Shown: positions 1 to 64,000, counted from the first letter of the stretch. The stretch: DNA of 64,000 bases from an uncultured bacterium (GCA_937872535.1 CALMTC010000016.1:41081-105080); one strand, 5' to 3'. A program made the numbers and translations. The notes: generated by a model from the letters alone, not told the origin.

Positions 1-102
1 ATATTTATCTTTTCTGGATAAAAAAATTGCCTTATGAGTATTTGAAGAAAAATAATTCTAAAGAAAAATAGGATAAAAATTTAGTGTGTTTTGGAAAATC
101 AG

Positions 103-1542
103 ATGAAAATTTTTTTACTTTTTTTGGTGGTGTTTTTGAATTTAGGAGTAGTATGAGCTCGATCCTATCCTCTCAAACAAGTTTCAAAAAATTCTTATTG
201 TAAACTCTGACATCGAGATTTCTTGGCTGAAGATTGTAAGATTGATTTGCCGATTATTGAAGGTGCTCGTTACCAAGACTATAAAAATAATTTGCTTTAT
301 CGCCGTGTTTATACCGTTTTGAGAGGTGGTACTTATCAGTTTGGCTGGGATGCTGGTTTTTGATCTCATCTGGGAGTTGATATTGCTACTGCTCAGTGAA
401 CACCAGTGACAGCTATTGAGGATGGTGAAGTGATTACTGCAGGATGGGTTCAAGGTCGAGGAAATACTGTTGTTATTAGGCATATTTTTGGTGGGCAGGA
501 AATTTTTTCTGTTTATGCTCATCTCGATGAAGTTTTGGTTTTTGTCTGAGAAAAAGTCTTGGAATGAAAACTTATTGGTAAGGTCTGACAGACTGGCAAT
601 GCGTTTGGTAATCATCTTCATTTTCAAATTGATATTAACCAAAGTGGTAAGCATCCTTACTATTATTCTGAATGTGGTTCTGATGTGATGAGTATCGTTG
701 AGGATGGTAATTGTCAGATTGGGCTTTATACTAATACTCTTGATCCTATTTTTTTCTTGGAAACTACAAAAAACTTTATCTCTGGTAACTGATGAAGTAG
801 TGGTTTACTTTCTGAGATGCTTGATGCTCCTCAGCAAAGTATCGAGTCTTGAGATTTTATTGCTTTTGAAAAACTCCTTAAAGAAGAAGCTGAGATTTTT
901 TTGGAACGCTATGATTTTCAGGTTGAATTTACTGGGACTTTATTGGCTTTTACAGTGATAGATACAAAAACTGCTAAACCATATTTGGGTGTTTTGCCTC
1001 AAGATATTTCTATCGAATTTGATAAAAATATTATTGAAGTTTCTCCATCGGTAATGAAATTTTCTCCTTGAGAGAGAACGTTTTTTGATCTCAAGCAGAA
1101 AAGTGTTTGAAAAACGAGGGTGAAAATCTTGTTTGGTGGTGTTGTTTTTTGGCAAGAAGATATTAGTTTGAAAGGGTATGAGGAAATTATTTCTACTATG
1201 AAAATTCTAAAGATTAAACAAAAAAATCACCTTGGACAAGAAAGTTTATTGGTTGTGTTTCAGGATAGTTTGGGTACTAATCTGGTTCGTAGAGATTATG
1301 GAGCTGGTTTATCTGTTGAACTTTCTGGTAGTTTTTTTTGTGGAAATCTTTTATCTGATTTGAATTTTTTTTCTGCTCGAATGAAACAAAAATGTACTCT
1401 TGATAATCAGAAAAAAAATCTTACGCTTTGATTTGGTGATACGCTATTTGGCTTAGTTCTGATTCCTATTGTGAAAAATGGCCAGAAAAAAAATTTACTG
1501 ATTAGGCGCTGATGAGAAATTATTTTAAACCAGAAATTTTAA
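103..1542 (+). CDS. secreted M23 (LytM-type) metallopeptidase
   Basis: Frame 1 is open from 103 to 1542 when TGA is read as Gly. The N-terminus is signal-like (MKIFLLFLVVFLNLG). M23 motifs: GFGSHLGVDIA (a Gly from TGA 361-363), AQGTPV, VYAHLD, GNHLHFQI. True stop is TAA 1540-1542. Confidence 0.8.
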
Positions 1543-1555
1543 TTTTTAAGATATT

Positions 1556-2425
1556 ATGAGAAAAAATTTTTTGATTGTTTGTTTTTTTTCCTTTTTGTTT
1601 AGCTGATTTTTTTTCTTTTCTGATAGAAGTTTAGCTTTTTTTTCTGGTGATGATGTGCTGATGACTCAGATAGAAAATAATGTTGATTCTTTGTTTTTGA
1701 AAAAAAGAAGCTCAGAATGGACTGAACAACTGCTAGAAAAAGTGAGATTGGTGATGGAGCAGTATCGTGATGAGCCTGCAAAAACTGATCTTTTGGAAAA
1801 AACTTTGGTGTATATCAGACAGAAAACTTTGTATAGAAAAAATACGATTTTGAAACAAAAGAAAAAAGATTTTGTGGAACAGTTGTGATCGGGGATCGTA
1901 ACTAAGAGTAGTTGAATTCCAGAAAATTGTCTGAGAAAGTATAGTTTTTTGAATCAACTTGGAGTGGAGCAAGATTTTCCGACTGCTTTGATAGTGGCTA
2001 CTTGGTGGAAGGAATGATCCTGTAGAATGAGTTTGCCAGCTAATGGTTATGGAGTTTTTCAGATAACTTCACATGACTATGGAACGGGAGATTTTGGGGG
2101 AGCGGGGCTTCGCGAACAAGCTCAGCACTTTATCGATTTTGCTCGTGCTAAAGCTGCTTATTATGATAAAGCTAATTTAGCTAGTGGCTATACTTTAGAG
2201 CTGAACTATGGGCAGTTTGATTATCGTGATCTTCGAAATCATGCTGTGCTTTATAATGCTATTAGTTGAACTGTCAGGAAAGAATTTCTCGATCCTAGAA
2301 GGCAAGATTATGTGATTGGGAACCTTTGGTCTGGAGCTAATGTAACGACTGGTACTATTAGTGATGGTTTGGTGACTAGATTTGTGAAACTTCTTGAGTG
2401 GGAGGTAAACGAGTTTTATGAATAA
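1556..2425 (+). CDS. secreted lytic transglycosylase-like (SLT-like) protein
   Basis: Stitches track ORFs 1655-1888 and 2027-2269 (frame 2) through in-frame TGA. Hydrophobic N-terminus. Motifs WWKEGSC, GYGVFQIT and VLYNAISG resemble the SLT E...GLMQ...AYNAG pattern. Stop is TAA 2423-2425. Confidence 0.5.
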
Positions 2426-2451
2426 ACCAGAAAAATATTTTTTATTATTTT

Positions 2452-3585
2452 ATGTGAAAAATTTTGGTGAAAATAGAAAATAGTGTTTTGAAAGTTATAA
2501 TTGCTGATGTGGCACCCAAAGAGTATGATGATCCAGAATTAGATAAGAGAATGGAAGAACTTGAGAATTTGGCTCATACTTATGGTAGTTTGATAGTGGT
2601 GAAAAAAATTCAGAAGAGAACACAGCCTGATTTTCATACTTATATTGGCTCAGGAAAGCTGGAAGAAATTATCGAAGATATGAAAACTATGGGAGCAACT
2701 GTCTTGATTATCTGAAATATTCTCAAGCCAAAACAAGTATATAATATCAATAAAGAGCTTGAAAAATTTGGTTTTCAGGTACGAGATAGAGTGGATTTGA
2801 TTCTGAAAATTTTTGATAAACATGCTAAAAATACTGAGGCAAAACTTCAGATTGAGCTGGCGTCGATTAAACATATGGGACCCAGAATTTTTGGTATGGG
2901 AATGGAAATGAGTAGGCAGTGAGGATGAAGTACTTTGGCTAGATGACTTGGAGAAACTAATACTGAAATTATGAAAAGACATTTGAAAAATAGAAAAGGA
3001 GAGATAGAACGCAAATTGAAGCAATATGAAAATATGAGACATCTTCATAGAGAATGAAGAGTGAGAAAGGGACTTTTAACGGTTGGAATTGTTGGATACA
3101 CCAATGCTGGAAAATCTTCGCTGATGCGTGCTTTGACTCATAAACAAGTCTTGGTGGAAGATAAACTTTTTGCTACGCTTGGTACTTCGGTGGCAAAAAT
3201 GTATGTTCCAAGTCTCAATTGAAGAGGTTATGAAATTTTGATTAATGATACTATTGGTTTTATGAGGGATTTGCCACCTCAATTGATTCAGGCTTTTAGA
3301 TCAACTCTAGAAGATAGTATTGAAAGCCAGCTTCTATTACATGTCATAGATGCTAGCGATCCTTACTGTGCTGAAAAAATTGTCGTAGTGGATCAAATTC
3401 TGGAAGAGATCGGTGCTGACCAGAAAAAACTTTATGTCTTTAATAAGGTTGATCTTGTTGCTCCAGAAGTATTGGCTGAACTTAAAAAAACCTTTGCTGG
3501 ATTTCAACCGCTGTATATCTCGACTCTGGCTTCTTTTTGACTAGAAGAATTGAAACAAGAAATTGTTAATAAGTTGGGTTTATAG
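2452..3585 (+). CDS. hflX: GTPase HflX
   Basis: Stitches 2464-2715 and 3238-3540 in frame 1. Motifs: MSRQGGGSTLARGLGETNTE, G1 GYTNAGKSSL, INDTIGF, NKVD. The ATG at 2452 is followed by TGA as codon 2. Stop is TAG 3583-3585. Confidence 0.85.
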
Positions 3586-3696
3586 GTTTTTTAGAACCAG
3601 AAAATAATTTTTTTGAGATTTTTTTGTCACTTATTTGGTGGTTGCATCGTATTGAGAAATGCGTATAGTTTTTTTGTTTATTTTATCGCTTATTTC

Positions 3697-6186
3697 ATGA
3701 AAATGGTAAAAAATTTTTATTCTGCTGTTTTTGCTCTTGTTGGAGCGTTTTTAATTAATGGAAGTGTTCATGCTCAGATTGTAGATGAACAGATTCTTGA
3801 TTTGTATAGTGGTGAAGTTTCTCAGCTTCAGAATGCTCAAAAATTGACTGATGACTTTCAATTTGAAAGCTTTTCTTCTTGTCAACAATTTGAAGATGTG
3901 TTTGAGAAATTTGTTAAAGAGAACCGAATTTCTAATAGAAACTATTTTGGTTATTATGGTCGTGGAGGATTTGGTTTGGCGACTGATGATGCGATGCAAA
4001 GTGACCTTCTTGGTGGATTAACCACTTCTGAAGCTGGTAATGTGAAAACTGCTGATCAGGCAGTTTCTCAAAGTGCAGATTTTTCTACTACTAATATTCA
4101 AAAAGAATGAGTAGATGAACCAGAAATTTTGAAAACTGATGGAAAATTTGTTTATTATTTCAATCAGGAAACTCATAAAATTTATGTGATTAATTCTCCA
4201 GTAGATCTTCAGACTCGTGCTATTGATTTGTCAAAGGCTGAGATCAAAAAAATAATTCCACTTCCAGAAAGTTTTTCTCAGGTGCAGCTTTTTGTTTATA
4301 ATGGAAAATTGATCGTGACAGCAACAAGATATCGTTCTGTAACAAGCCAGTCTAATTATCTTGATAATAGTCAGAGATCAGTCGCCTTAGTTTATGATAC
4401 TACTAATTTTGAGAAAGCTAAAGTTCTAAAGCTGACTGATGTGAGTTGATATTTGCTTGATGCTAGAATTACGAATGGTAAACTTTATCTTATTTCAAAG
4501 GTATGAATGGGTCGATGACCTGTTTATGCTTATGAGAATAAAATTGATTCATTCTCTGTGAATGGTGATGTCTTGATGCCAAGATGAGTAGATGTAGTTC
4601 GTACTGCAGATGAAAAACTTTGGAATGTAAAAAGAGATGGTAAACAAGTTGAATATAATTCTCAGACTGCAAAAATTGACTGTAATGATATTTTTTATCT
4701 TTTGCCAACGAAGGAATCCCTTCAAAAAAATCCTGTAGCACTTCAATTTACTGTAGTGTCTGTTATTGATTTGAATGATGTGACTCAGCCAGTAAAAATG
4801 AAGGCATTGTTTGGAGATGCACAACAAATTCATGTTTCTCAGAAAGGACTTTATGTAGTAAACGGATTTTATCATCAACAAGCATTTAGCTGTCCTATAA
4901 ATGCTCGCTGTATGATGCCTTTTTATGCTGGAGGAGAAAATGCTTTGGTTCATAAGTTTCAACTTGGAGCTGGAGTAGATTATGTTGGAAGTACTATTGT
5001 ACCTGGTCAGATTTTGAATCAGTATAGTATGGATGAAGATGAGCAAGGAAATTTTAGAATATTGACTAAACAGCGATATCCAAAACTTTCTACTCATTTG
5101 TTTATTATGGATTCTAGTTTAAAACTTGTTGGTAAATTACTTGGAATTCAACCAGGAGAAGAATTTAAATCTTCTAGATTTATTGGAAAAATGCTTTATT
5201 TGGTAACTTTTAAACAAATAGATCCTTTGTTTGTTGTAGATATCAAAAATGCTATGCAACCAAAAATAGTTGGTGAACTTAAAATACCTGGCTTTAGTAC
5301 TTATTTGCATCCTTATGGAACTGAGAATGCTGGAGTACAATATCTTCTGGGTCTTGGTTACGATACTAAAACTAATCAGCGAGGAGGGACTGTGACTAAT
5401 GGTATTAAACTCGATCTCATAAAAGTGGATTATACAAAAGATGCAACTCCAGAAACTCAATGTGGTAGTTTGGCTGGTATGAGTTGATATCAAGAATGTA
5501 TTAGCTCATTTCATACTGGATTTGTAGAAACGAAACTGGTTCAATCTATGGTAATGGGTGAACAGGGTAGCTGGACTGAAGCTTTAGATAACCCTAGAAC
5601 ATTTGTTTGGAATAATTCTACTAAAGAACTATTGTTGCCAGTCTTATTGGCTAAATCTAATAAGCAAAAAAACTGTAGTATTCAATATGATGACCAATGA
5701 GCTGAAATATCAAGAGATTGCCGAGACTATGATAATCCGACAACTCAATTTGCAGGAGTGAAACTTATTTCTGTTGATGTATCTGCTTGATTTAAAGAAA
5801 AAATGAGTATTGATTATACAGAAATGTTTAAAAAAGCTAACTGAACAAAAACTTTACAAACTCGAGAATTTATTGGTTTGATGAGTAGAGTAGGATATCT
5901 TGGTGATGTTTTTTATACTCTTAATACTAAGTTTGGACATTTTTATTTACCTACTAATTTTGATGGTAAATATGTTCCATTCGTTTCTAATTTAGGTTAT
6001 AATAAACCAGCTCAGTGTAAGTATGAAGAATCAACTGTAAGTCAGACTGATTCTCAGATGGCTTGTGGACAAAGATGGATATATAATAAAGACTCTCAGT
6101 CTTGTGAACAAAAAGAGATTAGCTCAGCTGCTAGTTGTCCTGGTTTTGAGACTGAGTTTGCTTGCCAAGATATGTGTCAAAAATAA
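3697..6186 (+). CDS. secreted beta-propeller domain protein (Beta_propel/COG4880-like)
   Basis: Track ORFs 3613-4110, 4129-4449, 4702-5487 and 5878-6186 are all frame 1 and separated only by TGA. Signal peptide MKMVKNFYSAVFALVGAFLINGSVHA. The family-like block is SSRFIGKMLYLVTFKQIDPLFVVD...GELKIPGFSTYLHPY. The C-terminus is Cys-rich. Confidence 0.65.
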
Positions 6187-6204
6187 TTTTTTAACACTGG
6201 CTAA

Positions 6205-6237
6205 AAATCTGTCTTGTTTGCTCGAGGCAGATTTTTT
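6205..6237 (+). terminator. intrinsic terminator after the beta-propeller gene
   Basis: Stem AAATCTG / CAGATTT (6205-6211 with 6228-6234), followed by a T-run. Confidence 0.45.
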
Positions 6238-6299
6238 AGTCTTGATTAATGGCATGTTTTCCTTATTATATTGACATATTTACTGTTTGTTGTTTTGTC

Positions 6300-7052
6300 A
6301 TGAGAGATTTTTGAAATAGTTCTTGAAATGCTTATTGAGAAACTGGTCATTTGAAAGATTCTTCTTCTCCTACAGATTCTTCTATCTTAAAGCTTCTTGA
6401 GCTGGATTATGAGAAAATTAAAATGTTATATTGAATTGAAGTTTATGATCTTGTAAAACTTATTGATAGACAGTTTCATCTTGTAAAAAAAGTGAGATGG
6501 ACAGATCAACAAATTTCAGAAAAATTTGCACAAAGATCGGCTCACCAGATTCTTGAGGAAGGGCATACTTTTTATATGAATCCTTGTTTAGATTTTACTA
6601 TGAGTATGGTTGAACAGCTTCGTAGTAGTGATAAAATTCAGAATTTACATTTTTTATTTGAGTTGGCTAGGGACTATAATCCTGAATATGCTGGTAAAGA
6701 AGTTCCTCATTTTGCTTTGCAATTTGAAATAGATTCTCAAATTTATAGTATCGATTTTTTTTCTGGAAATAATGTTGCTCTCAGAAAATGACCATATGAA
6801 TATGCAAAACAGAATGTTGAAAGAGTTTTTTTGCTTCCAATTAATGCTACTCTTTTTTCTGGGAGTGATGATTTTACAGCCATAGCTGAAAAAGTTTGAA
6901 TGCATTTTGATAAATCTTTTTTAATTCCTCAGATTAAAAAATTACAATCTGATAATTCCGTGGAAAATTTTGAAAACTTTAAACATGTTAATCAACATTT
7001 TTCTTGTCAAATTAAAGGTTTTGATGAAGATAATTATTTTGATTTTTCTTAA
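6300..7052 (+). CDS. hypothetical protein
   Basis: Frame 0 is open from ATG 6300 (an alternative ATG is at 6249) through track ORF 6492-6791 to TAA 7050-7052, with several in-frame TGA. I recognised no domain. Confidence 0.5.
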
Positions 7053-7082
7053 TTAATTATTTATTTGTTTTTTTTTTTTAGT

Positions 7083-8237
7083 ATGCAGAAAATATTAGTT
7101 TATTTAACAGTTTTTTTGGATGTCTTGTGAATTGGTATTTTGATACCTGCTTTTCCAGAATTAGTTAAAGTATATGGTGTGAGTAACGATATGATCGCTC
7201 GAGGAGTTACTTTATATGCTTTTTGTACTTTTTTTTCGACTCCTTTACTGGGACAATGGTCTGATCGTTTTGGAAGAAAGCCACTTCTTTTGTTTTGTGT
7301 GGCAGGAACTTTCTTATCTTTTTTAATGCTTCTCTTTACTCATAATTTTTGGCTTTATCTTGTAGCTAGAGTGATTAATGGTTTGACTGGTGGGAATATT
7401 TCTATTTTGCAGTCAATTATTTCTGATATTTCAGCTTCTCCAGAAGAACGTAGAAAAAACTTTGGTTTGATGGGTGCTTTATTTGGTATGTGATTTATTG
7501 TTGGACCTCTTTTGTGATCGCTATTATTAGAATTATGAGTAGAAAGTATTTTTTTCTTTGGAACTTTCTTTTCATTTTTTCAAACTCTGTTGATCGCTTT
7601 TTTTCTCAAAGAAACTCATTATGATAAAACTCATAAACCAATCACCTTTAATTCTTTTTCATTATTTGCTCGTTATTTGGCTAATAAAGATATCGCTTTT
7701 TTGATGTTTAGTTTTTTCCTTTTAGGTTTGGCTGGATTTACTTATCAGTCTGTTTTTACGCTCTTTATGGATCAGCAATTTCAAGTTTCTGGTCAACAGT
7801 CTGGATATATTTTAGCTATGATAGGTGCTATTTTAGCTTTAAATCAAGCTGTTTTGCTATCTCAATTTTGGCTTCGTTTTTTCACTTCTAGGAAACTTAT
7901 TTTTATGCTTCATCTTGCCTTGGTTCCACTTTTTTATTGGCTGAGTTTGGTAACTGATACTTGATTTTTCATTTTCTTATTGGGTGTGGCTGCTTTGTTC
8001 CAATGACTTATTAATCCTTTATATCAAGCTGAAATTCTTGAAAAAATTGATAAGAACTATATTTGAGAACTTAATGGTGTGATGTCTTGACTCGGTTCTA
8101 TAACTATGTTTTTGTGACCAATTTTGTGATCTATTTTGCTTGCTGCAAGAGTTTCTGTTTTTTCTTTGAGTTGATTTTTTGTTCTTGGTAGTTTGATAAT
8201 TTTGCTTTATCATGTGTTTTTTTCTAAGAGATTTTAA
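7083..8237 (+). CDS. MFS transporter (TetA/TCR-like)
   Basis: Stitches 7140-7493 and 7590-7964 in frame 0. MFS signature GQWSDRFGRKPLLL, with about 12 hydrophobic segments. Stop is TAA 8235-8237. Confidence 0.8.
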
Positions 8238-8252
8238 GTCTTTTTATTGCTC

Positions 8253-9020
8253 ATGGGTGAAATTTTGCTCTTATCATTTTTTGGTAAGATAGCTATTGTT
8301 GCTGGAGGAGTAATTTTGCTTACTTTTCTCCAGCAAATTCATTTTACTTTTTTGCAAAAATTGGCTTATAGAGTAGGTCGATTTTTTCATCGTTTTGTGA
8401 TGTTTTTATTGAGAGTCTGAATCATTATTCATGAACTTTTTCATCTTATTTTTGCTTTTTTTGCTGGTCATCGTATTGAAAAAATCCAGCTTTTTAAGGA
8501 AGATGGTGGGCAAGTAGATGTAAAGGTTGACGATTATCTTGGTTCGATGCCTTATCAAAATCAGAATTTTATTACTTATTTTATCTTGCTTTTTTTTAAT
8601 AGATTGGGAATTTTTTTAACTGGAGTCGCTCCGTTGTTGTGAGGGATCTTTTTTCATTGCTTACTTTTTTCGTACTGATTTTCTATTACTACTCATCTGG
8701 CGGGTTTTAATCTGTTAACTATTTTGACGAAATTTTGATGGTGGAGTATCGTTATTTTTCTCTATGTTTTGGCCGTAATGCCTTCGTTTCTTTTATCATG
8801 GCAAGATATAAGAAGTATTATTTTTTATCCAGGAAAAAATTTTTTATCTGCATTTTTTTGAACATTACTTTCTGTTTTTTTTGTGTTACTTTTTTTATCT
8901 GTTTTGACTTATTTTTTCTTTCCCATTTTTGTTTCTTTCTTATTTTTTTATTGTTTATCTTTTTGAATTTTGTGTTTGCTTTATCTGATCTCTCTGATTT
9001 TTGCTTCCGATAAACTTTAG
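8253..9020 (+). CDS. membrane protein with HExxH motif (peptidase M50B-like)
   Basis: Frame 0 is open from ATG 8253 to TAG 9018-9020. IIIHELFHLIFAFFAGHRIEKIQLFKEDGG resembles the M50B-like HELGH...G core. The protein is multi-TM. Track ORF 8735-9013 lies in another frame and is rejected. Confidence 0.45.
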
Positions 9021-9084
9021 AATTTTTTTTCAATTTTCAAAATGATTGAGTATATAAGTTTTTATGGTGGTTAGTATAAAAAAA

Positions 9085-9108
9085 CTGGCTTTCTTTTCAG
9101 AAAACCAG
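9085..9108. terminator. bidirectional intrinsic terminator (convergent genes)
   Basis: Hairpin CTGGCTTTCT-TTTC-AGAAAACCAG with 9 of 10 bp paired, an A-run 5' and a T-rich tract 3'. A near-identical copy is at 37390-37413. Confidence 0.6.
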
Positions 9109-9128
9109 AATTTTATTTTTAAAATGTT

Positions 9129-11264
9129 TTATAGATCTCTTTTGAGGTTGATTCTTCACTCTCTATCAATTTCTGTTACGATTACTTTGATCGTGTCTCA
9201 GACTTTGAATTCGGTAGCTATGTTGCCTGGAGTGATTGTAGGACCTAGATTTTTGATGTGACAGAGACCTGAAGAAAATTTACTGAGATTTACAAATACA
9301 CCGTATGTTTCTACTCTTGAAATTTTTCCTTCGTATCTTTTGTTGATTTGTGGACCGTTTGCGATTTCCAGAATGAGATCTTTAGCCTTATTGATCATTT
9401 CTTGGTTTGTGGATGCAATGTAGCAAGTTCCATCATCTTCAAAATCGATTTTTACATTCGTTTGAGCAATAATTTCATCAATTGTTTCACCTCATTTTCC
9501 GATTACTATTTTTACTTTTTCTGGTTTGATAGTAATTACTTCGATTTTTGGTGCAAATTCTGAAAGATTTGGTCTGCTTGTTGGAATAGTTTCAAGCATG
9601 AAACTCAGAATTTCAGCTCTAGCAGTATTAGCTTGAGTTATCGTTTTTTTGATGATTTCCATCGTAATTCCTTTGATTTTGATGTCTAACTGGATTGCTG
9701 TGATACCTTTAGTTGTACCAGCTACTTTGAAGTCCATATCTCCAGTGAAGTCTTCAGTTCCCATGATGTCTGTTAAGATTTTATAGTCCAAGATTTTGTG
9801 ATTTTCATCTTCGTGAGTCATTAATCCCATAGCGATTCCACTTACTGGAGAGGTGATTGGAACTCCAGCATCCATCAATGCTAAAGTAGAACCACAGACT
9901 GATCCCATCGAAGTAGAACCTCCTGAACTGAGACATTCTGAAACGACTCTGATAGTGTAAGGGAAAGAATCTTTTGATGGGATCATAAATTCGAGGGCTT
10001 TTTCTGCGAGTCTTCCGTGTCAGATTTCTCTACGATTTGCTCCTCTTGTTCCCATAGCTTCGTTTGTACTGAAAGGTGCCATATTGTAGTGGTGCATATA
10101 TCTTTTTTCTTCGTCTGTTGATTCCATGCTGTCGATGTGTTCTACATCTCAAATTGATCACAGTGTGACTGTTGAGAGAACTTGTGTATCTCCTCTTCGG
10201 AAAAGACCTGAGCCGTGAACTCTTGGTAGTGATCACACTTCACAAAAGAGTGGTCTGATGTCAAAAAGTCATCTATTGTCGATTCTTTTTTCTTCGCTCA
10301 AAACACGATCTCTGATGAATTTTTTGATGGTCTGAAAAACTGCCATCTTTACTTTTGATACAGTATATTCTTCATTTCATTCGTCGTTGATAAGTGGTTT
10401 GCAGATTTGGAGAGCTTCTTTTTCAAATGCGTAGTAAAGATCGTTGAAGGAGACTTTTGTATTCCCTGTCAAAGTCATAAGTTTATCTTCTGGCAGTAGT
10501 CCGTTCATATATTTCAAAAGTGCTTCGCTCGGTTTATTATACTGAATTTCTTTCATTTCAATCTCGTGGAGCTTGATGAAATCTTCTTGAAATTTACAGA
10601 TTGCTTCAATTTCTTTGATTGCTAATTCGAAACCTGCATTGATAATTTCTTCGCTTACTTCTCTGGCATCACACTCGATCATATTTACGAGGTCTGGTTT
10701 TCCAGAAACCAGAAGATTCATCTCTCCTGTTTCAATTTCTTCGAGTGTAGGATTGATAATAAATTCTCCATTTTTTCTTCCAATTCTGACGGCTCCGATA
10801 GGTCCATCAAATGGGATTCCAGCCAATAAAACTGCTAATGAAGACCCAATAATACTAAGAACTCAAAGATCTTGGCTATGGTCTAATGCTAGGGGAGTCT
10901 GAGTAACTACAATATCGTTGATCATTCATTTTGGAAACATAGGTCTCAAAGCTCTATCTGTGAGTCTTGCATTGAGAATTGACTGATCAGATGGTCTTCC
11001 TTCTCTTTTTCTATAAGATCCACCACCGATTTTTCCAGCAGCTGAGTAACTTTCTCTAAAATCTATCATAAGTGGTAAGAAATCTTTGTTTGAATCTGGA
11101 TTTTTTTGCATGACAGCAGTTACGAGAAATACATTGTCTCCAAGCTGAATTGATACGGCTCAGTCTGCTTGAGGAGCTAATTTCCCTGTTCTTGCTTCAA
11201 TCTTTTTACCTTGTCGTTCGAGTATGCTTTTTTTCTCTTCAGGAGTTCTTTTGCTGAATGGCAT
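9129..11264 (-). CDS. pnp: polyribonucleotide nucleotidyltransferase (PNPase)
   Basis: Four track fragments are in one frame, giving 711 aa. Motifs: QADGAV, RREIGHG (Gly from TGA 10020-10022), KH motif GKGGETI (TGA 9492-9494), and an S1 domain at the C-terminus. Stop is TAA 9129-9131. Confidence 0.95.
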
Positions 11265-11454
11265 GTTTTGTTTGGTAGTGATAAAATCGAAGTGATTACA
11301 GATCGTTGATGTGTTAAAGCAACGCTAGCTGCCTTAATGATCAGCGATTTGCTCTCCTTCATTTATGACTATAGTTATTTGTTTCTTAAATGCAAAAATA
11401 TACCAATTTTCTTTCAATATTTGTCAAAAATAATTTTCTGGTGAATATAAAAAA

Positions 11455-11830
11455 AGTCTTGTCGTTGCGAGGAGTTACGATGAAGCCTGTCTATTGCAGG
11501 CAGGCTTCGTTTTATTTGCAATGACGGATCCTTTCGACAAGCTCAGGGACCGGAGTAGTGAAAAAAATTTTTGGAATCAAAAAAACTTCTCTGTATTTTG
11601 AGAAGCTTATTGCTGGAGACGCGTCTTTTGCCGCTTCGTGAGAGTGATTGACTCTTTTGCGCAGTAGAGAGAATCTGATCACTTTTCTTTTTTGGCATAT
11701 GTTAGTTTTTTATCGAAGTTACGAATCGTGGATGGTGACATTGGGAGCCACAAGTAATATCTCTATCTCGTCTCGTTTTCGATGTTGGTCACTTTGTTTG
11801 TACCCGCGTTATAGAAAAAAAATAAAATAA
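11455..11830 (+). ncRNA. GC-rich, hairpin-dense region: candidate structured RNA(s), identity unresolved
   Basis: I counted 54 G+C in 11461-11580 (45%) against a much more AT-rich background. It contains a strong stem GAAGCCTG/CAGGCTTC (11482-11508) plus a T-run, copy A of the conserved hairpin element, and further stems CTTCTC/GAGAAG and AGAGT/ACTCT. The strand assignment is tentative. Confidence 0.3.
11529..11574 (+). promoter_or_regulatory. conserved hairpin element, copy A
   Basis: TCCTT-TCGACAAGCTC-AGGGA followed by CCGG...TTTTTGG. See copies at 46629-46676 and 60945-60985. Confidence 0.5.
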
Positions 11831-11936
11831 GTCAATAGATTTTTATTATTTTGTTTTTTTGTCCGTCTTTTTTATTGGTTGTTTTAAAAAAAGCGTTGTT
11901 TCTGCTATTTTTCTTTATAGGAAAGAAGGTGAAAAT

Positions 11937-11964
11937 TTGCCAGAATAAAAATTTTTAGTATAAT
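11937..11964 (+). promoter_or_regulatory. sigma70-like promoter for the PKD membrane protein gene
   Basis: TTGCCA (11937-11942), a 16-nt spacer, then TATAAT (11959-11964). It lies 30 nt upstream of ATG 11994. Confidence 0.45.
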
Positions 11965-11993
11965 GAATTTATTTATATTATGACTTATTTTTC

Positions 11994-14333
11994 ATGACCG
12001 ATCCATTTTTCTTGAAAAAAACTGAAAATTCTGCTCAAAACCAGCTTCCTTGAAAGCAAATTTCTTCAGAATCGTCTTCTCAACAACCAATTGTTCAATC
12101 TGTATCTTCTCCAGGTCCTACTTCTCCAGTGAAGATTGATATGAAAGTAAAGCAGTGAAATAGAGTGAGTTTCAGATGATTTTTGATTTGATGTGGAATT
12201 TTTATGATTTTGTTTGTTGGTTTGATAGCTTTTTGACTTTATTATTTTGCCCTGAATCCTCAAAGTGGTGCTCAATTTTGATTGAGTGCTGCTACCATTA
12301 AAAATCTTTTGACACTATTTGCTCTTTTATTTTTTGGCTTCGTTTTTTTTATTGGTTTTTGATATTCGATTGTTAACGGTTATAGACTGATGACAGTTAA
12401 GGAATGAGCAAAAGGCGCTTTTATATTAGGGCTTATTTTTGGTGTTTTTCTTCTTCTTTTTTCTTTGTGAGCAGGCGTACCGGCTTTGACTAGAATATCG
12501 TCTATAGAAGTGGCTGACCCTACTGTGGCTGCTGGTAGAATTTTGTTGCCTTATTATCAATTAGCTGATGGTAGAGAGGTTTGAATTGATGATCCTAATT
12601 TGAAGAAAATTGCACCAGCTATTATCGTTTTTAAGATGGGGAAAAACTCTTTGAGACAGCTGACTAATCAATTTCCTAGCTTACAAACTGCTGTTTTAAA
12701 CTGTGGAAATGGTCAAACTTTTGATCTTGGTGAATCTGATCCTGCTTGTTTTTTTACTGAAAAGAAAGCTTATCCTTTGACATTAGAGGTTGGTTATCTA
12801 GATGCTAATAGTCGTTCTGTTAAACAAACTCTAGATTTGGGACCACTTAGCTTTGATGCTCAGCTTGATGTTTCGTTGGCAAATGGAGTTCTCTCGCTCA
12901 ATGATAGTAAGTCTGAATTGGTGGCTGGTTTCAATCCTTCTAAAGTGCTTATCAGTGCTCAAAGACTTTTTTCTGATTTACAATTGGCTACCATCTTGGT
13001 AGATTGGGATACTAATGGTGATTTACAGTCTGATTTCACTAATGAAGCTTCTGTACAAGCTGTTTTTAATCAACCAGGACTTCAATTTATTACTTACTCT
13101 TTTCCGGCGCTTGGTAATTATCGTTATGTTCTACCTCTGAGAATCAAACAGTCTGAAAGTCCAGTTTGTTCCATAGATGTTAAAGAGTGAGATCTTAATA
13201 AATATCAATTTTCTACTCTTTTTGAAGATAGTGGCGCTGTTATTAAAGAGTTTTCGTTTGAAATAATCAATGCTAGCAATGGTAAGTCAGTTGCGAGTCA
13301 AAAAACTCGTTTGTCTACTTTTGACTATTCTTTTAAGGATCTTGGTAGTTATTTTGTAAGAGTGAGTTTTCTGACGGACACAGCTAAACAATGAGGCTGT
13401 GAAAGCCAACCTTTTGATGTTGGTAGCAGCTCATTTAATTTAATCTATCGTCTTTTGTATAGAGCTCCACAATCGTCTGTATTTCAAAAATTTTCTTTAT
13501 CTGGTCGTTATAATGCTACAGGAGACTATTATGTTATTCCTGAACTTCCTACCACACTTCAATTTGTCATTGATAAGATTTTGCCAGAAAATTCTACTGA
13601 CAGTGTCAAAGTTTTTCTTAATGATCAACAACTTTTGTCATCAGATGGAAAAACTTTTGAATTTGTCATTAGTAAGGATTCTATAGAACCTTATCGTCTT
13701 GTAACTCAGTTTGTCGATCAGCAGGGTAATACTTTTGATAAAAATATTGTTGTTTCTGTGAAACAACAACCAATTGTTGGTATTATAAAAGTTGATCCTA
13801 GTTATGTTGGAACTGATCCATTTGAGGTTCATTTTGATGCGTCAAGTACTAGATTGGCTGATGAAACTGATGAAATCGTGTTTTTCACTCGAAATTTTGG
13901 TGATGGTGAGGTAGCTAAAAATGTGAGTAAGTGACAAATTTCTCATACTTATGTTTTTGATAATCTTAAAGAATCTGGCAGTTATCATCCTGAAGTGACT
14001 ATAAAAACCAGAAAATGATTAACTGGAAGCTTTTTTACTGAACAACCTATTTCAGTTAAAAGGGCTGAGAGACCTGTGAAAATTCTTATGCAATCTCATC
14101 CAGCTCAGGTGGCTTTAGCTGGTGAAAGAGTCCAGTTTGGTCTTGAAGTGAATGGGCCTATTAGCACAATCATTTGGAACTTTTGAGATGGTCAATCTCA
14201 AGAATGTGAGGGTAGAAGCTGTATTGAAATGACTAAGATTTATGATCAACCTGGTACTTATACTATTAAAGTGACCGTAAAATTTGAAGATAGTCCGTCT
14301 GTGGAACAAGTTGTGAAATTACAGGTAAGATAG
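11994..14333 (+). CDS. membrane-anchored surface protein with PKD domains
   Basis: Stitches 12600-13190 and 13455-13934 in frame 0, giving 779 aa. There are N-terminal TM segments. PKD signatures are (W)NFGDGE...SHTY (13890-) and IIWNFGDGQS...YDQPGTYTIKVTV. Stop is TAG 14331-14333. Confidence 0.7.
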
Positions 14334-14387
14334 GACTTGACATTCTTGATATTTTTCTTATGAATCTGGGACACAAATAAAAAAAAT

Positions 14388-14696
14388 ATGGGGAAATTAG
14401 TCTTGTTTTTGGTACTGCCATTATCCTTTTGGCTGGTGCGAGATCTTTTAAAAGAAGATGACATATCTCATAACAGAGCTTATCAGTATCGGGAGCTTGA
14501 TTCACTTGCTCTTGAGCTTGATAAGCTTGAAAAAAAAATGAATAATAATAGGGAAAGATCGAGAGATCTTGCTGAAGTTATTATTCAGAGTCGATTTTTA
14601 GAGATCGACTTGCATTGCAGTCAAGAAGCTGTTGCTTCTTTAGAAAAAAAACAGGTTTTGACTGAGATTAATGCATGTATTGCATTGCTGGACTAG
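14388..14696 (+). CDS. small membrane-anchored coiled-coil protein, hypothetical
   Basis: Intact track ORF with no internal TGA and a TAG stop. Hydrophobic N-terminus. A terminator follows. Confidence 0.5.
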   Translation: MGKLVLFLVLPLSFWLVRDLLKEDDISHNRAYQYRELDSLALELDKLEKKMNNNRERSRDLAEVIIQSRFLEIDLHCSQEAVASLEKKQVLTEINACIALLD

Positions 14697-14728
14697 GCCT
14701 ACGCTAGCTGATTTTATTTTTGCTCTGA

Positions 14729-14768
14729 TTCCAGAAGGTTTCCTTCTGGAATTTTTATTTTTTTTCAC
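14729..14768 (+). terminator. intrinsic terminator
   Basis: Perfect stem TTCCAGAAGG / CCTTCTGGAA with loop TTTC, followed by a T-run. Confidence 0.7.
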
Positions 14769-14821
14769 TATTCTCAGCGTGTTTCTTACTTTAAAAATTT
14801 TATTTCTGGTTTTTTTGTAGA

Positions 14822-15733
14822 ATGATTATCGGAAATGAGCCTGTTACAAAATCTTTTTCTCACTTGATGAACAGGTATCGTGAAACTGGATTAGTATCTT
14901 TCCCCTTTATTTTAGTAGAAGGGCCAGAACATACTGGGAAAAGTACAATGATTGTGGAAACTATTGAAGAATTTCTTGGAAGTTACCAGAAAAATGATTT
15001 TTTATGGATAAAAGATTGTAGTGATTTTATAGATAGTGGAAAACACCCGTTGAGGGTAACAATTTCTAGCTCTGATAAGGATAGGATAATTAAAATTTCT
15101 AAGACGGAGAGCTATGAAAATCTGGATACCAGGGAGATGATTAGCTGGCTCAGTGTCGCTCCTGTTGGTAAATTTAAGGTGATTTTTCTAGAAAATATTG
15201 AACGTATGACTGTAGCAGCTCAGAATTCTTTTCTTAAGACTTTTGAAGAACCACTACCAGGAAGAATTATCGTGGCAAGCTGTGGCAATAAAAGTGCGTT
15301 ACTTGAGACTATTTTGTCGAGGGCTTTTGTTCTTACTACTCAATTACTAGACTCTGACAGTATGGAAAAATTTGCTCGCTCTCTTGGTGGTGATTTTTCT
15401 GAAGAATATCGTGATTCTGCCCTGGTTTTTGCTAGGGGCAGACCTGGTTATCTTAAGAGGATTTTTGATAATTTTGAGACTTTTGAGCGTGTTTTTCAGA
15501 TTTATCTGGAGTACAAAAAGATTTTTAATAATCCAAGAGAGTATACAAAAAAAAATTCTCTTCTGCAAGAGGTTGTTAAACTCTGACAAATCCAAGAATT
15601 TTTTTATGCTTTGATTTATGATTTTTCTCGTGAAAATAGATCTGATTTGGTTGCTCAATATCTTTCTTATGCTGCTCGTTTTGATCAAAATGTGAAGCCA
15701 GATAGTATTGTTTTTGAATCGATTTTGTGATAA
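14822..15733 (+). CDS. holB: DNA polymerase III delta-prime subunit (HolB-like)
   Basis: Track ORF 14822-15586 extends through TGA to TAA 15731-15733. Motifs: EGPEHTGKST, FLENIERMTVAAQNSFLKTFEEP, TILSRA. Confidence 0.75.
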
Positions 15734-15762
15734 GTTTGTTTTCTTACCAGAAATAGAATTTT

Positions 15763-16617
15763 TTATAGTTTTTCAATCATGGAAGAGATTATTTCATTCA
15801 TGATTTTTGGATTTGTCAGCATATTTTTTCAGTCTCAATGAATAATTCCGTATTGAGTTTCGTTGATAGTCCCATTGTTGATCACTGGTAAACCTGTCGA
15901 GTTTTCTATTTCTCCAAAAATTGGTTTTGGCGAATTTTTTTTGGTATTTGCGATGACAAAAGTACGGCCATTGTGATTCACTGCAAAAGTATGTTTTTTT
16001 ATTCTGCTTTGGGCTAAAAGTTTTTCGATTATTTTTTCATAAAAAACTTTCATGATTTCATGTTGTTTTCCGTAGAGTAGTGGGGAGGTGAAAATTTCAT
16101 CTCGATTTTCTGTTGGTTTTGCTGGTATAGTAAATCAGTCTGCTAATTCTATAAGAAGCTCGCCATTTTTATAATAGCAATTTATATTGTCTTGTTTAAA
16201 ATCAAAGTCGAATTCATCTTTTTTATATCTTCGTTTACTGAGTAGAGAACTTCTTGGTTTTGGGAGTTTTTGATTTTCTATTCCTTCTATAAAATCTGTG
16301 TTTTGTTCTTTCATAATTGAGTTGAAGGCATCTGATAATAAAGGTAGTCCTTTTGTGATGCTTTGTATGTTTTCATATTTCCCTGTTTTCTTGAGAGTGT
16401 TTTCATTGAATGATTCTCATTTGTGTTTTACAATGAGCTCATCATTTCCACTGATAGTTATAGAAGAGTCTCAAACTCTCATTTCTCCTGTTTTTTCAAT
16501 TTGTTTTTTTATCAAAATTTTATAGAGATCTATTACACAGTGTGTCAAAATAATTTGATTTTTAGCTTTATCTTTTGTAGGTTCTTGTTTTAGAATTGCT
16601 TCTATAATACCTAACAA
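15763..16617 (-). CDS. orphan protein B5 (last gene of the minus-strand orphan operon)
   Basis: The frame is open from 16707 to TAA 15763-15765 and contains track ORF 15835-16053. There is no in-frame ATG near the 5' end. I chose TTG 16617, which is preceded by AAGGAAGA. The start is uncertain. Confidence 0.4.
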
Positions 16618-16710
16618 TCATCTTCCTTGAGAAGAAATTTTTGGCAGAATAGTATTTTCACTTCATGAAATTTTTATTTCTGCTGTCATCGTGTCGAGAG
16701 AATGGATTAC

Positions 16711-18561
16711 TAGTCCTGTAGATATATTGATTTTTGAGTTGTCAGGAAGTTCTATTTCTTTATTTATCAGAGGATTTTTCTCATTATCTAGTCCTTCGAA
16801 AAAACTCATATAATTATTGTCAGTTATGTTTTTCATTACAAGTTTTTGAGCTTGTTGGTTTTGGGTATCTTTCCAGTATGATTTTAATTTTTCATACTGA
16901 TTTCATCTTATTTTCATAGTTGGTCTTTCGAGTGAACCAAAGTAGTTATCACTATTTACTTGAAGATTTGTTAAGAGAGGACTGATAAAATTATTTAGTA
17001 CACTTGAGGCTCTATTTCTATTTCTTTCTTCTGGAGTAATTTCTGCTCAGACTAATACTCCGTTGATGATTTGAGTTATTGCGGCATCTTTGGAAGATAA
17101 TTTTTCTTGAATTTTTGCTTTGAGTAGATTTTCAGCTTTTGAGAAAAATCAATTTGTATTATCTCATCTTAACTCATTTTGTATGTGTTTTTTGAAATCT
17201 TCGTCATTCCCGTTAAAATTTTTTATTTCTAAAAATGATCAGGCTATTAAACAATCGCTTTGTAGGTTTATTGCTTGGTAGCTGATTGGATTGTATTCAT
17301 TATTTATTATTTCTGCTTTGAGAGCATCTTTAGTTTGTTGAGAAAGAGCTATATAGGGAGGTTTTTTTGAGTTTATTGTATTTTCAAGCAATTCGTCGAG
17401 CAAAGCAATGTGTTTATTATCATAAACTGTTTTTGCACTGGTTTCGATCTGTGATTGAAATGAACTTATGATTGCAGTCTGATTTGAACTTACGAGAACT
17501 GGTTTGTTGATTGTAATTTTTATTTTTTTTGATGCTTTTATTTTTATATCTCTTTTTCAGTTAGAACTTTTTATCTCTTGTGTGGCAGAAATCTGAAGAT
17601 TGATTGTTTGTGGTAGAGTAGCTGTTTTACCAGTTGTTTGATTAATTAGTTCGATGTTATTTGTAGAAAGTTCTCCTGTAGTGGAATTTATTTCTAGACC
17701 TTTTATCGTTATCGTTTCTCCAGAATCTGTCAAAATATCTTTAATCTCAGCTCATGAAACTGATTTATCTTTTTCTGTCATTATGCTGTAGTTTCGAGAA
17801 CCACTTGGTATTTGTTTGAAAAGTAAATTTTCTGCTTTTAATAAGCTTGGATTACTATTTTTTTCTTCTATATTTAAATCTCCAATTTTCTTAATGTGTT
17901 CTATCTCTTCAGCTATTTTATTGATTTTTTCGTAGTCTATTTTTAGCTCTTCTTGTTCAGTTTTTTTCTTGTTTAAATCAGTAATTGTATTTTCAATATT
18001 TTCAATTTCTTTTGGTAAAACTTCTGTTTCTTTTTCTCTTCTGTTTAGTTCATTTTCTCGTTTTGTGATTTCAGTATTAATATCTTTTAGTTTATTGGTT
18101 TCAAAAAAATAAATATTCTTTGTATTTTGATTGTTTGGACTTAAATTTCGATTGTTATATGCTGTTTCTACCTTATTTTTTTGAGTTTCTCATTCAGTTT
18201 TTTTGTTGTTGAGGTTTGTGTTTATTTCTTCTAAACTACCTGAAAGTGCAGGATTTGATTTGTCTTCAAGAGTTTTTAGTCTGTTTTCTTTTTTAATTTT
18301 TTCAGTTTCCAGATTTTTAATTTTTTCATCAATTTCTCATAGATGATCTTCTAGACTATCGTGAAGAAAATTTATTTCCCTTTTGGTATTTTTGAATGTA
18401 GCGTTATCTGAAATTCTTATTTCTTCAAGAGCAGAAAAGAGATCATCGAGTGTTTTGATGATTTGGCGACTTATTTTATGAGGTTTATTCACATCTTGAG
18501 TGAGTTCTGATATGTTTTTTTGTAACTCCAGAAGAGTTTCATTCGTTTTAATATTTCCCAT
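16711..18561 (-). CDS. orphan coiled-coil protein B4 (616 aa)
   Basis: From ATG 18561 (track ORF 18337-18561) I checked every in-frame TAA/TAG. The first is the tandem TAG TAA at 16713-16708. The protein is E/K/N-rich with heptad-like sequence and no recognisable domain. Confidence 0.6.
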
Positions 18562-18689
18562 TGGGATGCAGTAAAAATAAAGCTTTGCTTGATTATAAAA
18601 TAAAATACAAAAAAAAGCAAATTTCTATCACTTTTAGTGTAAAAAATGCTTTTAGAGTTGGCTTTATCTATTGAATTTTTGATAAATTT

Positions 18690-18992
18690 TTAGTCTTCGC
18701 TGATTGCTTTTAAGTAATTTTTTTCAAATTCATCAAGTGTTTCAAAGAGTATTTCGTCGAAATTTTCTACTGTGTCTTGTATATACTGGAAAATTTCGTC
18801 TGCAGAAGCTTCGCTATCAAATAAATGCTGACTAAACTGCTGATCTTCGGGACTCATCTCATTGACGGCATTGGTTAAGATAGTATCAATCAATACTGGT
18901 TTTATTTCTTCTGTTAATAAATCAAGATTGTCTTCGTCTCAAAAACCAGCTTTTTTAAGCAAATTTTGAATATATTGGTCAATGTCGTTCAT
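18690..18992 (-). CDS. small acidic orphan protein B3 (100 aa)
   Basis: ATG 18992-18990 overlaps the B2 stop (TAATG). It contains track ORF 18690-18893 and one internal TGA. The protein is D/E-rich. Confidence 0.55.
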
Positions 18993-20638
18993 TATTTTTC
19001 ACTAGATGGTAAAGATTTTTTTCGATTTTTATATATTGTTTCTAGTTTTTCTATGAGAAGTCCTGAGTTTGCTGTATTGATTTTTTCTTTATTGTTCATA
19101 GTTTTTATCAGATTTATAATTTTTTTATACTCATTTTCTTTTTCATTTGCAGAGAAAATTTCATCACCACCAAATCCATATATAATTCTGCTTATTATTG
19201 AGTCAAATGATCTAGTGTAATTTAATTCTCGTTTCATTCTTTCTTTGTTTTCTGCGAATTCTCTTATTTTCTTCTGTTTTTCTTCATCGATTGGAAGTAT
19301 CTTTTCTTTCCACTTTATTATTGTATTGAAATTTTTTTTAAATGATGAATCTGGTAAATTTTCCATTTCTGTTTTGAGATTTTTTCGTGTTTCTGGTTCT
19401 ATATAATTTCATCTTTGATGAGATACTATTTTCAAAGCTTCTTCATAATTTTCTAAACTCATATACTCTTGAAATTTCTTTTTGTATCACTCGTCGCTAA
19501 GTGTGCCCTCTAGAACTGCTATTTTTTCTCATAATCTGTGACTAGACAGATTTTTTTCTATTTTTTTGATGTTGTCTTTGAATGTGCTAAGGAGTATATT
19601 TTTATTGTTTTCTCATCATTTTTCTATGGCTATTGATAGTATTTTTTTTAATGAAACTGGAATTGTTTCTTTTTTTTGCTCTTCACCAAATACTCATTCT
19701 ATTATTTTAATTATTTGATTTTTATGTTTTATTGAGATTCTATCTTTATTGATTTCTTCACTTGAAAAATCTTCCACAAGTTCGTTTATTTTATTCATTG
19801 CTAGGAGGATTTTTTCATTATTATCTTTTTCTTCATCTTCTGAATTTTTAATTTTTTCTGACTTATTTTTACCGATTTCAATAGCTGAAGACTGCTTTTC
19901 TTCTTGATTTTGGCTCTTATCTCTGGAAGTTGCAGGGGAGTCAAATTCTAATTCTGCTTTTTCAATCACTTTCCATTTATCGCCTGCTTTCATTACTTTT
20001 CCTTTTTTGACTGTTCTTAATGGCGATGTTGTGGTTTGAATGTCTCCAGTATATTTGCATGCTGGATCTATATATTTATCGTAAGAAGAAACTACAATAT
20101 CGAGATTGTCGTTACCAGTAAATTCAAATATGCCTGTGTCGTCAGAAAGAATTGTGAATTGATACAGTGTATCTTGACTGTCTGTCGTTAGTTCAAATTC
20201 ACCATCAATATTTGGGAATGTTGCAAATTCAATTTTAATTTTTTCTGTATTTTTACTTACTTCTTCTGTAGTTTTCTCTTGTGCTGTTTTTTCTTCTTCG
20301 TGTGATGAAAAATTTTTTTCTGGTTTTTGTTCAACTTCTATCATGGGTCATTTTATTGACTTTATTTTCTCGCTTTCTTTTTCCAAAATAACTAATGCTC
20401 AGAGCATTTCTGTTTTACTTGGTAGATCAGAATTTTCGTAAAAATGTTTTTTTGATGAAATAATGTCATCAATATGTCTCAAAATCTTAGATTTTTCTTT
20501 TTCAGATAATGAAGTTAGTCACTCTTCTGTAATTTCAAGATTTTTTACTAATTCATCTGCAGTTTTTGAATTTTGTAGAATATTTATGTCTGCTTTTTCT
20601 CGTAAATTTGTGTGTGATAGATTTGAAATTTTTTTCAT
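18992..20638 (-). CDS. orphan protein B2 (548 aa)
   Basis: Track ORFs 19694-20344 and 18992-19366 are in the frame of ATG 20638 and separated only by TGA. I scanned for in-frame TAA/TAG and found none. Stop is TAA 18992-18994. Confidence 0.6.
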
Positions 20639-20731
20639 TTAATTGTTTTCCAGAATAAAACTTTTTTTGATTTATAGTGTAGATTGCCATACTGTTTTGT
20701 ACTAATCTTACGCGATGATGATTTTATAGGA

Positions 20732-23700
20732 TTATCTTTTTCTGAATGTGTTTGGAGTGGCATCAAATCCAATAAGTAGATTCGTATCTCAATTTTTGTA
20801 TGTTTTTGGTGGCTCGTAATTATTCGGAATTTGTTTTCATGGAATTATATTTTCTGGTGTAATTTCTTGCGATGTTTCTTTTACTTTGTCTATAAAAAGT
20901 TCAAAGAAATTGTTGCCGTGATTGCCATTTCTTCCAATAGAACAGAATGCGAACTCGGATACTTTTTTCTTGAGTTCGGGACTCATGGTACTGATAGTCT
21001 CTTGTATGTTTGTAGAATCTTTTAGTTTAATCAGTGCCTGAGCTACTGAGTGGCTATCCTCAGCAACTAGTATGTTTTTCCCAATTAAATATTTGATGGT
21101 AGCTTGAAATTTAACTGAATTTTCATCGAGTGGCATACCATGATCGAGAGCTATAGTGATAAGCTCCGATTTTCCATCTTCTGTTGCATTCAGAATGTAA
21201 GCCATAATCTCATTTTTTGCTTCATTTCCGATTTTTTGATTTTCAAAAATGTCTTTGGTTAATGTGCTCCAGAGCGTAGTTGATCAGTTAGATTTTGTTA
21301 TGTTGTCAGTGAATTTTTGGTATTTGTCTCAGAGGGTTTTTTGAAGATTTTCTTTTAGAGCTTGATCAATATCGTTAGCCATATATTCTTTTACTCATCA
21401 ATTTGTTTGAACTGGTATTTTTGGTAAAGATTGAATCGTTTCTGATGGGGTGTCTGTATCTCATCGTCGCTGTTGAAAAGCATGAAGTCAATCACTTAAT
21501 GAATCGATAATGTGTTTGCTTAGATATCCAGAAACTCAGTAAAGAGCTGTACTTCCTATTCCGTATTTTATTCCTTTGTTAATTTTTTCTTTTTTGAAGT
21601 TTTTGAAAGCTTCGTTGTAATTATTTTCTAATGTGTTTTTGATATTTTGATATTCATTTTTGTTTCTTATGTCATCTATTGAAATGTTACTTATTTTTGA
21701 GATTATTTTTATGTTTTGAAGTAAATCGTTATAATTTTTTTCGCTTTCTTGAGAAAAATTGTTTGCTAAGAGTGTTTGATTTTTTTCTTTTTTGAAGTCT
21801 ATGCGAACGAGACCTTGAATTGCTGAAGATAATAAATCTGGTAACTCAATAGCTAATTTATTTGAATCTGTGAAATCTAAGTTTTTTATTTTTCATTCTA
21901 TTTCTTTATTGAGAGATTCAATGGAAATAAAATCTCATAGAGATATTGTTTTTTGATAAGCTTCTACTTCTCTTGTTTCTCTTCGTTTTTTTCGACTTGT
22001 ATATTTTTCTAGAAATTTATAATTTTCTACTTTTTTTGATAGTGTTTCCATTTTTCTTTTTTGTTTTGAAAAGTCTCTTAATAGTTCTTGTTCTGAAAAA
22101 TTATGTTCTTTTGTATAATGGAGTTGTTTTTTTAATGAGTTTCTCACGCCAATAATTGCTGATCAAAGTCAAAGTCAAACTCAAGCGCTACCAGAAATCA
22201 TCGCTGTTCCAGTCGCTAATCAACCCATTCCAGCATACATTCATGCTTGGATATATCGAGGATAGCTATCGATTTTTTTCATAATATCATACAGATTTTT
22301 TGAGCCGAAAATCTTTTCTTTTTCTGAATTGCTATTTGTTAAAGATCCTTTTCAACCTCAAAGTGTTCTTAATTTTACTGTGATGTTTTGAGCTTGAATT
22401 TTTTCTAGTGCTGATTTGTGAGCAATTACTTTATCAAGGAGCTTTGCATCATTGAAATTGAGTTTTAATTCAGATAGAAATCATGGCAATTGTTTATAAG
22501 TGGAAGTAAATTTTTGGATTTCTTTTTGAATTTCTTGATTGAAATTATTGATTATAGTTTCTGATGGAGTAGTCAGAGTATGAAAATTTTTTACTTTTTG
22601 ATTTATGTTTTCTATTAATTTTAAATGAGCTTTTTCTATTTTTATTGTTTCTAAAAGATTTGAACCATAGGTTTTTTCAAAATTTGCTGGGAGCTCATGA
22701 TATAGTTTTGAAGTCGGATCTTTTGCTATTTTGCTTATTTGATTTTTGAAAATCTCTTCAGGTGCCGCTTCATTACTAAAAATTCCTGTTTCGTGAATAA
22801 AATCATTACAAAGACTTTCTACTGCTGAATCTTTGAATGTGTTTTCTTCTGAAAAAAGAGCTAAATTTTCTTGAAATTCCTCGTGATGGCGATTCGCTAC
22901 TAATGCAGATTCTTTATCTGTCATAGATTTTTTTGCTAAAATTTTCTTCTTCTCTTGATCTATGATTTTTCATCTCATAAAAAATATTCAGATTTTTTCT
23001 AATGATCGACCTTTAATCCTGCTATATTTCTGAGCTAATTCTTTTTCTGCTTCGAATTGAGCTTGTTGTTCATTGATCTCTTTGATCTCCGAAAATGTGG
23101 CTGAAATTTCTCTGGTGCTTGATGGAGCTGGATTTCATGATGAAACTGGTGATACTACTGGAGCTGTGACGCTTGGAGTAGTTGGAACTGCAATAAATCG
23201 ATCTGAAAAATCTACCATTGTGGTTAAATTGATTCCATTTCTTGAATTTCAGTTTTTGTCTTTTGCTAATTCTGTGATGATATTGCAAAGATTTAGTATC
23301 CATTCTTTGATATCGTTTGATGGAAATGAATCGTACATTTTTTTTAAAGCTAGCAGTCATTCTTTCGGGTCATTGATGATGGTTTCTATTATTACTTTTG
23401 TGTCTTCATCATTCATTTCTGTGATGGTTTCTGCTGATATTTTTTTTATTCAAGCTCATCAGTTGGATTGGGCTTTAGCTTGTTCTATAATGCTTTTTCC
23501 AATATTTTTAAATAAATTTTTTCATTCTGGTGTTTGCTCAATTTCTGTTTTTGGAGTTGCTGTAGGTGAGATTTTTCCTGGAGTTCTCATATTTTCAATA
23601 ATTGTACTTAGATTTTTGATCTGCAAAGTCACTGGATTTGATAAGTCGTTTGGATTGCGTGGAGGAACTGGATTATCCTCTTCTAGATCATCGATTCTAT

Positions 23701-23848
23701 CTTGAATGTAATCGATGGCTGAGTTTTTTTCTGTCGAAAAAGCGTCAATGATTGAAGATTTTGCATTGTCTGTAATTTTTGCATAATTTGAAACTATATG
23801 TGATAAATGCTCTTTAAATTCTCATTTATTCACTGCTATGTTTGCCAT
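20732..23848 (-). CDS. orphan membrane protein B1 (1038 aa) with glycine-zipper hairpin
   Basis: Track ORFs 22481-22924, 21935-22147 and 20837-21205 all share the frame of ATG 23848. A scan for in-frame TAA/TAG found the first at 20732-20734. A Gly-rich TM hairpin, GMGGLATGTAMISGSAGVGLGLGSAIIG, is encoded at 22148-22250. Confidence 0.65.
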
Positions 23849-24015
23849 TTTTATATACTTCAGAATAAAAATATTTTTAGAAAATTTCTGAAAGTATGAT
23901 TAAAAAATTTTTTTTGTCAAAAAATGAGACTGATTTTTTTTAATTTTTTGCCTTTTTTTATTCTTATTTAGATCTTCAAAATTTGACAGATTTTTTGAAA
24001 TGATTACTGTTTGGT

Positions 24016-27000
24016 ATGAAATTTATTTTTTTATTGACTGACATGGGTGGTGATGCTAAAAAAAGTATAGAAGTTCTGGATAAGAAAAAATCAAATGTGT
24101 CTGAAAAGCAACTTGATAAAAAAGTTTCTCAGATTGATGTTTCAAAAAAAAATTTCGAAAAGGAACAACTAGATTTGAAGAAAAATGTCTGAGAAAATGA
24201 GGCTGATAAAAATAAGGAAGTTGAAAGTCATATCGTTATTACAGATTCACATCTTTGACAACTGGAGACGAAGATTGAGGTCGAAAAATGATCTGATGTG
24301 TTGAAAAAAGAGTTGCAAGATAGTACTGAGAAAAATGAAATTTTGGATGATGTGGAAAAACTTTGAGAATCTTTTGAAAAGGCTAATGTTGAGGCATTGG
24401 CTTTAAAAGTTTTAGAAGATCCTTCAAAAAAAATAGAGCAGTGTGATAAAGTTTTTGTTGAATCTTTTTCGATTTTTGTCTGATGGAATGTTATTGGATC
24501 GCTTTATAAAAATCTGATGATGAAGAGTAAATCTCGATCTTGAAGTATTGATGAGGTTTGATTTACTAAATATCTTGATTTTTACCCAGTAAAAACTGTT
24601 CAAGATTTAGAAAAATCTATGCTTGCTAGTGAAACGACGCTTTCTGAATCGGAAAAGAAAGTGATGAAATTTTTGGCAGGAGATTCAGTTTTTGCCAAAG
24701 AATATAGAGAGCAGAAATTTCCAGATATAGCTCAAACTATGCGTCAAAGTATGCCAGAGTTTGTTTCTGATTATAATAGAATGCATTCAGAGGGAGAGTG
24801 AATTTCTGATAAAATTAAAAATTCTGCTGGTTATCTTTGGGATGGAGCGAAGTGAGTTTTTGATAAGAATGAATGGGAGAAAAATCCTACTAAGGTGGCA
24901 CTTTGAACTGCTGCGGTTGTTGGATGAGCATATCTTGGTTATAAAACTATTAAAGGAATTTTTGACTGGTTTAGTTGAGATCCTGAAGAAAAAAAAGATC
25001 CTGAAAATGAAAAGAAAGAGAAAAAACAGAAAAAATCTTTTTTTTCTAAGATGACAGGAGCTTTGAAGCGATGATTACCTATCGCTGGTGGGGCTTTATT
25101 GATTAACTGGTTTTTGACCGGGAACTGAGTCGGTAGCATATGGGATGATCTTAAAAATTTCTTTGGTATCTGAGAGGCTCAGGATCCAAAAAAAGCTGCT
25201 TGAACTTCTTCAATGCCATGAGGAGTAGAAAAAACTTATGATTCACAAAAAGAATTGGCTGAAAAAAATCCTGAGATACAGCAAAAATTTTCTTATCTAG
25301 CAGAGTGAGTTAATCAGTTTTATGCGAGTATTTATGGGAAAAAAGAGTGAGGTAGTGACGATGAAATGCTTGGTGAGTCAGATTATGAAAAAGATTCGAT
25401 TTGAACAGTTCCTTATATGCTCAATTCTAGATATGCTACTGTCGGAGATATGCTCTCTGAAAATGCATTTTTTTATGAAATAGTTGGTAGCAATAGCAGC
25501 TTATTTTTTGATTCTCTGAAAAAAATGTGATTTGAGTGATTGAAAAAACTCTTGATGCCTTTAGCTGAATGAGTTGATTCAATGTCTTGGTGATTTATTA
25601 AAAGTGCTCAATCTTTGGAAAGCCTTATTGATAATCTTAAAGGGAAACAAAATGCCGAAGAAATTATTCGTATGGTTTTTAGAAAATCTCTCAAGGTGAT
25701 GGGCTATTTACAAACCAGAAAAAAAACTTTGAGTTATATATTGGCTCAAGAGTATCTGAAGAAAAATGATACTGAATTTACTCGTTTATCTTCTGAAGCT
25801 CAAAAAGAGAAAATACTTCAATCTTTACAGGATGAAAAATTTTATTCTGATAATATCCAAAAACAAATTGAAGAATTATTTTTGAATAAAAAACTTTTGT
25901 CTTGAGAGACTGGGAATTTGGATGGTGTGATAGTAACACTCGAAAAATATCACTTACTTGATGGGGAACTTGATGAACTTACTAAGGAAATTGTTCAAGA
26001 AGTTGATGAAAATAAAAAAAATATTCTCAAAGATGATGGAGAAGAGAACCTTATTGATAAACTTTCTGAAAAAATATCACAATGAAAACTTGAAGATGCT
26101 GATAAAAAACTTTCTAAAGATATGGTAGAAAAATTTCATCATCACATAAAAGATGTTGGAGCTAGAAGCTTTTATAGTACTGTTCTTTCGGGAGTCTGAC
26201 AGTTTATTAATACTGAAGATGCTTCTATGGAACAAATTCTTAAAGCGATGAATTATGAGTGATCCGTGAGAAAATATATTGATGGTTCACAAGAAATTTT
26301 AGCTAAAATACAAAATAATAGTGCTACTTCTGAAGATCTCAAAAAACTTCAAGAGCTTGTAGATGATTATTTTATGCTGGAAAAAGAGATAAAAGTTGGG
26401 GCAAATCAGATTGTTGATATAAAGCAGGATAATTGAAATTATATTGTGAGATGGGGATTTGGTGTTTTGAGATCGGGGACTGATTTGTTTAATTGAATTC
26501 AAATGGTGATTGATGGGAAACGAGTTAAAGGGTGAATGACTTTGGCTGGTGGGGCATTGACGCTTGATGTTTTGACTGCAGGAACTGTCTTGAAATGATA
26601 TCCTACTAAAGCTGCTTTATGGACTGGTAATGTAATTTTGAAACCTGCTTTGATGCTTACTTGAAATACTGCTTTTACTCTTTGAGCTCGTCTTCTTCCA
26701 GCTCGTTTTGCTGCTGAACTATACAAAGATGGTACGAGATTGAGCTATGCTGTGGCACATGGAGAGATTGATCTTGATAGAGCTTTGGCTATAGCTCAGA
26801 GAAATGGGCTATCTTTTTCGAGCTGAGCTAATGGGAAAGTGGCTACTAAGCTTGAATTGCTTGAAGCTTTGTTTCCATCTTCTGCTTCTAGTGGAGTAGA
26901 TTACAAAAAACTGGAGTATCTTTTTGAAAAATGTGGCAATAATAAAAATATAATGCAGAAAATTTTTGCTGAGAGTGGTTATGTTAATTACAATTGGATG

Positions 27001-29706
27001 AGTCCAAGAGACTGGTTGAAAGCTGATAAATCTAAAGTTCTTTTTAGAATTAAAAATGAAAACTTGGAAGAACTTTATGCTTTGATTCAAAAAATGGACT
27101 CGGCAGATGAAGTTTCTCAGAAGTTTTTTAAATGAGTTTTGTTAGATATTTCAGACGGTATCCAGTTAAAAAATATTTGAGATTGAATTGATAGTAAATA
27201 TGTGGAATATTTTGTTGAGAATTGAATTATAAAACCTGAAGAATTTGGTCGCTTGATCGCTTCTTATGCAGACCAGATTGATAATTTTGATGATTTTCAA
27301 CTGTTTATAGATGAGATGTATAAAGCTGGCAAAATAAACCAAAAAAATGGCACGGCTTTTTTCCGTAATACAATGAAAGATTGGAAAAATGTAAAAAATA
27401 TCTGGAAAAATAATGGTATTAAAGCTTTGGATTCTTTGGATTTGTGATTGACTAAGTCGGAAAAAATCCTGAATGTTTTTTGGAAAGGTATAGATAAGGC
27501 TAAATTTCATTTTTCTCAACTTTTGAATAGTCCAAAAATGCCTCAAACACTAAAGGGCTCAATTCAAAAATCATATCAGGGTCTTTCTCAGATTTCTCCT
27601 GATGTTCTCAATTCTCAAACTCTTCAAGCTTCAAAAAACTTTAAAGTATTTGGTGATCTTTCTAAACTCAAAAATATTGATATTGTCGAAATGAAAAAAA
27701 TTTCTACTCTGCTTCAAACTGATAAAAAAATAGCTCAGCTGTTAGCGAAAGCAAAAAATGTTTCTGAGGTAGAAAAAATCTTGGCTCAAAATGGAGTAAA
27801 TGCTAGTCGTATTGATTCTTTTGTGCTTGAGAAAATTTCGAAAAGTTGATCAACTCAAAAAGTTATGGATTGGGTTTTTTATGCTGCTGAGTCTGAAAAT
27901 CTTTCTAAACTTCAAACTGTTTTGAAACATCCATCTGCTAAGATGCTTGGTAGAGTGCTTATGAAAGTTTGAGTTTGAGCTGATTTTATTTTTGCAGGAT
28001 TGGACTTTAAAGATAACTTGGAAAAAACTCAACTGATGGCTGAGTATAATAAAGAAAGATCAGAAGTTATGAGTTCTCAGACTATTTTCGATCTTACGGT
28101 TCAATCAACTGGTGCAACTGCTGGTTTGGGAGCATTGCTTTTGACTGGTCCAGCTGGCTGGATAGCAGGTTGAGCTGCTGGTTTAGCTCTTTGATTGAAA
28201 GAGGTTGGTGATCTTTATTACGATCAACTCCATGAACATTATAAAAATTTTCAAGATTTTTCTCATCAATCAGTAGCACAAACCAAACAAAATATTGTGG
28301 CTTTGAATGCTTATGATGCCTCTATTGATCCTAGTTGGGGAGCTTTTCTGAAATGATGAATTGATAAAATTTCTGGTAAGACAGAACTTGAACAAAAACA
28401 TACTTATCAGACAGTTTCTGATGCTCTCAGAGCTTTGATTTTTATTGAAGAAACTCAAAAAAATCCTTTTTCTGCTCTTGATCTTAATAAATTTACAAAA
28501 GAGAATGATAAAGAATTGGCACAATCTATTAGCTCAGCAAAAAATAAGCGTGCTGAACAGGTTGAAAGAAGAATGAAATTTTTTGATCGTTATAAGGGTA
28601 AAAATCTGATCGATAAACAAGCTATTGAAAAAAATACTGGGCTTTCTCAGCTAGATATGTTGTTAGAACAGTCTCGTGATTTTGCATTGGGGATTGCTAG
28701 TGGTTATGAACTTGATGGCAAATTTTCTTATCGTGATGCTCTTCGCAAAAAACTTCATGAGACTGATAAGGAAGCTTTTGAATCTCTTGAAAAGAAACGT
28801 CATACTTATCCTCGTGAGTTTGTTGCCATGATTATGTGATTGAAAAATTATGAAGAACTTCTTGAACAAAATAAAGATACCCATCCTCAGTATCAGTTGA
28901 TGAGAAAAAATCTTGATTTCTTGAATGAGTATCTGAAATGGTGTCAGACTGAAAAAACTTTTGAGCAATCTCTTTCTCTTGTTCATTTGCAGGAAAGTGC
29001 CGAACTTATTGATTATTCACAAATAGAATATTTTTTGGAGAAATGGGATATGAAAAAAAGTCCGCTAGAAGCAGAAAATTTACAAGATCAGATGAAATAC
29101 TTTCAAAAAAAATCAGAAAAAAAACTTTTGAATGAGTATGGAGTTTCTGAAAGTGTTTGACATACTATTTTATTGAGAGTAGCTAAGGAGATTTATTCGT
29201 ACTCTGGTGAGCCAGATTTGAAATCACTTCATGAGTTTTTCTCTGAAAGAAATGCTCTTTATCACTGAATTTATTATGCTGATGGCTATTGGTGGGTAAA
29301 CGACGATTTTTGACTCGATGAGAAAATTTGTAGTGACCAGTGACTCAATGACTTAGATCAGGTCCGTGGTTTGCTGGATGAAATAGTTTGACAGGCTGAA
29401 AAAAGTGACTTTATAAGTTCTCATAGCGCTGAGATTCAGCTTAATATTGAAGTTTGAAAGCAGATAAAAAATATTTTTCATGAAGAATTGCGTTATAGGG
29501 AACATCCTCAGACTTATATCCAGCAGATCAAAGATTATATTGTTCACCATTCTTATTGAAAATATATTGAATTGCCCATAGATTTGGTGTGTTTAGCTGG
29601 TAGAGTCTGATTTGTTGGAGCTGGTGAAATGCTGTATTGCTGGGATGGTTCTAAGCTATTAACTACTGATGATTGAAAAAATAGTAAAAATCTTATTCAA
29701 TTTTAA
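24016..29706 (+). CDS. giant orphan membrane protein C1 (1896 aa)
   Basis: Eight track ORFs from 24619 to 29160 are all frame 1. I read every junction as TGA only, with no TAA/TAG until 29704-29706. There are several Gly/Ala-rich TM segments, for example at 28104-28196. The alternative start is ATG 24043. Confidence 0.7.
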
Positions 29707-30664
29707 TTCTCTTATTGCTGAACTGATGGACGAAAAAAATACTGCTTCTGTGGAAAATAACTCAGGATCTGAAAAAAAAGAGGCTGAAAAAGTTGTTCTT
29801 ACTAGTAAACAGGAACTAGACGCTTTGAAAAAAAATATTGATGACTCTAAGGATGATAAGGAAAAATTTGAAACAATGGTGGATTACGTGGCTTGAAAGA
29901 TTCTTAAACTCATGGTTTATGAAGCTATGCAGATTAAAGAAGTTGTTTGAGAATCAAATTCTACTATGTTTGAAGTTCTTGATTTTTTTGGTATCAATCC
30001 TATTGAAAGTGTTATTTCTGAACTACTTGATGATGGGGCTATGAGTAAAGTGTGATTAGCTTTTCTGAGAAAAAAATATACGAGCTCTGAGAGTATTAAA
30101 CTTCTTGATAGTATTGAAACGATAAAGGGTCAATTACCAACTCTTACTAATCTTGATGCTTGTGTGAAATTTGCTCAGAAGTATGATATTCCATTGCCTG
30201 ATGGTATGCTTTCAAAAACTTCTGAACAAGCTACTTGAACATCAGTGGAAACAGTTTCAAAGAATCCATTTATTGCAATGAGTGATGAATTGAAAGCTGA
30301 AAAACTTTCTCATTCTGTGATGGATTATTCTAAAAAACAAGACAAAAGTTCAGATATTTCTGGTTTGGTTTGATCTGGTATGCTTATGGATATAGAGAAA
30401 TCACTTGGTTTTTTACAAAAAAACTTCGTTCCAAATAATGAAATCTCCTTTAAGGATCTTACTAACTCAATTTCTACTAATGAATTAACTGTGTGAGATT
30501 GGATTATTACTGAAAAAGATGGTAAAAAATTTATTTATCTTCTTGTTGAAAAACCAAAAGATGGTAAAGTAAAAGTGGCTTGAAATGATCAACTTGTCGA
30601 TCTTTCTGCTGTTTCTTACGCTGGAAAGGTTGATTATCAAAAATTACAAGAAAAAACTTCATAA
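29669..30664 (+). CDS. orphan protein C2 (331 aa)
   Basis: Frame 2 is open from ATG 29669 to TAA 30662-30664 with several in-frame TGA. It overlaps the C1 end by 38 nt. An alternative in-frame ATG is at 29726. Confidence 0.55.
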
Positions 30665-30689
30665 AAAATTTATTTTCTGCTCAAAAACT

Positions 30690-31454
30690 ATGACATTTTA
30701 TTCACTAGATTCTCAAGAAAGAAAAACTAGCAATGCCGTTCTGGAGAAAGATGTTTCTCAAGAAACTACTCAGGCTTTGGAAGCTCATAAAGATGATGTT
30801 GTGAAGATGGCTGGTATAGTTGGTGCAGCTTTTTTGGCAGATAGTTTTTCTGATTCGAAACCAGAAGAGAAACTTTCGTGGAAAGAAAAATTGAAAAAAC
30901 AGTTTTCTAGGGAGAAGAAAAATACTGAAATTGTTGATAAAAATACTGAAAAGGTAGTAGAAAAAAAAGAAGAATCTCTTGCAGAGAAAAAGATTGTTTC
31001 TGCAGAGAAAAAAAATTCTTCAGATGATAAAGAAAATTTCAAGGATTTTGAGGCAATTGAATCATCTGGAATTTTATATCAAAATGGTTGTACTATGTGT
31101 TCTAGGACGGCTAGACTCGATGCAAAAAGTATTTTTGGTGTAGATTTACCATCAGGGAATGCTAGAGATAGTTTTTCAAATCCTATCTTGGATAAAGGTT
31201 TTCTCTGAACTGCAAAAGATTTTTCTCAGGATAGCTGAAATTTTGCTGATGTCTTGGTAGAACCACCAAAAATGAAATTTAGTGAATATGGTCATAGATT
31301 TATTGCTTTTCGTAATCAGAGGGATGGACAGTGGTATGGTATTGATCCTTATGTTCAACACCGTCAAGTAAAACCATTTTTGATAAAAGATTATTTTTGG
31401 AGAGATAGAATTATTAAAGTGAACTATTATGATTCTCCTATAAAAATTTCTTAA
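30690..31454 (+). CDS. transglutaminase-like (papain-fold Cys-His-Asp) domain protein C3
   Basis: Stitches 30585-31208 (from ATG 30690) and 31254-31454. The middle is K/E-rich. The C-terminal block is YQNGCTMCSRTARLDA...YGHRFIAFRNQRDGQWYGIDPY. This matches the transglutaminase-core pattern G-C...H-x-W/F...G-W-x-x-x-D-P. Confidence 0.55.
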
Positions 31455-31555
31455 TATTGTCGATTTTTACCTCTTTTTTGAGCATTATTTTAAATTTGCA
31501 TCGATGGTTTTTTTATATATAACCTCGGTGTTTTTTTTACTTATTTTTTAGAAAG

Positions 31556-32626
31556 ATGATGAGAGCTCAGAAGAAAAAGAGAGGAGTACTGAAGCGAGTT
31601 TTATTTTTTGTTCTTGTAGTAGGGTTACTTATTTTTTCTGCTATGAAACCAGTTTTTCTTATGAAGGAAGTTGTGGTCAAAAAATGAGATACTATGAGTC
31701 GTTTTTATCAAGAACTTCCTTGGTTTGATCAAATTTTTGTAAAAGCGTATCAAAAAGTTTCATGAGTGACTATGAAATCATTACAGCCTTGACTATATCA
31801 GTTTTCTGGTTTATATTCTAAGGTTGCATTTTTTAATGCGATCAATCAGTGACCTCAAAAATCGTATCAGCGTTTTACTGTTTTAGAATGATGGTCAATT
31901 TATGATGTGCAAAAAAGTTTGTCAGATAAGAAATTTGCTGATACTGATGAGTATTTGAAGTTTGTAACTGATGAAAAAATTATCCAAAAATATAGTGATC
32001 GTTTTGAGTTTTTAGCATTAGCAAGTGCAGAAAAAAAACTTTCTTCGTTAGAGTGATTTTTGTATCCAGATACTTATAATATTGATGTTTCTCAAGATTT
32101 TGTTGATCAGCTTGTTTATTTACAGCTTAGCTCTTTTGATACTAAGATTTGGCAACCTTTTTCTTCGCAAATTAATTACTTTTCTCGTTATCTTCAAGAG
32201 AGAGGGTATACTGTTGATTTAGATTTTTATCAGCTTCTGACTCTTGCTTCTGTGATAGAAAAGGAAGAAAGAAATAAAACAAATAAGCCTGTTATTGCTA
32301 GTGTTTTCTTGAATAGATTGAAACAAAATATGAGACTTGATGCTGATATTACACTTTGTTATGGACTTCAAAAACCTTATGAGGTTTGTACTCCGGCGTT
32401 TATTGCTGAGTGAATTTATGATGAAAAAAATCCTTATAATACAAGGCAACAATCTGGGCTACCTCCAACTCCAATTTCTAGCGTTTCTGAACAAACTTTT
32501 TCTGCTTTAATGAACTTTGAATCGTCTGATTATTTTTATTATCTTCATGATAGTAAGTGACAGATTTATTTTGGTAAAACTTATGAAGATCACAATTTGA
32601 ATAAAAGTAAATATCTAAACAACTAA
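31556..32626 (+). CDS. mltG: endolytic murein transglycosylase MltG (YceG family)
   Basis: Frame 2 is open with TGA as Gly. N-terminal TM segment. Motifs: LEGFLYPDTY, LASVIEKEE, LDADITLCYG, YNTRQQSGLPPTPISS. Stop is TAA 32624-32626. Confidence 0.85.
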
Positions 32627-32706
32627 AACACTTAGAAAAGCGTTGCTAATAGCTTTCTAGTTACTATACTTCCAGTAATTCTTTATATTTTCTTGGATGT
32701 ATCCCA

Positions 32707-33186
32707 ATGTGGAAGTGGAAAGAGAATTTGATGGCTTTTTGATTATCTCTTGTGTTTATGGTTGTGATTGTTTTTGTGATAAATAATGCCGTTCTTTTTC
32801 GTGCAGATATTTTACAAAGACCTGAAGAACTTCCATCACAAGAAATTTTAGCTGGAGATATTCGCTACGAGTTGGCTGATTGATTTTTGAGTATTTATAC
32901 TCAGAGAGACTTTCCTGTTCTTGATAGTTTGTCTCTTTATGTGATGTATGATCCAGAAAGATCAGCTCTCAAAAATTCTACTGTACAGACTTCTTTTGCT
33001 TATAGTTCTTCTTCTTTCAATGAAAATATGGTATCTTTTGTTTTTACAAGTCTGGGTACTTTGAAGGCAGATAGTTTGATTATGAAAATTTGATATTCTG
33101 GTGATCAGGAAGGATTGGTAGTGAGCAATGTTTCAGCTGTCTTTACTCAGGAATGATTTGAATCTTTGTCTGTTCATAGAAAATAA
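32707..33186 (+). CDS. small membrane-anchored hypothetical protein
   Basis: ATG 32707 in frame 1 includes track ORF 32887-33093. There is one N-terminal TM segment. Stop is TAA 33184-33186. Confidence 0.45.
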
Positions 33187-33209
33187 TTTTTATATTGTTT
33201 TGACCAGGT

Positions 33210-34847
33210 ATGAAATTTTTGAAAAAAAGTATAGCATTTATCTTTAGCTTTTTGGTGATTGGTGGTGTGTTTGCTGCTGATCCCTCAAATTTTTTGATAG
33301 AAGTAAAACCTAGTTCTTTTGCTACTTCTGAAGCTGTTGATATGACTATTCAGGCTGTTGGGTCTGATGGTAAGGTGGTTTCTTCTTATGAATGAGATGT
33401 TTTTATTGAGATCTTGGAATTAACTGATCCTGATGATTATGTTTTACCAAATGATGGAGTTTATAGTTTTTTACCTCAAGATCAGTGAGCGAAGACTTTT
33501 TCAAAGGGGCTGGTTATCAAGAAAGTTGGAACTTATAAGATTCGTATTGAAGATGTAATTAATGATAAAATAGTTGGTGAGGCTACAGTAATTGTCGGAG
33601 GTGGTACAGAGACTATTCCTCAAAATGTTCAGATTACTTCGCCACTTTGATGATGAACTGAAAAAAATAGCAGTGTAAATATTATTGGTTCTTCACCTTT
33701 CCCCAATAGTCCTTTGCAAATTTTTGTAAATGGGCAAAAGACAAAAGATGCCTATACTAGTGTTGATGGTTCATTTAGTATTTATGTCGATGGTTTCGCT
33801 AGCTGAGTAAATAATTTACAGGTGAAATTGGCTGATATCAATGGTAAAATAATTTGACAATCTGCTCAGACACAATTTTCTTATCAACCGTTAACTGATC
33901 AATTTTTTAAGAGTGTTATCTTGGATCCAGCTGTTGTGACTGGTTGACAGAAGACTATGATTACTGTCAATGTTGATAGTTCTGTTTCTTCAGCTGAACT
34001 TTTTCTTTCTAATGGAACTACTTTTCCACTTGATAAGATTGCAGAATGACAGTTTGGTAAAAATATTGAATTTTCAACACCTGGTGTAGCTTCTCTTGGT
34101 GTTTCATTGATGTCCAATGGTGTTAAAAAAAATTATGATTCTGTCGCTAGTATCCAAGTTTTGCAGCCTTTGACTATTCAGACTATGATCTATGAAGTAA
34201 AGATTGTCGTTGATCAGATGGATAAATCTAAGGTCTCATTGTCTTGGACTTCTAGTTGAAATGTTTCTCTTTCTGGTTATCGTTTTTCTTATGGAACGGA
34301 TAAAACGAATCTTGATAAAAATTTTATAGTGACTTGAAATTTTGCTTTATTGACTAATATTGAATCAGACACTGCTTATTATGCTCAGATTCAACCATTG
34401 AGCATGACTTGAGCGGTAGTTGGAGTTCCATCTGATCTTATTGTTATTGAACCTATTAAGCCTTCTGCACCGCTTTGTACTATCCAGTGAATTCAATTTT
34501 GGACAGAGAAAATTGATGATACTTATTTTTTGGTTTGGGATGAGGTTGAAAATGCTGATAAATATATTATTTATAGATCTGATTCCTTGACAGATGGTAT
34601 TGATGAAATGCAAAAAGTAGGAGAGACTTCTGATCTTAGATTTGAATATCCTTTTGATCCTACTACTAAAAATTATGAATATGCATATTATTCTGTTCAG
34701 GCTGTTTGTAGTGATGGGAATCTTTTACAAATTGATACTGTGAAAAAAGTACAAGTTGGTCCGTTTTTGAATATAATGTATGTTCTTTTTATTTCTGGAA
34801 TTTTGTATTATATGTATACTTTGTATAAGGACTCAAAAACTCTTTAA
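33210..34847 (+). CDS. secreted Ig-like/FN3-like repeat protein with C-terminal TM anchor
   Basis: Frame 0 was verified line by line from 33210 to TAA 34845-34847. Signal peptide MKFLKKSIAFIFSFLVIGGVFA. The body is beta-rich repeats. The C-terminus has FN3-like YIIYRSD...YYSVQAV, followed by the hydrophobic tail FLNIMYVLFISGILYYMY. Confidence 0.6.
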
Positions 34848-34868
34848 AAAGTTTTCTTTGCTTTAAAA

Positions 34869-34895
34869 AAGACGCCTAAGCGTCTTTTTTTTTAT
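34869..34895. terminator. bidirectional intrinsic terminator
   Basis: Stem AAGACGC / GCGTCTT with loop CTAA, flanked by an A-run and a T-run, between convergent genes. Confidence 0.65.
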
Positions 34896-36133
34896 TCTAT
34901 AGTGATTTCTGTTGAAAATATTTTTTGATTTTCGAGTGTTATTATGATTACTGATTTTCCTTTGTTTTGAGCAGAAAGAGAAATTTTTTGTATGCCGTTT
35001 GGTAGTATTTGGATAGAAGCTATATCTGGTTTTATACTATTGTTTGAACTTAAGATTGTTATAGGTTTAGGCAGAATTTTTGTTGATGATTCTTGTAAAT
35101 TTTTGTTTTCAATTTTAATTATTATTTCTGCTTTTTCTCATACTTTTATTTTGTTTGATTTTGGCTTTAATATAAAGAGTTTATTCTGACTTAATAGATC
35201 TTTTAAAGCTATGTTTGATGCATTGAATTGTATTTCTTGCCATTCTGCTGTTGTTTGTTCAGTATTTTTTTCTTCGTCATTTATAGTGGGTAGTACTGTT
35301 TCTGGGATTAGATTTTTATCAGATGAAACCACAAGTGTTTCGTTTATTACGAGTGATTTTTCAGAAAAATTATTTTCTATTAGTCTGATTGGATCATAGC
35401 TATTTTTTGCAAGTTCTGCTCTACAAAGTCCGTTATTGATTATGTAAACTTCGCCTTTTTCTAAATCTTTACAGTCTTTAAAGAAATATGCAGGTCTTCA
35501 TTTATTGTCTCTTTGGATTTCAAAGTTGAGATGATAACCTCCTAGTTGTCAAAAAACTCTTCCTGTATTTCCTACTTTTCAAATGAGAGATCATTGTGTT
35601 ATTTTTTGTCATTCTGTTACTAAAATTTCATCGAGATGAGCATAGATAGAATAGATAACCTCATTTTTATATCAATGCTTGATTTTAATAACATTTCCAT
35701 AAGCACTATTTCGTCATACTGAATATACTTCCCCATCTGCAATAGAATAAACTGGCGTTCCTCTTGCTGTGGCGATATCTATACCTGGGTGAGCTCCACT
35801 TCCGTTGTCTCGCTGGTTGGTATATGTTGCTCCTCGAAGCGTGGTTATAATTTCTTTATATCACTTTTTGTTTTCATAGTTTGAGAAATATGCATCGCGT
35901 ACAATTGGTAAGTCTTGTTTACAGTTTTCTGTCAATGTATCTCGATATTGAGTTCTACATTCAAGTTTGGAAACTTTTTTGATTGGATAGATAAATTGCT
36001 GGTATGCTCCTACCTCTGGAAATTTTGTAATAGATGCATCAGTCAATAAGCTTCCCATTATCATTGAAGCTAAAGTATATTTTGCCATACTTCGTATTTT
36101 TTTTGAATAATATTTAATTTTTTTTGTTCTCAT
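34892..36133 (-). CDS. M23 metallopeptidase
   Basis: Track ORFs 35861-36133 and 35138-35332 are in one frame. Motifs: GAHPGIDIATARGTPV, SAYGNVIKIKH, YAHLDE, GYHLNFEI. Stop is TAA 34892-34894. Confidence 0.8.
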
Positions 36134-36344
36134 TTTTAGATTTTTATTTCTAAATGTCTATATTTTATACATATTTATTATTTTTGTCAAATTTCTTGTG
36201 TTTTTTTAATGACAATGTGATTCTTAATATTATTGGCATTTATATGCTTTATTTTATTGTTTTTTGAAAAATTCTTGTTATTTTCTTTGCTTTTTAGAGC
36301 TTATTTTTCTATATTGCATCGTTTTATTTGTTATTTCTTATTCT

Positions 36345-37340
36345 ATGGCACTTTTTGGTAAGGCTTCTTGGTATTCTGCTCTTGAACATGTTACTTCTTC
36401 CCAACTTTTTGCTGATGATTTTGTTCCTAAGTGAAATTGTAACTTGGTTGATAATTTTATTCTTGACTATAATATTAACTGTTTTGTGAAGTGAGAAAAT
36501 TCGTACCACTATAAGTTTGGGTTTATTAAAAATCCGCCATCTGTAGTTTATATGATGGGAGAAAAAAATCTCTTGCAGAAATCGTTTTTGGGTGTGGTAG
36601 GGCCCAGATTGATGACTTTGTATGGGAGAAAAATTGTGGAGACTTTTTTTGATAAGGTTCAAGATTTTGATTTAGTGATTGTTTCTGGTGGAGCTGAAGG
36701 AGTTGATATTTTGGCTCACAAATTAGCTATTGCCAAGTGATTACCTACTTTGGTGGTTTTGGGGTGATGATTGGCTTGGTATATGCAAGACCCTTTCTAT
36801 AGAGATTTTTTTGAGGAAGTGTTGGAGGCTGGGGGTGCTGTTTTATCTGAATTTAAACTTTTTCAGGCTCCGACTTCTTATAGTTTCCCTCAGAGAAATA
36901 GGATAATTGCCGGCTTAGCAGACTGTCTTTTTATACCAGAAGCTAAGGAAAAATCTGGTAGTCTGATTACTGCTGATTTTGCTATAGTCATGAATAAACC
37001 TATTTATGTAACTCCTTGAGATTTTTTTTCACAAACGAGTAGAGGAGTACATCGTCTTGTTAGCCAAAAAAATGCTACACTTGTTGACAGTTGATTTAGT
37101 TTTCTTGATACTTTTTTTACTAAGAATATAAAATCCTGAGATGTAAAATGACTTTCTTTTCAGGAACTAGAACCATTTGATAAAAAAATTTTAGATTATC
37201 TTTTGCAATCATGAGGCTGAGGTATTCAAGAATTGGCAGATGCTTGATTTTCTCAGATTGATTGCTATGAAGCTTTGATTCGTCTTGAAATGGCTGGATT
37301 GATTAGATCAGTGGAATTTGGTAAATATGTGGTTTCATAA
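36345..37340 (+). CDS. dprA: DNA processing protein DprA
   Basis: Stitches 36552-36740 and 36771-37019 in frame 0. Motifs: VVGPR, IVSGGAEGVD, FPQRNRIIAGL, SGSLITA. The C-terminus is wHTH-like. Stop is TAA 37338-37340. Confidence 0.85.
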
Positions 37341-37389
37341 TTTTTATACTGATGACTTTTTCTTTTTGTGATCGAGCATATAAAAAAAT

Positions 37390-37413
37390 CTGGCTTTCTT
37401 TTCAGAAAACCAG
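37390..37413. terminator. bidirectional intrinsic terminator (dprA/fusA convergent)
   Basis: The same CTGGCTTTCT-TTTC-AGAAAACCAG hairpin as at 9085-9108, flanked by A- and T-runs. Confidence 0.6.
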
Positions 37414-37470
37414 AATAAAATTTTTGATTGTTTTTTGATATGGAGTTAAGAAATTTAGTTATTGAGATAA

Positions 37471-39582
37471 TTATTCATCGTCAAGTCCTTTTACTTTTCC
37501 TTTTCTTTCTTCGATGATTTTTTGTGCAACACTTTCAGGTACTTTTTCGTAAGATGCGAATTGCATTGTGTAACTTGCTCTTCCTTGCGTAAGAGATCTT
37601 ACTGTAGTTGAGTAACCAAACATTTCAGAGAGTGGAACTTTAGCTAAGATAATCATAGCTTTTCCTCTTTGTTCTTGACCTGAGATCATTCCGCGTCTTG
37701 AACTAAGATCTCCCATTACATCTCCCATATAATCTTCTGGAGTTACCACTTCAACATCCATGATAGGCTCGAGAAGAATTGGGCTAGCTTTCATGAAAGC
37801 ATCTTTGAAGGCTCTGTAAGTTGCTACTTTGAAAGCTACTTCTGATGAATCAACATCATGGTAAGATCCGTCATAAGGAGCTACTCTTACATTAATAATA
37901 GGATATCCTGCTAAAACTCACTGTTTAACAATTTCTTGAGATCCTTTATCAATTGCTGGTATGAATTCTTTTGGAATGATACCTCCTACGACTTCATCTT
38001 TAAATTCATATGTTTTTCCTTCTTCGTTGTTGAGTATTTCGAGTTTCATAAGAACGTGTCCATATTGACCTCTACCTCCAGACTGTCTCACGAACTTTCC
38101 TTCTCCTTTTGCATCTTTAGTAATAGTTTCTCTGTATGAAACTTGAGGTTTACCTGTAGTTACTTCTACTTTATGTTCTCTTTTTAGTCTGTCTACGATA
38201 ATTTCAAGGTGTAGTTCTCCCATACCAGCAATAATTGTTTGACCTGTTTCTTCATCAGTGTAGAATTTGAAAGATGGATCTTCATAAGCTAATTTACCAA
38301 GTCAAAGAGCCATTTTTTCTTGATCTTTTTTTGAAACTGGTTCTACTGCAATTGAGATAACAGGTTCTGGGAATTCCATTCTTTCCAAAATAATTGGATT
38401 TTTCATATCACAAAGAGTATTTCCTGTTCTTGTATCTTTGAGACCCAAGAAAGCACAAATGTGACCTGCATGAATTTCGCTGATTTCTTCTCTTTTGTTG
38501 GCGTGCATCAAAAGTAATCTACCTACTCTTTCTTTTTCTCCTGAAATTGGGTTCAAAAGCTGATCTCCAGATTTGATGATTCCAGAATATACTCTTACGA
38601 ATGTTAAAACTCAAACATATGGATCTGTCATAATTTTAAATGCAAGGGCTGAAACTGGTTCTGAATCTGAAGCTGCTCTTTCAAGTTTTTTTTCTGAATC
38701 ATCAACATCAACTCCTTGTACTGCTCCAATATCAATAGGAGAAGGTAAAAAATCTACTGCTGCATCAAGCATAAGTTGTACTCAAGCATTTCTCAAAGCA
38801 CTACCTACAAGAATAGGATAGAATTGATTTGTAATTGTACCTTGTCTGACTGCTTTTTTTAATAATTCAAGAGGTATTTCTTCACCACCAAGAAATTTTT
38901 CTGCAAGTTCATCGTCAAATACAGAAACAGTGTCGAGAAGAGTTTCTCTCATAGAAGCAGAAATTTCTTTCATTTCTTCAGGAATCTCGTGTTCTACTTG
39001 TTTTTCTCCATTTTCTCCTTCAAATGTGTAGTATTTCATATTAATGAGATTTACTATACCTTTGAATTCTGAAGCTTCTCAGAAAGGCATTTGGATAGGG
39101 CAACCTTTATTTGAAAGTCTTGATTTTATAGTTTCAACACACATTTTGAAATCAGCACCAACTTTATCAATTTTGTTGATAAAACACATTCTTGGTACTA
39201 CATATTTATCAGCTTGTCTCCAAACTGTTTCTGTCTGAGGTTGTACTCCATCTGATGAACTGAAAACTGTTACTGCTCAATCAAGAACTCTTAGAGATCT
39301 TTCTACTTCGATTGTGAAGTCTACGTGACCTGGAGTATCAATGATATTGATGTGATGATCTCTCCAAGAACAAGTAGTGGCTGCAGAAGTAATAGTAATA
39401 CCTCTTTCTTGTTCCTGTTCCATCCAATCCATTGTCGCTTCACCATCGTGAACTTCTCAGATTTTGTGGTTTCTTCCTGTGTAGTATAAAATTCTTTCTG
39501 TAGTTGTTGTCTTACCTGCATCGATGTGAGCGATAATACCAACATTTCTTACCATGTTTAAGGGTTTCAATGCACCTGCCAT
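37471..39582 (-). CDS. fusA: elongation factor G
   Basis: Four track fragments are in one frame, giving 703 aa. Motifs: [29 protein letters not shown] (Gly from TGA), [13 protein letters not shown]. Stop is TAA 37471-37473. Confidence 0.95.
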
Positions 39583-39615
39583 TGTCGTTCAATAAAAAAA
39601 TGTAAAAGTGTTTTT

Positions 39616-39903
39616 TTAGTTACTGTCTGTCAGAGATGATTTTATTACGATTGAGTTATGAATTATTTGGTGCTTTACATTGTTTAGTAAAAGCTCAGAT
39701 TCTCATCGCTTTTCAATCTCTGGGAAGATACATTCTGCTGATGTTTTTCACTCGTTTTTGAGAGCTGGAAGCTCTACGGATTGAAGGGTGGAGATCATTT
39801 CTATAACCTTCTCAAGTTTTTCCATAAATCAGATTTTTTCTTCATTGGTGAGTTTGATAGCACACAATTTTTCTAGTTTTTCGATTTGTTGTGATGAGAT
39901 CAT
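39616..39903 (-). CDS. gatC: Asp/Glu-tRNA amidotransferase subunit C
   Basis: A 95-aa ORF with three in-frame TGA. It has the GatC-like length and pattern: IEKLEKLCAIKLTNEEK...KVIEMISTLQSVEL. Confidence 0.65.
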
Positions 39904-39978
39904 AGACTCAGTTTATTGACTAAACTCTATTAGTATAGCTTTTTACTTTTTGAGTTCAAACGAAAACAAAAGAAAAAA

Positions 39979-40003
39979 CTGGTCCTCTTTTGGAGGAAAC
40001 CAG
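39979..40003 (-). terminator. intrinsic terminator downstream of the NUDIX gene
   Basis: The minus strand reads CTGGTTTCCTC-CAAAA-GAGGACCAG followed by TTTTTT. Confidence 0.6.
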
Positions 40004-40014
40004 AATTAAATTTT

Positions 40015-40512
40015 TTATAAAGATTTTATGAAATTTTCTTTTACAGTGTCTTTTGTCTTCATATTTTTGATGATATTGTAGCTTTCTCTTATGAGTTCTC
40101 TCATGTCTTGATAGTAAAGAAGACTAAGAACTTCAGTGATAGTTGCTCGTTTGTACATTCAAAGATAGCCTTCAGCGTCTTGGATTTTAACTGTTGTCGG
40201 TGAGCCTGTGTATTCTATTAAAAAATAAGTAACATCTTTATTTACCATTCCTTTCTGATTTGTTGGGTTTCTAAGCTCTGTTTTCCCAATTTTTTGTTTG
40301 ATAAACATTTGATTTATAGGTATTCCTGTTTCTTCTGAAACTTCTCTGAGCGCAGCTACTTGACTTTCTTCTCCAGCTTGAATTTTACCTTTTGGAGCTA
40401 CTCGTTCGATTTTTTTGGAAAGTGCGTATCTTTTTATCAAAAGGTATCTCGGTTCATTATCTGATGATATGTAATAGACGATTCCTCACGCACTTTGAAT
40501 GATGTCTGCCAT
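40015..40512 (-). CDS. NUDIX hydrolase
   Basis: ATG 40512. Track ORF 40159-40440 is extended both ways through TGA. The Nudix box is PKGKIQAGEESQVAALREVSEETGI. Stop is TAA 40015-40017. Confidence 0.8.
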
Positions 40513-40538
40513 TTATAGTTCTGTTTTGAAGATAAATT

Positions 40539-41006
40539 TTATTGATCTTGTTGGTCTAGTCGACTAATTATATTTCCAATGAATGTATTTGATTTTTTTG
40601 CTTCATCTATTTCAGAAATTATTTTGGTTTCTGCTATGATTCTCCCCTGAATAGCAGCTTGAGAAATTTCTGACGGAGTAGTAGGAGCTTTATAGGTTAC
40701 TATTTTAGGTGTTTGGTCGATTTTTTCTTTTTCTTGTTGCTTTTTTAGCTTTTCGGTAATTTCATTTTGTTGTTGTAGTTCTATTTCATTTTTTAAATTT
40801 TTTAATTCTGCTTTACTTTCTTGGCTACTATTTTTAATTTCCTGATTCTTTTCTCTTTCAGAGTTTGTGTAATCTGCTATGAATTCATTTTGTGTTTTCT
40901 TGATCTCTTCAGTGGTATGAATAGGAATTTCTTTTTGCTTGATTGTTTCTTTGGTTTGCTTGGGAGATGTAATTTTTTTCTCTATATTTTGTTCGTTCAG
41001 AGACAT
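40539..41006 (-). CDS. hypothetical K/E/Q-rich coiled-coil protein
   Basis: Intact track ORF with a TAA stop and no TGA. No domain recognised. Confidence 0.45.
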   Translation of the reverse strand: MSLNEQNIEKKITSPKQTKETIKQKEIPIHTTEEIKKTQNEFIADYTNSEREKNQEIKNSSQESKAELKNLKNEIELQQQNEITEKLKKQQEKEKIDQTPKIVTYKAPTTPSEISQAAIQGRIIAETKIISEIDEAKKSNTFIGNIISRLDQQDQ

Positions 41007-41036
41007 GTGGTTTCATTTGGAAGTTAAAAATATTTT

Positions 41037-41714
41037 TTAGTGATAGCCAGAGAGAAATTTTTGTAAAATTGCTAGATTTTTTTTGTAATTTACTCTGAGA
41101 GGTCAGATGATGGAGATAATAGCTTCGTAGTTATTGACTGTGATTTTGGTGTAGAGACAGGAAAGTACTTTTTGATCATCTTCTATGAATGTGTAGTAGA
41201 TTTTTTGAGTTTTAACTATTTTCTCATCAAGGATCTGAATTATTTTTTTTTGTTCTATGAATTCGATGAGATGCTTGGTCATTTCGTATTCTTCAGTTGT
41301 CGAATTTTTTAGGATATTGTTGAGACCTAGGAAAAAATATTCATCGTTTCTCAAGAACCCTGTTACTACTCAATCGACTAAATTTCAGAGAGTTTCTACG
41401 ATGAATCTAAGTCCATTTCTACTATAGTCGAGATCGAATTCTATTTCATTGAGTTCATCTTTGGTGGCTTTTTGTTCCATGATCTCGTCTATGTAGTGAG
41501 CGATTCATTGGATGGTTGGTATTCTTCCAGAACTATTGTAAGGTTGGTAAACGAGACCAGATTTTTCTAGATTGTTGAGATATTTTCTGAGAGTAGAAGG
41601 AGCGTAGTCCATCTCTTCGAGTGAATGCAAAAACTTTGATCCAATAGGATCTCCTTTGAAAATATAGTTTTCTATGACAATATTGAGCAGTTTTGAAAGT
41701 TTTTCTTCTTTCAT
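41037..41714 (-). CDS. hrcA: heat-inducible repressor HrcA-like (short form)
   Basis: Stitches 41505-41792 and 41103-41354. The N-terminal wHTH is GDPIGSKFL...STLRKYLNNLEKSGLVYQPYNSSGRIPT. ATG 41714 is preferred over the track's TTG 41792. Stop is TAA 41037-41039. Confidence 0.65.
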
Positions 41715-41917
41715 TGTGAGGAAAAAATTATTTGGCAAAATTATTCGTTTACTGATTTCTCTTGAGAATACTTTTTTCTTTTTGTTTGTCAAGTTCAGGC
41801 TTATTTTTTTGTATCCTATTGGCTTTGGAAGTCAATGTTTTTTTCTATTTACCTGTTGATTGCTCGTATTTTTTTGTTACTCTTTGCTTTGAATGTTTAT
41901 TTTTCTTTTTTCTTTGA

Positions 41918-43930
41918 ATGAGTCGTCAAAAAACTTCCCATCCGATATGAAAGGTTTCACACTATTTTTCTTCTTTTTTCCTTTTTTTGATTTTAATTAC
42001 TGGAAGCGTACTGGCTCAGGAGGTGACAGTAGTAAATTACCAAATACTTCCTTGATGATCTGGAAGTGTTGTAACTGGAGGTTCTCAATCTAGTCAGACA
42101 AATTCTGTGTCGGGAGTGATGTTGAGTTGATATCAAATTAATCCAATTTCTTCGCTTGTTAGCTCGAGCGGAAGTGCCAGCAGCGGGCAAGTTTTTTCTG
42201 GTGTAAGTAATCAGATTATTACTGGTTTACAGATTTCTGGAGCTGTGACTACTGGAGTGATAAACTCGCCTGTCGTGGTAGCAAGCTGAAGTTTTGTCGC
42301 TCCTCAAATTTCTAGTTCTGGTGTTGATACTTTGGTTACTGGGGCTCCGATCTGAGAATCAAAAAGTTTTCTTGAAGATGAAGAGTTTGTAAGTGCTATT
42401 AGCTGGATGCACCGCAACTGACTTACTCAGTATACAAATGTCGAAGACTATAGACCTTTTGAATTGCTCACGAGAGAGCAGTCTGCTAAAATGATAGGTC
42501 AGCTTTTTAAAGCTTTAAAGATTGGTTCTGGAGAAAATAATCTTTGTGAATTTTCTGATTTGGCTGGATCAGATCAATCTCTTGTAGAACATATTTATTT
42601 TGTTTGTAAGATTGGTGTGTTTCGTGGAGCAGAGAATAAATTTTTCCCTTTGCAAACCTTAACAAAAGCTCAAGTTACTGCTGTTTTAGTGAGAATGTTT
42701 GAAGGAAAACTTTCTTCAGAAACTGGTATGCCACGATGGCAACTTTATTTCCAGAAAGCACAACGCATAGGTCTTACTAAAGAAACTAGTCTGTTTACTT
42801 ATGATAAACTGATGACTAGATATGAAATGGCTCTTTTTGTTTATAGATTTAAGAGTATTATTGAAAATCAAGGTTTGAAAAAGAATGCTGATGAAGCTAT
42901 TCAGCAGATAAATTCTATGCAACAGGCTGATTCTCAAGGATCTGATTTACAAAGTGTTTGAACTTATATTTCTCAAAATAACTCATTTTCTACCCTTTTG
43001 AACTGAATAGCATTTTTGGATGAACCTGAATTTTCTGAAGCACTTTTTTGGCTTAAGAAAGAATGATTTACTCAGTTTAGCGAACCTGCTAGTTTTAGAC
43101 CATTTGATGTGCTGACCAGAGAAGAATCTGCTAAATTTGTATGAGATTTTTACCTGAAAAGTTTTCAACAAACTGGCTCTGTTCAGGTACCAGAAGAATG
43201 TTTTTTTAAAGATATAGAAACGGCAAATAGTAATCTTAGAAATCATATTTTGACTGTTTGTAGTGTTGGGATTTTGAAATGAAAAAACTGACTTTTTTCT
43301 CCTACTAAAAGCGTAACAAAAGCTGATTTTATTGCAATGCTGATGAGGATGTTTCAGTGAAAATCTCTTGATGAAACTGTTTCTCCTCGATGGAAAAATT
43401 ATTTTCTGGAGGCTCAAAAAATGGGTATCGTCTCGTCTAGTGATCTGATAACTTTTGAACAACCTATTACAAGATACGAAGTGGCTCTTTTGCTTTATAG
43501 ACTCTATGCCAAGAGTAAACTCTTGAACAATTTGAACTCTTCAAAAATAGAAGGACAACTTATTTCTCTCGTTTCTGGTTCGGTTTCTACTGGTGTGGAT
43601 GGCTTGAGACAGGCTAAAATTTTTATTGATGCAAGTTTGTTGGCTGGGCAAGATAGTGAACTGATGTATATTGACTTTTTCTGACAGACAGTGAAGGTCA
43701 TTAAGCAGTCTATTGAAAAATATGTAAATAATCAGAATTATGCTTGGTTTGGAGAGCTGTATGATATTGCTAATGACCAAAAAATTGGAACTTTGAGTTT
43801 TTTGGTGAGTAATGATGTTGTTTTGGAGGGGACAATGAGATTTACTTCTGTGACTTGATTATTTTATACGATTGCTAAAAATCAGATTGATGAAACTTTT
43901 TATTATCTATTTGAAAAAACTGTTCGCTAA
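41918..43930 (+). CDS. secreted protein with four SLH-like repeats
   Basis: ATG 41918 in frame 2 with a signal-like FLFLILITGSVLA. It includes track ORFs 42464-42961 and 43421-43684. The SLH-like repeat pattern is F.D......I..M...G......F.P...LTREQ/ES.AK. Stop is TAA 43928-43930. Confidence 0.65.
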
Positions 43931-43981
43931 ATGACGATTAGATTTGTTTGACGAGAATACTAGATTTACCACGAAAAAACT

Positions 43982-44935
43982 ATGATGCAAGTAAAAAAAA
44001 TTTCTTTGGAACAAGATGATGGAGCTGTTTTTTCTCCTAGACCTGTTTCTTTTGATGATTTTGTTTGACAAACTGATGTGAAAATTGTTTTGGAATCTGC
44101 TATAAAAAGTGCACTTACCAGAAAAAAAACTTTGTGACATGTTTTGTTGGCAGGACAGAGTTGATTTTGAAAAACTACTTTGGCTCAGATTATAGCTGGG
44201 CAGCTTGCAGCTAGTATTAAAATTATTACAGGTTATGCTCTGAACAAGCCTTCTGATTTGATTTCTGTGCTTAGTAGTTTGGAGTCAGGAGATATACTTT
44301 TTATCGATGAAATTCATAGACTCAAACCTAATATTGAAGAGGTGCTTTATATTGCGATGGAAGATTTTGTGATTGATATGGTGATGCCAGAGTGAGGGAA
44401 TGTCAGAGTACCTTTGCAGCCTTTTAGTTTAGTTTGAGCTACGACGAGACTTGAGAATTTGAGTGAGCCGCTTAAAAATAGATTCGTTTATAAGTTCCAT
44501 TTTATGGACTATAATAACCAAGAAAAAATTTCTATGCTTGAAAGATATCTTTCGCTCTATCATATTGAATATGATCGTGGATTGCTTGATGAAATTGTTC
44601 TTAAGGTTCACAGTGTACCTAGAGAAATTCATAATTTTTGTTTGAAAGTGAGAGATTTTATCATCTCTCAGCAGTGACACCATGATTTTCTTACGCTAGA
44701 TCGTGCTACTTGGGCTAATTTTCTGGAGTGGCTCAAAATTGATGATGGCTGATTGACTCAGATTCATAGAAAATATCTTGAAATACTTTCTCAAAGTCAA
44801 TCTCCAGTAGCACTGAAAACTTTGGCTCTGAGGCTTGGTATGAATGAGCTGTCTGTGGAAGAAGATATAGAGAGTTTACTTCTCAAGCTGGGTAAAATAG
44901 AAAAAACGAGTAGAGGTAGAGTTTTAATAGCATAA
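43982..44935 (+). CDS. ruvB: Holliday junction helicase RuvB
   Basis: Stitches 44180-44395, 44459-44677 and 44753-44935 in frame 2. Walker A is GQSGFGKTTLA, with two Gly from TGA 44162-44164 and 44168-44170. Other motifs: FIDEIHRL, VGATTR. Confidence 0.9.
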
Positions 44936-44950
44936 AAAAATTATAAAAAA

Positions 44951-44971
44951 GCAAGGCTATAAAAACCTTGC
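44951..44971. terminator. hairpin between convergent ruvB and the 44981 gene
   Basis: Stem GCAAGG / CCTTGC with a 9-nt A-rich loop, flanked by A/T runs. Confidence 0.4.
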
Positions 44972-44980
44972 TCTAATTTT

Positions 44981-45454
44981 TTATTGGGAGAGGAGGAAAC
45001 TTATTTCTTCCAAATTTTTCTTGATTTCTTGATTTTTTTTAATTTTTTCTTTTACCAAAGAAATCACTTCTGAAAGAATGTTTTTTTCTTTTGATTCTAG
45101 ATTTGCTTGCTTTATCTGTTCATAGATTTTACAATAGATTATATCACATTGTTTGTGGTATCCGACGAAAAAACCTTCATCTTTTTCTTTGATGATTTTT
45201 TCTATTAGATCTCTTAGAATTTCTTTTTTTTCTAGATTAATATTGGTGATTGTGATAATCATCATAAATCTTTCAAAACAAATAATTGGATCTTTTTTTG
45301 TCCATAATTCTGCTTCTTTTTGAAATTCAGATTTTTCTGATGGATAGATCTCATTGACTGTCATTAGATCTGTTTGTCTATCGATCATTATTAAATCGAG
45401 ATCCATTTCTTTTCCTTTTTTAGCAACTAGTAGCGCTAAGATTTTTTTTAACAT
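44981..45454 (-). CDS. hypothetical protein
   Basis: Intact track ORF with a TAA stop and no TGA. No domain recognised. Confidence 0.45.
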   Translation of the reverse strand: MLKKILALLVAKKGKEMDLDLIMIDRQTDLMTVNEIYPSEKSEFQKEAELWTKKDPIICFERFMMIITITNINLEKKEILRDLIEKIIKEKDEGFFVGYHKQCDIIYCKIYEQIKQANLESKEKNILSEVISLVKEKIKKNQEIKKNLEEISFLLSQ

Positions 45455-45579
45455 TTTTCTTGATTGGTTCTATTGGTCCCCAATAGCTTATATCTATTTA
45501 TTTTTTAAAAGGTTGCAATTTAAAATACTGAAAAAATATTTTTTCAGATTAATAATCTTTGAAATTTTCTGTATGGAAA

Positions 45580-46605
45580 CTAAAAACTTTTTATGAATCT
45601 GAGATCTCCGTTTGTGAAAAGTCTGATGTCTTTGATTCAGTAAGTAATAGCTACTAATCTATTGAGTCAGATTCAAAAAGCGTAACCTGAATATATAGAA
45701 GAATCTACTCCAGCTTGTTCTAGAACATTTGGATGGATCATTCCAGCTCCTAAAATTTCTATTCGACCTGTTTGTTTACAAAGTGGACAACCTTTTTGTT
45801 GGCAGATTGGGCAGCTAGCATCAATTTCAAATCCTGGTTCTACAAATGGGAAAAATGCTGGTCTCATTCTAATTGTGATGTCAGCTTGGAAAATTGCTGA
45901 TAAAACTTTTGGCATAAGATCTTTGAAATGAGCAATACTGATGTCGCGGTCTATGACGACTCATTCTACTTGCCAGAAAACTGTGTCGTGAGAAGCATCA
46001 GTATTTTCATATCTGTATACTTTTCCTGGAACGATAAACTTACAAGGCACTCATTGTTTTTTTATGAGTTCATTTTGCATGGCTGAAGTGTGTGTTCTCA
46101 TAATCCAGTTTTCTCAGTCGTTTGCTTGTTGGTGTAGATAAAAAGTATCGTGCATTTCGGTAGCAGGATGAGTAGCTGGAATATTTACTGAGTAGAAATT
46201 TTCAAATTTACTTACCATGTCGTGACCATACTCTATATGGAAGCCCATTCACTGAAAAATTTCTTCTATTTTTCTTCTGGCTTGGTTGAGTAGAGTGTAG
46301 TGACCTTCAGGTGTTTTGATTCCATCGACTGATGAATCAATTATTTCTTTATTTAAAAGTTCATTTATTTTTTCTGCTTTTAGTTTATTTTTTTTCTCTG
46401 TGAGTAATCACTCTATAAAATTTTTTCGTTCTGAAAGTTCCTGTCCTTTTGCTTTTTTTTCTTCTGGAGAAAGTGCTCAAAGGTTTTTGAATTCTTTGCT
46501 AATTGGTCATTCTTTTCCTAAATATTTATTTTGGATTTGGTCAACTTCATTTTCTGAAGTAGCTGCTAGAATTTCTGCAGATATTTGCTCTTTTGATAGT
46601 CACAT
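45580..46605 (-). CDS. pheS: phenylalanyl-tRNA synthetase alpha subunit
   Basis: ATG 46605 with TGA as codon 2, giving 341 aa. Motifs: HPATEMHDTFY, RTHTSAMQ, FPFVEPGFEID, CKQTG(CGA)IEILGAGMIHPNVL, GYAFGIG. Stop is TAG 45580-45582. Confidence 0.9.
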
Positions 46606-46628
46606 TTTTTTTATAAAACCAGAATAAA

Positions 46629-46676
46629 TCCCGATCGACTCTATTGATGGTCTTATCGGGACCGGAAACTTTTTGG
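46629..46676 (+). promoter_or_regulatory. conserved hairpin element, copy C
   Basis: A 7-bp stem TCCCGAT / ATCGGGA with a TCGAC-containing loop, followed by CCGGAAAC and TTTTTGG. Confidence 0.5.
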
Positions 46677-46824
46677 AAACCGGAATTTTTATTATTTGAT
46701 TTGTTATATATTTTTTGGCTTTGTAGTCCACTTATTTTTTACTATTTCTTCGAGAAAGAAAAAAAATGCTCAGAGAGTGAGAAAAGAGTCAGCGAGATTA
46801 AAAATAGGGAATGTGCTTATTTGA

Positions 46825-49800
46825 ATGAAATCTCTGACTCATCAGAGTCGGATTCTATCTATGAGATTGCCGATTGTTCATGAAAAAACTAGTATGAATG
46901 TGATTGGCGAAATTATCTTTTTTTTGAGAAAGAAAATCATTGCTAGGATTGCACAGAGTGATATCAAAATTATGAGAACTTGGGGGACGGGAAACGAAAA
47001 TGAAACTCAAGTATTGAAGGCTTTTGTGATGAATGGAAAATTTGTTCATCGACTGAGATCGTATGCTATATATTTGCTTATTTGATCAAAAACTATCAGA
47101 ATTAAACTTATTATAATAATACTTTTTTGATATTTCATTAGAGAAAAACTTTTAAAAACTAAAAAAACTTTCTTTGTTTATTGAAATGATTTGGAAAATC
47201 TAGATTTTGATCAAGAATTTTGTTTATTTATTCTTAAGTGTGTACATTTTTTGTCAAAAAAATGATTGTTTGTATTTTTAGAACCAAAATTTGACAATTT
47301 TTTGTTTTCTGCTTATAGTATTTGTGATGTTATTTATTTTTTCTACTCAATAAAAATGTTTTTCTCTCAAAAATCTAAACTTCAATTGAAAAAAAAAATC
47401 CAGAAATTTAATGTAAGAATTTTTTCATTAGGGATTGTCTGTTTTTTGATCGCTTGATTTACCTTTATGCTTGTAGAGAGTATTGTTTCTCCAGTTCTGA
47501 CCTATGCAAGCTGGACTAGTAATGATGACTATGTTGATGATTCTTTTTGGGCGGGAAACCCTAGTGATTCAGATATTATTTCTGCTTTTTTTGGAGATGG
47601 GCAGCTTGGTACTGATTCTACTGCTTATAGTCAACGCTGGAGCGGAGCTCTTTGCGATACTAGCTTGATGACTGTTGAACATATTTCTAGTTTGGCTGGG
47701 CCATTTAATTCTTGAACTATTTATATTTTAGATCAATGAACATATACTGTCTTTACTAGAATTATACTAGATAGTTGTTCTGCTCTTGTAAGTACCTGAT
47801 GAGTTACTTTGGTGCAGGATTCTTCTTTGAATGATGTAATTTTGTCGATGGATGGTGTTAATAATGTTGTTGTTGATTGAATTAATTTTGATTGAGGAGG
47901 TTTTCCTTCTACTTATGTATTATCCTTGGATAATTCCGTGAATATCACTTTCCATGCTATTGATATGAGTAATTCTTCTGCAACTGCTCTTGCTGCTTTA
48001 AATTCATCTTCTGTTAGTGTTTCTCATTCAGATTTTGTTTGAAATCAATTTTGAATTCAGGTTCTCAATGTTGATGGTTTGTGGTTTGATAATATTTTTG
48101 TTTCTGGTTCTACTTCACAATGAATTGTTGTTAATAATTCTACTGGTCTTGGTATGGAATACATAGAAATCTCTCATTCATCTCAATGATTAAATATTTT
48201 GAATTCTTATTACTCGGGTCAAGTTATTCGTTTTCTTGATCTACATGATAATACTAGCAATATTGGTCTTGCTCAGATAGATCATCTAACGATATATGGT
48301 ATTCGTTCTTATAATTCAGATTCTTGTGTTACTGTTTCGTCTTTACATTTTAGCTATCTTTATGATTTTGTAGCTTATAATTGTAGCTTGTATGGAGTAC
48401 AAATTTCTTCTTCAGATTATTCGGTTTTTGATGATTTTATTGTTTTTAATAATTATAATTGAGTTTCTTTGCCTGGTAACAATAATTCTATTTTTTCAAA
48501 TTTTCTAGTTTATAATAATTCTAATATTGCATTTTTTATCAATTCATCTTCAAATAATAGTCTAGTAAATATTCGTGCTTATAATAACTATATCTTTTTG
48601 AATTCTGATACTTTGTCATATAATAATAAGTATTATGGTAATCTTATACTCAAAGATAATGCTGTTAATTTTATTGTTACTAATGCTAATGATTTTTTCT
48701 TCTCTCCGTGAAATGATTCTTTCTATCCAGGTTGGAGTGCTTGAGTTTTGCAGACAGGATCTTTAGGTTCAGATATTAGTGATTTTGTTTTGAATCCAGT
48801 TAATGAGAATGGTACTTATTTTTATTCTCTCACTGGTAACGCGTCTTTCAGATGATATACTGGTTCATGGAGTGGAAAAACTTCTCAATATCTTTATTTT
48901 TCTGAGTTGCCAAAACAATCTTCAGGTGTTATTTATCATGATACAATTCTGACTAATTCTACAGTTTTTCCTTTTAACTCTGATCTTTTTATTACTGATT
49001 GAATATTTTCTTGATATCTTTATGGACAAGACTTTTTCGGTTGAAGTATTGATCTTCTTTCTCAGTGAGATGCTATCATTCATAAAAATATAGGGAAATA
49101 TTTTACTAATCATACTGGTGTCTTTACTTTGAAGCTTAATGTTTCAGAGGATGCAGAATATAGTTTTTTTGGTGATTTTGTTACTGGTAGTAGTCTATGA
49201 GTTACCGGATTTATCAATGGAGCGAATTTGACGGGTGATGTTCTTTTTACGAATTGAACTGGTAAAAAAATTTTAGTAGCTCAGTTTACTACAGGAAGCA
49301 AAATTTCATCTCGCTACTGAATTTACTTGAATTATGATTTTTCTGCTCCGACAATTTCGATAGTTGCTCCTTCTAGTGGTGCTCACTTTTTGTATGGTAC
49401 TGCCTTAAATCTTTTGGTCTCTGGTGATGATTTAATAGGAGCTTGATTCCACTGATTTGATTATGAGGTATCAACTTGAGATTCTATGAGTTTTATTATT
49501 TATAGTGGTTTTGCTTCTTGAAATGTAGCTGTGTTACCATCTTTGGTCGATAATATTTATTATGTGAGAGTCAGAGGAAAAGATTTTTTGTGAAATTATT
49601 CTGCATGGACTAATGTTAGACCTTTTTTTATTGATGCTCCTAAGGCTAATTTATCTTTGACTAATAATGTTCCTTTTGGTTCGCAATCGGGAGAACTTCT
49701 TTCGATTCTTTATACATATAATAATATTGGTCCTGATTTGGCTAGAAATGCTGTATTTTCTTTAGTGCTGCCGAGCTGATTAACTTTGGTCAATAGTAGT

Positions 49801-50973
49801 TTAACTGCTAGTGGAAGTACTGGTAATTACTCATTTTCTCTTTGAGATATTTTGGCTGGAGGGATAGGTAATATAAGTTTACAGATTTTAGTCAGATCTC
49901 AAGGAGTTTACCAAATTGGCGGAAATATTTCTTCTACTAGTATTGATTCTATACTTTCTAATAATCTTTCAACTGGAAATACTATAGCTTCTGGTAATTA
50001 TCAATGAGCTCCAGTTGTCATCTCAGCTGGAGGAGGTGGATGATGATGAGGTGGAGGTGGATGATGAGGTGGAGGTGGATGATGAGGTTCTACAATTGTA
50101 AACTATGGCTCTACGATTGTTGTTGTTAGAAATGACGAATTACCAAAAAATACTGGTTCTATTGTCCCAATTTATAACAGTGCAACATTCAAAGAATCTC
50201 TTCCACAAAATATTTATCCAAGACTTACTACTCTTATTGCTTCATATCAAAATCAAGAAAGAGGGAAATGTATTTTTGGAAATCAAGCTCTTCAAGTTCT
50301 TGTCTTTTCTGATATCAATCAAGATCCAGAACAGTGATCTATCCAAGCTTTACTTGATCGTTGCCTTGTGAGAGGGAAAGGTAAATTGCAGTTTAAACCT
50401 GAAGAAAAGGTGACTCGTGCTGAGTGGATAAAAATGTTGATAGGTACATTATCTTATGATCGTGATGTTACTCAACTTCCTGTTAGAAATGTTGCTGGTA
50501 GTTATCCTGATCTGATTTATAAAGATTGATCTTTTCATTGGGCTTATGATTATATTTCATTGGCTGATGGCTTTGGATTACTTCGTTTCCTTGATCAAAA
50601 TACTGGAGAAAATTTTGAGCCTGAGAAGCTTATTACTCCACAAGAAGCTTATAAAATGCTTCGTTCTGTTTATCGTTTGATTGATAAAAAGACAGATTCT
50701 TTACCACTTGTTGATTCTGGTGTGACTATGAGTAGATCTCAAGTATCTGCATTTTTGGTTGAAGGGTTTTCTATTCAGCCATTTATTCCAAAGGCAAATA
50801 TTGATTTTTTAGCTTCTTTTAAAGCTATTCTTAGTGGTTTACCAACTGCGAATCATGGTGAAGCCTTTGAAACTCTTTCTCGTATGCTTCAAAAAACTCG
50901 TTATATCCAAGCTTTGAAGAAAAAATGAATTAATGTTTCTCAACTTAAAAAGGATTTAAGGATGTTTCAGTAA
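46825..50973 (+). CDS. giant surface protein: parallel beta-helix repeats, poly-Gly linker, C-terminal SLH-like domains
   Basis: Frame 1 is open (TAA/TAG only) from 46600 to TAA 50971-50973. The first ATG is at 46825. A classic signal-anchor start, MFFSQKSKLQLKKKIQKFNVRIFSLGIVCFLIAGFTFMLV, is at ATG 47356 and is the alternative start. N/S-rich NxxxI beta-helix-like repeats span 47.8-48.7 kb. A run of 20 Gly is at 50029-50088. An SLH-like FSDINQDPEQGSIQALLDRCLVRG...TRAEWIKMLIG follows. Confidence 0.65.
50029..50088 (+). repeat. coding poly-glycine tract (20 Gly, 7 of them TGA codons)
   Basis: The sequence reads GGA GGA GGT GGA TGA TGA TGA GGT GGA GGT GGA TGA TGA GGT GGA GGT GGA TGA TGA GGT. 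It is in the frame of the surrounding gene. Confidence 0.85.
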
Positions 50974-51072
50974 AATATATTTTTAGGACGATTGATTTTT
51001 AATACTCAATAGCTATAAAGAGTGAATTATTTTCACTTCTTTACTGTTTTGTTTATGGTAAAAAAAACTTGA

Positions 51073-54000
51073 TTGAATGATAAGAAAAAAACTGTGGAAA
51101 AAAAAGTAGTTACTAGGAAGAAAAGCACTTCCAAGAAATCTCTTGTCGAGAACCAGAATGAAAATATTTTGGAAAAAAAAGATAGTGGATTTTTAATGGG
51201 AAAAAATTTTATTCCTGATTTTGGTGAACAGGTTTTGACTTTTCGTGGTGTAAAAACTCATAATTTGAGAAATATCGATATTGATCTGCCTAAAAATAAA
51301 ATCATTACGGTAACTTGAGTTTCTGGTTCTGGTAAATCTTCTTTTGCTTTTGATACGGTCTATAAAGAGGGGCAGTATAGATATATCGAATCGCTTTCTT
51401 CGTATCTGAGACAGTTTTTTAATCTCTGAGAGAGACCTGATATTGACTATAGCTCTGGTTTGTCGCCCGCTATTGCTATTGAGCAAAATAAAAGAGTCTG
51501 AAATGCTAGAAGTACAGTCTGAACGCTTACTGAGATCGATGATTATCTGAGATTACTTTTTGCAAAACTTGGAGATATCTATAGCTATGGCTCTGGAAAA
51601 CCAATTAAAGCTCAAACTATTGACCAAATTATTGATGATATGAAGCACTTATATCTTGGGAAAAAAATTTATTTGGTTCAACTTGTTGGGCATTTTGATG
51701 ATAGTAGAGAATTTTTGAAGTTCGTGAAAAAAAATAGAATGAAAGTGGAACAATGAGAAGGTTTCACTAGATATTTGATGGTTATGAATGATAAAAAAAT
51801 TCCTTCATCAGATGAAATTTTGCTTGAAAAAGATCAAGAGGATACTATGATGGGAAATTTCTGATCAAATATTAAAATTTCTGGTTCTCAAAAAATAGCT
51901 CAAAAAACTGAATCTGAGTCTTCGAAAAGTGTGGAAAAACAGACTTCAACTATTGAGTATTTCTACTTGGAATCTCCACATGTTCCTGAGAAATTTTTTC
52001 CAGTACAAGTATATGGAATTTTTGATCGTGTGACAGTAGAAGAGCAAAAGATACCTAGACTAAAGGAAGATATTGTGAAAATTCTTGGTATGTCTAAGAA
52101 GTTTGGTGTGTATTGTTCTCTTGAAGATAAACAACCAAGTGATAGCGCAGTTTCAAAAGCTATGGATAAGGATGTTTATAATTTGGCTGGGCAGGTAAAA
52201 TGGTATACTGATAAAAATTATTGTCCTGATTTTGATATTACTTATCCTGATTTTGCTCCACATCATTTTTCTCCTAATAGAGCTGAGTGAGCTTGTCCTG
52301 TTTGTCATGGCCTTGGAGAAAATCTGAATGTCGATTTTGATAGAATTCTCGATCCTCATGCTCCTTTTATGAAAGCTGTTTTACCTTGGCGTGACTCTGT
52401 GCTTGGTCAAACTATTCTGAAAAAGTTGGCTCAAAAATACTCTATGAACGAGGAAAAACTTTGGAAAGATCAACCAGATTGGTTTAAAGAAATTGTGCTT
52501 CAGTGAGACAATGAAATTCTCAGAATTGGAGTGGCGGCAAAAAATGTGAATATGACTTATAAGGGGATTCAAGATGTCTTGACTACTCAGTACAATAAAT
52601 GATTGCTGACTGTAGATTTTCAGGCTATGTTTGAATTGAAACCATGTACTGAATGTCATGGTGCGAAGCTGAGAAAAGAGTCACTTTATGTGTTTTTGTA
52701 CAGTGGAAAACCAGAAAAAAAACCTTTGAATATAAAAGTAGATGATATGAGTAAAATGTTTACTCTTTTTGATTTGCAAAAAATTCCTGTGCAACAGCTG
52801 GTGGAAGTGCTTGTTGAATATCAGAAAAATACTGATAAACCTTCTGAACTCGTGAATAGAATTATGAATCCGTTGATCGATAGAACGAAGACGATTATTT
52901 CTCTAGGGCTGGGGCATCTTGGTCTGAATAGGCAAGTGGACACGCTTTCTGGATGAGAAATTCAGAGACTGAGACTGGCGAAGCAGCTTGGAAATAAATT
53001 GACGGGAATTATTTATGTTCTTGATGAACCAACTATTGGCCTAGATACTGAAGAAATTGTTCGTACTATTGAAGCAATTAAAACTCTCAAAGCCATGTGA
53101 AACACTATTATTGTGGTCGAACATAATGATGCTTTTATCAAAGCTAGTGACTGGGTCGTCGAGATTGGTCCTGGAGCTTGAGATTTTGGTGGTCATCTGA
53201 TTTTTAATGGTCCTTATGAAGAATTTTTGAAGATAGATAGTCTGACTTCTCAGTATGTGAGAGGCGAGAAAAAAATTCAGGTCGATCTGGATCATACTCC
53301 GACAGCGAAAAAAGTTTCTATTAAAAAAGCTAGTCAACATAATCTTAAATGAGTTGATGTGGAAATAAATCTTGGTGCTTTTACTATTATTACTTGACCT
53401 TCTGGAGCTGGTAAAACGACCCTGATGTATGGTACTTTATTCAAATTTTTGGATGAAAAACAAAAATTTATTCAATCTTATATAAGACTTCAATTATTAA
53501 AGAAGGGAATGTCTTGGTCTGATATTATAAAAGCTCCAGTAATGCAAAAAGAGGAGTATGAACATCTTCAAAGTCTTGCTTTACAGGAATTTCATAAAAG
53601 TATCGGAGTAGAAACGATCAAAGGCCATGAGGAAATTGATAATGTGATCTATATCGATCAGTCGAGTATCTGAAAAACTCCAAGAAGCTGCCCAGCTACA
53701 TTTATCGGAGTTTTTGATCATATGAGAAAAATCTATGCTGGCGTACCAGAGGCTCAGTTTATGGGTTTTTGAGCTGGGCATTTTAGTTTTAATTCTAGTA
53801 AAGGAAGCTGTACAGAGTGTGAAGGATACTGATATAAAAAAGTGGAACTTCAGTTTTTACCAGATACTTATGTTCCTTGTCCGCTTTGTCATGGAAAAAG
53901 ATATAAGCCAGAAATTTTGTCTGTTCAGCGACATGGAAAAAATATTTCTGAGGTATTGGGAATGTATGTCAGAGATGCTTTGGAATTTTTCAAGGATATT

Positions 54001-54330
54001 CATTTTATCAGAGATGAACTTGAATTGCTGGTAGATATTGGGCTTGGATATCTGAGACTATGACAGCCAGCTCATACGTTATCGGGATGAGAAAGTCAGA
54101 GGCTTAAATTGTCGAGACATCTTCTCAAATCGTATAAGTGACACACTGTTTATTTTCTCGATGAACCTACTGTTTGACTTCATCCAAGTGATATTGAAAA
54201 ATTGCTTCATGTTTTAAAAAAGTTTTTGGACAATGGAGATACGATTTTGATGATAGAACATGATAAAAGTTTGTTAGAATTTGCAGATAAAGTTATAATT
54301 CTTCGTGATGGAGTTCTGCATAATGCTTAG
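51073..54330 (+). CDS. uvrA: excinuclease ABC subunit A
   Basis: Five track fragments in frame 1. Motifs: [14 protein letters not shown] (first Gly from TGA), [12 protein letters not shown], two CxxC zinc modules, [26 protein letters not shown]. The start is TTG 51073 (K-rich extension) or ATG 51196. Stop is TAG 54328-54330. Confidence 0.9.
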
Positions 54331-54395
54331 AAAATAGATGATTCTAAGTAATATTTTGAGACAATGTTTTAATTTTTTGAAACTTTGGTTTAAAA

Positions 54396-55076
54396 ATGTG
54401 AATAAATTCTGCTGAAGTTCGTATGGAGGAAAGTTGGAAAAAATGCTTAAAATCTGAATTTTCTAAAGAATATTTTGGGCAGATAAAAAATTTTTTATTG
54501 GAAGAGCAAAAAAATGGATTTGAAGTTTTTCCACCTCGTTCCCAAATATTTTATGCTTTTGAGAAAACTCCTCTTGAGAAAGTGAGAGTAGTAATTCTCT
54601 GACAAGATCCTTATCATTGAATAGGACAGGCTCATGGGCTTAGTTTTTCTGTGCAGAAATGAATCACTTTGCCTCCTTCACTGAAAAATATTTTCAAGGA
54701 AATTGCTGAGGAGTTTGGTGGTGAGCCGTCTAACGATGGAGATCTGACTCGCTGGGCTGATCAGGGAGTTTTTTTGCTCAATGCGATTTTGACGGTGAGA
54801 AAAAATCAGCCGGCCAGTCATAGCGAAATAGGTCGACAGTATTTTACTGATGCGGTGATTAAAAAACTGAGTGATGAAAGGACTGGAGTGATTTTTTTGT
54901 TGTGGGGAAAATTTGCTCAGTCTAAAGAAAGTCTGATAGATAAAACTCGTCATACGGTCTTGGTGGCACCTCATCCGTCTCCTTTTTCTGCTCATTCTGG
55001 GTTTTTTGGCTGTGGACATTTTAAAAAGGTAAATGACATTCTCAAAGAAAGAGGTGAAAAAGAAATAATCTGGTAA
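54396..55076 (+). CDS. ung: uracil-DNA glycosylase (family 1)
   Basis: Motifs: GQDPYHGIGQAHGLSFSV (two Gly from TGA), LLNAILTV, IG(CGA)QYFTDAVI, HPSPFSA. The alternative start is ATG 54423. Confidence 0.9.
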
Positions 55077-55106
55077 CTTTATTTACTTATATTTTTCTTA
55101 TTTTTG

Positions 55107-55835
55107 ATGCAACTTTTTTTGACTGACTGGGTAGAAAAAAATAATGAAATTTTTATTTCTGATGATCGTGTTTCTCATCAGATGAAAACTGTCTTGAGAG
55201 CTAAGGAGTGAACAGAATTTTTTGTACAAAAAAGCAGCGATGAAAGTGCTTTAAGAATGAAAGTCAGACTAAAAAATTTTGATGATAAGAAAACCATTAT
55301 TGCTGGTATTGTTTCTCAAGAGGGACAAAAAAATGAGATAAAATCACTGGAAATGTATGTGGCGATGCCAAATAAGTTTGATAAATGTGAACTGATTGTT
55401 CAAAAACTGGCTGAGATTTGAGTGTCAAAAATTGTTTTTTGGGTGGCTGAGAGATCTCAGATTCGTGAACTGAGTGAGCAAAAACTTGAGAGACTAGAAA
55501 AAATAGCTGTGGAAGCAGTAGAGCAGTCTCGAGGCTGGCAGATCCCTCGTCTTAGTTTTGAAAAAAATTTTTCTTCTGATGGTTTCAAAAAAACTGATTT
55601 TTTTTGTGTTTTTGATGCCGGTGAAAAAAGTGTGAATCCTTTTGATCTTTGAAAAATTCTTTGAGATTCAGAAAAAATTGTTTGAGTGGTAGGGCCAGAG
55701 GGAGGTCTTTCTCCAAAAGATTATGAGCTTTTTGGCTGAAAAGAAAGGGTAGTGAGCTTGGGAGGAACTATCTTGAGGATGGAAACTGCGGCTATCGTTG
55801 GCTGACGATTGCTGAGAAATCTGAGTCGCTGATAG
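55107..55835 (+). CDS. rsmE: 16S rRNA m3U1498 methyltransferase RsmE
   Basis: Frame 0 includes track ORF 55422-55652. Motifs: VEQSxGW, VVGPEGGLSPKDYE, SLGGTILRMETAA. It ends ...CGC TGA TAG at 55827-55835. Confidence 0.75.
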
Positions 55836-56064
55836 GAATCTGGAGAACTTTTTTTCTGCTCTGATGGCCTTGAAGTATCTTAATATCTGATTTTCTGGCA
55901 GAAAAAAGTGTGGCTATTTTTTCTAGGAGAGCTTTATTAGCTTCACCGTTGATTGGCTTGGCGCGGAGTTTGAGCTTGAGAAATTCAGCTCAAAAAATAT
56001 CTTTTTCGTAGTACTGAGATTCTGTTTTGGCTCAAGTAATTATTTCGATATTGACTATTTTCAT
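55792..56064 (-). CDS. DUF167 (YggU-like) protein
   Basis: A 90-aa ORF from ATG 56064. LKLRAKPINGEANKALLEKIATLF...ILQGHQSRKKVLQI matches the DUF167 pattern A.P..G.AN..L..fLa......v.i..G..sr.K.v.i. It overlaps the rsmE 3' end by 44 nt (convergent). Confidence 0.55.
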
Positions 56065-56162
56065 GGAATGTAGCCAGAAATAAATTTTTTTTAGATTAGT
56101 TATTTGAAAGTAAGTTTCGAGAGAATGTGAGAAAATCTTGACTTTTTTGTAATAATTGCTAT

Positions 56163-56759
56163 ATGACTGATGCTGGAATAAAACCCCCCAGCGTAAAAAA
56201 AATGACTTATAAAAAAAGTGTACACGAAGAGGCTATTACAATAGCTTTGCAACTGAATGAAGTTATCAGATCATCTGATTTTCCTTATTATTCACTCAGC
56301 CTCTATGCCGATTCGGTATTGGGTTTGAAAAATATGAATAATTTGATGCCTTCAACGATAAAATTAGAAGATTCTCTTGATGAATCTCTGTTTGTTGTCG
56401 TAGGGAAAATTCCATCAGGAAAAAAAATTTTTTACCTTGTAGGAAAGGAATCCTTAGATGGTAATCTTGATTTATATCTTTGTCTTACTAAAGATAAAGA
56501 TATGTTAAAAATTAAGAATTTTGTAACGGGTGAATTATTGCCTTTTTTGCAGAAAAAACGCATTTTGACTGAGGAAGCATGTTTTGATTCTCTTGTCGGT
56601 GGAATTCCTGTGGATATTGATTGTTTTTATGTTTTATTACAATACTTTATGGCAATTGGCTGTAAGGCTGCTTCCTGAAGTATACTGATTTGGAGACTGG
56701 TATTTCTGCCGGTCTTTTTTTATTTTTTTGATGTTTCCTTGAAAATTAGAGGTGTATAG
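56163..56759 (+). CDS. hypothetical protein (171 codons to a TGA, 198 to the first TAG)
   Basis: Track ORF 56163-56678 has no internal TGA. Its terminal TGA (56676-56678) is followed 16 nt later by a terminator hairpin. Under table 25 the frame runs on to TAG 56757-56759. Confidence 0.45.
56694..56729 (+). terminator. intrinsic terminator
   Basis: Stem AGACTGG / CCGGTCT (one G-U pair), an 8-nt loop, then T5 and further T-runs. Confidence 0.65.
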
Positions 56760-56843
56760 CTAGATTGGAAGCATGATATGTCGATCAAGTTTTGTGATGG
56801 TCGAGTATAAAAACTTTAGAATGTGTTAATGTAAAGAAAAATA

Positions 56844-58898
56844 ATGAATAAAAATATTCGTAATTTCTGTATTATTGCTCATATCGATCATGGTAAGTCG
56901 ACTCTGGCTGATAGAATGCTTGAGATTACTGGGACGGTGAGAAAGCTAGAACATAGTCAAATGCTGGATAGACTTGATATTGAGCAGGAAAGGTGAATTA
57001 CTATAAAACTTACGCCGGCTCGTATGCAGTGGAAAGGTCATGAATTGAATCTGATTGATACTCCAGGGCATGTTGATTTTCAGTACGAGGTGTCTCGTTC
57101 GCTGGCTGCTGTGGAAGGAGCTGTTTTGTTGGTAGACGCTTCTCAGGGAGTCCAGGCTCAGACGCTTTCTGTCTTGTATTCAGCTATGGATTACTGATTG
57201 GAAATTATTCCTGTACTTAATAAAATTGATTTGCCAGCAGCTAATCCTGAGAGAGTAGCTCAAGAACTTCAACATTTGCTTGGTATCGATCCAGAAAGTA
57301 TCATCAAAGTGTCGTGAAAAACGGGAGAAAATGTGGATCAAGTTTTGGATGCTATCATAGAAAGAATAGAGGCGCCAGAGAAAACCAGAAATAAAACTTT
57401 GGATAAATTTTTTCAGTCTGGTTTTGAAAAATATGATGGTTTGATTCAAAAACAAGTTTCAAGAGCGCTTATTTTTGATAGTGTTTATGATAAATATAGG
57501 GGAGTGGTTTGTTATGTTAAAGTGGTGGATGGGAGTTTTGCTATAGGCTCTCAGGTGAGATTGGTTTATTCGGATACAACGATATCGCCGACGGAGGTTT
57601 GATATTTTACTCCAGAATATCATAAAGATCGTCAGCTATCTGCTGGGCAGATTGGCTATATTGTGACGGGACAAAAATCGGTGAGAGATGCAAAAATCTG
57701 AGATACGATGTTGGTGATGAGCGAAGTTTCAGACTCGCAAAGTTGAGAAACTTTTACTCAAAAAGATCGTAATTTTGTCAAATGAATTACTATCCCATGA
57801 TTTAAAAAAGTGAAGCCGTATGTTTATGCTGGAGTCTATCCGATTGATAGCAATGATTTTGAAAAACTGAGGGAAGCTTTTGGTAAACTAGCACTCAATG
57901 ACAGTGCTGTGGAGTTTGAGTATGAAAATTCTAAAGCGCTGGGCTATGGTTTCAGATCTGGATTTTTGGGGATGCTTCATATGGATATCGTCAAAGAAAG
58001 ACTCTATAGAGAGTATAATCTCGAAACTATTTTTACTATTCCTTCTGTGGTCTATCTGATAAAACTTAAAATTCTGACGCATGAAAAAATAAAAACGGGA
58101 ACTAATGTAATGGAACTCATTAAAACGGGTCTCTTTATTCATATTATTTCTGATTTTACTGGTAGAGTTTCTGCTGAAGATCAGGAGCTTATAGCTACTA
58201 AGACTGATTCTGAATTGGCTAGTATCTATGCTGATAAGCTAGGATCTTGGATCTTGGCTACTTCTGGTGCTGATATGCCAGAGCAGTGAATAATTGACCA
58301 GATTTATGAGCCTTATGCTGATGTCGAGATCGTAGGTCCAAAAGATTTTAGTGGAAATATTATGGAGCTGGCTCAAGAATACAGAGGAGAGATGAAGCAT
58401 ATGGAGTATATTGATCAGCAAAGAATTTTGTGGAGATATCATATGCCTTTGGGAGAGCTGATTATCGATTTTTATGATAGATTGAAATCTTCGACAAAGT
58501 GATATGCTACGATGAACTATGATTTTAGACGCTATCAAGAGTCTGATCTCGTGAGATTGGATGTGTTTATCAACGGTGATAAGATTGAAGCTTTTAGTAT
58601 GGGACTTCATAGAGAAAAAGCTTATAGTCAAGGAGATGAAATAGTTACTAAACTTAAAGAGCTTATACCTAAGCATCTTTTCCCGATTCCTCTTCAAGCT
58701 GGTATCTGAAGTAAAATGATCGCAAGGGAGACTATTTCTGCTATGAAGAAGGATGTCTTGGCGAAGTGTTATGGATGAGATGTATCCAGAAAAAGAAAGC
58801 TTTTGGAAAAACAGAAGGAGTGAAAAAAGAAAATGAAGGCAATCTGATCAGTGAATGTACCAAACGATATTTTTATGAAAATGATGCAAAGAGATTAG
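56844..58898 (+). CDS. lepA: elongation factor 4 (LepA)
   Basis: Stitches 57333-57602, 57810-58289 and 58512-58709 in frame 0. Motifs: [26 protein letters not shown] (Gly from TGA), [38 protein letters not shown]. Stop is TAG 58896-58898. Confidence 0.95.
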
Positions 58899-58919
58899 AA
58901 AAAGTCTTTTTGAGAAAAA

Positions 58920-58944
58920 CCTCTGGCAATACCAGAGGTTTTTT
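58920..58944. terminator. bidirectional intrinsic terminator
   Basis: Perfect stem CCTCTGG / CCAGAGG with loop CAATA, an A-run 5' and T6 3'. Confidence 0.7.
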
Positions 58945-58952
58945 GATTGTGA

Positions 58953-59360
58953 TTACGGCATTTTTGGTGCAAATTTTGCCGTTTTGATGTGTTGTTGGGC
59001 ATTTGATTTTTTTTTGTTTTTTTCTTTTTCAACCAGTAAGCTTTGGAAAGCTTCTTTTGTTCTATTGTTTTTCCAAGCTTCTTTTAAGTCTTTTTTAAAG
59101 TCATCTTCCGTTTGGAAGGAGCTGGCGAGTATCGTTTTGATTTCCCATTTCCCATAAGTTATTTCAACTTTGGTGGCTTTTTTAGTTCTTCTTACCTTGA
59201 TAGAACTTGTTTGCGTTTTGAACGAAAAAACTTTTTTCTGATTTTCGCTCATTTTTTGGAGCAATTGAATAATTGCTCTGAACACGGATTCTTCAGAAAT
59301 TCCGTTTTCATTGTCTGAGCTGTCAAGCTCGAATGAGATTTTTGACTGAGATTTTTCCAT
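58953..59360 (-). CDS. hypothetical basic protein
   Basis: Intact track ORF with a TAA stop and no TGA. No domain recognised. Confidence 0.45.
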   Translation of the reverse strand: MEKSQSKISFELDSSDNENGISEESVFRAIIQLLQKMSENQKKVFSFKTQTSSIKVRRTKKATKVEITYGKWEIKTILASSFQTEDDFKKDLKEAWKNNRTKEAFQSLLVEKEKNKKKSNAQQHIKTAKFAPKMP

Positions 59361-59507
59361 TTTTTATGTTCGTTATTTTGAACAACTTTCGTATAATTAA
59401 AATATCTACAATGTCAATGTTATTTTTTTATCTGGTTTTTTTCTATTTTAAAAGTATTGTTTGTGAGTTTATCAGAAAATAATTTTTTATGTTTTTATTT
59501 TTGAGGT

Positions 59508-60470
59508 ATGGATAAGTTGGGATTATTGAGAGAAAAAATTGAGCAGAGCAGTACGATAGCTCTTTTTGGTCATGAATATATTGACGGTGATTGTATGGGG
59601 AGTATGATTTGATTTTGAATGATGCTTGAAAAAATGGGTAAAAAAGTTTCGTATTTTACACCGATTGCACCGAGTTCTTATTTTTCGTTTCTCAATTTTA
59701 AAAAAATGGAGACTGATTTTTCTTATAAAAACTATGATTGTTTATTTTTTTTGGATTTTGGAGCTTATAGTCGTATCTGAGGCTTTACAGCTGGGAAAGA
59801 ACAATACTTTCAGAGTTCTCAACTGGTTGTGATAGATCATCATCCTTTTGTAGATCCAATAGGAACTCTTCGCTATGTGGATGTCGAGGCTAGTAGCAAC
59901 TGCGAATTACTTTATGAGATTTGCAAAGAACTTTATCCTGAACTCATTGATGAAAAAGTAGCGACTGCTTTCTATATGGGATTGACGACTGATACTGGTA
60001 ACTTTTCTTTTGAAAAAGATTCTCTTAGGACTATGAAAAATGCTTATGAACTTCTTCAGTATGGAGTGGATAAAAGAAAATTACTCCAAAATCTTTTTGG
60101 CAATAAATCATTTTTGGCTGTGAAGTTTGTACAGCTTTTGATTGAAAGGCTAAAGCTTCAGGATGGTCTGCTGTATACTTACTGTGAAGAAACTGAAATG
60201 CAAGAATATGGGCTGGAAAAAGATGAAGCTGAAGCAGGAGTAGGTCTGATACAGTCGATCTGAGAGGCTAAAGTTTTTCTTTTTATGAGAAGATTTGGCG
60301 ATGTGATCAAATGTTCCTTAAGATCAAAAGGTGGTATTGATGTTAATGCTATTGCTCAAAATTTTGGCGGATGAGGTCACAAGGCTGCTTCTGGCTTCAA
60401 AGTGCCTGTACAATGAGATTTTTTAAAACAGATTGAAGAGATTGTATCAGGAGTAAAGAAATTTTTATAG
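59508..60470 (+). CDS. nrnA: DHH-family phosphoesterase (NrnA-like)
   Basis: ATG 59508 in frame 0 includes track ORF 59829-60263. Motifs: GHEYIDGDCMGS, VIDHH, DTGNF, and DHHA1 NFGGGGH with TGA 60372-60374 as one Gly. Stop is TAG 60468-60470. Confidence 0.8.
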
Positions 60471-60490
60471 ATTTTTAGTCAAAAAAGAAA

Positions 60491-60518
60491 ACGGAGGCTG
60501 ATACGCTTCCGTTTTTTT
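60491..60518. terminator. bidirectional intrinsic terminator
   Basis: Stem ACGGAGGC / GCTTCCGT (one G-U pair) with a 6-nt loop, an A-run 5' and T7 3'. Confidence 0.65.
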
Positions 60519-60522
60519 GTAC

Positions 60523-60792
60523 TTATGGCTTTTTTAACTTGAATACGATCAATTCTTTTTGATCATATAGGTTAATAGACAGTGAAAAATTTTTTTCATT
60601 TTCTTGGTCGATGCCAAAAATTCTTTTCAGATCTTTGATGAGATATTTTCTTAAAATATCATCTTTTATGAGTAAGAAATTTAGCATTAAATTGGATATA
60701 TCCAATCTACATATCCAATCTGAAGATCTTACTTTTTTTAGAATTCTTCTGATTTTTACGAGCTCTCTTAGCGCTCTTGTGTTTGTTTTCAT
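60523..60792 (-). CDS. hypothetical small basic protein
   Basis: Intact track ORF with a TAA stop and no TGA. No domain recognised. Confidence 0.4.
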   Translation of the reverse strand: MKTNTRALRELVKIRRILKKVRSSDWICRLDISNLMLNFLLIKDDILRKYLIKDLKRIFGIDQENEKNFSLSINLYDQKELIVFKLKKP

Positions 60793-60944
60793 AATTTTTT
60801 TATTTCCCTAGATGGTAGTAAACAGTACTCTAAAATCAAGTTTTTTATCGAAATTTCTGACTATTATAACTTAAAAAGTTTTTATTCTGGAAAATGCTTA
60901 TTTCTGCTTGAGAAATATTCTCTTTTTCGTAGAAAAAAGGTATT

Positions 60945-60985
60945 TCCCTTCGATATACTCAGGGACCGATGATGGAGTTTTTTGG
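60945..60985 (+). promoter_or_regulatory. conserved hairpin element, copy B
   Basis: TCCCT-TCGATATACTC-AGGGA followed by CCGATGATGGAG and TTTTTTGG. It lies about 70 nt upstream of ATG 61054. Confidence 0.5.
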
Positions 60986-61053
60986 TTGGACTGTAACTCT
61001 GCGGTAATGGTTGTTGTTTTTCTTGTTTCGTTGTTTACTTAAACAAAAAATAA

Positions 61054-64000
61054 ATGCAGATAAAAAAATTTTTTATAAAAATATTTTCTTTTTTATTTGT
61101 TGCTTTTTTGTGATTGGGTGGTTTTTTGATGGCTGATTTTCAGGAGTTTCAGAGACAGCTGGGGAGTATGGGGCTAGTGAGTGAAGATTTTATGAAGAAG
61201 CCAGCGATTTCGAGATACGAGTTGTCGAGATTGCTCAATGCTGTGGAGTGTAAAGACTGTGTAAATCCAGATAAGAGTATGATAGATAGCTATAGTCAGC
61301 AGTTTTGGAATCAGTTTGTGAAGTTACCAGGAAAAGATTTTTCAGATATTTTTTATAGACAGGCGGTTTATAATCAGCAAAGTTATTTTTACTGTGTGGC
61401 TTATGTCGGTGATAATCAGTATATGAGATGATATCCTTTGGCGACGAGTCCACTGTGTGCTGGGCAGTTTTGTGGTGTCTTGAATACGACAAAGGCTGAA
61501 TTTCTTCAAGTAGTTTTCAATATTTTGGTAGAGTATGTAGCTAGCCAATATCGTACAAATTGGAAAACAGTGCAGGATCGAGTAGGGTCCCTTGGAATGA
61601 CTGGCTATGCTTTTAGAAACTTGGATTTGACTGATTTTTCTACGATTTCAAGTTGACTGGCTCAGTGTGGGAATAATGAATGTCTTCTTCGTAATGGTCA
61701 GGAATTGAAAACTTATGCGAAGTATTGTATGTTTAATCTTCAGAAATGTGGCTTTCAGGAATTTTGATCTATAAAACAAGGTTTTTGGCCAGTGGCAGAG
61801 TTAAATATTTTGTATAATCAAAATGTGGTTCCGTTGGAAGAGGCTTTGAAAACTGATATTGGGAAGCCTGTTAGCTCGCAAGAGGCTGTTCAGACTTTTT
61901 ATAGACTCTATCAAAAAGTTCAGTGCCAGTTCAATAATGATTATGATTGTGATGGAATTGATAACCCTAATGATAACTGTCCTGCCTTTTATAATCCTCG
62001 TCAGCTTGATACTGATAAAGATGGATATGGAGATGTTTGTGATGGTGTGTGAACTTGAGGATTTATCTGATGAGATGGAGATATTGATGGTGATGGGGTA
62101 GAAAATCCTCTTTGAATTGTTGATGCAAATGGAAATATTATTGTCTGATTGTTGACATGAGGAACTGATAATTGTATTTTTGTTGCTAATCCTGATCAAC
62201 TTGATGCTGATGGAAATTGAATCTGAGATGCTTGTGAACAAAAAAAAATAGTCTATTGAATGCATATTGTTTTGGAAAAAATTGAATGATCTGCTCCAGT
62301 TTCTGTCAGAATGCGTGTCGAAAATTCTGATAATCATACTGTAGAGCGAGATTTTGGTGATGGTTCTCAAGGAGTGGGTAAAGTGGTTAATCATATTTTT
62401 GAAAAACCCTGACTTTTTATTATAAAAGCTCAATGAACTTGAGTTTATCAGCCTGATATTGCTCAGGCTACTCTCGTTGTTGGGCAATCAAAAAAACAGG
62501 CTTATGCGTTACAAGCTTTGGCTACACCTCTTGTGGCTCAAATACCTTTTAGAGCCAATTTGACTTATAAAACAATGTGAGAATTTTCTCAAATACAATG
62601 GAATTTACCATCTGGCATTAAAACTGCACCAATAAATACTTCTCTTACGGAACAAATTATTTCTCAGGATTCTCAAACTTTAGTAGCTCAAGGGTTGGTA
62701 GCTGGTGAAATAAAAGCTGTGAGTCAGATCGTAGTGGCTGGTGGTTCTTACTGACAATGAGCTTCTTTATCTGTAGATGCTTTGGAGTGAGATTTACTGA
62801 AAAAATTTTCTTTTAAAACTACTGTGGCTGGTTTTAGTTTGGACGATGTTAATTCTGTTCAGTGGGATTTTTGAGATGGGCAAATACTTACGAATAGATC
62901 TCTTTCTATGATCAAGCAGTATTCTGTTTATGGATCAAAAATTGTCACTCAAAAAATTTCTCTTACTGATGGTCGTATTTTGGAAACTAAACTTACTGTT
63001 TATATTTGAAAAAAGAATGAAGATGTTTCTTCTTCTATTCATTTAACTGCAGAGAAACTTGTTGTTCCATACTGAGAAAATATTTCATTAAAACTTTCTC
63101 TTACTTCAGTTCCACTTAATTCTATTAGTACAATAGTTTGGAATTTCTGAGATGGTCAAACTAAAGTGCGTAATTCTGCTGTTTCATCACAGCTTTCTGA
63201 ATCACATTTTTATAATTGACCAGGAATTTTTCATCCTACTGTTTCTGTTTACTGACCAGCTTGTCTTTTTTATAGTCAACAACTTACAGTAGAAGTTAAA
63301 AAACCTTTTGATTGTTATGAAGCGTATTTGAATTGATCGTTAAAAAATTTCAAGTGTGATATGGATAAAGATGGAATGCCTGATATTTGTGATGAAGATA
63401 TCGATGGTGATGGCAGAAATAATATTTTATGACTTATTCTTTTTGAAAATCAGGATTGTTCAATTAATTTTTGATGAGATACTAGAAGTCAAACAAATGC
63501 AGAAAATAAATTTAATGTAGATTTTTATGCTTTGAGAGATTATTATTCTCATGGGAGTTGTTTGATGGATAATTGTCCTTTGAAAACTAATCCTAATCAG
63601 ATTGATTCTAATTTGAATGGTGTTGGAGATGTTTGTGATGACTGATTTTTCTCAATAACATGAGGTTTTTGAAGTGGTGATTGACAGGGCAGTAGTAATT
63701 CTGGTGGAAATGTTAATAATACTGATTTTTGTCTTGATGGAAATAATTGTTTCCAAGATGCTGATGGAGATTGAATACTTGATTCTGATGATGCTTGTCC
63801 TACAGTACCAGAAAATTATAATGGAGTAGAGGATCTTGATGGTTGTCCTGAAATTTGATTGCAGGATGCGTGTTGAGTATCTCAGGCTTCTTGTCCTGCT
63901 GGACAGACTTGTATTAGCGTTGTAAATTGTAATCAGTGTCCTTGTCAATATGCTGACTTTGTGGGAAGCTTAATTCCTGGAGATACTGTTAGAGCTGGAC
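61054..64000 (+). CDS. large secreted protein with thrombospondin type-3 (Ca-binding) repeats and PKD domains (3' end outside window)
   Basis: ATG 61054 follows an in-frame TAA. Frame 1 was verified line by line to the window end. The N-terminus is signal-like. TSP3-like motifs: DCDGIDNPNDNCP...DTDKDGYGDVCD, DMDKDGMPDICDEDIDGDG, NQIDSNLNGVGDVCDD. There are three PKD WxFGDG motifs. Confidence 0.7.

Follow-up and report, generated by a model that had tools for sequence, protein, structure and literature searches.

The window analysed here, meaning the whole stretch of DNA of 64,000 nt (positions 1..64000), has a GC content of 32.7% and contains 43 ORFs, with about 93% of it coding under code 25. 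Contigs of two NCBI MAGs (GCA_035329245.1 and GCA_035329205.1) match it with 100% identity, the same sequence is present in four independent assemblies, and NCBI labels the identical contigs and proteins as Candidatus Absconditabacterales (SR1). The PNPases nearest to that of the window bear SR1 or Gracilibacteria labels. The window is a segment of an Absconditabacterales genome, the order being taken from the NCBI labels on identical records, and this agrees with the clade placement offered in an earlier reading of the DNA (the sequence-only reading). Only by treating TGA as a sense codon are long ORFs obtained, with 38.6k amino acids compared to 11.2k when TGA is a stop. In standard-code PNPases, G makes up 65% of TGA columns, as against 72-73% for GGT and GGA columns, and TGA is also found inside a 20-residue Gly run of the window. 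UGA encodes Gly in the window, as in the Absconditabacteria code.

The CGA sites that were compared are given below. Reference columns were taken from standard-code genomes and PDB homologs, and in-clade relatives (designated by L numbers) were compared as DNA.

54834..54836, plus strand: UNG CGA-147 (GxQYFTD); W in 5/5 PDB UNGs and 2/2 genome loci
45763..45765, minus strand: PheS CGA-281 (TG-x-IEILG); W in 79/79 standard-code genomes and 5/5 PDB homologs, TGG in L001
46426..46428, minus strand: PheS CGA-60, N-terminal coiled coil; L33 I16 V15 F11 A4 with no R/K (79 genomes), CTT in L001
40402..40404, minus strand: NUDIX CGA-37 (x-VAPKG); W in the Ap4A-hydrolase homolog 3u53
40147..40149, minus strand: NUDIX CGA-122; W in 3u53 and 4ilq
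53929..53931, plus strand: UvrA CGA-959; Tyr in 5/5 PDB UvrA, Phe in L076
2782..2784, plus strand: HflX CGA-111; I or M in PDB HflX, CGA kept in L089
7200..7202, plus strand: MFS transporter CGA-40, hydrophobic; Leu in NorA, TTG in the ortholog L089
55530..55532, plus strand: RsmE CGA-142, ambiguous; aligned residues K, Y, L, G, G
11214..11216, minus strand: PNPase CGA-17; W in 4/4 closest PDB homologs, TGG in L153 and L156
10197..10199, minus strand: PNPase CGA-356 (GSGLF-x-RGDTQ); TGG in L153, L154 and L156, CGA in L155
35711..35713, minus strand: M23 peptidase g21 CGA-141; TGG in L087, CGA in L085, Y/W in distant homologs, TGG in paralog g00
35810..35812, minus strand: M23 g21 CGA-108; homolog column RRRRR then 12 W, CGA in L085, TGG in paralog g00
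35834..35836, minus strand: M23 g21 CGA-100; TGG in L087, CGA in L085 and L086
35942..35944, minus strand: M23 g21 CGA-64; TGG in L087, CGG in L086, CGA in L085
36092..36094, minus strand: M23 g21 CGA-14; TGG in L085
457..459, plus strand: M23 g00 CGA-119, the Y of GYGN; TAT (Tyr) in L087 and in paralog g21
214..216, plus strand: M23 g00 CGA-38; CGA in the L085 homolog, TGG in L087 at the equivalent g21-64 column
13890..13892, plus strand: PKD repeat of g09 (FFT-x-NFGDG), Pfam PKD; TGG in orthologs L153 and L155, sister repeat TGG
62347..62349, plus strand: PKD repeat of g42 (VE-x-DFGDG), inside a Pfam PKD_4 match; two sister repeats TGG
4513..4515, plus strand: beta-propeller g03 CGA-273; homologs W79 Y21 F5 R4 G4
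5074..5076, plus strand: beta-propeller g03 CGA-460; TGG in L089, CGA in L090, homologs W77 R34 with no G
5380..5382, plus strand: beta-propeller g03 CGA-562; CGA in L089, TGG in L090, homologs Y46 R37 W29
5722..5724, plus strand: beta-propeller g03 CGA-676; homologs W39 R28 Y26, TCT in L089
42734..42736, plus strand: g28 CGA-273 (P-x-W); CGA kept in L090, P-x-W motif again at 43388-43390
26521..26523, plus strand: g16 CGA-836; CGA kept in L085

In conserved families, CGA stands where homologs have Trp, another aromatic or a hydrophobic residue, and none of the standard-code homolog columns examined at CGA sites is dominated by R or K. The sequence-only reading had cited eight CGA codons as evidence that CGA is reassigned from Arg to Trp. 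All eight are found where it placed them, in frame under code 25, although it gave no strand for those of PNPase-17 and M23 g21-141, both of which are encoded on the minus strand. Its assignment of the UNG and PheS codons to conserved Trp positions is confirmed by the PDB homologs of both and by the PheS genome panel, and the PKD sister repeats do carry TGG, as do the orthologs at one of the two PKD sites. The two M23 sites it named likewise correspond to TGG and to the Tyr of GYGN in a relative. The MFS codon is in frame and falls in a hydrophobic column, with Leu in NorA and TTG in the ortholog; the aromatic position proposed for it is at most putative. In RsmE, the column following CGA-142 is a conserved Arg at which the window has GGC, and a one-residue slide of the alignment is possible. 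We also observed one odd site in the M23 family, where paralog g00 has AGA and the g21 family shows CGA or TGG.

The two PNPase sites differ in how far the Trp extends. For CGA-17, the column contains W97/R21 among 120 in-clade homologs, and the proposed match to a conserved Trp is valid for the closest PDB homologs and most of the clade, but not for a distant high-GC panel with G or D at this position; Trp is conserved in part of the family and not universally. For CGA-356, the column contains W111/R9 and no G among 120 in-clade homologs, while outside the clade it contains Q54/T3/K1, and T in PDB structures. Judging from these alignments, PNPase-356 is a clade-specific Trp.

At the DNA level, the partners of window CGA codons in diverged relatives are TGG in 12 cases, CGA in 12 and CGG in one, with no other Arg codon and no Lys codon (n=32); the remainder include two F/Y codons and two LIVM codons. 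Relative L156 provides two further TGG partners. In the opposite direction, window TGG codons are paired with CGA seven times, with CGG three times and with other Arg codons never. The partners of AGA, AGG, CGT and CGC codons are other Arg codons in 282 cases and TGG in one; the contrast with CGA, which has 12 TGG partners and 0 among the other Arg codons, is far beyond chance (Fisher p = 1.8e-20). Among clade members, CGA and TGG replace each other in both directions, as synonymous codons do, and CGA never does so with the other Arg codons. The comparisons leave out approximately 34 of the 56 CGA codons in the cleaned gene set, a good number of which belong to fast-evolving proteins rich in K, E and N.

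The other Arg codons have retained their meaning. At the protein level, R makes up 97-100% of conserved AGA and CGT columns: CGT columns have R in 55/56 and 57/57 sequences (100% in-clade), conserved AGA columns have R in 114-120 of 120, and a single W occurs among 720 cells of the conserved-Arg columns of g03. The conserved Arg motifs are encoded as had been described, with CGT and AGA in DRFGRK, CGT in SRSLA, and AGA and AGG in RNRIIAGL. CGU, CGC, AGA and AGG encode Arg in the window, as in the Absconditabacteria code.

Codon usage in the cleaned gene set amounts, per 10,000 codons, to AGA 196, CGT 49, CGC 14, CGA 29, CGG 0 and TGG 57, so that CGA is half as frequent as TGG. The reported absence of CGG from conserved genes extends to the entire set (0/19,258 codons). 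In relatives, CGG is paired three times with window TGG and once with window CGA; since CGG is unused in the window, its meaning cannot be read there. The distribution of Trp codons depends on the strand, with 29 CGA and 14 TGG in minus-strand genes, where CGA is the majority Trp codon, and 28 CGA and 97 TGG in plus-strand genes. TGG alone accounts for 0.71% of codons in plus-strand genes and 0.24% in minus-strand genes (p = 3.6e-5), while TGG and CGA together account for 0.91% and 0.75%, respectively (p = 0.31). A balanced Trp content is reached only if CGA is counted as Trp, which indicates that CGA encodes Trp and not Arg.

These observations can be weighed against other explanations. If CGA were ordinary Arg and the matches to Trp and aromatic residues were due to chance or lineage-specific substitutions, the R written at CGA sites in NCBI protein records of this organism (P0001, P0033, P0153) would be correct, the conserved Arg adjoining RsmE-142 would fit, and so would the Q, T or K found at PNPase-356 outside the clade. 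However, Arg would then stand at PheS-281, a position that is W in every genome compared, Trp would fall to just 0.24% in minus-strand genes, and neither the 0/32 Arg or Lys partners in the clade, set against 12 TGG, nor the lack of R/K-dominated standard-code columns would be accounted for; PNPase-356 itself is TGG in relatives. We regard this explanation as effectively refuted. A residue such as Tyr, Phe or Leu in place of Trp would agree with the Y/F columns of UvrA and the M23 GYGN motif and with the L/I/V/M columns of PheS-60, HflX and MFS, but it is extremely improbable in view of the invariant W at PheS-281, UNG-147 and the NUDIX sites, the PNPase columns with W and R only, and the excess of TGG over F/Y and LIVM codons among in-clade partners.

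It is hardly probable that the pattern is an artefact, whether of a wrong frame or a spurious ORF, of errors in assembly or sequencing, or of database entries translated incorrectly. Spurious ORFs do contain some of the CGA and CGG codons (g08 opposite rpsO, and the g32 N-terminus), and many database homologs were translated with code 4, so that their W may be TGA. Nevertheless, four assemblies agree, the main evidence is at the DNA level, where TGG is read directly, the references, from PDB and genomes alike, are standard-code, and the PNPase-356 and g03-460 columns contain no G, unlike columns mistranslated at TGA. It is unlikely, although somewhat more conceivable, that decoding is ambiguous, with CGA read mostly as Trp and appreciably as Arg through a competing tRNA or a near-cognate tRNA-Arg, as an intermediate stage of reassignment. 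Shulgina and Eddy (2021) stress that ambiguity stays possible without experiments (PMC8629427), U34 wobble could in principle reach CGU and CGC, and a few sites fit either residue (RsmE-142, and the AGA of g00 against the CGA of g21). Against this, insertion of 10-50% Arg would be costly at the strictly invariant Trp of the essential enzymes PheS and UNG, heavy ambiguity would be hard to sustain with CGA as the majority Trp codon of minus-strand genes, and CGA and Arg codons show zero interchange. Minor Arg insertion at CGA would be compatible with the sequence data.

We therefore conclude with high confidence that the window comes from an uncultivated member of Candidatus Absconditabacterales (SR1) whose code has Gly for UGA, Trp for CGA (predominantly, if not always), and Arg for CGU, CGC, AGA and AGG. 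CGA is assigned to Trp and not Arg because homolog columns, interchange with TGG and strand-balanced Trp content are three independent lines of evidence, and they bear out the reassignment put forward in the sequence-only reading. The screen to which that reading referred does report this: Shulgina and Eddy (2021, eLife 10:e71402, PMC8629427) predicted reassignment of CGA and CGG to Trp, in addition to UGA=Gly, for the whole Absconditabacteria clade, from Codetta inference and the tRNA inventory, and it has been restated since (NAR 2026, gkag327). With this clade-wide prediction in print since 2021, the recoding is already known, and the window adds one more clean case of it, not a discovery. 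The searched literature contains no experimental confirmation of CGA=Trp.

The window resembles the Absconditabacteria code in its clade label, UGA=Gly, CGA at Trp columns, CGU/CGC/AGR as Arg, and low GC (0.33). Its CGA and UGG frequencies of 29 and 57 per 10,000 fall within the published Absconditabacterales ranges (13-41 and 35-75), and AGA, at 196, is slightly under the listed 231-321. It differs in that CGG is wholly unused and CGA is the majority Trp codon of minus-strand genes, and this MAG is absent from the 2021 data set. NCBI translation table 25 (SR1/Gracilibacteria) shares UGA=Gly with the window but keeps CGA as Arg, and therefore mistranslates about 0.3% of this organism's residues, writing R for W. 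In Anaerococcus and the Onthovivens/RFN20 Bacilli of the 2021 screen, also of low GC, an Arg codon of the CGN box has likewise been captured for Trp. There, CGG alone has changed and tRNA-Arg(ICG), as the reader of CGU, CGC and CGA, keeps CGA as Arg, whereas in the window CGA has changed, in a lineage reported to be without tRNA(ACG).

In terms of decoding, the published inventory of the clade (PMC8629427) has Trp identity elements (G73, no A20) on both tRNA(UCG) and tRNA(CCG); it includes tRNA-Arg(GCG) but no tRNA-Arg(ACG). A tRNA gene was found neither in the window nor in approximately 200 kb of related loci, and the window has no Rfam RNA gene. Going by the literature, CGA would be decoded by a dedicated tRNA with anticodon UCG and the same Trp identity elements, charged by TrpRS, and CGU and CGC by tRNA-Arg(GCG). 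This lineage would have no tRNA-Arg(ACG), and no inosine, to tie CGA to CGU and CGC, and low GC would have made CGA and CGG rare before their capture. The window, with a GC of 0.327, lies in the low-GC range (0.26-0.38) marked by rare CGN and dominant AGA. In this genome CGA has rebounded to 29 per 10,000 codons. Tentatively, it may have ceased to be a rare remnant and become the preferred Trp codon where the coding strand is C/A-rich, with replication-strand mutational skew selecting the Trp codon, while CGG was dropped and is perhaps unassigned, for example by loss of tRNA(CCG). If true genome-wide, codon capture would here have reached a late, 'rebounded' stage at which the two CGR codons part ways.

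In this genomic stretch CGA is used as a tryptophan codon, CGU, CGC, AGA and AGG stay arginine, and CGG is unused. The sequence-only reading had drawn the tryptophan assignment from eight codons, which lie in genes for UNG, PheS, PNPase, two PKD proteins, two M23 peptidases and an MFS transporter. All eight are present and in frame, with the PNPase site (11214) and the M23 site at 35711 on the minus strand. The arginine motifs that it quoted are indeed encoded with CGT, AGA or AGG, and the sister PKD repeats do carry TGG. In a cleaned gene set of 19,258 codons we counted TGG 110, CGA 56, CGG 0, CGT 95, CGC 27, AGA 377 and AGG 37, which bears out the absence of in-frame CGG from conserved genes. 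Left out of this set are g08 (an ORF opposite rpsO), the N-terminus of g32 (ORF 46825-50973), which is doubtful, and three short ORFs. A plus-strand ORF at 11390-11830 (147 aa; three CGA, one CGG), the longest at this place, overlaps the minus-strand ORF 11375-11701, just upstream of pnp, which we take from its position to be rpsO; the plus-strand ORF is probably spurious, and the first ~190 codons of ORF 46825-50973 look non-coding. The CGA and CGG codons within these two stretches should be left out of counts.

The window has a GC content of 32.7%, and a search for Rfam families in it returned none. With TGA read as sense, its ORFs of at least 100 aa hold 38.6k residues instead of 11.2k, and 43 non-overlapping ORFs then cover 93% of the window. 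The assignment of UGA to glycine (code 25) is confirmed, because TGA columns of PNPase align to Gly (65% of standard-code homolog residues; 72-73% for GGT and GGA columns) and because TGA occurs together with GGA and GGT within a poly-Gly run of 20 residues in g32 (50029-50088). In an ENA contig with no other difference the run is 18 nt (six Gly codons) shorter, so the length of this tandem repeat is polymorphic in the population. A protein gene free of TGA and CGA (44981-45454, minus strand) is also found on contigs of GCA_035329245.1 and GCA_035329205.1, on a Logan assembly and on the 147.7-kb ENA contig; the window is 100% identical to the NCBI MAG and Logan contigs and 99.9% identical to the ENA contig. 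Proteins of these records are labelled 'Candidatus Absconditabacterales bacterium' at NCBI.

We examined which residues standard-code homologs carry at CGA positions, masking CGA as X so that the codon could not bias the alignment. A GTDB scan with PheS yielded a single relative, without synteny and at 53% identity, together with 79 further loci that served as standard-code references. A metagenome scan for relatives with PNPase gave none, only references at no more than 45% identity.

Residues of standard-code homologs at CGA positions (numbers are residues of the window protein)
PheS-281: Trp in 79/79 genomes and 5/5 PDB chains
UNG-147: Trp in 5/5 PDB chains and 2/2 loci
NUDIX-37 and NUDIX-122: Trp in Ap4A-hydrolase-type structures
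PNPase-17: Trp in the PDB homologs nearest to it (4/4); G/D in a distant high-GC panel
UvrA-959: Tyr in 5/5 PDB chains; Phe in one genome
HflX-111: I or M
MFS-40: Leu
PheS-60: L/I/V/F/A; R/K in 0/79 genomes
RsmE-142 and RsmE-234: variable (K, Y, L, G, G and Q, S), uninformative

No Arg- or Lys-dominated CGA column was found among standard-code homologs. As controls, CGT columns were R in 55/56 and 57/57 cases, and AGA columns were 63-72% R, with K next. In RsmE (55530-55538, EQS-CGA-GGC-TGG) the codon directly after CGA is GGC (Gly), at a column that is Arg in 5/5 PDB homologs; either this protein no longer has the conserved Arg or the alignment is shifted by one residue here. A PDB search with the PKD fragment gave a spurious match only and was replaced by Pfam, internal repeats and ortholog DNA.

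Codon exchange with relatives was read directly from DNA. Searches with three proteins (the M23 peptidase, the beta-propeller protein and PNPase) led to relatives, whose contigs were fetched, and well-aligned ortholog columns were pooled from nine loci (L001, L085-L087, L089, L090 and L153-L155).

Codons of relatives paired with window codons
Window CGA (n=32): TGG 12, CGA 12, CGG 1, other Arg 0, Lys 0, Phe/Tyr 2, LIVM 2, other 3
Window TGG: TGG 43, CGA 7, CGG 3, other Arg 0
Window AGA+AGG+CGT+CGC: other Arg 282, TGG 1

The difference between CGA and the other arginine codons, in pairing with TGG or with other Arg codons, is highly significant (Fisher's exact p = 1.8e-20). The exchange runs both ways, and it does so at shared sites: in the beta-propeller protein (g03), position 460 is TGG in locus L089 and CGA in L090, and at position 562 these two loci have the codons the other way round. 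The PKD site at 13890, read as Trp by the earlier analysis, is TGG in two orthologs, and where the sister PKD repeat of the window has TGG, one of those two has CGG. Among the M23 paralogs, codon 322-324 of g00 is AGA (Arg), and its counterpart in g21 (35834-35836) and orthologs is CGA or TGG (Trp). The g00 site provides the sole pairing of an Arg codon with CGA that was seen; it occurs twice (L085, L086), both times at this site. Two internal repeats of the repeat protein g28 (42734-42739 and 43388-43393) each contain Pro-CGA-TGG, the first CGA being kept in L090, and this is predicted to be a Trp-Trp pair written in two different codons.

Database proteins homologous to the window's proteins show only mixtures of W, R and aromatic residues at CGA positions.

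Database residues at CGA positions
M23-108: RRRRR, then twelve W
g03-460 (beta-propeller): W77, R34
PNPase-17: W97, R21
PNPase-356: W111, R9, of 120 SR1/Absconditabacteria PNPases

At conserved AGA and CGT codons the homologs carry R throughout, W occupying 1/720 cells. Among the clade's public entries, here the beta-propeller homologs and the PNPases P0154-P0272, most were translated under code 4 (TGA=Trp) instead of code 25, so a database 'W' may be TGA. We therefore rejected protein-level W counts at face value, as W in Gly-diagnostic columns of 111/119 beta-propeller homologs (P0034-P0152) marks code-4 translation; a W signal at the CGC column g03-404 was likewise discarded as a code-4 artefact. 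The CGA columns are essentially without G, unlike the artefact columns, and TGG at these positions was also read directly in DNA.

The only apparent counter-example was PNPase-356 (10197-10199, minus strand), within the motif GSGLF-x-RG(D/E)TQ, where x is Q or T in other bacteria and Trp in SR1/Absconditabacteria. Outside the clade this column is Q54/T3/K1, and within it the codon is TGG in L153, L154 and L156 and CGA in L155. On these in-clade data it was rejected as a counter-example; the position is a clade-specific Trp, next to the active-site region.

The two Trp codons are distributed unequally between strands. GC skew is 0.07-0.24 and positive in 8/8 8-kb bins, the plus strand being G- and T-rich. 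Plus-strand genes contain TGG 97 and CGA 28, and minus-strand genes TGG 14 and CGA 29 (Fisher p = 1.8e-7; per-gene Mann-Whitney p = 0.009). Counted by TGG alone, Trp makes up 0.71% of plus-strand and 0.24% of minus-strand residues (p = 3.6e-5); counted by TGG and CGA together, the values are 0.91% and 0.75% (p = 0.31), and the inclusion of CGA lifts the Trp content of all genes from 0.57% to 0.86%. Similar skew is seen in CGT (92 vs 3), AGG (36 vs 2) and GGG (97 vs 12), plus versus minus. Minus genes at 15763-23848 and 34892-36133 and the plus gene at 24016-29706 serve as examples. The region 15763-29706 is a block of genes for four K/E/N-rich proteins of very large size (933, 549, 1039 and 1897 aa). 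Of these, only the largest was detected in relatives, in which it is conserved (64% identity in L085), with no Pfam hit listed for it on related contigs; the three on the minus strand contain CGA 16 vs TGG 5. The possibility that a minor fraction of Arg is inserted at CGA is disfavoured, since essential enzymes have CGA where Trp is invariant and since minus-strand genes write most of their Trp with CGA.

ARAGORN detected no tRNA genes in the window or in any related locus, nor were any found on extending the source contig by ~6.8 kb downstream and 1.9 kb upstream. The secE-nusG-rplK-rplA locus often harbors tRNA-Trp; in a relative it contained no tRNA, its 165-nt gap being a terminator-like hairpin. 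The supplements of two papers on the reassignment yielded no tRNA sequences. Published Absconditabacterales genomes lack tRNA(ACG) and TadA, carry tRNA-Arg(GCG) for CGY, and encode tRNA(UCG) and tRNA(CCG) that bear identity elements for Trp (G73, no A20) (PMC8629427). Decoding in this organism would follow the same tRNA set, judging from Shulgina & Eddy 2021 (PMC8629427); low GC may have made CGA and CGG rare, after which they could have been captured.

Taken together, homolog columns, DNA exchange, protein columns and composition support the reading of CGA as Trp. The phenomenon is already known, and the window represents a further clade member, not a new kind of thing. CGA/CGG->Trp was published in 2021, as one of the earliest predictions of a reassigned sense codon in bacteria, and Codetta assigned CGA=Trp in every Absconditabacterales genome of the published table, with per 10,000 codons CGA 13-41, CGG ~1-6 (one genome 24) and UGG 35-75, and GC 0.29-0.38 (PMC8629427). 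The window agrees with this profile (CGA 29, CGG 0 and UGG 57 per 10,000; GC 0.33). A 2026 NAR paper (gkag327) takes the reassignment as established, and a 2026 preprint, whose tool handles tables 11, 4 and 25 only, still describes bacterial sense-codon changes as 'computationally predicted'; we found no experimental confirmation in the searched literature. Another Absconditabacterales MAG with CGA=Trp will not surprise a specialist. The exchange of CGA, TGG and CGG in relatives' DNA is an independent confirmation by a method other than profile-HMM column counting, and the dependence on strand of the choice of TGG or CGA, together with the absence of CGG, indicates the stage of codon capture that the lineage has reached. 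Both NCBI table 25 and the gene callers in use today put Arg at CGA sites. The public protein records of this organism therefore all contain W->R errors, which affect ~0.3% of residues and extend to positions of UNG and PheS at which Trp is invariant. Public proteins of the clade are thus mistranslated in two ways: CGA is rendered as Arg throughout, and many entries render TGA as Trp. Homology searches, alignments and predicted structures for the clade are distorted by both errors.

Follow-up and report, generated by a model that had tools for sequence, protein, structure and literature searches.

The DNA analyzed here (the window; 64,000 nucleotides) belongs to a Candidatus Absconditabacterales genome in which TGA is decoded as glycine, and its + strand is G-rich over the full length. 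A first-pass annotation had reported three similar hairpin sequences, all on this strand, and each was found as written: copy A at 11529-11574, copy C at 46629-46676, and copy B at 60945-60985 (Table 1). In all three copies, the 3' arm of the hairpin runs into GGGACCG, and TTTTTGG follows 5 to 15 nt downstream. The combination GGGACCG-N(4-30)-TTTTTGG was matched three times in the window, versus 0.01 expected from shuffles; AGGGACCG was matched twice, versus 0.11 expected, and three of the four occurrences of GGACCG in the 64 kb are those of copies A, B, and C. The occurrence of three such look-alike sites is beyond chance.

Table 1. Copies A, B, and C and neighboring features of the window
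Feature	Position	Strand	Description
Terminator-like hairpin	11479..11511	+	14 bp; directly 5' of copy A
Copy A hairpin	11529..11549	+	TCCTT / loop TCGACAAGCTC / AGGGA; predicted near-consensus repeat member
Copy A 3' part	11550..11574	+	CCG tail, 15-nt spacer, TTTTTGG
Predicted sigma70-type promoter, PKD gene	11937..11964	+	TTGCCA-16-TATAAT; 11/12, consensus match only
Copy C hairpin	46629..46661	+	TCCCGAT / 19-nt loop / ATCGGGA
Copy C 3' part	46662..46676	+	CCG tail, 5-nt spacer, TTTTTGG
lspA (signal peptidase II)	46704..47138	-	TGA-sense ORF; Pfam Peptidase_A8, E = 1.7e-25
Predicted sigma70-type promoter, SLH/beta-helix giant gene	47291..47319	+	TTGACA-17-TATAGT; 11/12, consensus match only
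Copy B hairpin	60945..60965	+	TCCCT / loop TCGATATACTC / AGGGA; predicted diverged member
Copy B 3' part	60966..60985	+	CCG tail, 10-nt spacer, TTTTTGG

The stem of copy A is CCTT/AGGG with one U-G pair, that of copy B is CCCT/AGGG, and that of copy C is TCCC..GGGA, lengthened by GAT/ATC. Copy C is tied to the other two solely via TCCC..TCGAC..CTTA..GGGACCGG. The 5' foot sequences are ACGGATCC in copy A, GTATTTCC in copy B, and ATAAATCC in copy C. The loop of copy B includes TATACT, which resembles a -10 box.

Next, the gene context of the copies was considered. Copy A lies between divergent genes, copy B precedes a + strand gene, and only copy C is placed between genes of the same direction, 28 nt past the stop codon of lspA and 24 nt upstream of pheS, both on the - strand. 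The first-pass annotation had placed each copy upstream of a large surface-protein gene. By adjacency this stands for copies A (PKD gene) and B (TSP3/PKD gene); it does not stand for copy C, which is separated from the SLH/beta-helix giant gene by the antisense lspA. With genes called under the TGA-glycine code, the link to surface-protein genes is weakened. The start codons are 465 nt (A), ∼730 nt (C), and 110 nt (B) away, and the predicted promoters of the PKD and SLH giant genes, ∼30 to 37 nt ahead of the ATG, lie ∼400 nt downstream of copy A and ∼620 nt downstream of copy C, respectively. In related genomes, five TSP3/PKD orthologue loci were without a copy, as were three pheS loci, and none was found in 179 kb of Absconditabacteria DNA overall.

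To survey other bacteria, 185,579 species genomes were scanned with the pattern TCCYTTCGAY-N6-AGGGACCG, in which N6 was free. The scan yielded 177 matches at 117 loci in many phyla, with hosts among the Actinomycetota, Bacteroidota, Treponema, Lachnospiraceae, Syntrophaceae, Vicinamibacteria, and Kapaibacterium. Of the 177 matches, 170 had TCGAC[AG][AG]GCTC as the loop, and 39 carried AAGCTC, the copy A sequence, at the six free positions; the pattern was taken from copies A and B, so that for copy A the six free loop bases are the independent part of this evidence. The core of the family unit is CCCT-TCGACARGCTC-AGGG plus a short tail: a short stem, frequently lengthened to GTCCCT/AGGGAC, encloses a near-invariant 11-nt loop and is followed by a conserved 3' tail, which is ACCG in the window copies and CGAACGG, TGAGCGG, or others elsewhere. 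The CCG tail of copy A is part of the family consensus AGGGACCG. Tail positions C27, C28, and G29 are ≥90% conserved in alignment A2, which derives from the scan requiring AGGGACCG; in an unbiased viral sample, the ACCG tail is a minority class (6/139).

Family members occur as single units, as head-to-tail arrays with a 23- to 35-nt period, and as inverted clusters; at locus L070, a variant unit, CCCTTCGATAAACTCAGGGACCA, alternates with canonical units. The neighboring genes, housekeeping genes included, are unrelated to one another (MFS, HAD, Lgt, ClpB, enolase, QueF, and DinB-type [IMS family] polymerase genes, among others), and some copies are apparently within ORFs, where their translation would give PSTGSG or FDRLR linkers. 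The family core was also found in at least 120 viral contigs, in which the forward strand of the family coincides with the G-rich strand at 79 loci versus 26. No Rfam family matches the repeat, and 15 family-rich loci gave nothing but one tRNA. In the literature searched, no publication naming a pan-bacterial TTCGACARGCTC hairpin repeat was found. A search for a mobilizing enzyme found none: the sole recurrent neighbor is a DUF222-HNH gene, limited to 11 Microbacteriaceae loci.

It is covariation across the family, and not folding energy, that supports a hairpin. When folded as isolated RNA and compared with shuffles, copies A and B were not more stable (z scores of +0.7 and +0.9), and copy C was somewhat stable (z score of −1.9). 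The T-G to C-G difference between the stems of copies A and B, taken in the first-pass annotation as consistent with pairing, is a one-sided change only; at the family level, the pairing is real. Among 94 related sequences, 91% of cells were paired and 63 cells had two-sided changes, versus 21 in shuffles; none of 500 shuffles equaled the observed value, and all slid controls were also exceeded. The stem variants in the family include CCCT/AGGG (233), CGCT/AGCG (42), GGCT/AGCC (12), and CACT/AGTG (5).

To assign the window copies, a covariance model (R1) was built from 94 family members of other organisms and searched against the window with filters off. Copy A was matched strongly at 11524-11554 with 36.1 bits (E = 1.8e-7) and copy B weakly with 16.5 bits (E = 0.04). 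For these two copies the test is partly circular, as a pattern from A and B had served to retrieve the training loci. Copy C gave no match at E ≤ 10, and A and B were the only matches in the window. The copy A loop is an exact match to TCGAC[AG][AG]GCTC. The copy B loop has three mismatches to the main loop and one to a recurrent variant (TCGATAAACTC), and the unit is identical at 21 of 23 positions to the recurrent variant unit of L070. The 19-nt loop of copy C begins with CGAC and ends with CTT and so departs from the 11-nt loop of the family, and no variant resembling it was found in 2.27 Mb of retrieved loci. The closing stem, with U-A and C-G beside the loop and outer covarying pairs, is present in A, B, and C, and all three, reading GGGACCG, have a tail of the ACCG type. 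From these comparisons, copy A appears to be a near-consensus member, copy B appears to be a diverged member, and copy C is a doubtful one. The terminator-like hairpin beside copy A has arms (AGCCTGTC / GCAGGCT) that look like the core of the family loop in its two orientations, as judged by eye against inverted pairs in L129 and Vicinamibacteria. This hairpin may therefore be a decayed head-to-head unit pair, a reading that is tentative because R1 misses it.

These features were compared with those of known systems. Like REP/BIME elements (general REP properties are from PMC3733652 and PMC12306157), the family consists of short (20 to 40 nt), imperfect, mostly intergenic palindromes with multiple copies and no coding capacity, clusters in tandem or alternating orientation, shows compensatory stem changes, and presumably acts as a single-strand hairpin. 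REP/BIME elements of Enterobacteria and Pseudomonas, which are mobilized by RAYT Y1 transposases whose genes typically have REPs on their flanks, are species or genus specific and are marked by a conserved stem plus a GTAG tag, whereas the invariant part here is an 11-nt loop that is the same across phyla and viral contigs. Copies A, B, and C have neither GTAG nor CGTC at the 5' foot, although the wider family consensus has cGTC. No Y1_Tnp was among the Pfam hits for genes at ∼11.8 to 24.7 kb and 35 to 70.8 kb, and no RAYT gene was found in the annotated parts of the family loci. Unlike REPs, which have a high copy number and are located chiefly between genes that converge or share a direction, the repeat was present in only three copies, in a single orientation, in the ∼71 kb of host genome examined, and just one of these (C) has such a location. 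The family consensus begins cGTCCCT and, with CGTC at its 5' foot, resembles the CGTC-tagged palindromic repeats, whose reported spread over Proteobacteria, Chlorobi, Bacteroidetes, Spirochaetes, and Thermotogae (Di Nocera et al. 2013, PMC3733652) is similar to the multi-phylum spread here. However, the text of PMC3733652, which describes four CGTC families, contains no core word of the hairpin family, and the window copies are without CGTC.

The subterminal hairpins of IS200/IS605 elements and their miniature derivatives are likewise small hairpins read in single-stranded DNA, with strand-biased insertion, to which the strand bias of the family in viral contigs and of the window copies (3/3 on the G-rich strand) can be likened. 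Unlike in IS200/IS605, no left-end/right-end pair, transposase, or defined target tetranucleotide was found, and the units are only ∼23 to 35 nt. Rickettsia palindromic elements are small palindromic repeats that can also occur as in-frame insertions in protein-coding genes. Several family copies inside apparent ORFs are similar in this respect, but the Rickettsia elements are ∼100 to 150 nt and restricted to Rickettsia, while the hairpin unit is ∼5 times shorter and pan-bacterial. The three sites are probably members of a family of REP-like miniature hairpin repeats that is spread over many phyla and virus-like contigs, with no role tied to particular genes.

The repeat explanation does not account for the TTTTTGG after each copy. 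This element is peculiar to the copies of this genome and is not family-wide, and intergenic TTTTTGG in the window occurs almost exclusively at copies A, B, and C. This distribution suggests that the shared TTTTTGG has a local function or that the local unit is longer. One such function would be that of a promoter-proximal module, derived from a co-opted foreign repeat, in which the hairpin or inverted repeat is a protein-binding site and TTTTTGG(A/T)(A/T) provides a -35-like element (TTGGAA or TTGGTT) for rightward transcription. The location of all three copies on the + strand, as for the large downstream genes, and the TTTTTGG distribution are consistent with this proposal, as are a -10-like TATTTT 17 nt past TTGGAA at copy A, the TAGAAA-18-TATACT (9/12) that the altered loop creates at 60930-60959 in copy B, and the promoter of the L154 orthologue (TTTTTGGAT-17-TATAAT). 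However, the spacing from GGGACCG to TTTTTGG changes in steps of roughly half a helical turn from copy to copy, which is at odds with a fixed activator-promoter geometry. Poor -10 candidates follow B (TAATGG) and C (TTGATT), a promoter scan found none using TTGGAA or TTGGTT, far better predicted promoters are beside the start codons downstream of A and C, and a transcript from C would cross lspA antisense. We consider a promoter-proximal role improbable.

The copies could also act as functional REP-type RNA or DNA structures (a 3'-end stabilizer, weak terminator, or insulator of adjacent transcription units, as for E. coli REPs). Read on the - strand, copy C, which has TTTATTCTGGTTTTAT after it, could form the 3' hairpin of lspA immediately ahead of pheS; elsewhere, family copies often lie 10 to 50 nt past stop codons, and the L048 copy tops an A-run/T-run outer stem that is bidirectional-terminator-like. 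The spacer containing copy A is a hairpin cluster that folds better than shuffles (z score of −2.9, + strand). Against such a function, copies A and B are at no called gene's 3' end in either orientation, their hairpins are thermodynamically weak, the stem has no directly following T-run, and the orientation of family copies relative to flanking genes is mixed. A structural role of this kind also appears to have a low probability.

The first-pass annotation found no known riboswitch or leader that matched, and this is borne out, as the window has no Rfam match at the gathering threshold and the copy A spacer gave only chance-level matches at E ≤ 10. Its implied association with surface-protein genes is contradicted by the kind of distribution that it had itself named as counterevidence, i.e., spread independent of gene type, with family copies scattered beside unrelated genes, and a dedicated control role for such genes is not supported. 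A cis-regulatory RNA leader (riboswitch-like or protein-binding) that is dedicated to the genes of large extracellular proteins is very improbable and largely refuted: despite its intergenic position on the strand of a downstream gene, the conserved unpaired nucleotides in its hairpin, the lack of a match to a known family, and A and B being the nearest upstream repeats on the strand of the PKD and TSP3/PKD genes (domain content confirmed), the element has no fixed start-codon distance or gene-family association, is missing at the orthologous loci, occurs across phyla in tandem arrays and both orientations, is separated by lspA from the giant gene at C and followed by predicted promoters at A and C, and, with ∼8 large surface-type genes of ∼43, its 2/3 adjacency is not significant (estimate, ∼0.09).

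Several observations run counter to the repeat interpretation: TTTTTGG is common to the copies, the search for a mobilizing enzyme was negative, all three copies share the direction of the large downstream + strand genes, and copy C has no counterpart in R1 or in the retrieved loci. A more speculative possibility, which we regard as unlikely, is that the mini-hairpin represents an unnamed element class whose loop is read by a putative conserved trans-acting factor and whose spread is strand specific, with the host copies and their TTTTTGG domesticated as promoter-proximal or transcript-boundary modules. As a REP-like miniature repeat, the family element would form its hairpin in RNA or in single-stranded DNA, and a trans-acting enzyme would read the invariant loop and multiply the element, by analogy with Y1 transposases acting on REPs and on IS200/IS605 ends. 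The few copies in the small Absconditabacterales genome would then most likely have persisted in intergenic spacers as tolerated insertions or relics.

The first-pass annotation had described three plus-strand hairpins (copies A, B, and C), each with GGGACCG followed by TTTTTGG. All three sequences were confirmed letter for letter at the positions listed in the table, and the three sites are beyond chance. GGGACCG-N(4-30)-TTTTTGG was observed 3 times in the window versus 0.01 times expected from dinucleotide-preserving shuffles, AGGGACCG was observed twice versus 0.11 times expected, and three of the four occurrences of GGACCG in the whole window are copies A, B, and C. Searches of the window with core words, with mismatches allowed, and with the family model described below (filters off) found no weak additional copies, and the 6.8 kb past the right end of the window contained no further copy. 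In isolated-RNA folding, copies A (z of +0.7) and B (z of +0.9) were no stabler than shuffles, and copy C was modestly stable (z of -1.9). The hairpin reading proved real at the level of a family, in which the stem covaries.

That family is a pan-bacterial mini-hairpin repeat, CCCT-TCGACARGCTC-AGGG with a short 3' tail. A scan of 185,579 species, each represented by one genome, with the pattern TCCYTTCGAY-N6-AGGGACCG, in which six loop bases are free, yielded at least 177 matches in at least 117 loci. Among the matches listed, the sources included Planctomonas, Microbacterium, Aeromicrobium, Enemella, Prevotella, Saprospiraceae, Chitinophaga, Lewinella, Treponema, Lachnospiraceae, Syntrophaceae, Vicinamibacteria, Kapaibacterium, and others. 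The loop was TCGAC[AG][AG]GCTC in 170 of the 177 matches listed, with AGGCTC at the free positions 89 times and AAGCTC, the bases of copy A, 39 times; thus, copy A has TTCGACAAGCTCAGGGACCG letter for letter in common with a multi-phylum repeat. The core CCCTTCGACARGCTCAGGG was found in at least 120 viral contigs of IMG/VR (an earlier viral pattern of comparable specificity had found 1). Metagenomes scanned with TTTTTGG as a requirement gave 23 matches, mostly chance, including three tRNA 3' ends and one coding match (L135); only loci L129, L130, and L141 were family members. A plasmid search gave a few unannotated intergenic matches. No Rfam model for the family emerged at gathering or E-value thresholds, and the literature searched, REP papers included, contained no description or name of it and none of its core words.

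The family unit is ∼23 nt long with an invariant 11-nt loop. The loop-adjacent pairs covary (CCCT/AGGG, 233; CGCT/AGCG, 42; GGCT/AGCC, 12; CACT/AGTG, 5; and rarer types). Among 94 distinct sequences, 91% of cells were paired, and double-sided changes occupied 63 cells versus 21 in shuffles, a level reached by none of 500 shuffles and by no slid control; pairing of the inner four was a criterion in selecting the sequences, and neither the pair types nor the two outer pairs were selected for. Copies occur in head-to-tail arrays with a period of 23 to 35 nt (L032, 2020-2450; L070, 5686-5834), and inverted pairs and clusters are seen in L129 and Vicinamibacteria. Among the viral copies, the sequence ahead of CCCT was free and the 3' tail fell into a few classes (CGAACGG, TGAGCGG, TGACnn, CAGGC, CAAGC, and ACCG) that hold even where the upstream pairing partner is missing, indicating that the conserved unit is asymmetric. 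The core plus its commonest tail, GGCTCAGGGCGAACGG, is similar to the 5' end of bacterial 16S rRNA just past the 27F primer site, GGCTCAGGACGAACGC, agreeing at 14 of 16 bases, a likeness that could be chance (rough estimate, ∼0.03).

In Bacteroidota, Treponema, and others, the hairpin is flanked by mutually unrelated housekeeping genes (MFS, HAD, thioredoxin, Lgt, DinB-type [IMS family] polymerase, ABC permease, GH130, ClpB, enolase, QueF, and TPR), and the orientation of the hairpin relative to them is mixed. On viral contigs, the strand bias was strong: the forward strand of the hairpin lay on the G-rich strand in 79 loci versus 26 among the matches listed. Some copies, several of them viral, lie within apparent ORFs; their translation there would give PSTGSG or FDRLR linkers. 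The core-word translations FDKLR.., PSTGSG, LSLSKG, and PELVEG read like strings known from spurious hypothetical proteins, with which the viral tail classes are in keeping.

Membership of the three copies was assessed by training a covariance model on 94 family members, all from other organisms, and running it on the window with filters off (see table). Copy A is a family member. Copy B is a diverged member: its loop, TCGATATACTC, is one base off the variant TCGATAAACTC, found alternating with canonical units in a Kapaibacterium array and again, on different stems, in two viral contigs. Over the whole unit, copy B and this variant are identical at 21 of 23 positions. Copy C is tied to the other two by TCCC..TCGAC..CTTA..GGGACCGG plus TTTTTGG, with a chance of a third GGGACCG-N-TTTTTGG match of ∼0.01; no C-like family variant was found in 2.27 Mb of retrieved DNA, and copy C counts as a local relative, its status uncertain.

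Features of the window, with family model results for the hairpin copies
Feature	Position	Strand	Detail
Copy A	11529-11574	+	Family model, 36.1 bits, E = 1.8e-7
Copy B	60945-60985	+	Family model, 16.5 bits, E = 0.04
Copy C	46629-46676	+	Family model, no match at E <= 10
Remaining window			Family model, no credible match; single 9-nt partial at E = 7.8
pnp	9129-11264	-	
Hairpin cluster, pnp-PKD spacer	11440-11720	+	-84.6 kcal/mol, z = -2.9
Terminator-like hairpin, pnp-PKD spacer	11479-11511		14 bp; TTGTCA-17-AATATA before it
Predicted sigma70-type promoter, PKD gene	11937-11964		11/12
PKD-domain protein gene	11994-14333	+	
Largest apparent gap in gene map	30665-31555		891 nt
ORF overlapping gap	30573-31454	+	
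ORF overlapping gap	30698-31348	-	
lspA	46704-47138	-	Peptidase_A8, E = 1.7e-25
Over-extended ORF	46825-47355	+	N-terminal frame of giant protein
Predicted sigma70-type promoter, giant gene	47291-47319		11/12
20-glycine run, giant protein	50029-50088		GGA/GGT codons interspersed with 7 TGA
TSP3/PKD protein gene	61054->	+	

Read with the standard code, the ORFs of the window are tiny and hardly any is long; with TGA as sense, ORFs bounded by TAA/TAG only reach 1921 codons. With TGA as Gly, the PheS translation matched a Candidatus Absconditabacterales MAG protein at NCBI with 100% identity, which together with the TGA codons in the glycine run of the giant SLH/beta-helix surface protein indicates that the code is table 25. 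The gene map has its largest apparent gap at a place where two ORFs on opposite strands overlap.

The domain calls of the first-pass annotation for the three large proteins were correct. Its statement that each copy is upstream of a large surface-protein gene held for the adjacency of copies A and B but not for copy C. Copy A lies in a ∼730-nt spacer flanked by the divergent pnp and PKD genes, and copy B is ∼70 nt ahead of the TSP3/PKD gene. Copy C has the stop codon of lspA on one side and the start codon of pheS on the other, both genes being on the minus strand, and lspA separates it from the giant gene. This lspA was hidden antisense within the over-extended plus-strand ORF; public gene calls of the contig (1380- to 1398-aa products) appear to keep the false extension and miss lspA. 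Predicted promoters of the PKD and giant genes are downstream of copies A and C, respectively, and each is 30 to 37 nt 5' of its ATG. The pnp-PKD spacer also holds a hairpin cluster that may be a small structured RNA, and at NCBI a contig from this organism begins inside the spacer, ∼189 nt 5' of the PKD gene.

The same DNA is present in ENA contig ERZ27240679 k141_210548 (147,658 bp) and in GCA_035329245.1 / GCA_035329205.1. Strain-level contigs carry identical copies and thus give no information on conservation. The nearest PheS relatives are 61 to 66% identical, and the ∼50 kb around them contained no copy. The TSP3/PKD protein is a conserved single-copy orthologue of ∼950 to 1000 aa across SR1/Absconditabacteria (35 to 39% identity) and is not a lineage-specific surface protein. 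At five orthologue loci, the complete RAAC1 genome included, no such element was found upstream, and the gene is preceded by ordinary promoters. The family model run on 179 kb of Absconditabacteria genomes found nothing besides copy B itself. In four distinct related genomes (five loci), the orthologue is near rpsP-rpmG and a truncated uvrB-like gene. With lspA intervening at copy C, promoters downstream of copies A and C, and orthologues lacking the element, the proposed link to surface-protein genes is unsupported.

A role in transcription was considered for TTTTTGG, which follows all three copies at 5, 10, or 15 nt and is absent as a feature of the wider family; the only other truly intergenic plus-strand TTTTTGG in the window is in the copy A spacer. 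As TTGGAA, the motif could be -35-like, but a simple promoter is disfavored by its variable spacing, by poor -10 boxes at copies B and C, and by better promoters closer to the genes. In copy B, the mutated loop creates TATACT with TAGAAA 18 nt upstream (9/12), and this predicted TAGAAA-18-TATACT might serve the TSP3/PKD gene. Inspection of the copies by eye gave no consistent match to sigma54- or ECF-type promoters or to outer A-run/T-run terminator stems. A small conserved peptide was rejected, as the overlapping ORFs of the three copies share no common peptide and the GGGACCG-to-TTTTTGG spacings of 15, 10, and 5 nt place the copies in three different frames. Known RNAs were dismissed, with no tRNA or tmRNA from ARAGORN and nothing from Rfam at gathering or E-value thresholds.

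A covarying hairpin with an invariant loop, found in arrays and clusters, next to any neighbor gene, on phage-like contigs, and within ORFs, points to a REP-like selfish or structural repeat and not to a gene-specific regulator. REP-like repeats are likewise miniature multicopy hairpins that form arrays and inverted clusters. By this reading, a trans-acting enzyme reading the loop would handle the hairpin in single-stranded form, and the strand bias on viral contigs fits such a single-strand mechanism. GC skew is positive across the whole window, so the plus strand is the G-rich strand throughout, and copies A, B, and C are all on it. In a search for a mobilizing enzyme, all-against-all clustering of ORFs at the 117 loci found only a DUF222-HNH gene (∼450 to 560 aa) to be recurrent. 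It is bracketed by family hairpins within tens of nucleotides of the gene ends in 11 loci from Planctomonas and other Microbacteriaceae (L019, L025, L032, L035, L041, L058, L064, L067, L071, L083, and L097); in those checked by eye, the upstream hairpin copy is antisense to the gene. No such neighbor was found at the rest of the 117 loci or in the window. The gene and its hairpins could be a mobile unit, or the gene could be homing into hairpin arrays. For the genome studied here, a few tolerated insertions are the simplest reading.

The element is a new low-copy case, from a code-25 Absconditabacterales genome, of a very widespread REP-like hairpin repeat. For the window, this removes a tempting false lead, leaving no evidence of a new riboswitch-like leader for surface-protein genes of a CPR bacterium. 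The wider interest is in the family, which recurs with hardly a letter changed in Actinomycetota, Bacteroidota, Spirochaetota, Bacillota, Acidobacteriota, a code-25 Absconditabacterales genome, and many viral contigs, generates spurious ORFs, and probably breaks assemblies. It merits a proper description of its own, beyond this window, and the identity of the factor that reads the loop would account for a short repeat that is among the most widely shared in bacterial DNA.

What the first reader, a model, noticed from the sequence alone, without database searches (positions are those of the whole stretch)
15763..31454. 15.7 kb divergent pair of operons encoding eight orphan proteins: candidate novel envelope or cell-contact apparatus
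From a shared 167-bp AT-rich control region (23849-24015) two tightly packed gene sets diverge.

- **Minus strand:** B1 (1038 aa), B2 (548 aa), B3 (100 aa, acidic; its start overlaps the B2 stop as TAATG), B4 (616 aa, coiled coil) and B5 (about 284 aa).
- **Plus strand:** C1 (1896 aa), C2 (331 aa, overlapping the C1 end) and C3 (254 aa).

Only C3 shows a motif I can place: its C-terminal Cys-His-Asp block looks transglutaminase/papain-like. The others are E/K/N-rich with long predicted coiled coils. B1 and C1 carry Gly-rich membrane hairpins. The compact operon structure, the translational coupling and the terminal hydrolase-like gene suggest a multi-protein machine rather than unrelated ORFans. 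Absconditabacteria are described as epibiotic or predatory, so a host-attachment or attack function is a reasonable hypothesis. That function is inference only.
Basis: inference. Interest (0 to 1): 0.8.

Follow-up and report, generated by a model that had tools for sequence, protein, structure and literature searches.

The report
Orphan gene block with wall-hydrolase pair
Two back-to-back operons in an uncultured Absconditabacterales genome encode seven lineage-specific proteins; one is a new CHAP-like cell-wall hydrolase that recurs next to a giant membrane-hairpin protein in related bacteria, and nothing shows that the whole block is one cell-contact machine.

Summary
The block is real and its coordinates are right, but it holds seven genes, not eight. 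B4 and B5 are one 932-aa ORF. The genome reads UGA as Gly and CGA as Trp, and sits in a chromosome of Candidatus Absconditabacterales.

Six proteins (B45, B3, B2, B1, C1, C2) match nothing in Pfam, NCBIfam, PHROGs, PADLOC, PDB sequences or phage genomes.

C3 is the exception:
- Its C-terminal 135 residues belong to an uncurated family of 69 cluster representatives, with invariant Cys-His-Asp.
- The AlphaFold2 model is confident (pLDDT 94.6).
- Its nearest folds are CHAP endolysin domains, with TM-score about 0.5.

C1-like giants are rare, but a C3-like gene lies directly downstream of one in about five divergent lineages, with different flanking genes each time. That pair looks like a functional module. 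No B-gene relative was found beyond one close relative, in limited searches.

None of the seven proteins has a signal peptide, and 54 of 56 C3 relatives also lack one. This argues against a conventionally exported surface apparatus. A crude heptad test did not support long coiled coils.

Best reading, with moderate confidence: a membrane-hairpin giant coupled to a leaderless peptidoglycan hydrolase. The B operon remains unexplained.

The parts
15763..18561 (-). It is K/E/N/I-rich, has no hydrophobic segment, and carries 16 UGA and 5 CGA codons.
   Evidence: One ORF without an in-frame stop. Called as 932 aa on the contig and by NCBI as HMT00776.1. No family, PDB or phage match.
18690..18992 (-). 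B3: a 100-aa, very acidic protein (net charge -21). Its start overlaps the B2 stop as TAATG.
   Evidence: No significant family match.
18992..20638 (-). B2: a 548-aa orphan, 47% K+E+N+I, with no hydrophobic segment.
   Evidence: No match.
20732..23848 (-). B1: a 1038-aa orphan and the first gene of the minus-strand operon. It has a 62%-identical ortholog at the same position in L003.
   Evidence: No family, PDB or phage match. No relatives found by pattern scans of JGI metagenomes or IMG/VR.
22139..22261 (-). B1 Gly-rich hydrophobic hairpin-length segment (aa about 530-570, YIQAGMYAGMGGLATGTAMISGSAGVGLGLGSAIIGV). A CGA-encoded Trp sits at aa 531.
   Evidence: Kyte-Doolittle 19-mer maximum of 1.59. 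Conserved in L003. CGA site listed.
23849..24015 (.). Divergent AT-rich intergenic region. Between species it keeps two conserved blocks, each containing TTGACA: about 23910-23926 on the minus strand and about 23979-24017 on the plus strand.
   Evidence: A minus-strand promoter-like site lies at 23920-23893, but promoter-like sites are not enriched overall.
24016..29706 (+). C1: a 1896-aa giant protein (the start may instead be Met10 at 24043). It founds a rare family found in code-25 bacteria.
   Evidence: Distant relatives are L004 (split into 1148 + 1585 aa), L008 (1443 aa), L005 (651 aa), L014 and L015. No family, PDB or phage match.
24883..25131 (+). C1 first hairpin module (aa 290-372): two Gly-rich hydrophobic segments separated by a Lys-rich linker, preceded by the conserved [DN]K[EN]EW motif.
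   Evidence: A profile HMM of this module hits the L005 651-aa protein (18.7 bits).
26527..26715 (+). C1 second Gly-rich hydrophobic region (aa 838-900).
   Evidence: Conserved in L003.
27943..28197 (+). C1 third Gly-rich hydrophobic region (aa 1310-1394), including the Gly zipper GWIAGGAAGLALG.
   Evidence: Conserved in position in L004 and L008. Weak hits to a phage tape-measure PHROG (E 0.0098) and to the B1 hairpin (E 0.039) are probably compositional.
29726..30664 (+). C2: a 312-aa orphan (331 aa if started at 29669). It has an ortholog only in L003.
   Evidence: No family or PDB match. Not related to the C3 domain by hhalign (probability 3%).
30690..31454 (+). C3: a 254-aa protein. The N-terminal half is low-complexity with one weak 17-residue hydrophobic stretch. 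The C-terminal half is the papain-like domain.
31047..31451 (+). C3 CHAP-like Cys-His-Asp domain (aa 120-254; Cys137, His202, Asp219, Tyr221).
   Evidence: 69 family representatives. Invariant C/H/D/Y. AlphaFold2 pLDDT 94.6. The best Foldseek matches are CHAP endolysins. Some relatives are fused to SLT or VgrG3-like lysozyme domains.

Best explanation
The 15.7-kb block is native chromosomal DNA of a Candidatus Absconditabacterales bacterium. It carries two divergently transcribed operons of lineage-specific, fast-evolving proteins.

**Plus-strand operon.** Its core is a conserved two-gene module.
- C1 is a giant protein that probably sits in the cytoplasmic membrane through several Gly-rich hydrophobic hairpins.
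- C3 has a C-terminal domain that is a divergent CHAP/NlpC-P60-type cysteine peptidase or amidase with a Cys137-His202-Asp219 triad. It most likely cuts peptidoglycan.
- C3 and almost all its relatives lack a signal peptide. The proposed mechanism is that the giant hairpin protein recruits, gates or releases the leaderless hydrolase at the membrane. In logic, not ancestry, this resembles a holin-endolysin pair or a scaffold-controlled autolysin.
- The operon lies directly upstream of the cell-wall gene mltG (a YceG-family match).

**Target.** Whether the enzyme acts on the cell's own wall (growth, division) or on a host or prey wall is open.

**Minus-strand operon.** B1, B2, B3 and B45 have no assignable function. 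B1 may be a second membrane-hairpin scaffold. The other three look soluble and cytoplasmic.

**Shown:** gene structure, genetic code, orphan status, the C3 fold and triad, the C1-C3 gene neighbourhood, and the absence of signal peptides.

**Inferred:** membrane insertion, the peptidoglycan substrate, physical coupling of C1 and C3, and any tie between the two operons.
For: **C3 domain**
- Cys, His, Asp and Tyr are invariant across 54 aligned family members.
- The model is confident: pLDDT 94.6, pTM 0.89.
- The top PDB matches are CHAP endolysins: LysIME-EF1, LysGH15, Ly7917, LysK and PlyC (probability 0.94-1.0, TMq about 0.5).
- The viral structure library gives the same picture (CHAP proteins, endolysins).
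- Three family members are fused to SLT or VgrG3-like lysozyme domains. One C3-like gene sits among genes with weak PG_binding_1 matches, below Pfam's threshold.

**The C1-C3 pair**
- In the window and in L003, C1 is followed by C2 and then C3.
- In L008 a 1443-aa C1-like gene is followed after 2 nt by a C3-like gene.
- In L005 a 651-aa protein carrying the C1 hairpin module overlaps a C3-like gene by 13 nt.
- In L014 the end of a gene resembling the L004 1585-aa protein (the C-terminal half of that locus's split C1) lies 9 nt before a C3-like gene (E 1.6e-11).
- In L015 an 869-aa ORF with a weak C1 hit precedes a C3-like gene.
- The flanking genes differ: YceG in the window, IPPT in L008, L014 and L015, trigger factor in L005.

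**Export**
- 54 of 56 family members with a complete N-terminus have no signal-like hydrophobic segment, and none of the seven block proteins has one. The neighbouring M23, YceG and SLH proteins score 2.8-3.7 on the same measure.

**Native and real genes**
- GC3 is like the rest of the window.
- Orthologs are 62-66% identical over their full length.
- The flanks are housekeeping genes.
- CGA-encoded Trp residues sit at the edges of three Gly-rich segments.
Against: - No biochemical or expression data exist.
- The Foldseek scores are moderate (E 4e-3 to 3e-2, TM about 0.5), and no Pfam CHAP or NlpC_P60 model matches C3. A CHAP-like fold does not prove a peptidoglycan substrate: a leaderless enzyme could act in the cytoplasm.
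- The hydrophobic segments are weak (Kyte-Doolittle 1.2-1.6), and no proper topology predictor was available.
- Many C3-like genes occur without any C1-like neighbour. One C1-like locus (L004) has no C3-like gene on its 12.5-kb contig.
- Two of the five adjacencies rest on weak similarity: L005 at 18.7 bits and L015 at E 0.001.
- L008, L014 and L015 all share the IPPT flank, so they may not be independent cases.
- C2 lies between C1 and C3 here and is unexplained.
Confidence: 0.4

Rival explanations
1. There is no machine. The block is a cluster of unrelated, fast-evolving, lineage-specific proteins that happen to lie side by side. C3 is an ordinary stand-alone hydrolase, and its position near C1 reflects inherited synteny only.
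For: - The full block is syntenic only with a close relative whose housekeeping flanks are also syntenic.
- B genes were found nowhere else, in limited searches.
- C3-like genes sit in many other contexts.
- There is no paralogy or shared domain among the seven proteins.
- No energising or known structural component is present.
Against: - Adjacency of C1-like and C3-like genes recurs at 23-40% protein identity with different flanking genes and gaps of 2 to 13 nt or overlaps.
- The TAATG coupling of B2 and B3 and the tight spacing suggest co-expression within each operon.
Confidence: 0.3
2. One reading: all genes of both operons together build a surface or envelope apparatus for attaching to or attacking a host cell, with C3 as the wall-breaching enzyme.
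For: - Absconditabacteria such as Vampirococcus are epibiotic predators. They have giant membrane proteins and peptidoglycan hydrolases that are thought to act on the host (PMC8080830).
- The block proteins evolve faster than their flanks (62-66% identity against 78-92% for five of the six flanking genes compared, DprA being 69%), as expected for interface proteins.
- L008 and L015 carry two genes downstream of the C1-like gene. These share an N-terminal region but have different C-terminal domains, which looks like an effector cassette.
Against: - No protein has a signal peptide, and four have no hydrophobic segment at all.
- There is no adhesin, pilus, secretion-system or ATPase domain.
- B and C genes were not found together in any divergent genome.
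- PADLOC, PHROGs and the phage searches were empty.
Confidence: 0.12
3. A cytoplasmic or inner-face membrane scaffold, for example for cytoskeleton, division or membrane shaping. B1 and C1 would act as hairpin-anchored filaments, and C3 would be a cytoplasmic cysteine peptidase acting on a non-wall substrate.
For: - All the proteins lack signal peptides.
- They are K/E-rich and probably helical.
- Foldseek also returns non-wall papain-like enzymes such as USP, Josephin-like, SpvD and CdiA-CT, at lower scores.
Against: - CHAP endolysins are the best and most complete structural matches.
- Family members are fused to lysozyme-type domains.
- The heptad test shows no excess of coiled coil.
Confidence: 0.12
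4. A decayed prophage or tail-like remnant, with C1 as a tape-measure-like protein and C3 as its lysin.
For: - C1 aa 1355-1440 gives a weak hit to a tape-measure PHROG (E 0.0098, 16 bits).
- Tape-measure-embedded hydrolase domains appear among the viral Foldseek hits.
Against: - No other phage gene is present.
- There are no tblastn hits in 50,697 phage genomes and no IMG/VR relatives.
- GC3 is native.
- The housekeeping flanks are conserved in the relative.
Confidence: 0.04

Closest known systems
CHAP-domain peptidoglycan hydrolases (phage endolysins LysK/LysGH15, PlyC, LysIME-EF1; Pfam CHAP PF05257, NlpC/P60 superfamily)
   Same: - An alpha+beta papain-like fold.
- A nucleophilic Cys at the start of a helix, His on a beta strand, and an acidic third residue.
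- They are the best structural matches.
- Fusion partners in relatives are lysozyme-type domains.
   Different: - No curated HMM matches.
- TM-score is only about 0.5 and identity is 10-20%.
- The family has its own signature: T-x-C-S-x-T-A ... N-x-x-D ... Y-G-H-R ... L-D-P-Y.
- About 40% of the aligned members show Trp where a UGA-encoded Gly was mistranslated, which marks them as coming from UGA=Gly bacteria.
Holin-endolysin pairs and holin/peptidoglycan-hydrolase-dependent protein release (type 10 secretion)
   Same: A hydrolase without a signal peptide is encoded next to a membrane protein with Gly-rich hydrophobic hairpins. This adjacency is conserved.
   Different: - C1 is 1896 aa, more than ten times the size of a holin.
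- There is no sequence relation and no phage context.
- Pore formation is pure inference.
Scaffold-controlled division autolysins PcsB (coiled coil + CHAP) and CwlO (coiled coil + NlpC/P60) under FtsEX
   Same: - A helical N-terminal half followed by a C-terminal CHAP-like domain.
- Partnership with a membrane protein.
- Cell-wall genes nearby: mltG (YceG family) and an M23 peptidase.
   Different: - PcsB and CwlO have signal peptides, while C3 does not.
- No FtsE or FtsX was found among the window genes scanned.
- C1 has no ABC-transporter features.
Giant membrane proteins of Vampirococcus and other Absconditabacteria
   Same: The same bacterial group, large size, and predicted membrane association (PMC8080830).
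   Different: Most of those proteins carry recognisable interaction domains and are described as surface fibres. The block proteins have no known domain and no export signal.
Phage tape measure proteins
   Same: Long proteins with Gly-rich hydrophobic segments, sometimes with a hydrolase nearby or embedded.
   Different: There is no tail module, no phage homologs and no significant HMM match.

Membership tests
Papain-like CHAP / NlpC-P60 superfamily (C3 domain) | Conserved catalytic Cys and His, plus a polar third residue, in that order. | tested here: met
   Cys137, His202 and Asp219 are invariant in 54 aligned family members.
Papain-like CHAP / NlpC-P60 superfamily (C3 domain) | An alpha+beta papain-like fold that can be superposed on solved CHAP domains. 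| tested here: met
   AlphaFold2 pLDDT 94.6. The top Foldseek PDB hits are CHAP endolysins, probability 0.94-1.0 and TMq 0.48-0.51. The viral library agrees.
Pfam CHAP (PF05257) or NlpC_P60 (PF00877) as curated families | A match to the curated HMM at or above the gathering score. | tested here: not met
   C3 has no hit at E<=0.1, and none of 68 family members has one at E<=0.01.
Peptidoglycan hydrolase (functional class) | Cleavage of peptidoglycan stem peptides or of the amide bond. | not testable with these tools
   Only indirect support: fusions to SLT and VgrG3-like lysozyme domains and cell-wall gene neighbours.
Holin-endolysin / type 10 secretion | A small (<150 aa) holin with 1-4 transmembrane helices next to the lysin. 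| tested here: not met
   The partner, C1, is 1896 aa. No small membrane-protein gene lies in the operon.
Holin-endolysin / type 10 secretion | The hydrolase lacks a Sec signal. | tested here: met
   By a hydropathy heuristic, C3 and 54 of 56 relatives have no signal-like segment, while exported window proteins do. No dedicated signal-peptide predictor was available.
Known secretion or contact systems (T4SS, T6SS, T7SS, CDI, type IV pili) | Signature ATPases or structural domains such as VirB4/VirD4, TssB/C, VgrG, EssC, WXG100 or pilins. | tested here: not met
   No Pfam or NCBIfam hits. No Walker A motif in any of the seven proteins.
Phage tape measure protein (C1) | A significant match to a tape-measure family and a location in a tail gene module. 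| tested here: not met
   Only a 16-bit hit at E 0.0098 over a Gly-rich segment. No phage genes lie nearby. No phage tblastn hits.
Anti-phage defence systems | A match to PADLOC models. | tested here: not met
   Only sub-threshold hits of 14-17 bits.
   In a crude home-made test, heptad-like fractions of 0.10-0.21 fell within about one standard deviation of shuffled controls. COILS and MARCOIL were not available.

The most novel reading that the evidence does not exclude
Bacteria that read UGA as Gly (Absconditabacterales and relatives) have a previously undescribed way to deploy wall-cutting enzymes. A giant protein with several Gly-rich membrane hairpins (the C1 family) would export or position leaderless CHAP-like hydrolases, and other cargo carrying a shared N-terminal adaptor, as seen in L008 and L015. 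This would work without Sec signals or any known secretion system, possibly to breach the wall of the host cell. The B operon would supply further parts.
Probability: 0.15. Interest if true: 0.8.

Novelty: new variant of a known kind. Interest (0 to 1): 0.45.

Why it matters
Absconditabacteria are uncultured, host-dependent bacteria, and how they cut their own wall or their host's wall is unknown.

- **A new hydrolase family.** This work defines an uncurated CHAP-like family that lacks signal peptides and in which many members come from UGA=Gly bacteria.
- **A recurrent gene pairing.** The family repeatedly sits next to a rare family of giant membrane-hairpin proteins. That gives a concrete, testable two-gene module in place of a 15.7-kb block of unknowns.
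- **If the pairing reflects export or control of a leaderless hydrolase,** it would be a new solution to a general problem: getting a wall enzyme across the membrane.
- **A practical warning.** Public translations of these genes are wrong in two ways. UGA is read as Trp in many metagenome protein sets, and CGA is read as Arg in the NCBI translations. Both errors weaken homology searches.

Tried and rejected
- **Code-25 translations in gated tools:** I got round this by fetching the NCBI cluster members.
- **First AlphaFold2 job:** I ran full-length C3 without an alignment.
- **Concatenated B1+B45 homolog search:** it returned nothing, not even the proteins themselves. I treat this as a tool failure, not as evidence of absence.
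- **C1 pattern scans of GTDB genomes:** no relatives in two scans. The first used patterns containing UGA-encoded Gly. Each scan used only two peptide patterns, so this is weak negative evidence.
- **JGI metagenome scans** for B1 and C1 and **IMG/VR scans**: nothing.
- **Phage genomes by tblastn** for C1, B1 and B45: nothing.
- **PHROGs and PADLOC** and **PDB sequence searches** for B45, B1, the C1 profile, B2 and C2: nothing meaningful.
- **C2 as a degenerate papain-like domain:** rejected by hhalign (probability 3%).
- **The C-terminal 'RVANLxN' module** of C1-like proteins in L004, L005 and L008: not present in the window.
- **A second, NlpC/P60-like hydrolase in the L008 266-aa protein:** this rests on visual inspection only. 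It has no Pfam hit.
- **tRNA and Rfam scans of the window:** empty.
- **Paralogy among the block proteins:** none. The only signal is a weak, probably compositional, hit between the B1 and C1 hairpins.
- **Sample accessions in the literature:** uninformative.

Full report
**Genetic code and origin**

The window is 32.7% GC. ORFs of 150 aa or more sum to 4,420 aa under table 11 and 27,767 aa when UGA is read as sense. In the window's EF-G, six of seven UGA sites align with Gly in a solved EF-G, and none aligns with Trp.

CGA behaves as a Trp codon. Across nine ortholog pairs between the window and locus L003:
- CGA pairs with CGA 13 times, with TGG 6 times, and once with ATA.
- CGA never pairs with AGA, AGG, CGT, CGC, AAA or AAG.
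- By contrast, AGA pairs with AAA (22), AGG (11) and AAG (7).

A 2026 paper states that Absconditabacterales decode CGA and CGG as Trp (PMC13092985).

The window is part of a 147.7-kb ENA contig (L001, offset 14,015). NCBI holds near-identical proteins (more than 90% identity clusters) from MAGs named Candidatus Absconditabacterales bacterium, all called hypothetical protein (HMT00776-HMT00782).

The flanks are housekeeping genes:
- Left of the block: a PKD-domain protein and a gene matching the DNA polymerase III delta-subunit family.
- Right of the block: YceG/MltG, an M23 peptidase, DprA and EF-G.
- Further along the window: NUDIX, RuvB, UvrA, UDG, an RNA methyltransferase and SLH proteins.

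No tRNA or Rfam element lies in the window.

**Gene structure**

Under code 25 the block holds seven genes.

| Gene | Coordinates | Strand | Length (aa) |
|---|---|---|---|
| B45 | 15763-18561 | minus | 932 |
| B3 | 18690-18992 | minus | 100 |
| B2 | 18992-20638 | minus | 548 |
| B1 | 20732-23848 | minus | 1038 |
| C1 | 24016-29706 | plus | 1896 |
| C2 | 29669 or 29726 to 30664 | plus | 331 or 312 |
| C3 | 30690-31454 | plus | 254 |

These agree.

- **B4/B5.**
- **B2/B3.** The TAATG junction is real.
- **C2 start.** The ortholog in L003 and a near-identical strain both start C2 at the equivalent of Met20, 20 nt after the C1 stop. The C1/C2 overlap is therefore probably an artefact.
- **Intergenic region.** It is 167 bp and AT-rich. 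Aligned with L003 it keeps two conserved blocks, each holding TTGACA, one per strand.
- **C1 start.** NCBI's upstream TTG start lies inside one of those blocks and is closed by a stop codon in L003, so it is probably wrong. This is read directly from the sequences.
- **Promoters.** Promoter-like sites are not enriched overall (53 found, 67.5 expected).

**Orphan status**

None of the seven proteins has a significant match in:
- Pfam, NCBIfam, PHROGs or PADLOC;
- PDB sequences, tested for B45, B1, B2, C2 and a C1 family profile;
- 50,697 phage genomes by tblastn, tested for C1, B1 and B45.

There is no Walker A motif and no paralogy within the window.

The genes look native and real:
- GC3 (0.18-0.23) lies within the window's range.
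- Orthologs in L003 are 62-66% identical over their full length.
- They evolve faster than most of their flanks, which are 78-92% identical for five of the six flanking genes compared; DprA, at 69%, is only slightly more conserved than the block.

**C3**

An exhaustive HMMER search with C3 residues 120-254 found 69 cluster representatives at E<=0.001.

- **Family signature.** In the trimmed alignment Cys137, His202, Asp219 and Tyr221 are invariant. The signature is T-x-C-S-x-T-A ... N-x-x-D ... Y-G-H-R ... L-D-P-Y.
- **Origin of members.** 23 of 54 members show Trp at conserved Gly columns. That is the mark of UGA=Gly genomes translated with code 4. Some show Arg at the conserved Trp, as expected for CGA.
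- **Structure.** With this alignment AlphaFold2 gave pLDDT 94.6 and pTM 0.89.
- **PDB matches.** Foldseek ranks CHAP endolysin domains first: 6ist, 4olk, 5d74, 4csh and 4f88, with probability 0.94-1.0 and TMq about 0.5. Other papain-like enzymes follow at lower scores.
- **Viral matches.** The viral structure library gives CHAP proteins and endolysins.
- **Curated models.** No curated CHAP or NlpC_P60 model matches any member. Two members carry an SLT domain and one a VgrG3-like lysozyme domain.

C3 is therefore a divergent, uncurated member of the CHAP/NlpC-P60 superfamily, and peptidoglycan is the most likely substrate.

**The C1 family and its neighbours**

C1 has very few relatives.
- A word-indexed search of 5.8 billion proteins found only C1 itself, a 63%-identical ortholog (L003) and a 24%-identical 1148-aa protein (L004).
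- A family-profile search added one 1443-aa protein (L008).
- Pattern scans of GTDB genomes, JGI metagenomes and IMG/VR found none. Each scan used only two peptide patterns, so this is weak negative evidence.

In L004 the C1 equivalent is split into genes of 1148 and 1585 aa.

The informative result is gene order:
- **L008:** the C1-like gene is followed after 2 nt by a C3-like gene. Next comes a gene whose N-terminal region is paralogous to that of the C3-like protein.
- **L005:** a 651-aa protein carrying the C1 hairpin module (profile hit of 18.7 bits) overlaps a C3-like gene by 13 nt.
- **L014:** the last 115 residues of a gene matching the end of the L004 1585-aa protein (E 1.6e-11) lie 9 nt before a C3-like gene.
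- **L015:** an 869-aa ORF with a weak C1 hit precedes the same pair of genes as in L008.

The flanking genes differ between these loci. Other C3-like genes stand without a C1-like neighbour. The L004 contig shows no C3-like gene.

I read this as a conserved two-gene module that is present wherever the rare giant is present. Two caveats apply. Two of the links are weak. L008, L014 and L015 share an IPPT flank, so they may not be independent.

**Export signals**

On a simple hydropathy measure, exported proteins of the window (M23, YceG, SLH and others) score 2.8-3.7 in their first 45 residues. All seven block proteins score 1.6 or less. B45, B2, B3 and C2 have no hydrophobic segment at all.

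Of 56 C3-family members with a complete N-terminus, 54 lack a signal-like segment.

B1 and C1 have Gly-rich hydrophobic stretches of hairpin length, with Kyte-Doolittle values of 1.2-1.6. Three of these stretches are bordered by CGA-encoded Trp. In C1 the stretches are conserved in position in distant relatives.

This pattern fits membrane-hairpin proteins whose bulk faces the cytoplasm. It does not fit a Sec-exported surface structure.

**Coiled coils**

A home-made heptad test gave heptad-like fractions of 0.10-0.21, within about one standard deviation of composition-matched shuffles. The claim of long coiled coils is not supported, although the test is crude.

**Interpretation**

The best-supported mechanism is a membrane-anchored giant (C1) working with a leaderless CHAP-like peptidoglycan hydrolase (C3), encoded just upstream of mltG. 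C1 would recruit, gate or release the enzyme.

Whether the target is the cell's own wall or a host's wall cannot be decided. Vampirococcus, another member of Absconditabacteria, is a predator that has giant membrane proteins and hydrolases assigned to host attack (PMC8080830). That keeps the attack reading alive as inference only.

The B operon is unexplained. No evidence links it to the C operon beyond the shared intergenic region in two close relatives.

Rival readings are a chance cluster of orphans, a surface contact apparatus, a cytoplasmic scaffold and a phage remnant. They are scored in the rival section.

**Novelty and score**

The C3 domain family and its pairing with C1-like giants are new as far as the libraries and searches used here show, but they are a variant of a known enzyme class. 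The other five proteins cannot be placed at all. The claim of a single eight-protein contact machine is not supported. Interest is moderate, at 0.45.

Noticed in passing
whole window; block sites at B45 aa 138, 168, 256, 777, 820; B2 aa 13, 418, 470, 539; B1 aa 217, 281, 531, 619, 622, 794, 795; C1 aa 174, 352, 836: CGA behaves as a Trp codon. In ortholog pairs it interchanges only with TGG and never with Arg or Lys codons. The NCBI table-25 translations of these proteins carry Arg at these 19 sites. This is a known reassignment in Absconditabacterales (PMC13092985).
   Followed up: yes
window 23979-24017 and 23910-23926: Two intergenic blocks, each containing TTGACA, are conserved with L003 more strongly than the flanking coding sequence. 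NCBI's TTG start for C1 (11 aa upstream of the ATG) lies inside one of them and is not open in L003.
   Followed up: partly
L008 4619-6319; L015 4752-6464: Downstream of the C1-like gene lie two genes with paralogous N-terminal regions (about 90 aa) but different C-terminal domains. One is the CHAP-like domain. The other is an unassigned domain with a Cys...His pattern. The layout resembles an effector cassette with a shared adaptor.
   Followed up: partly
L004 9441-11456 (minus strand), L004 4563-9320, L008 286-4617, L005 2365-4320: A C-terminal motif (...EEGLRVANLxN...) is shared by C1-like proteins and by a MORN-repeat protein in L004, and it occurs twice in the L005 651-aa protein. It is absent from the window.
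   Followed up: partly
window 46825-50973: A 1382-aa protein with weak DUF11 and SLH matches contains an uninterrupted run of 24 Gly residues.
   Followed up: no
window 15763-18561 (proteins P0005, P0006): A fragmented NCBI MAG of a near-identical strain (same 90%-identity protein cluster) holds this gene as two partial proteins of 619 and 306 aa on separate short contigs.
   Followed up: no
L009 527-4304: A C3-like gene is flanked by two genes that share an N-terminal region with weak PG_binding_1 matches but have different C-terminal domains. This suggests clusters of wall-acting enzymes in these bacteria.
   Followed up: partly
C3 family alignment A4: 23 of 54 public family sequences have Trp at conserved Gly columns. 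Many database proteins from UGA=Gly bacteria are therefore mistranslated with code 4, which lowers search sensitivity.
   Followed up: yes
tool behaviour: A concatenated 1970-aa query (B1+B45) returned no hit at all, not even the two proteins themselves, although both are in the collection. Negative results from that search should not be trusted.
   Followed up: no
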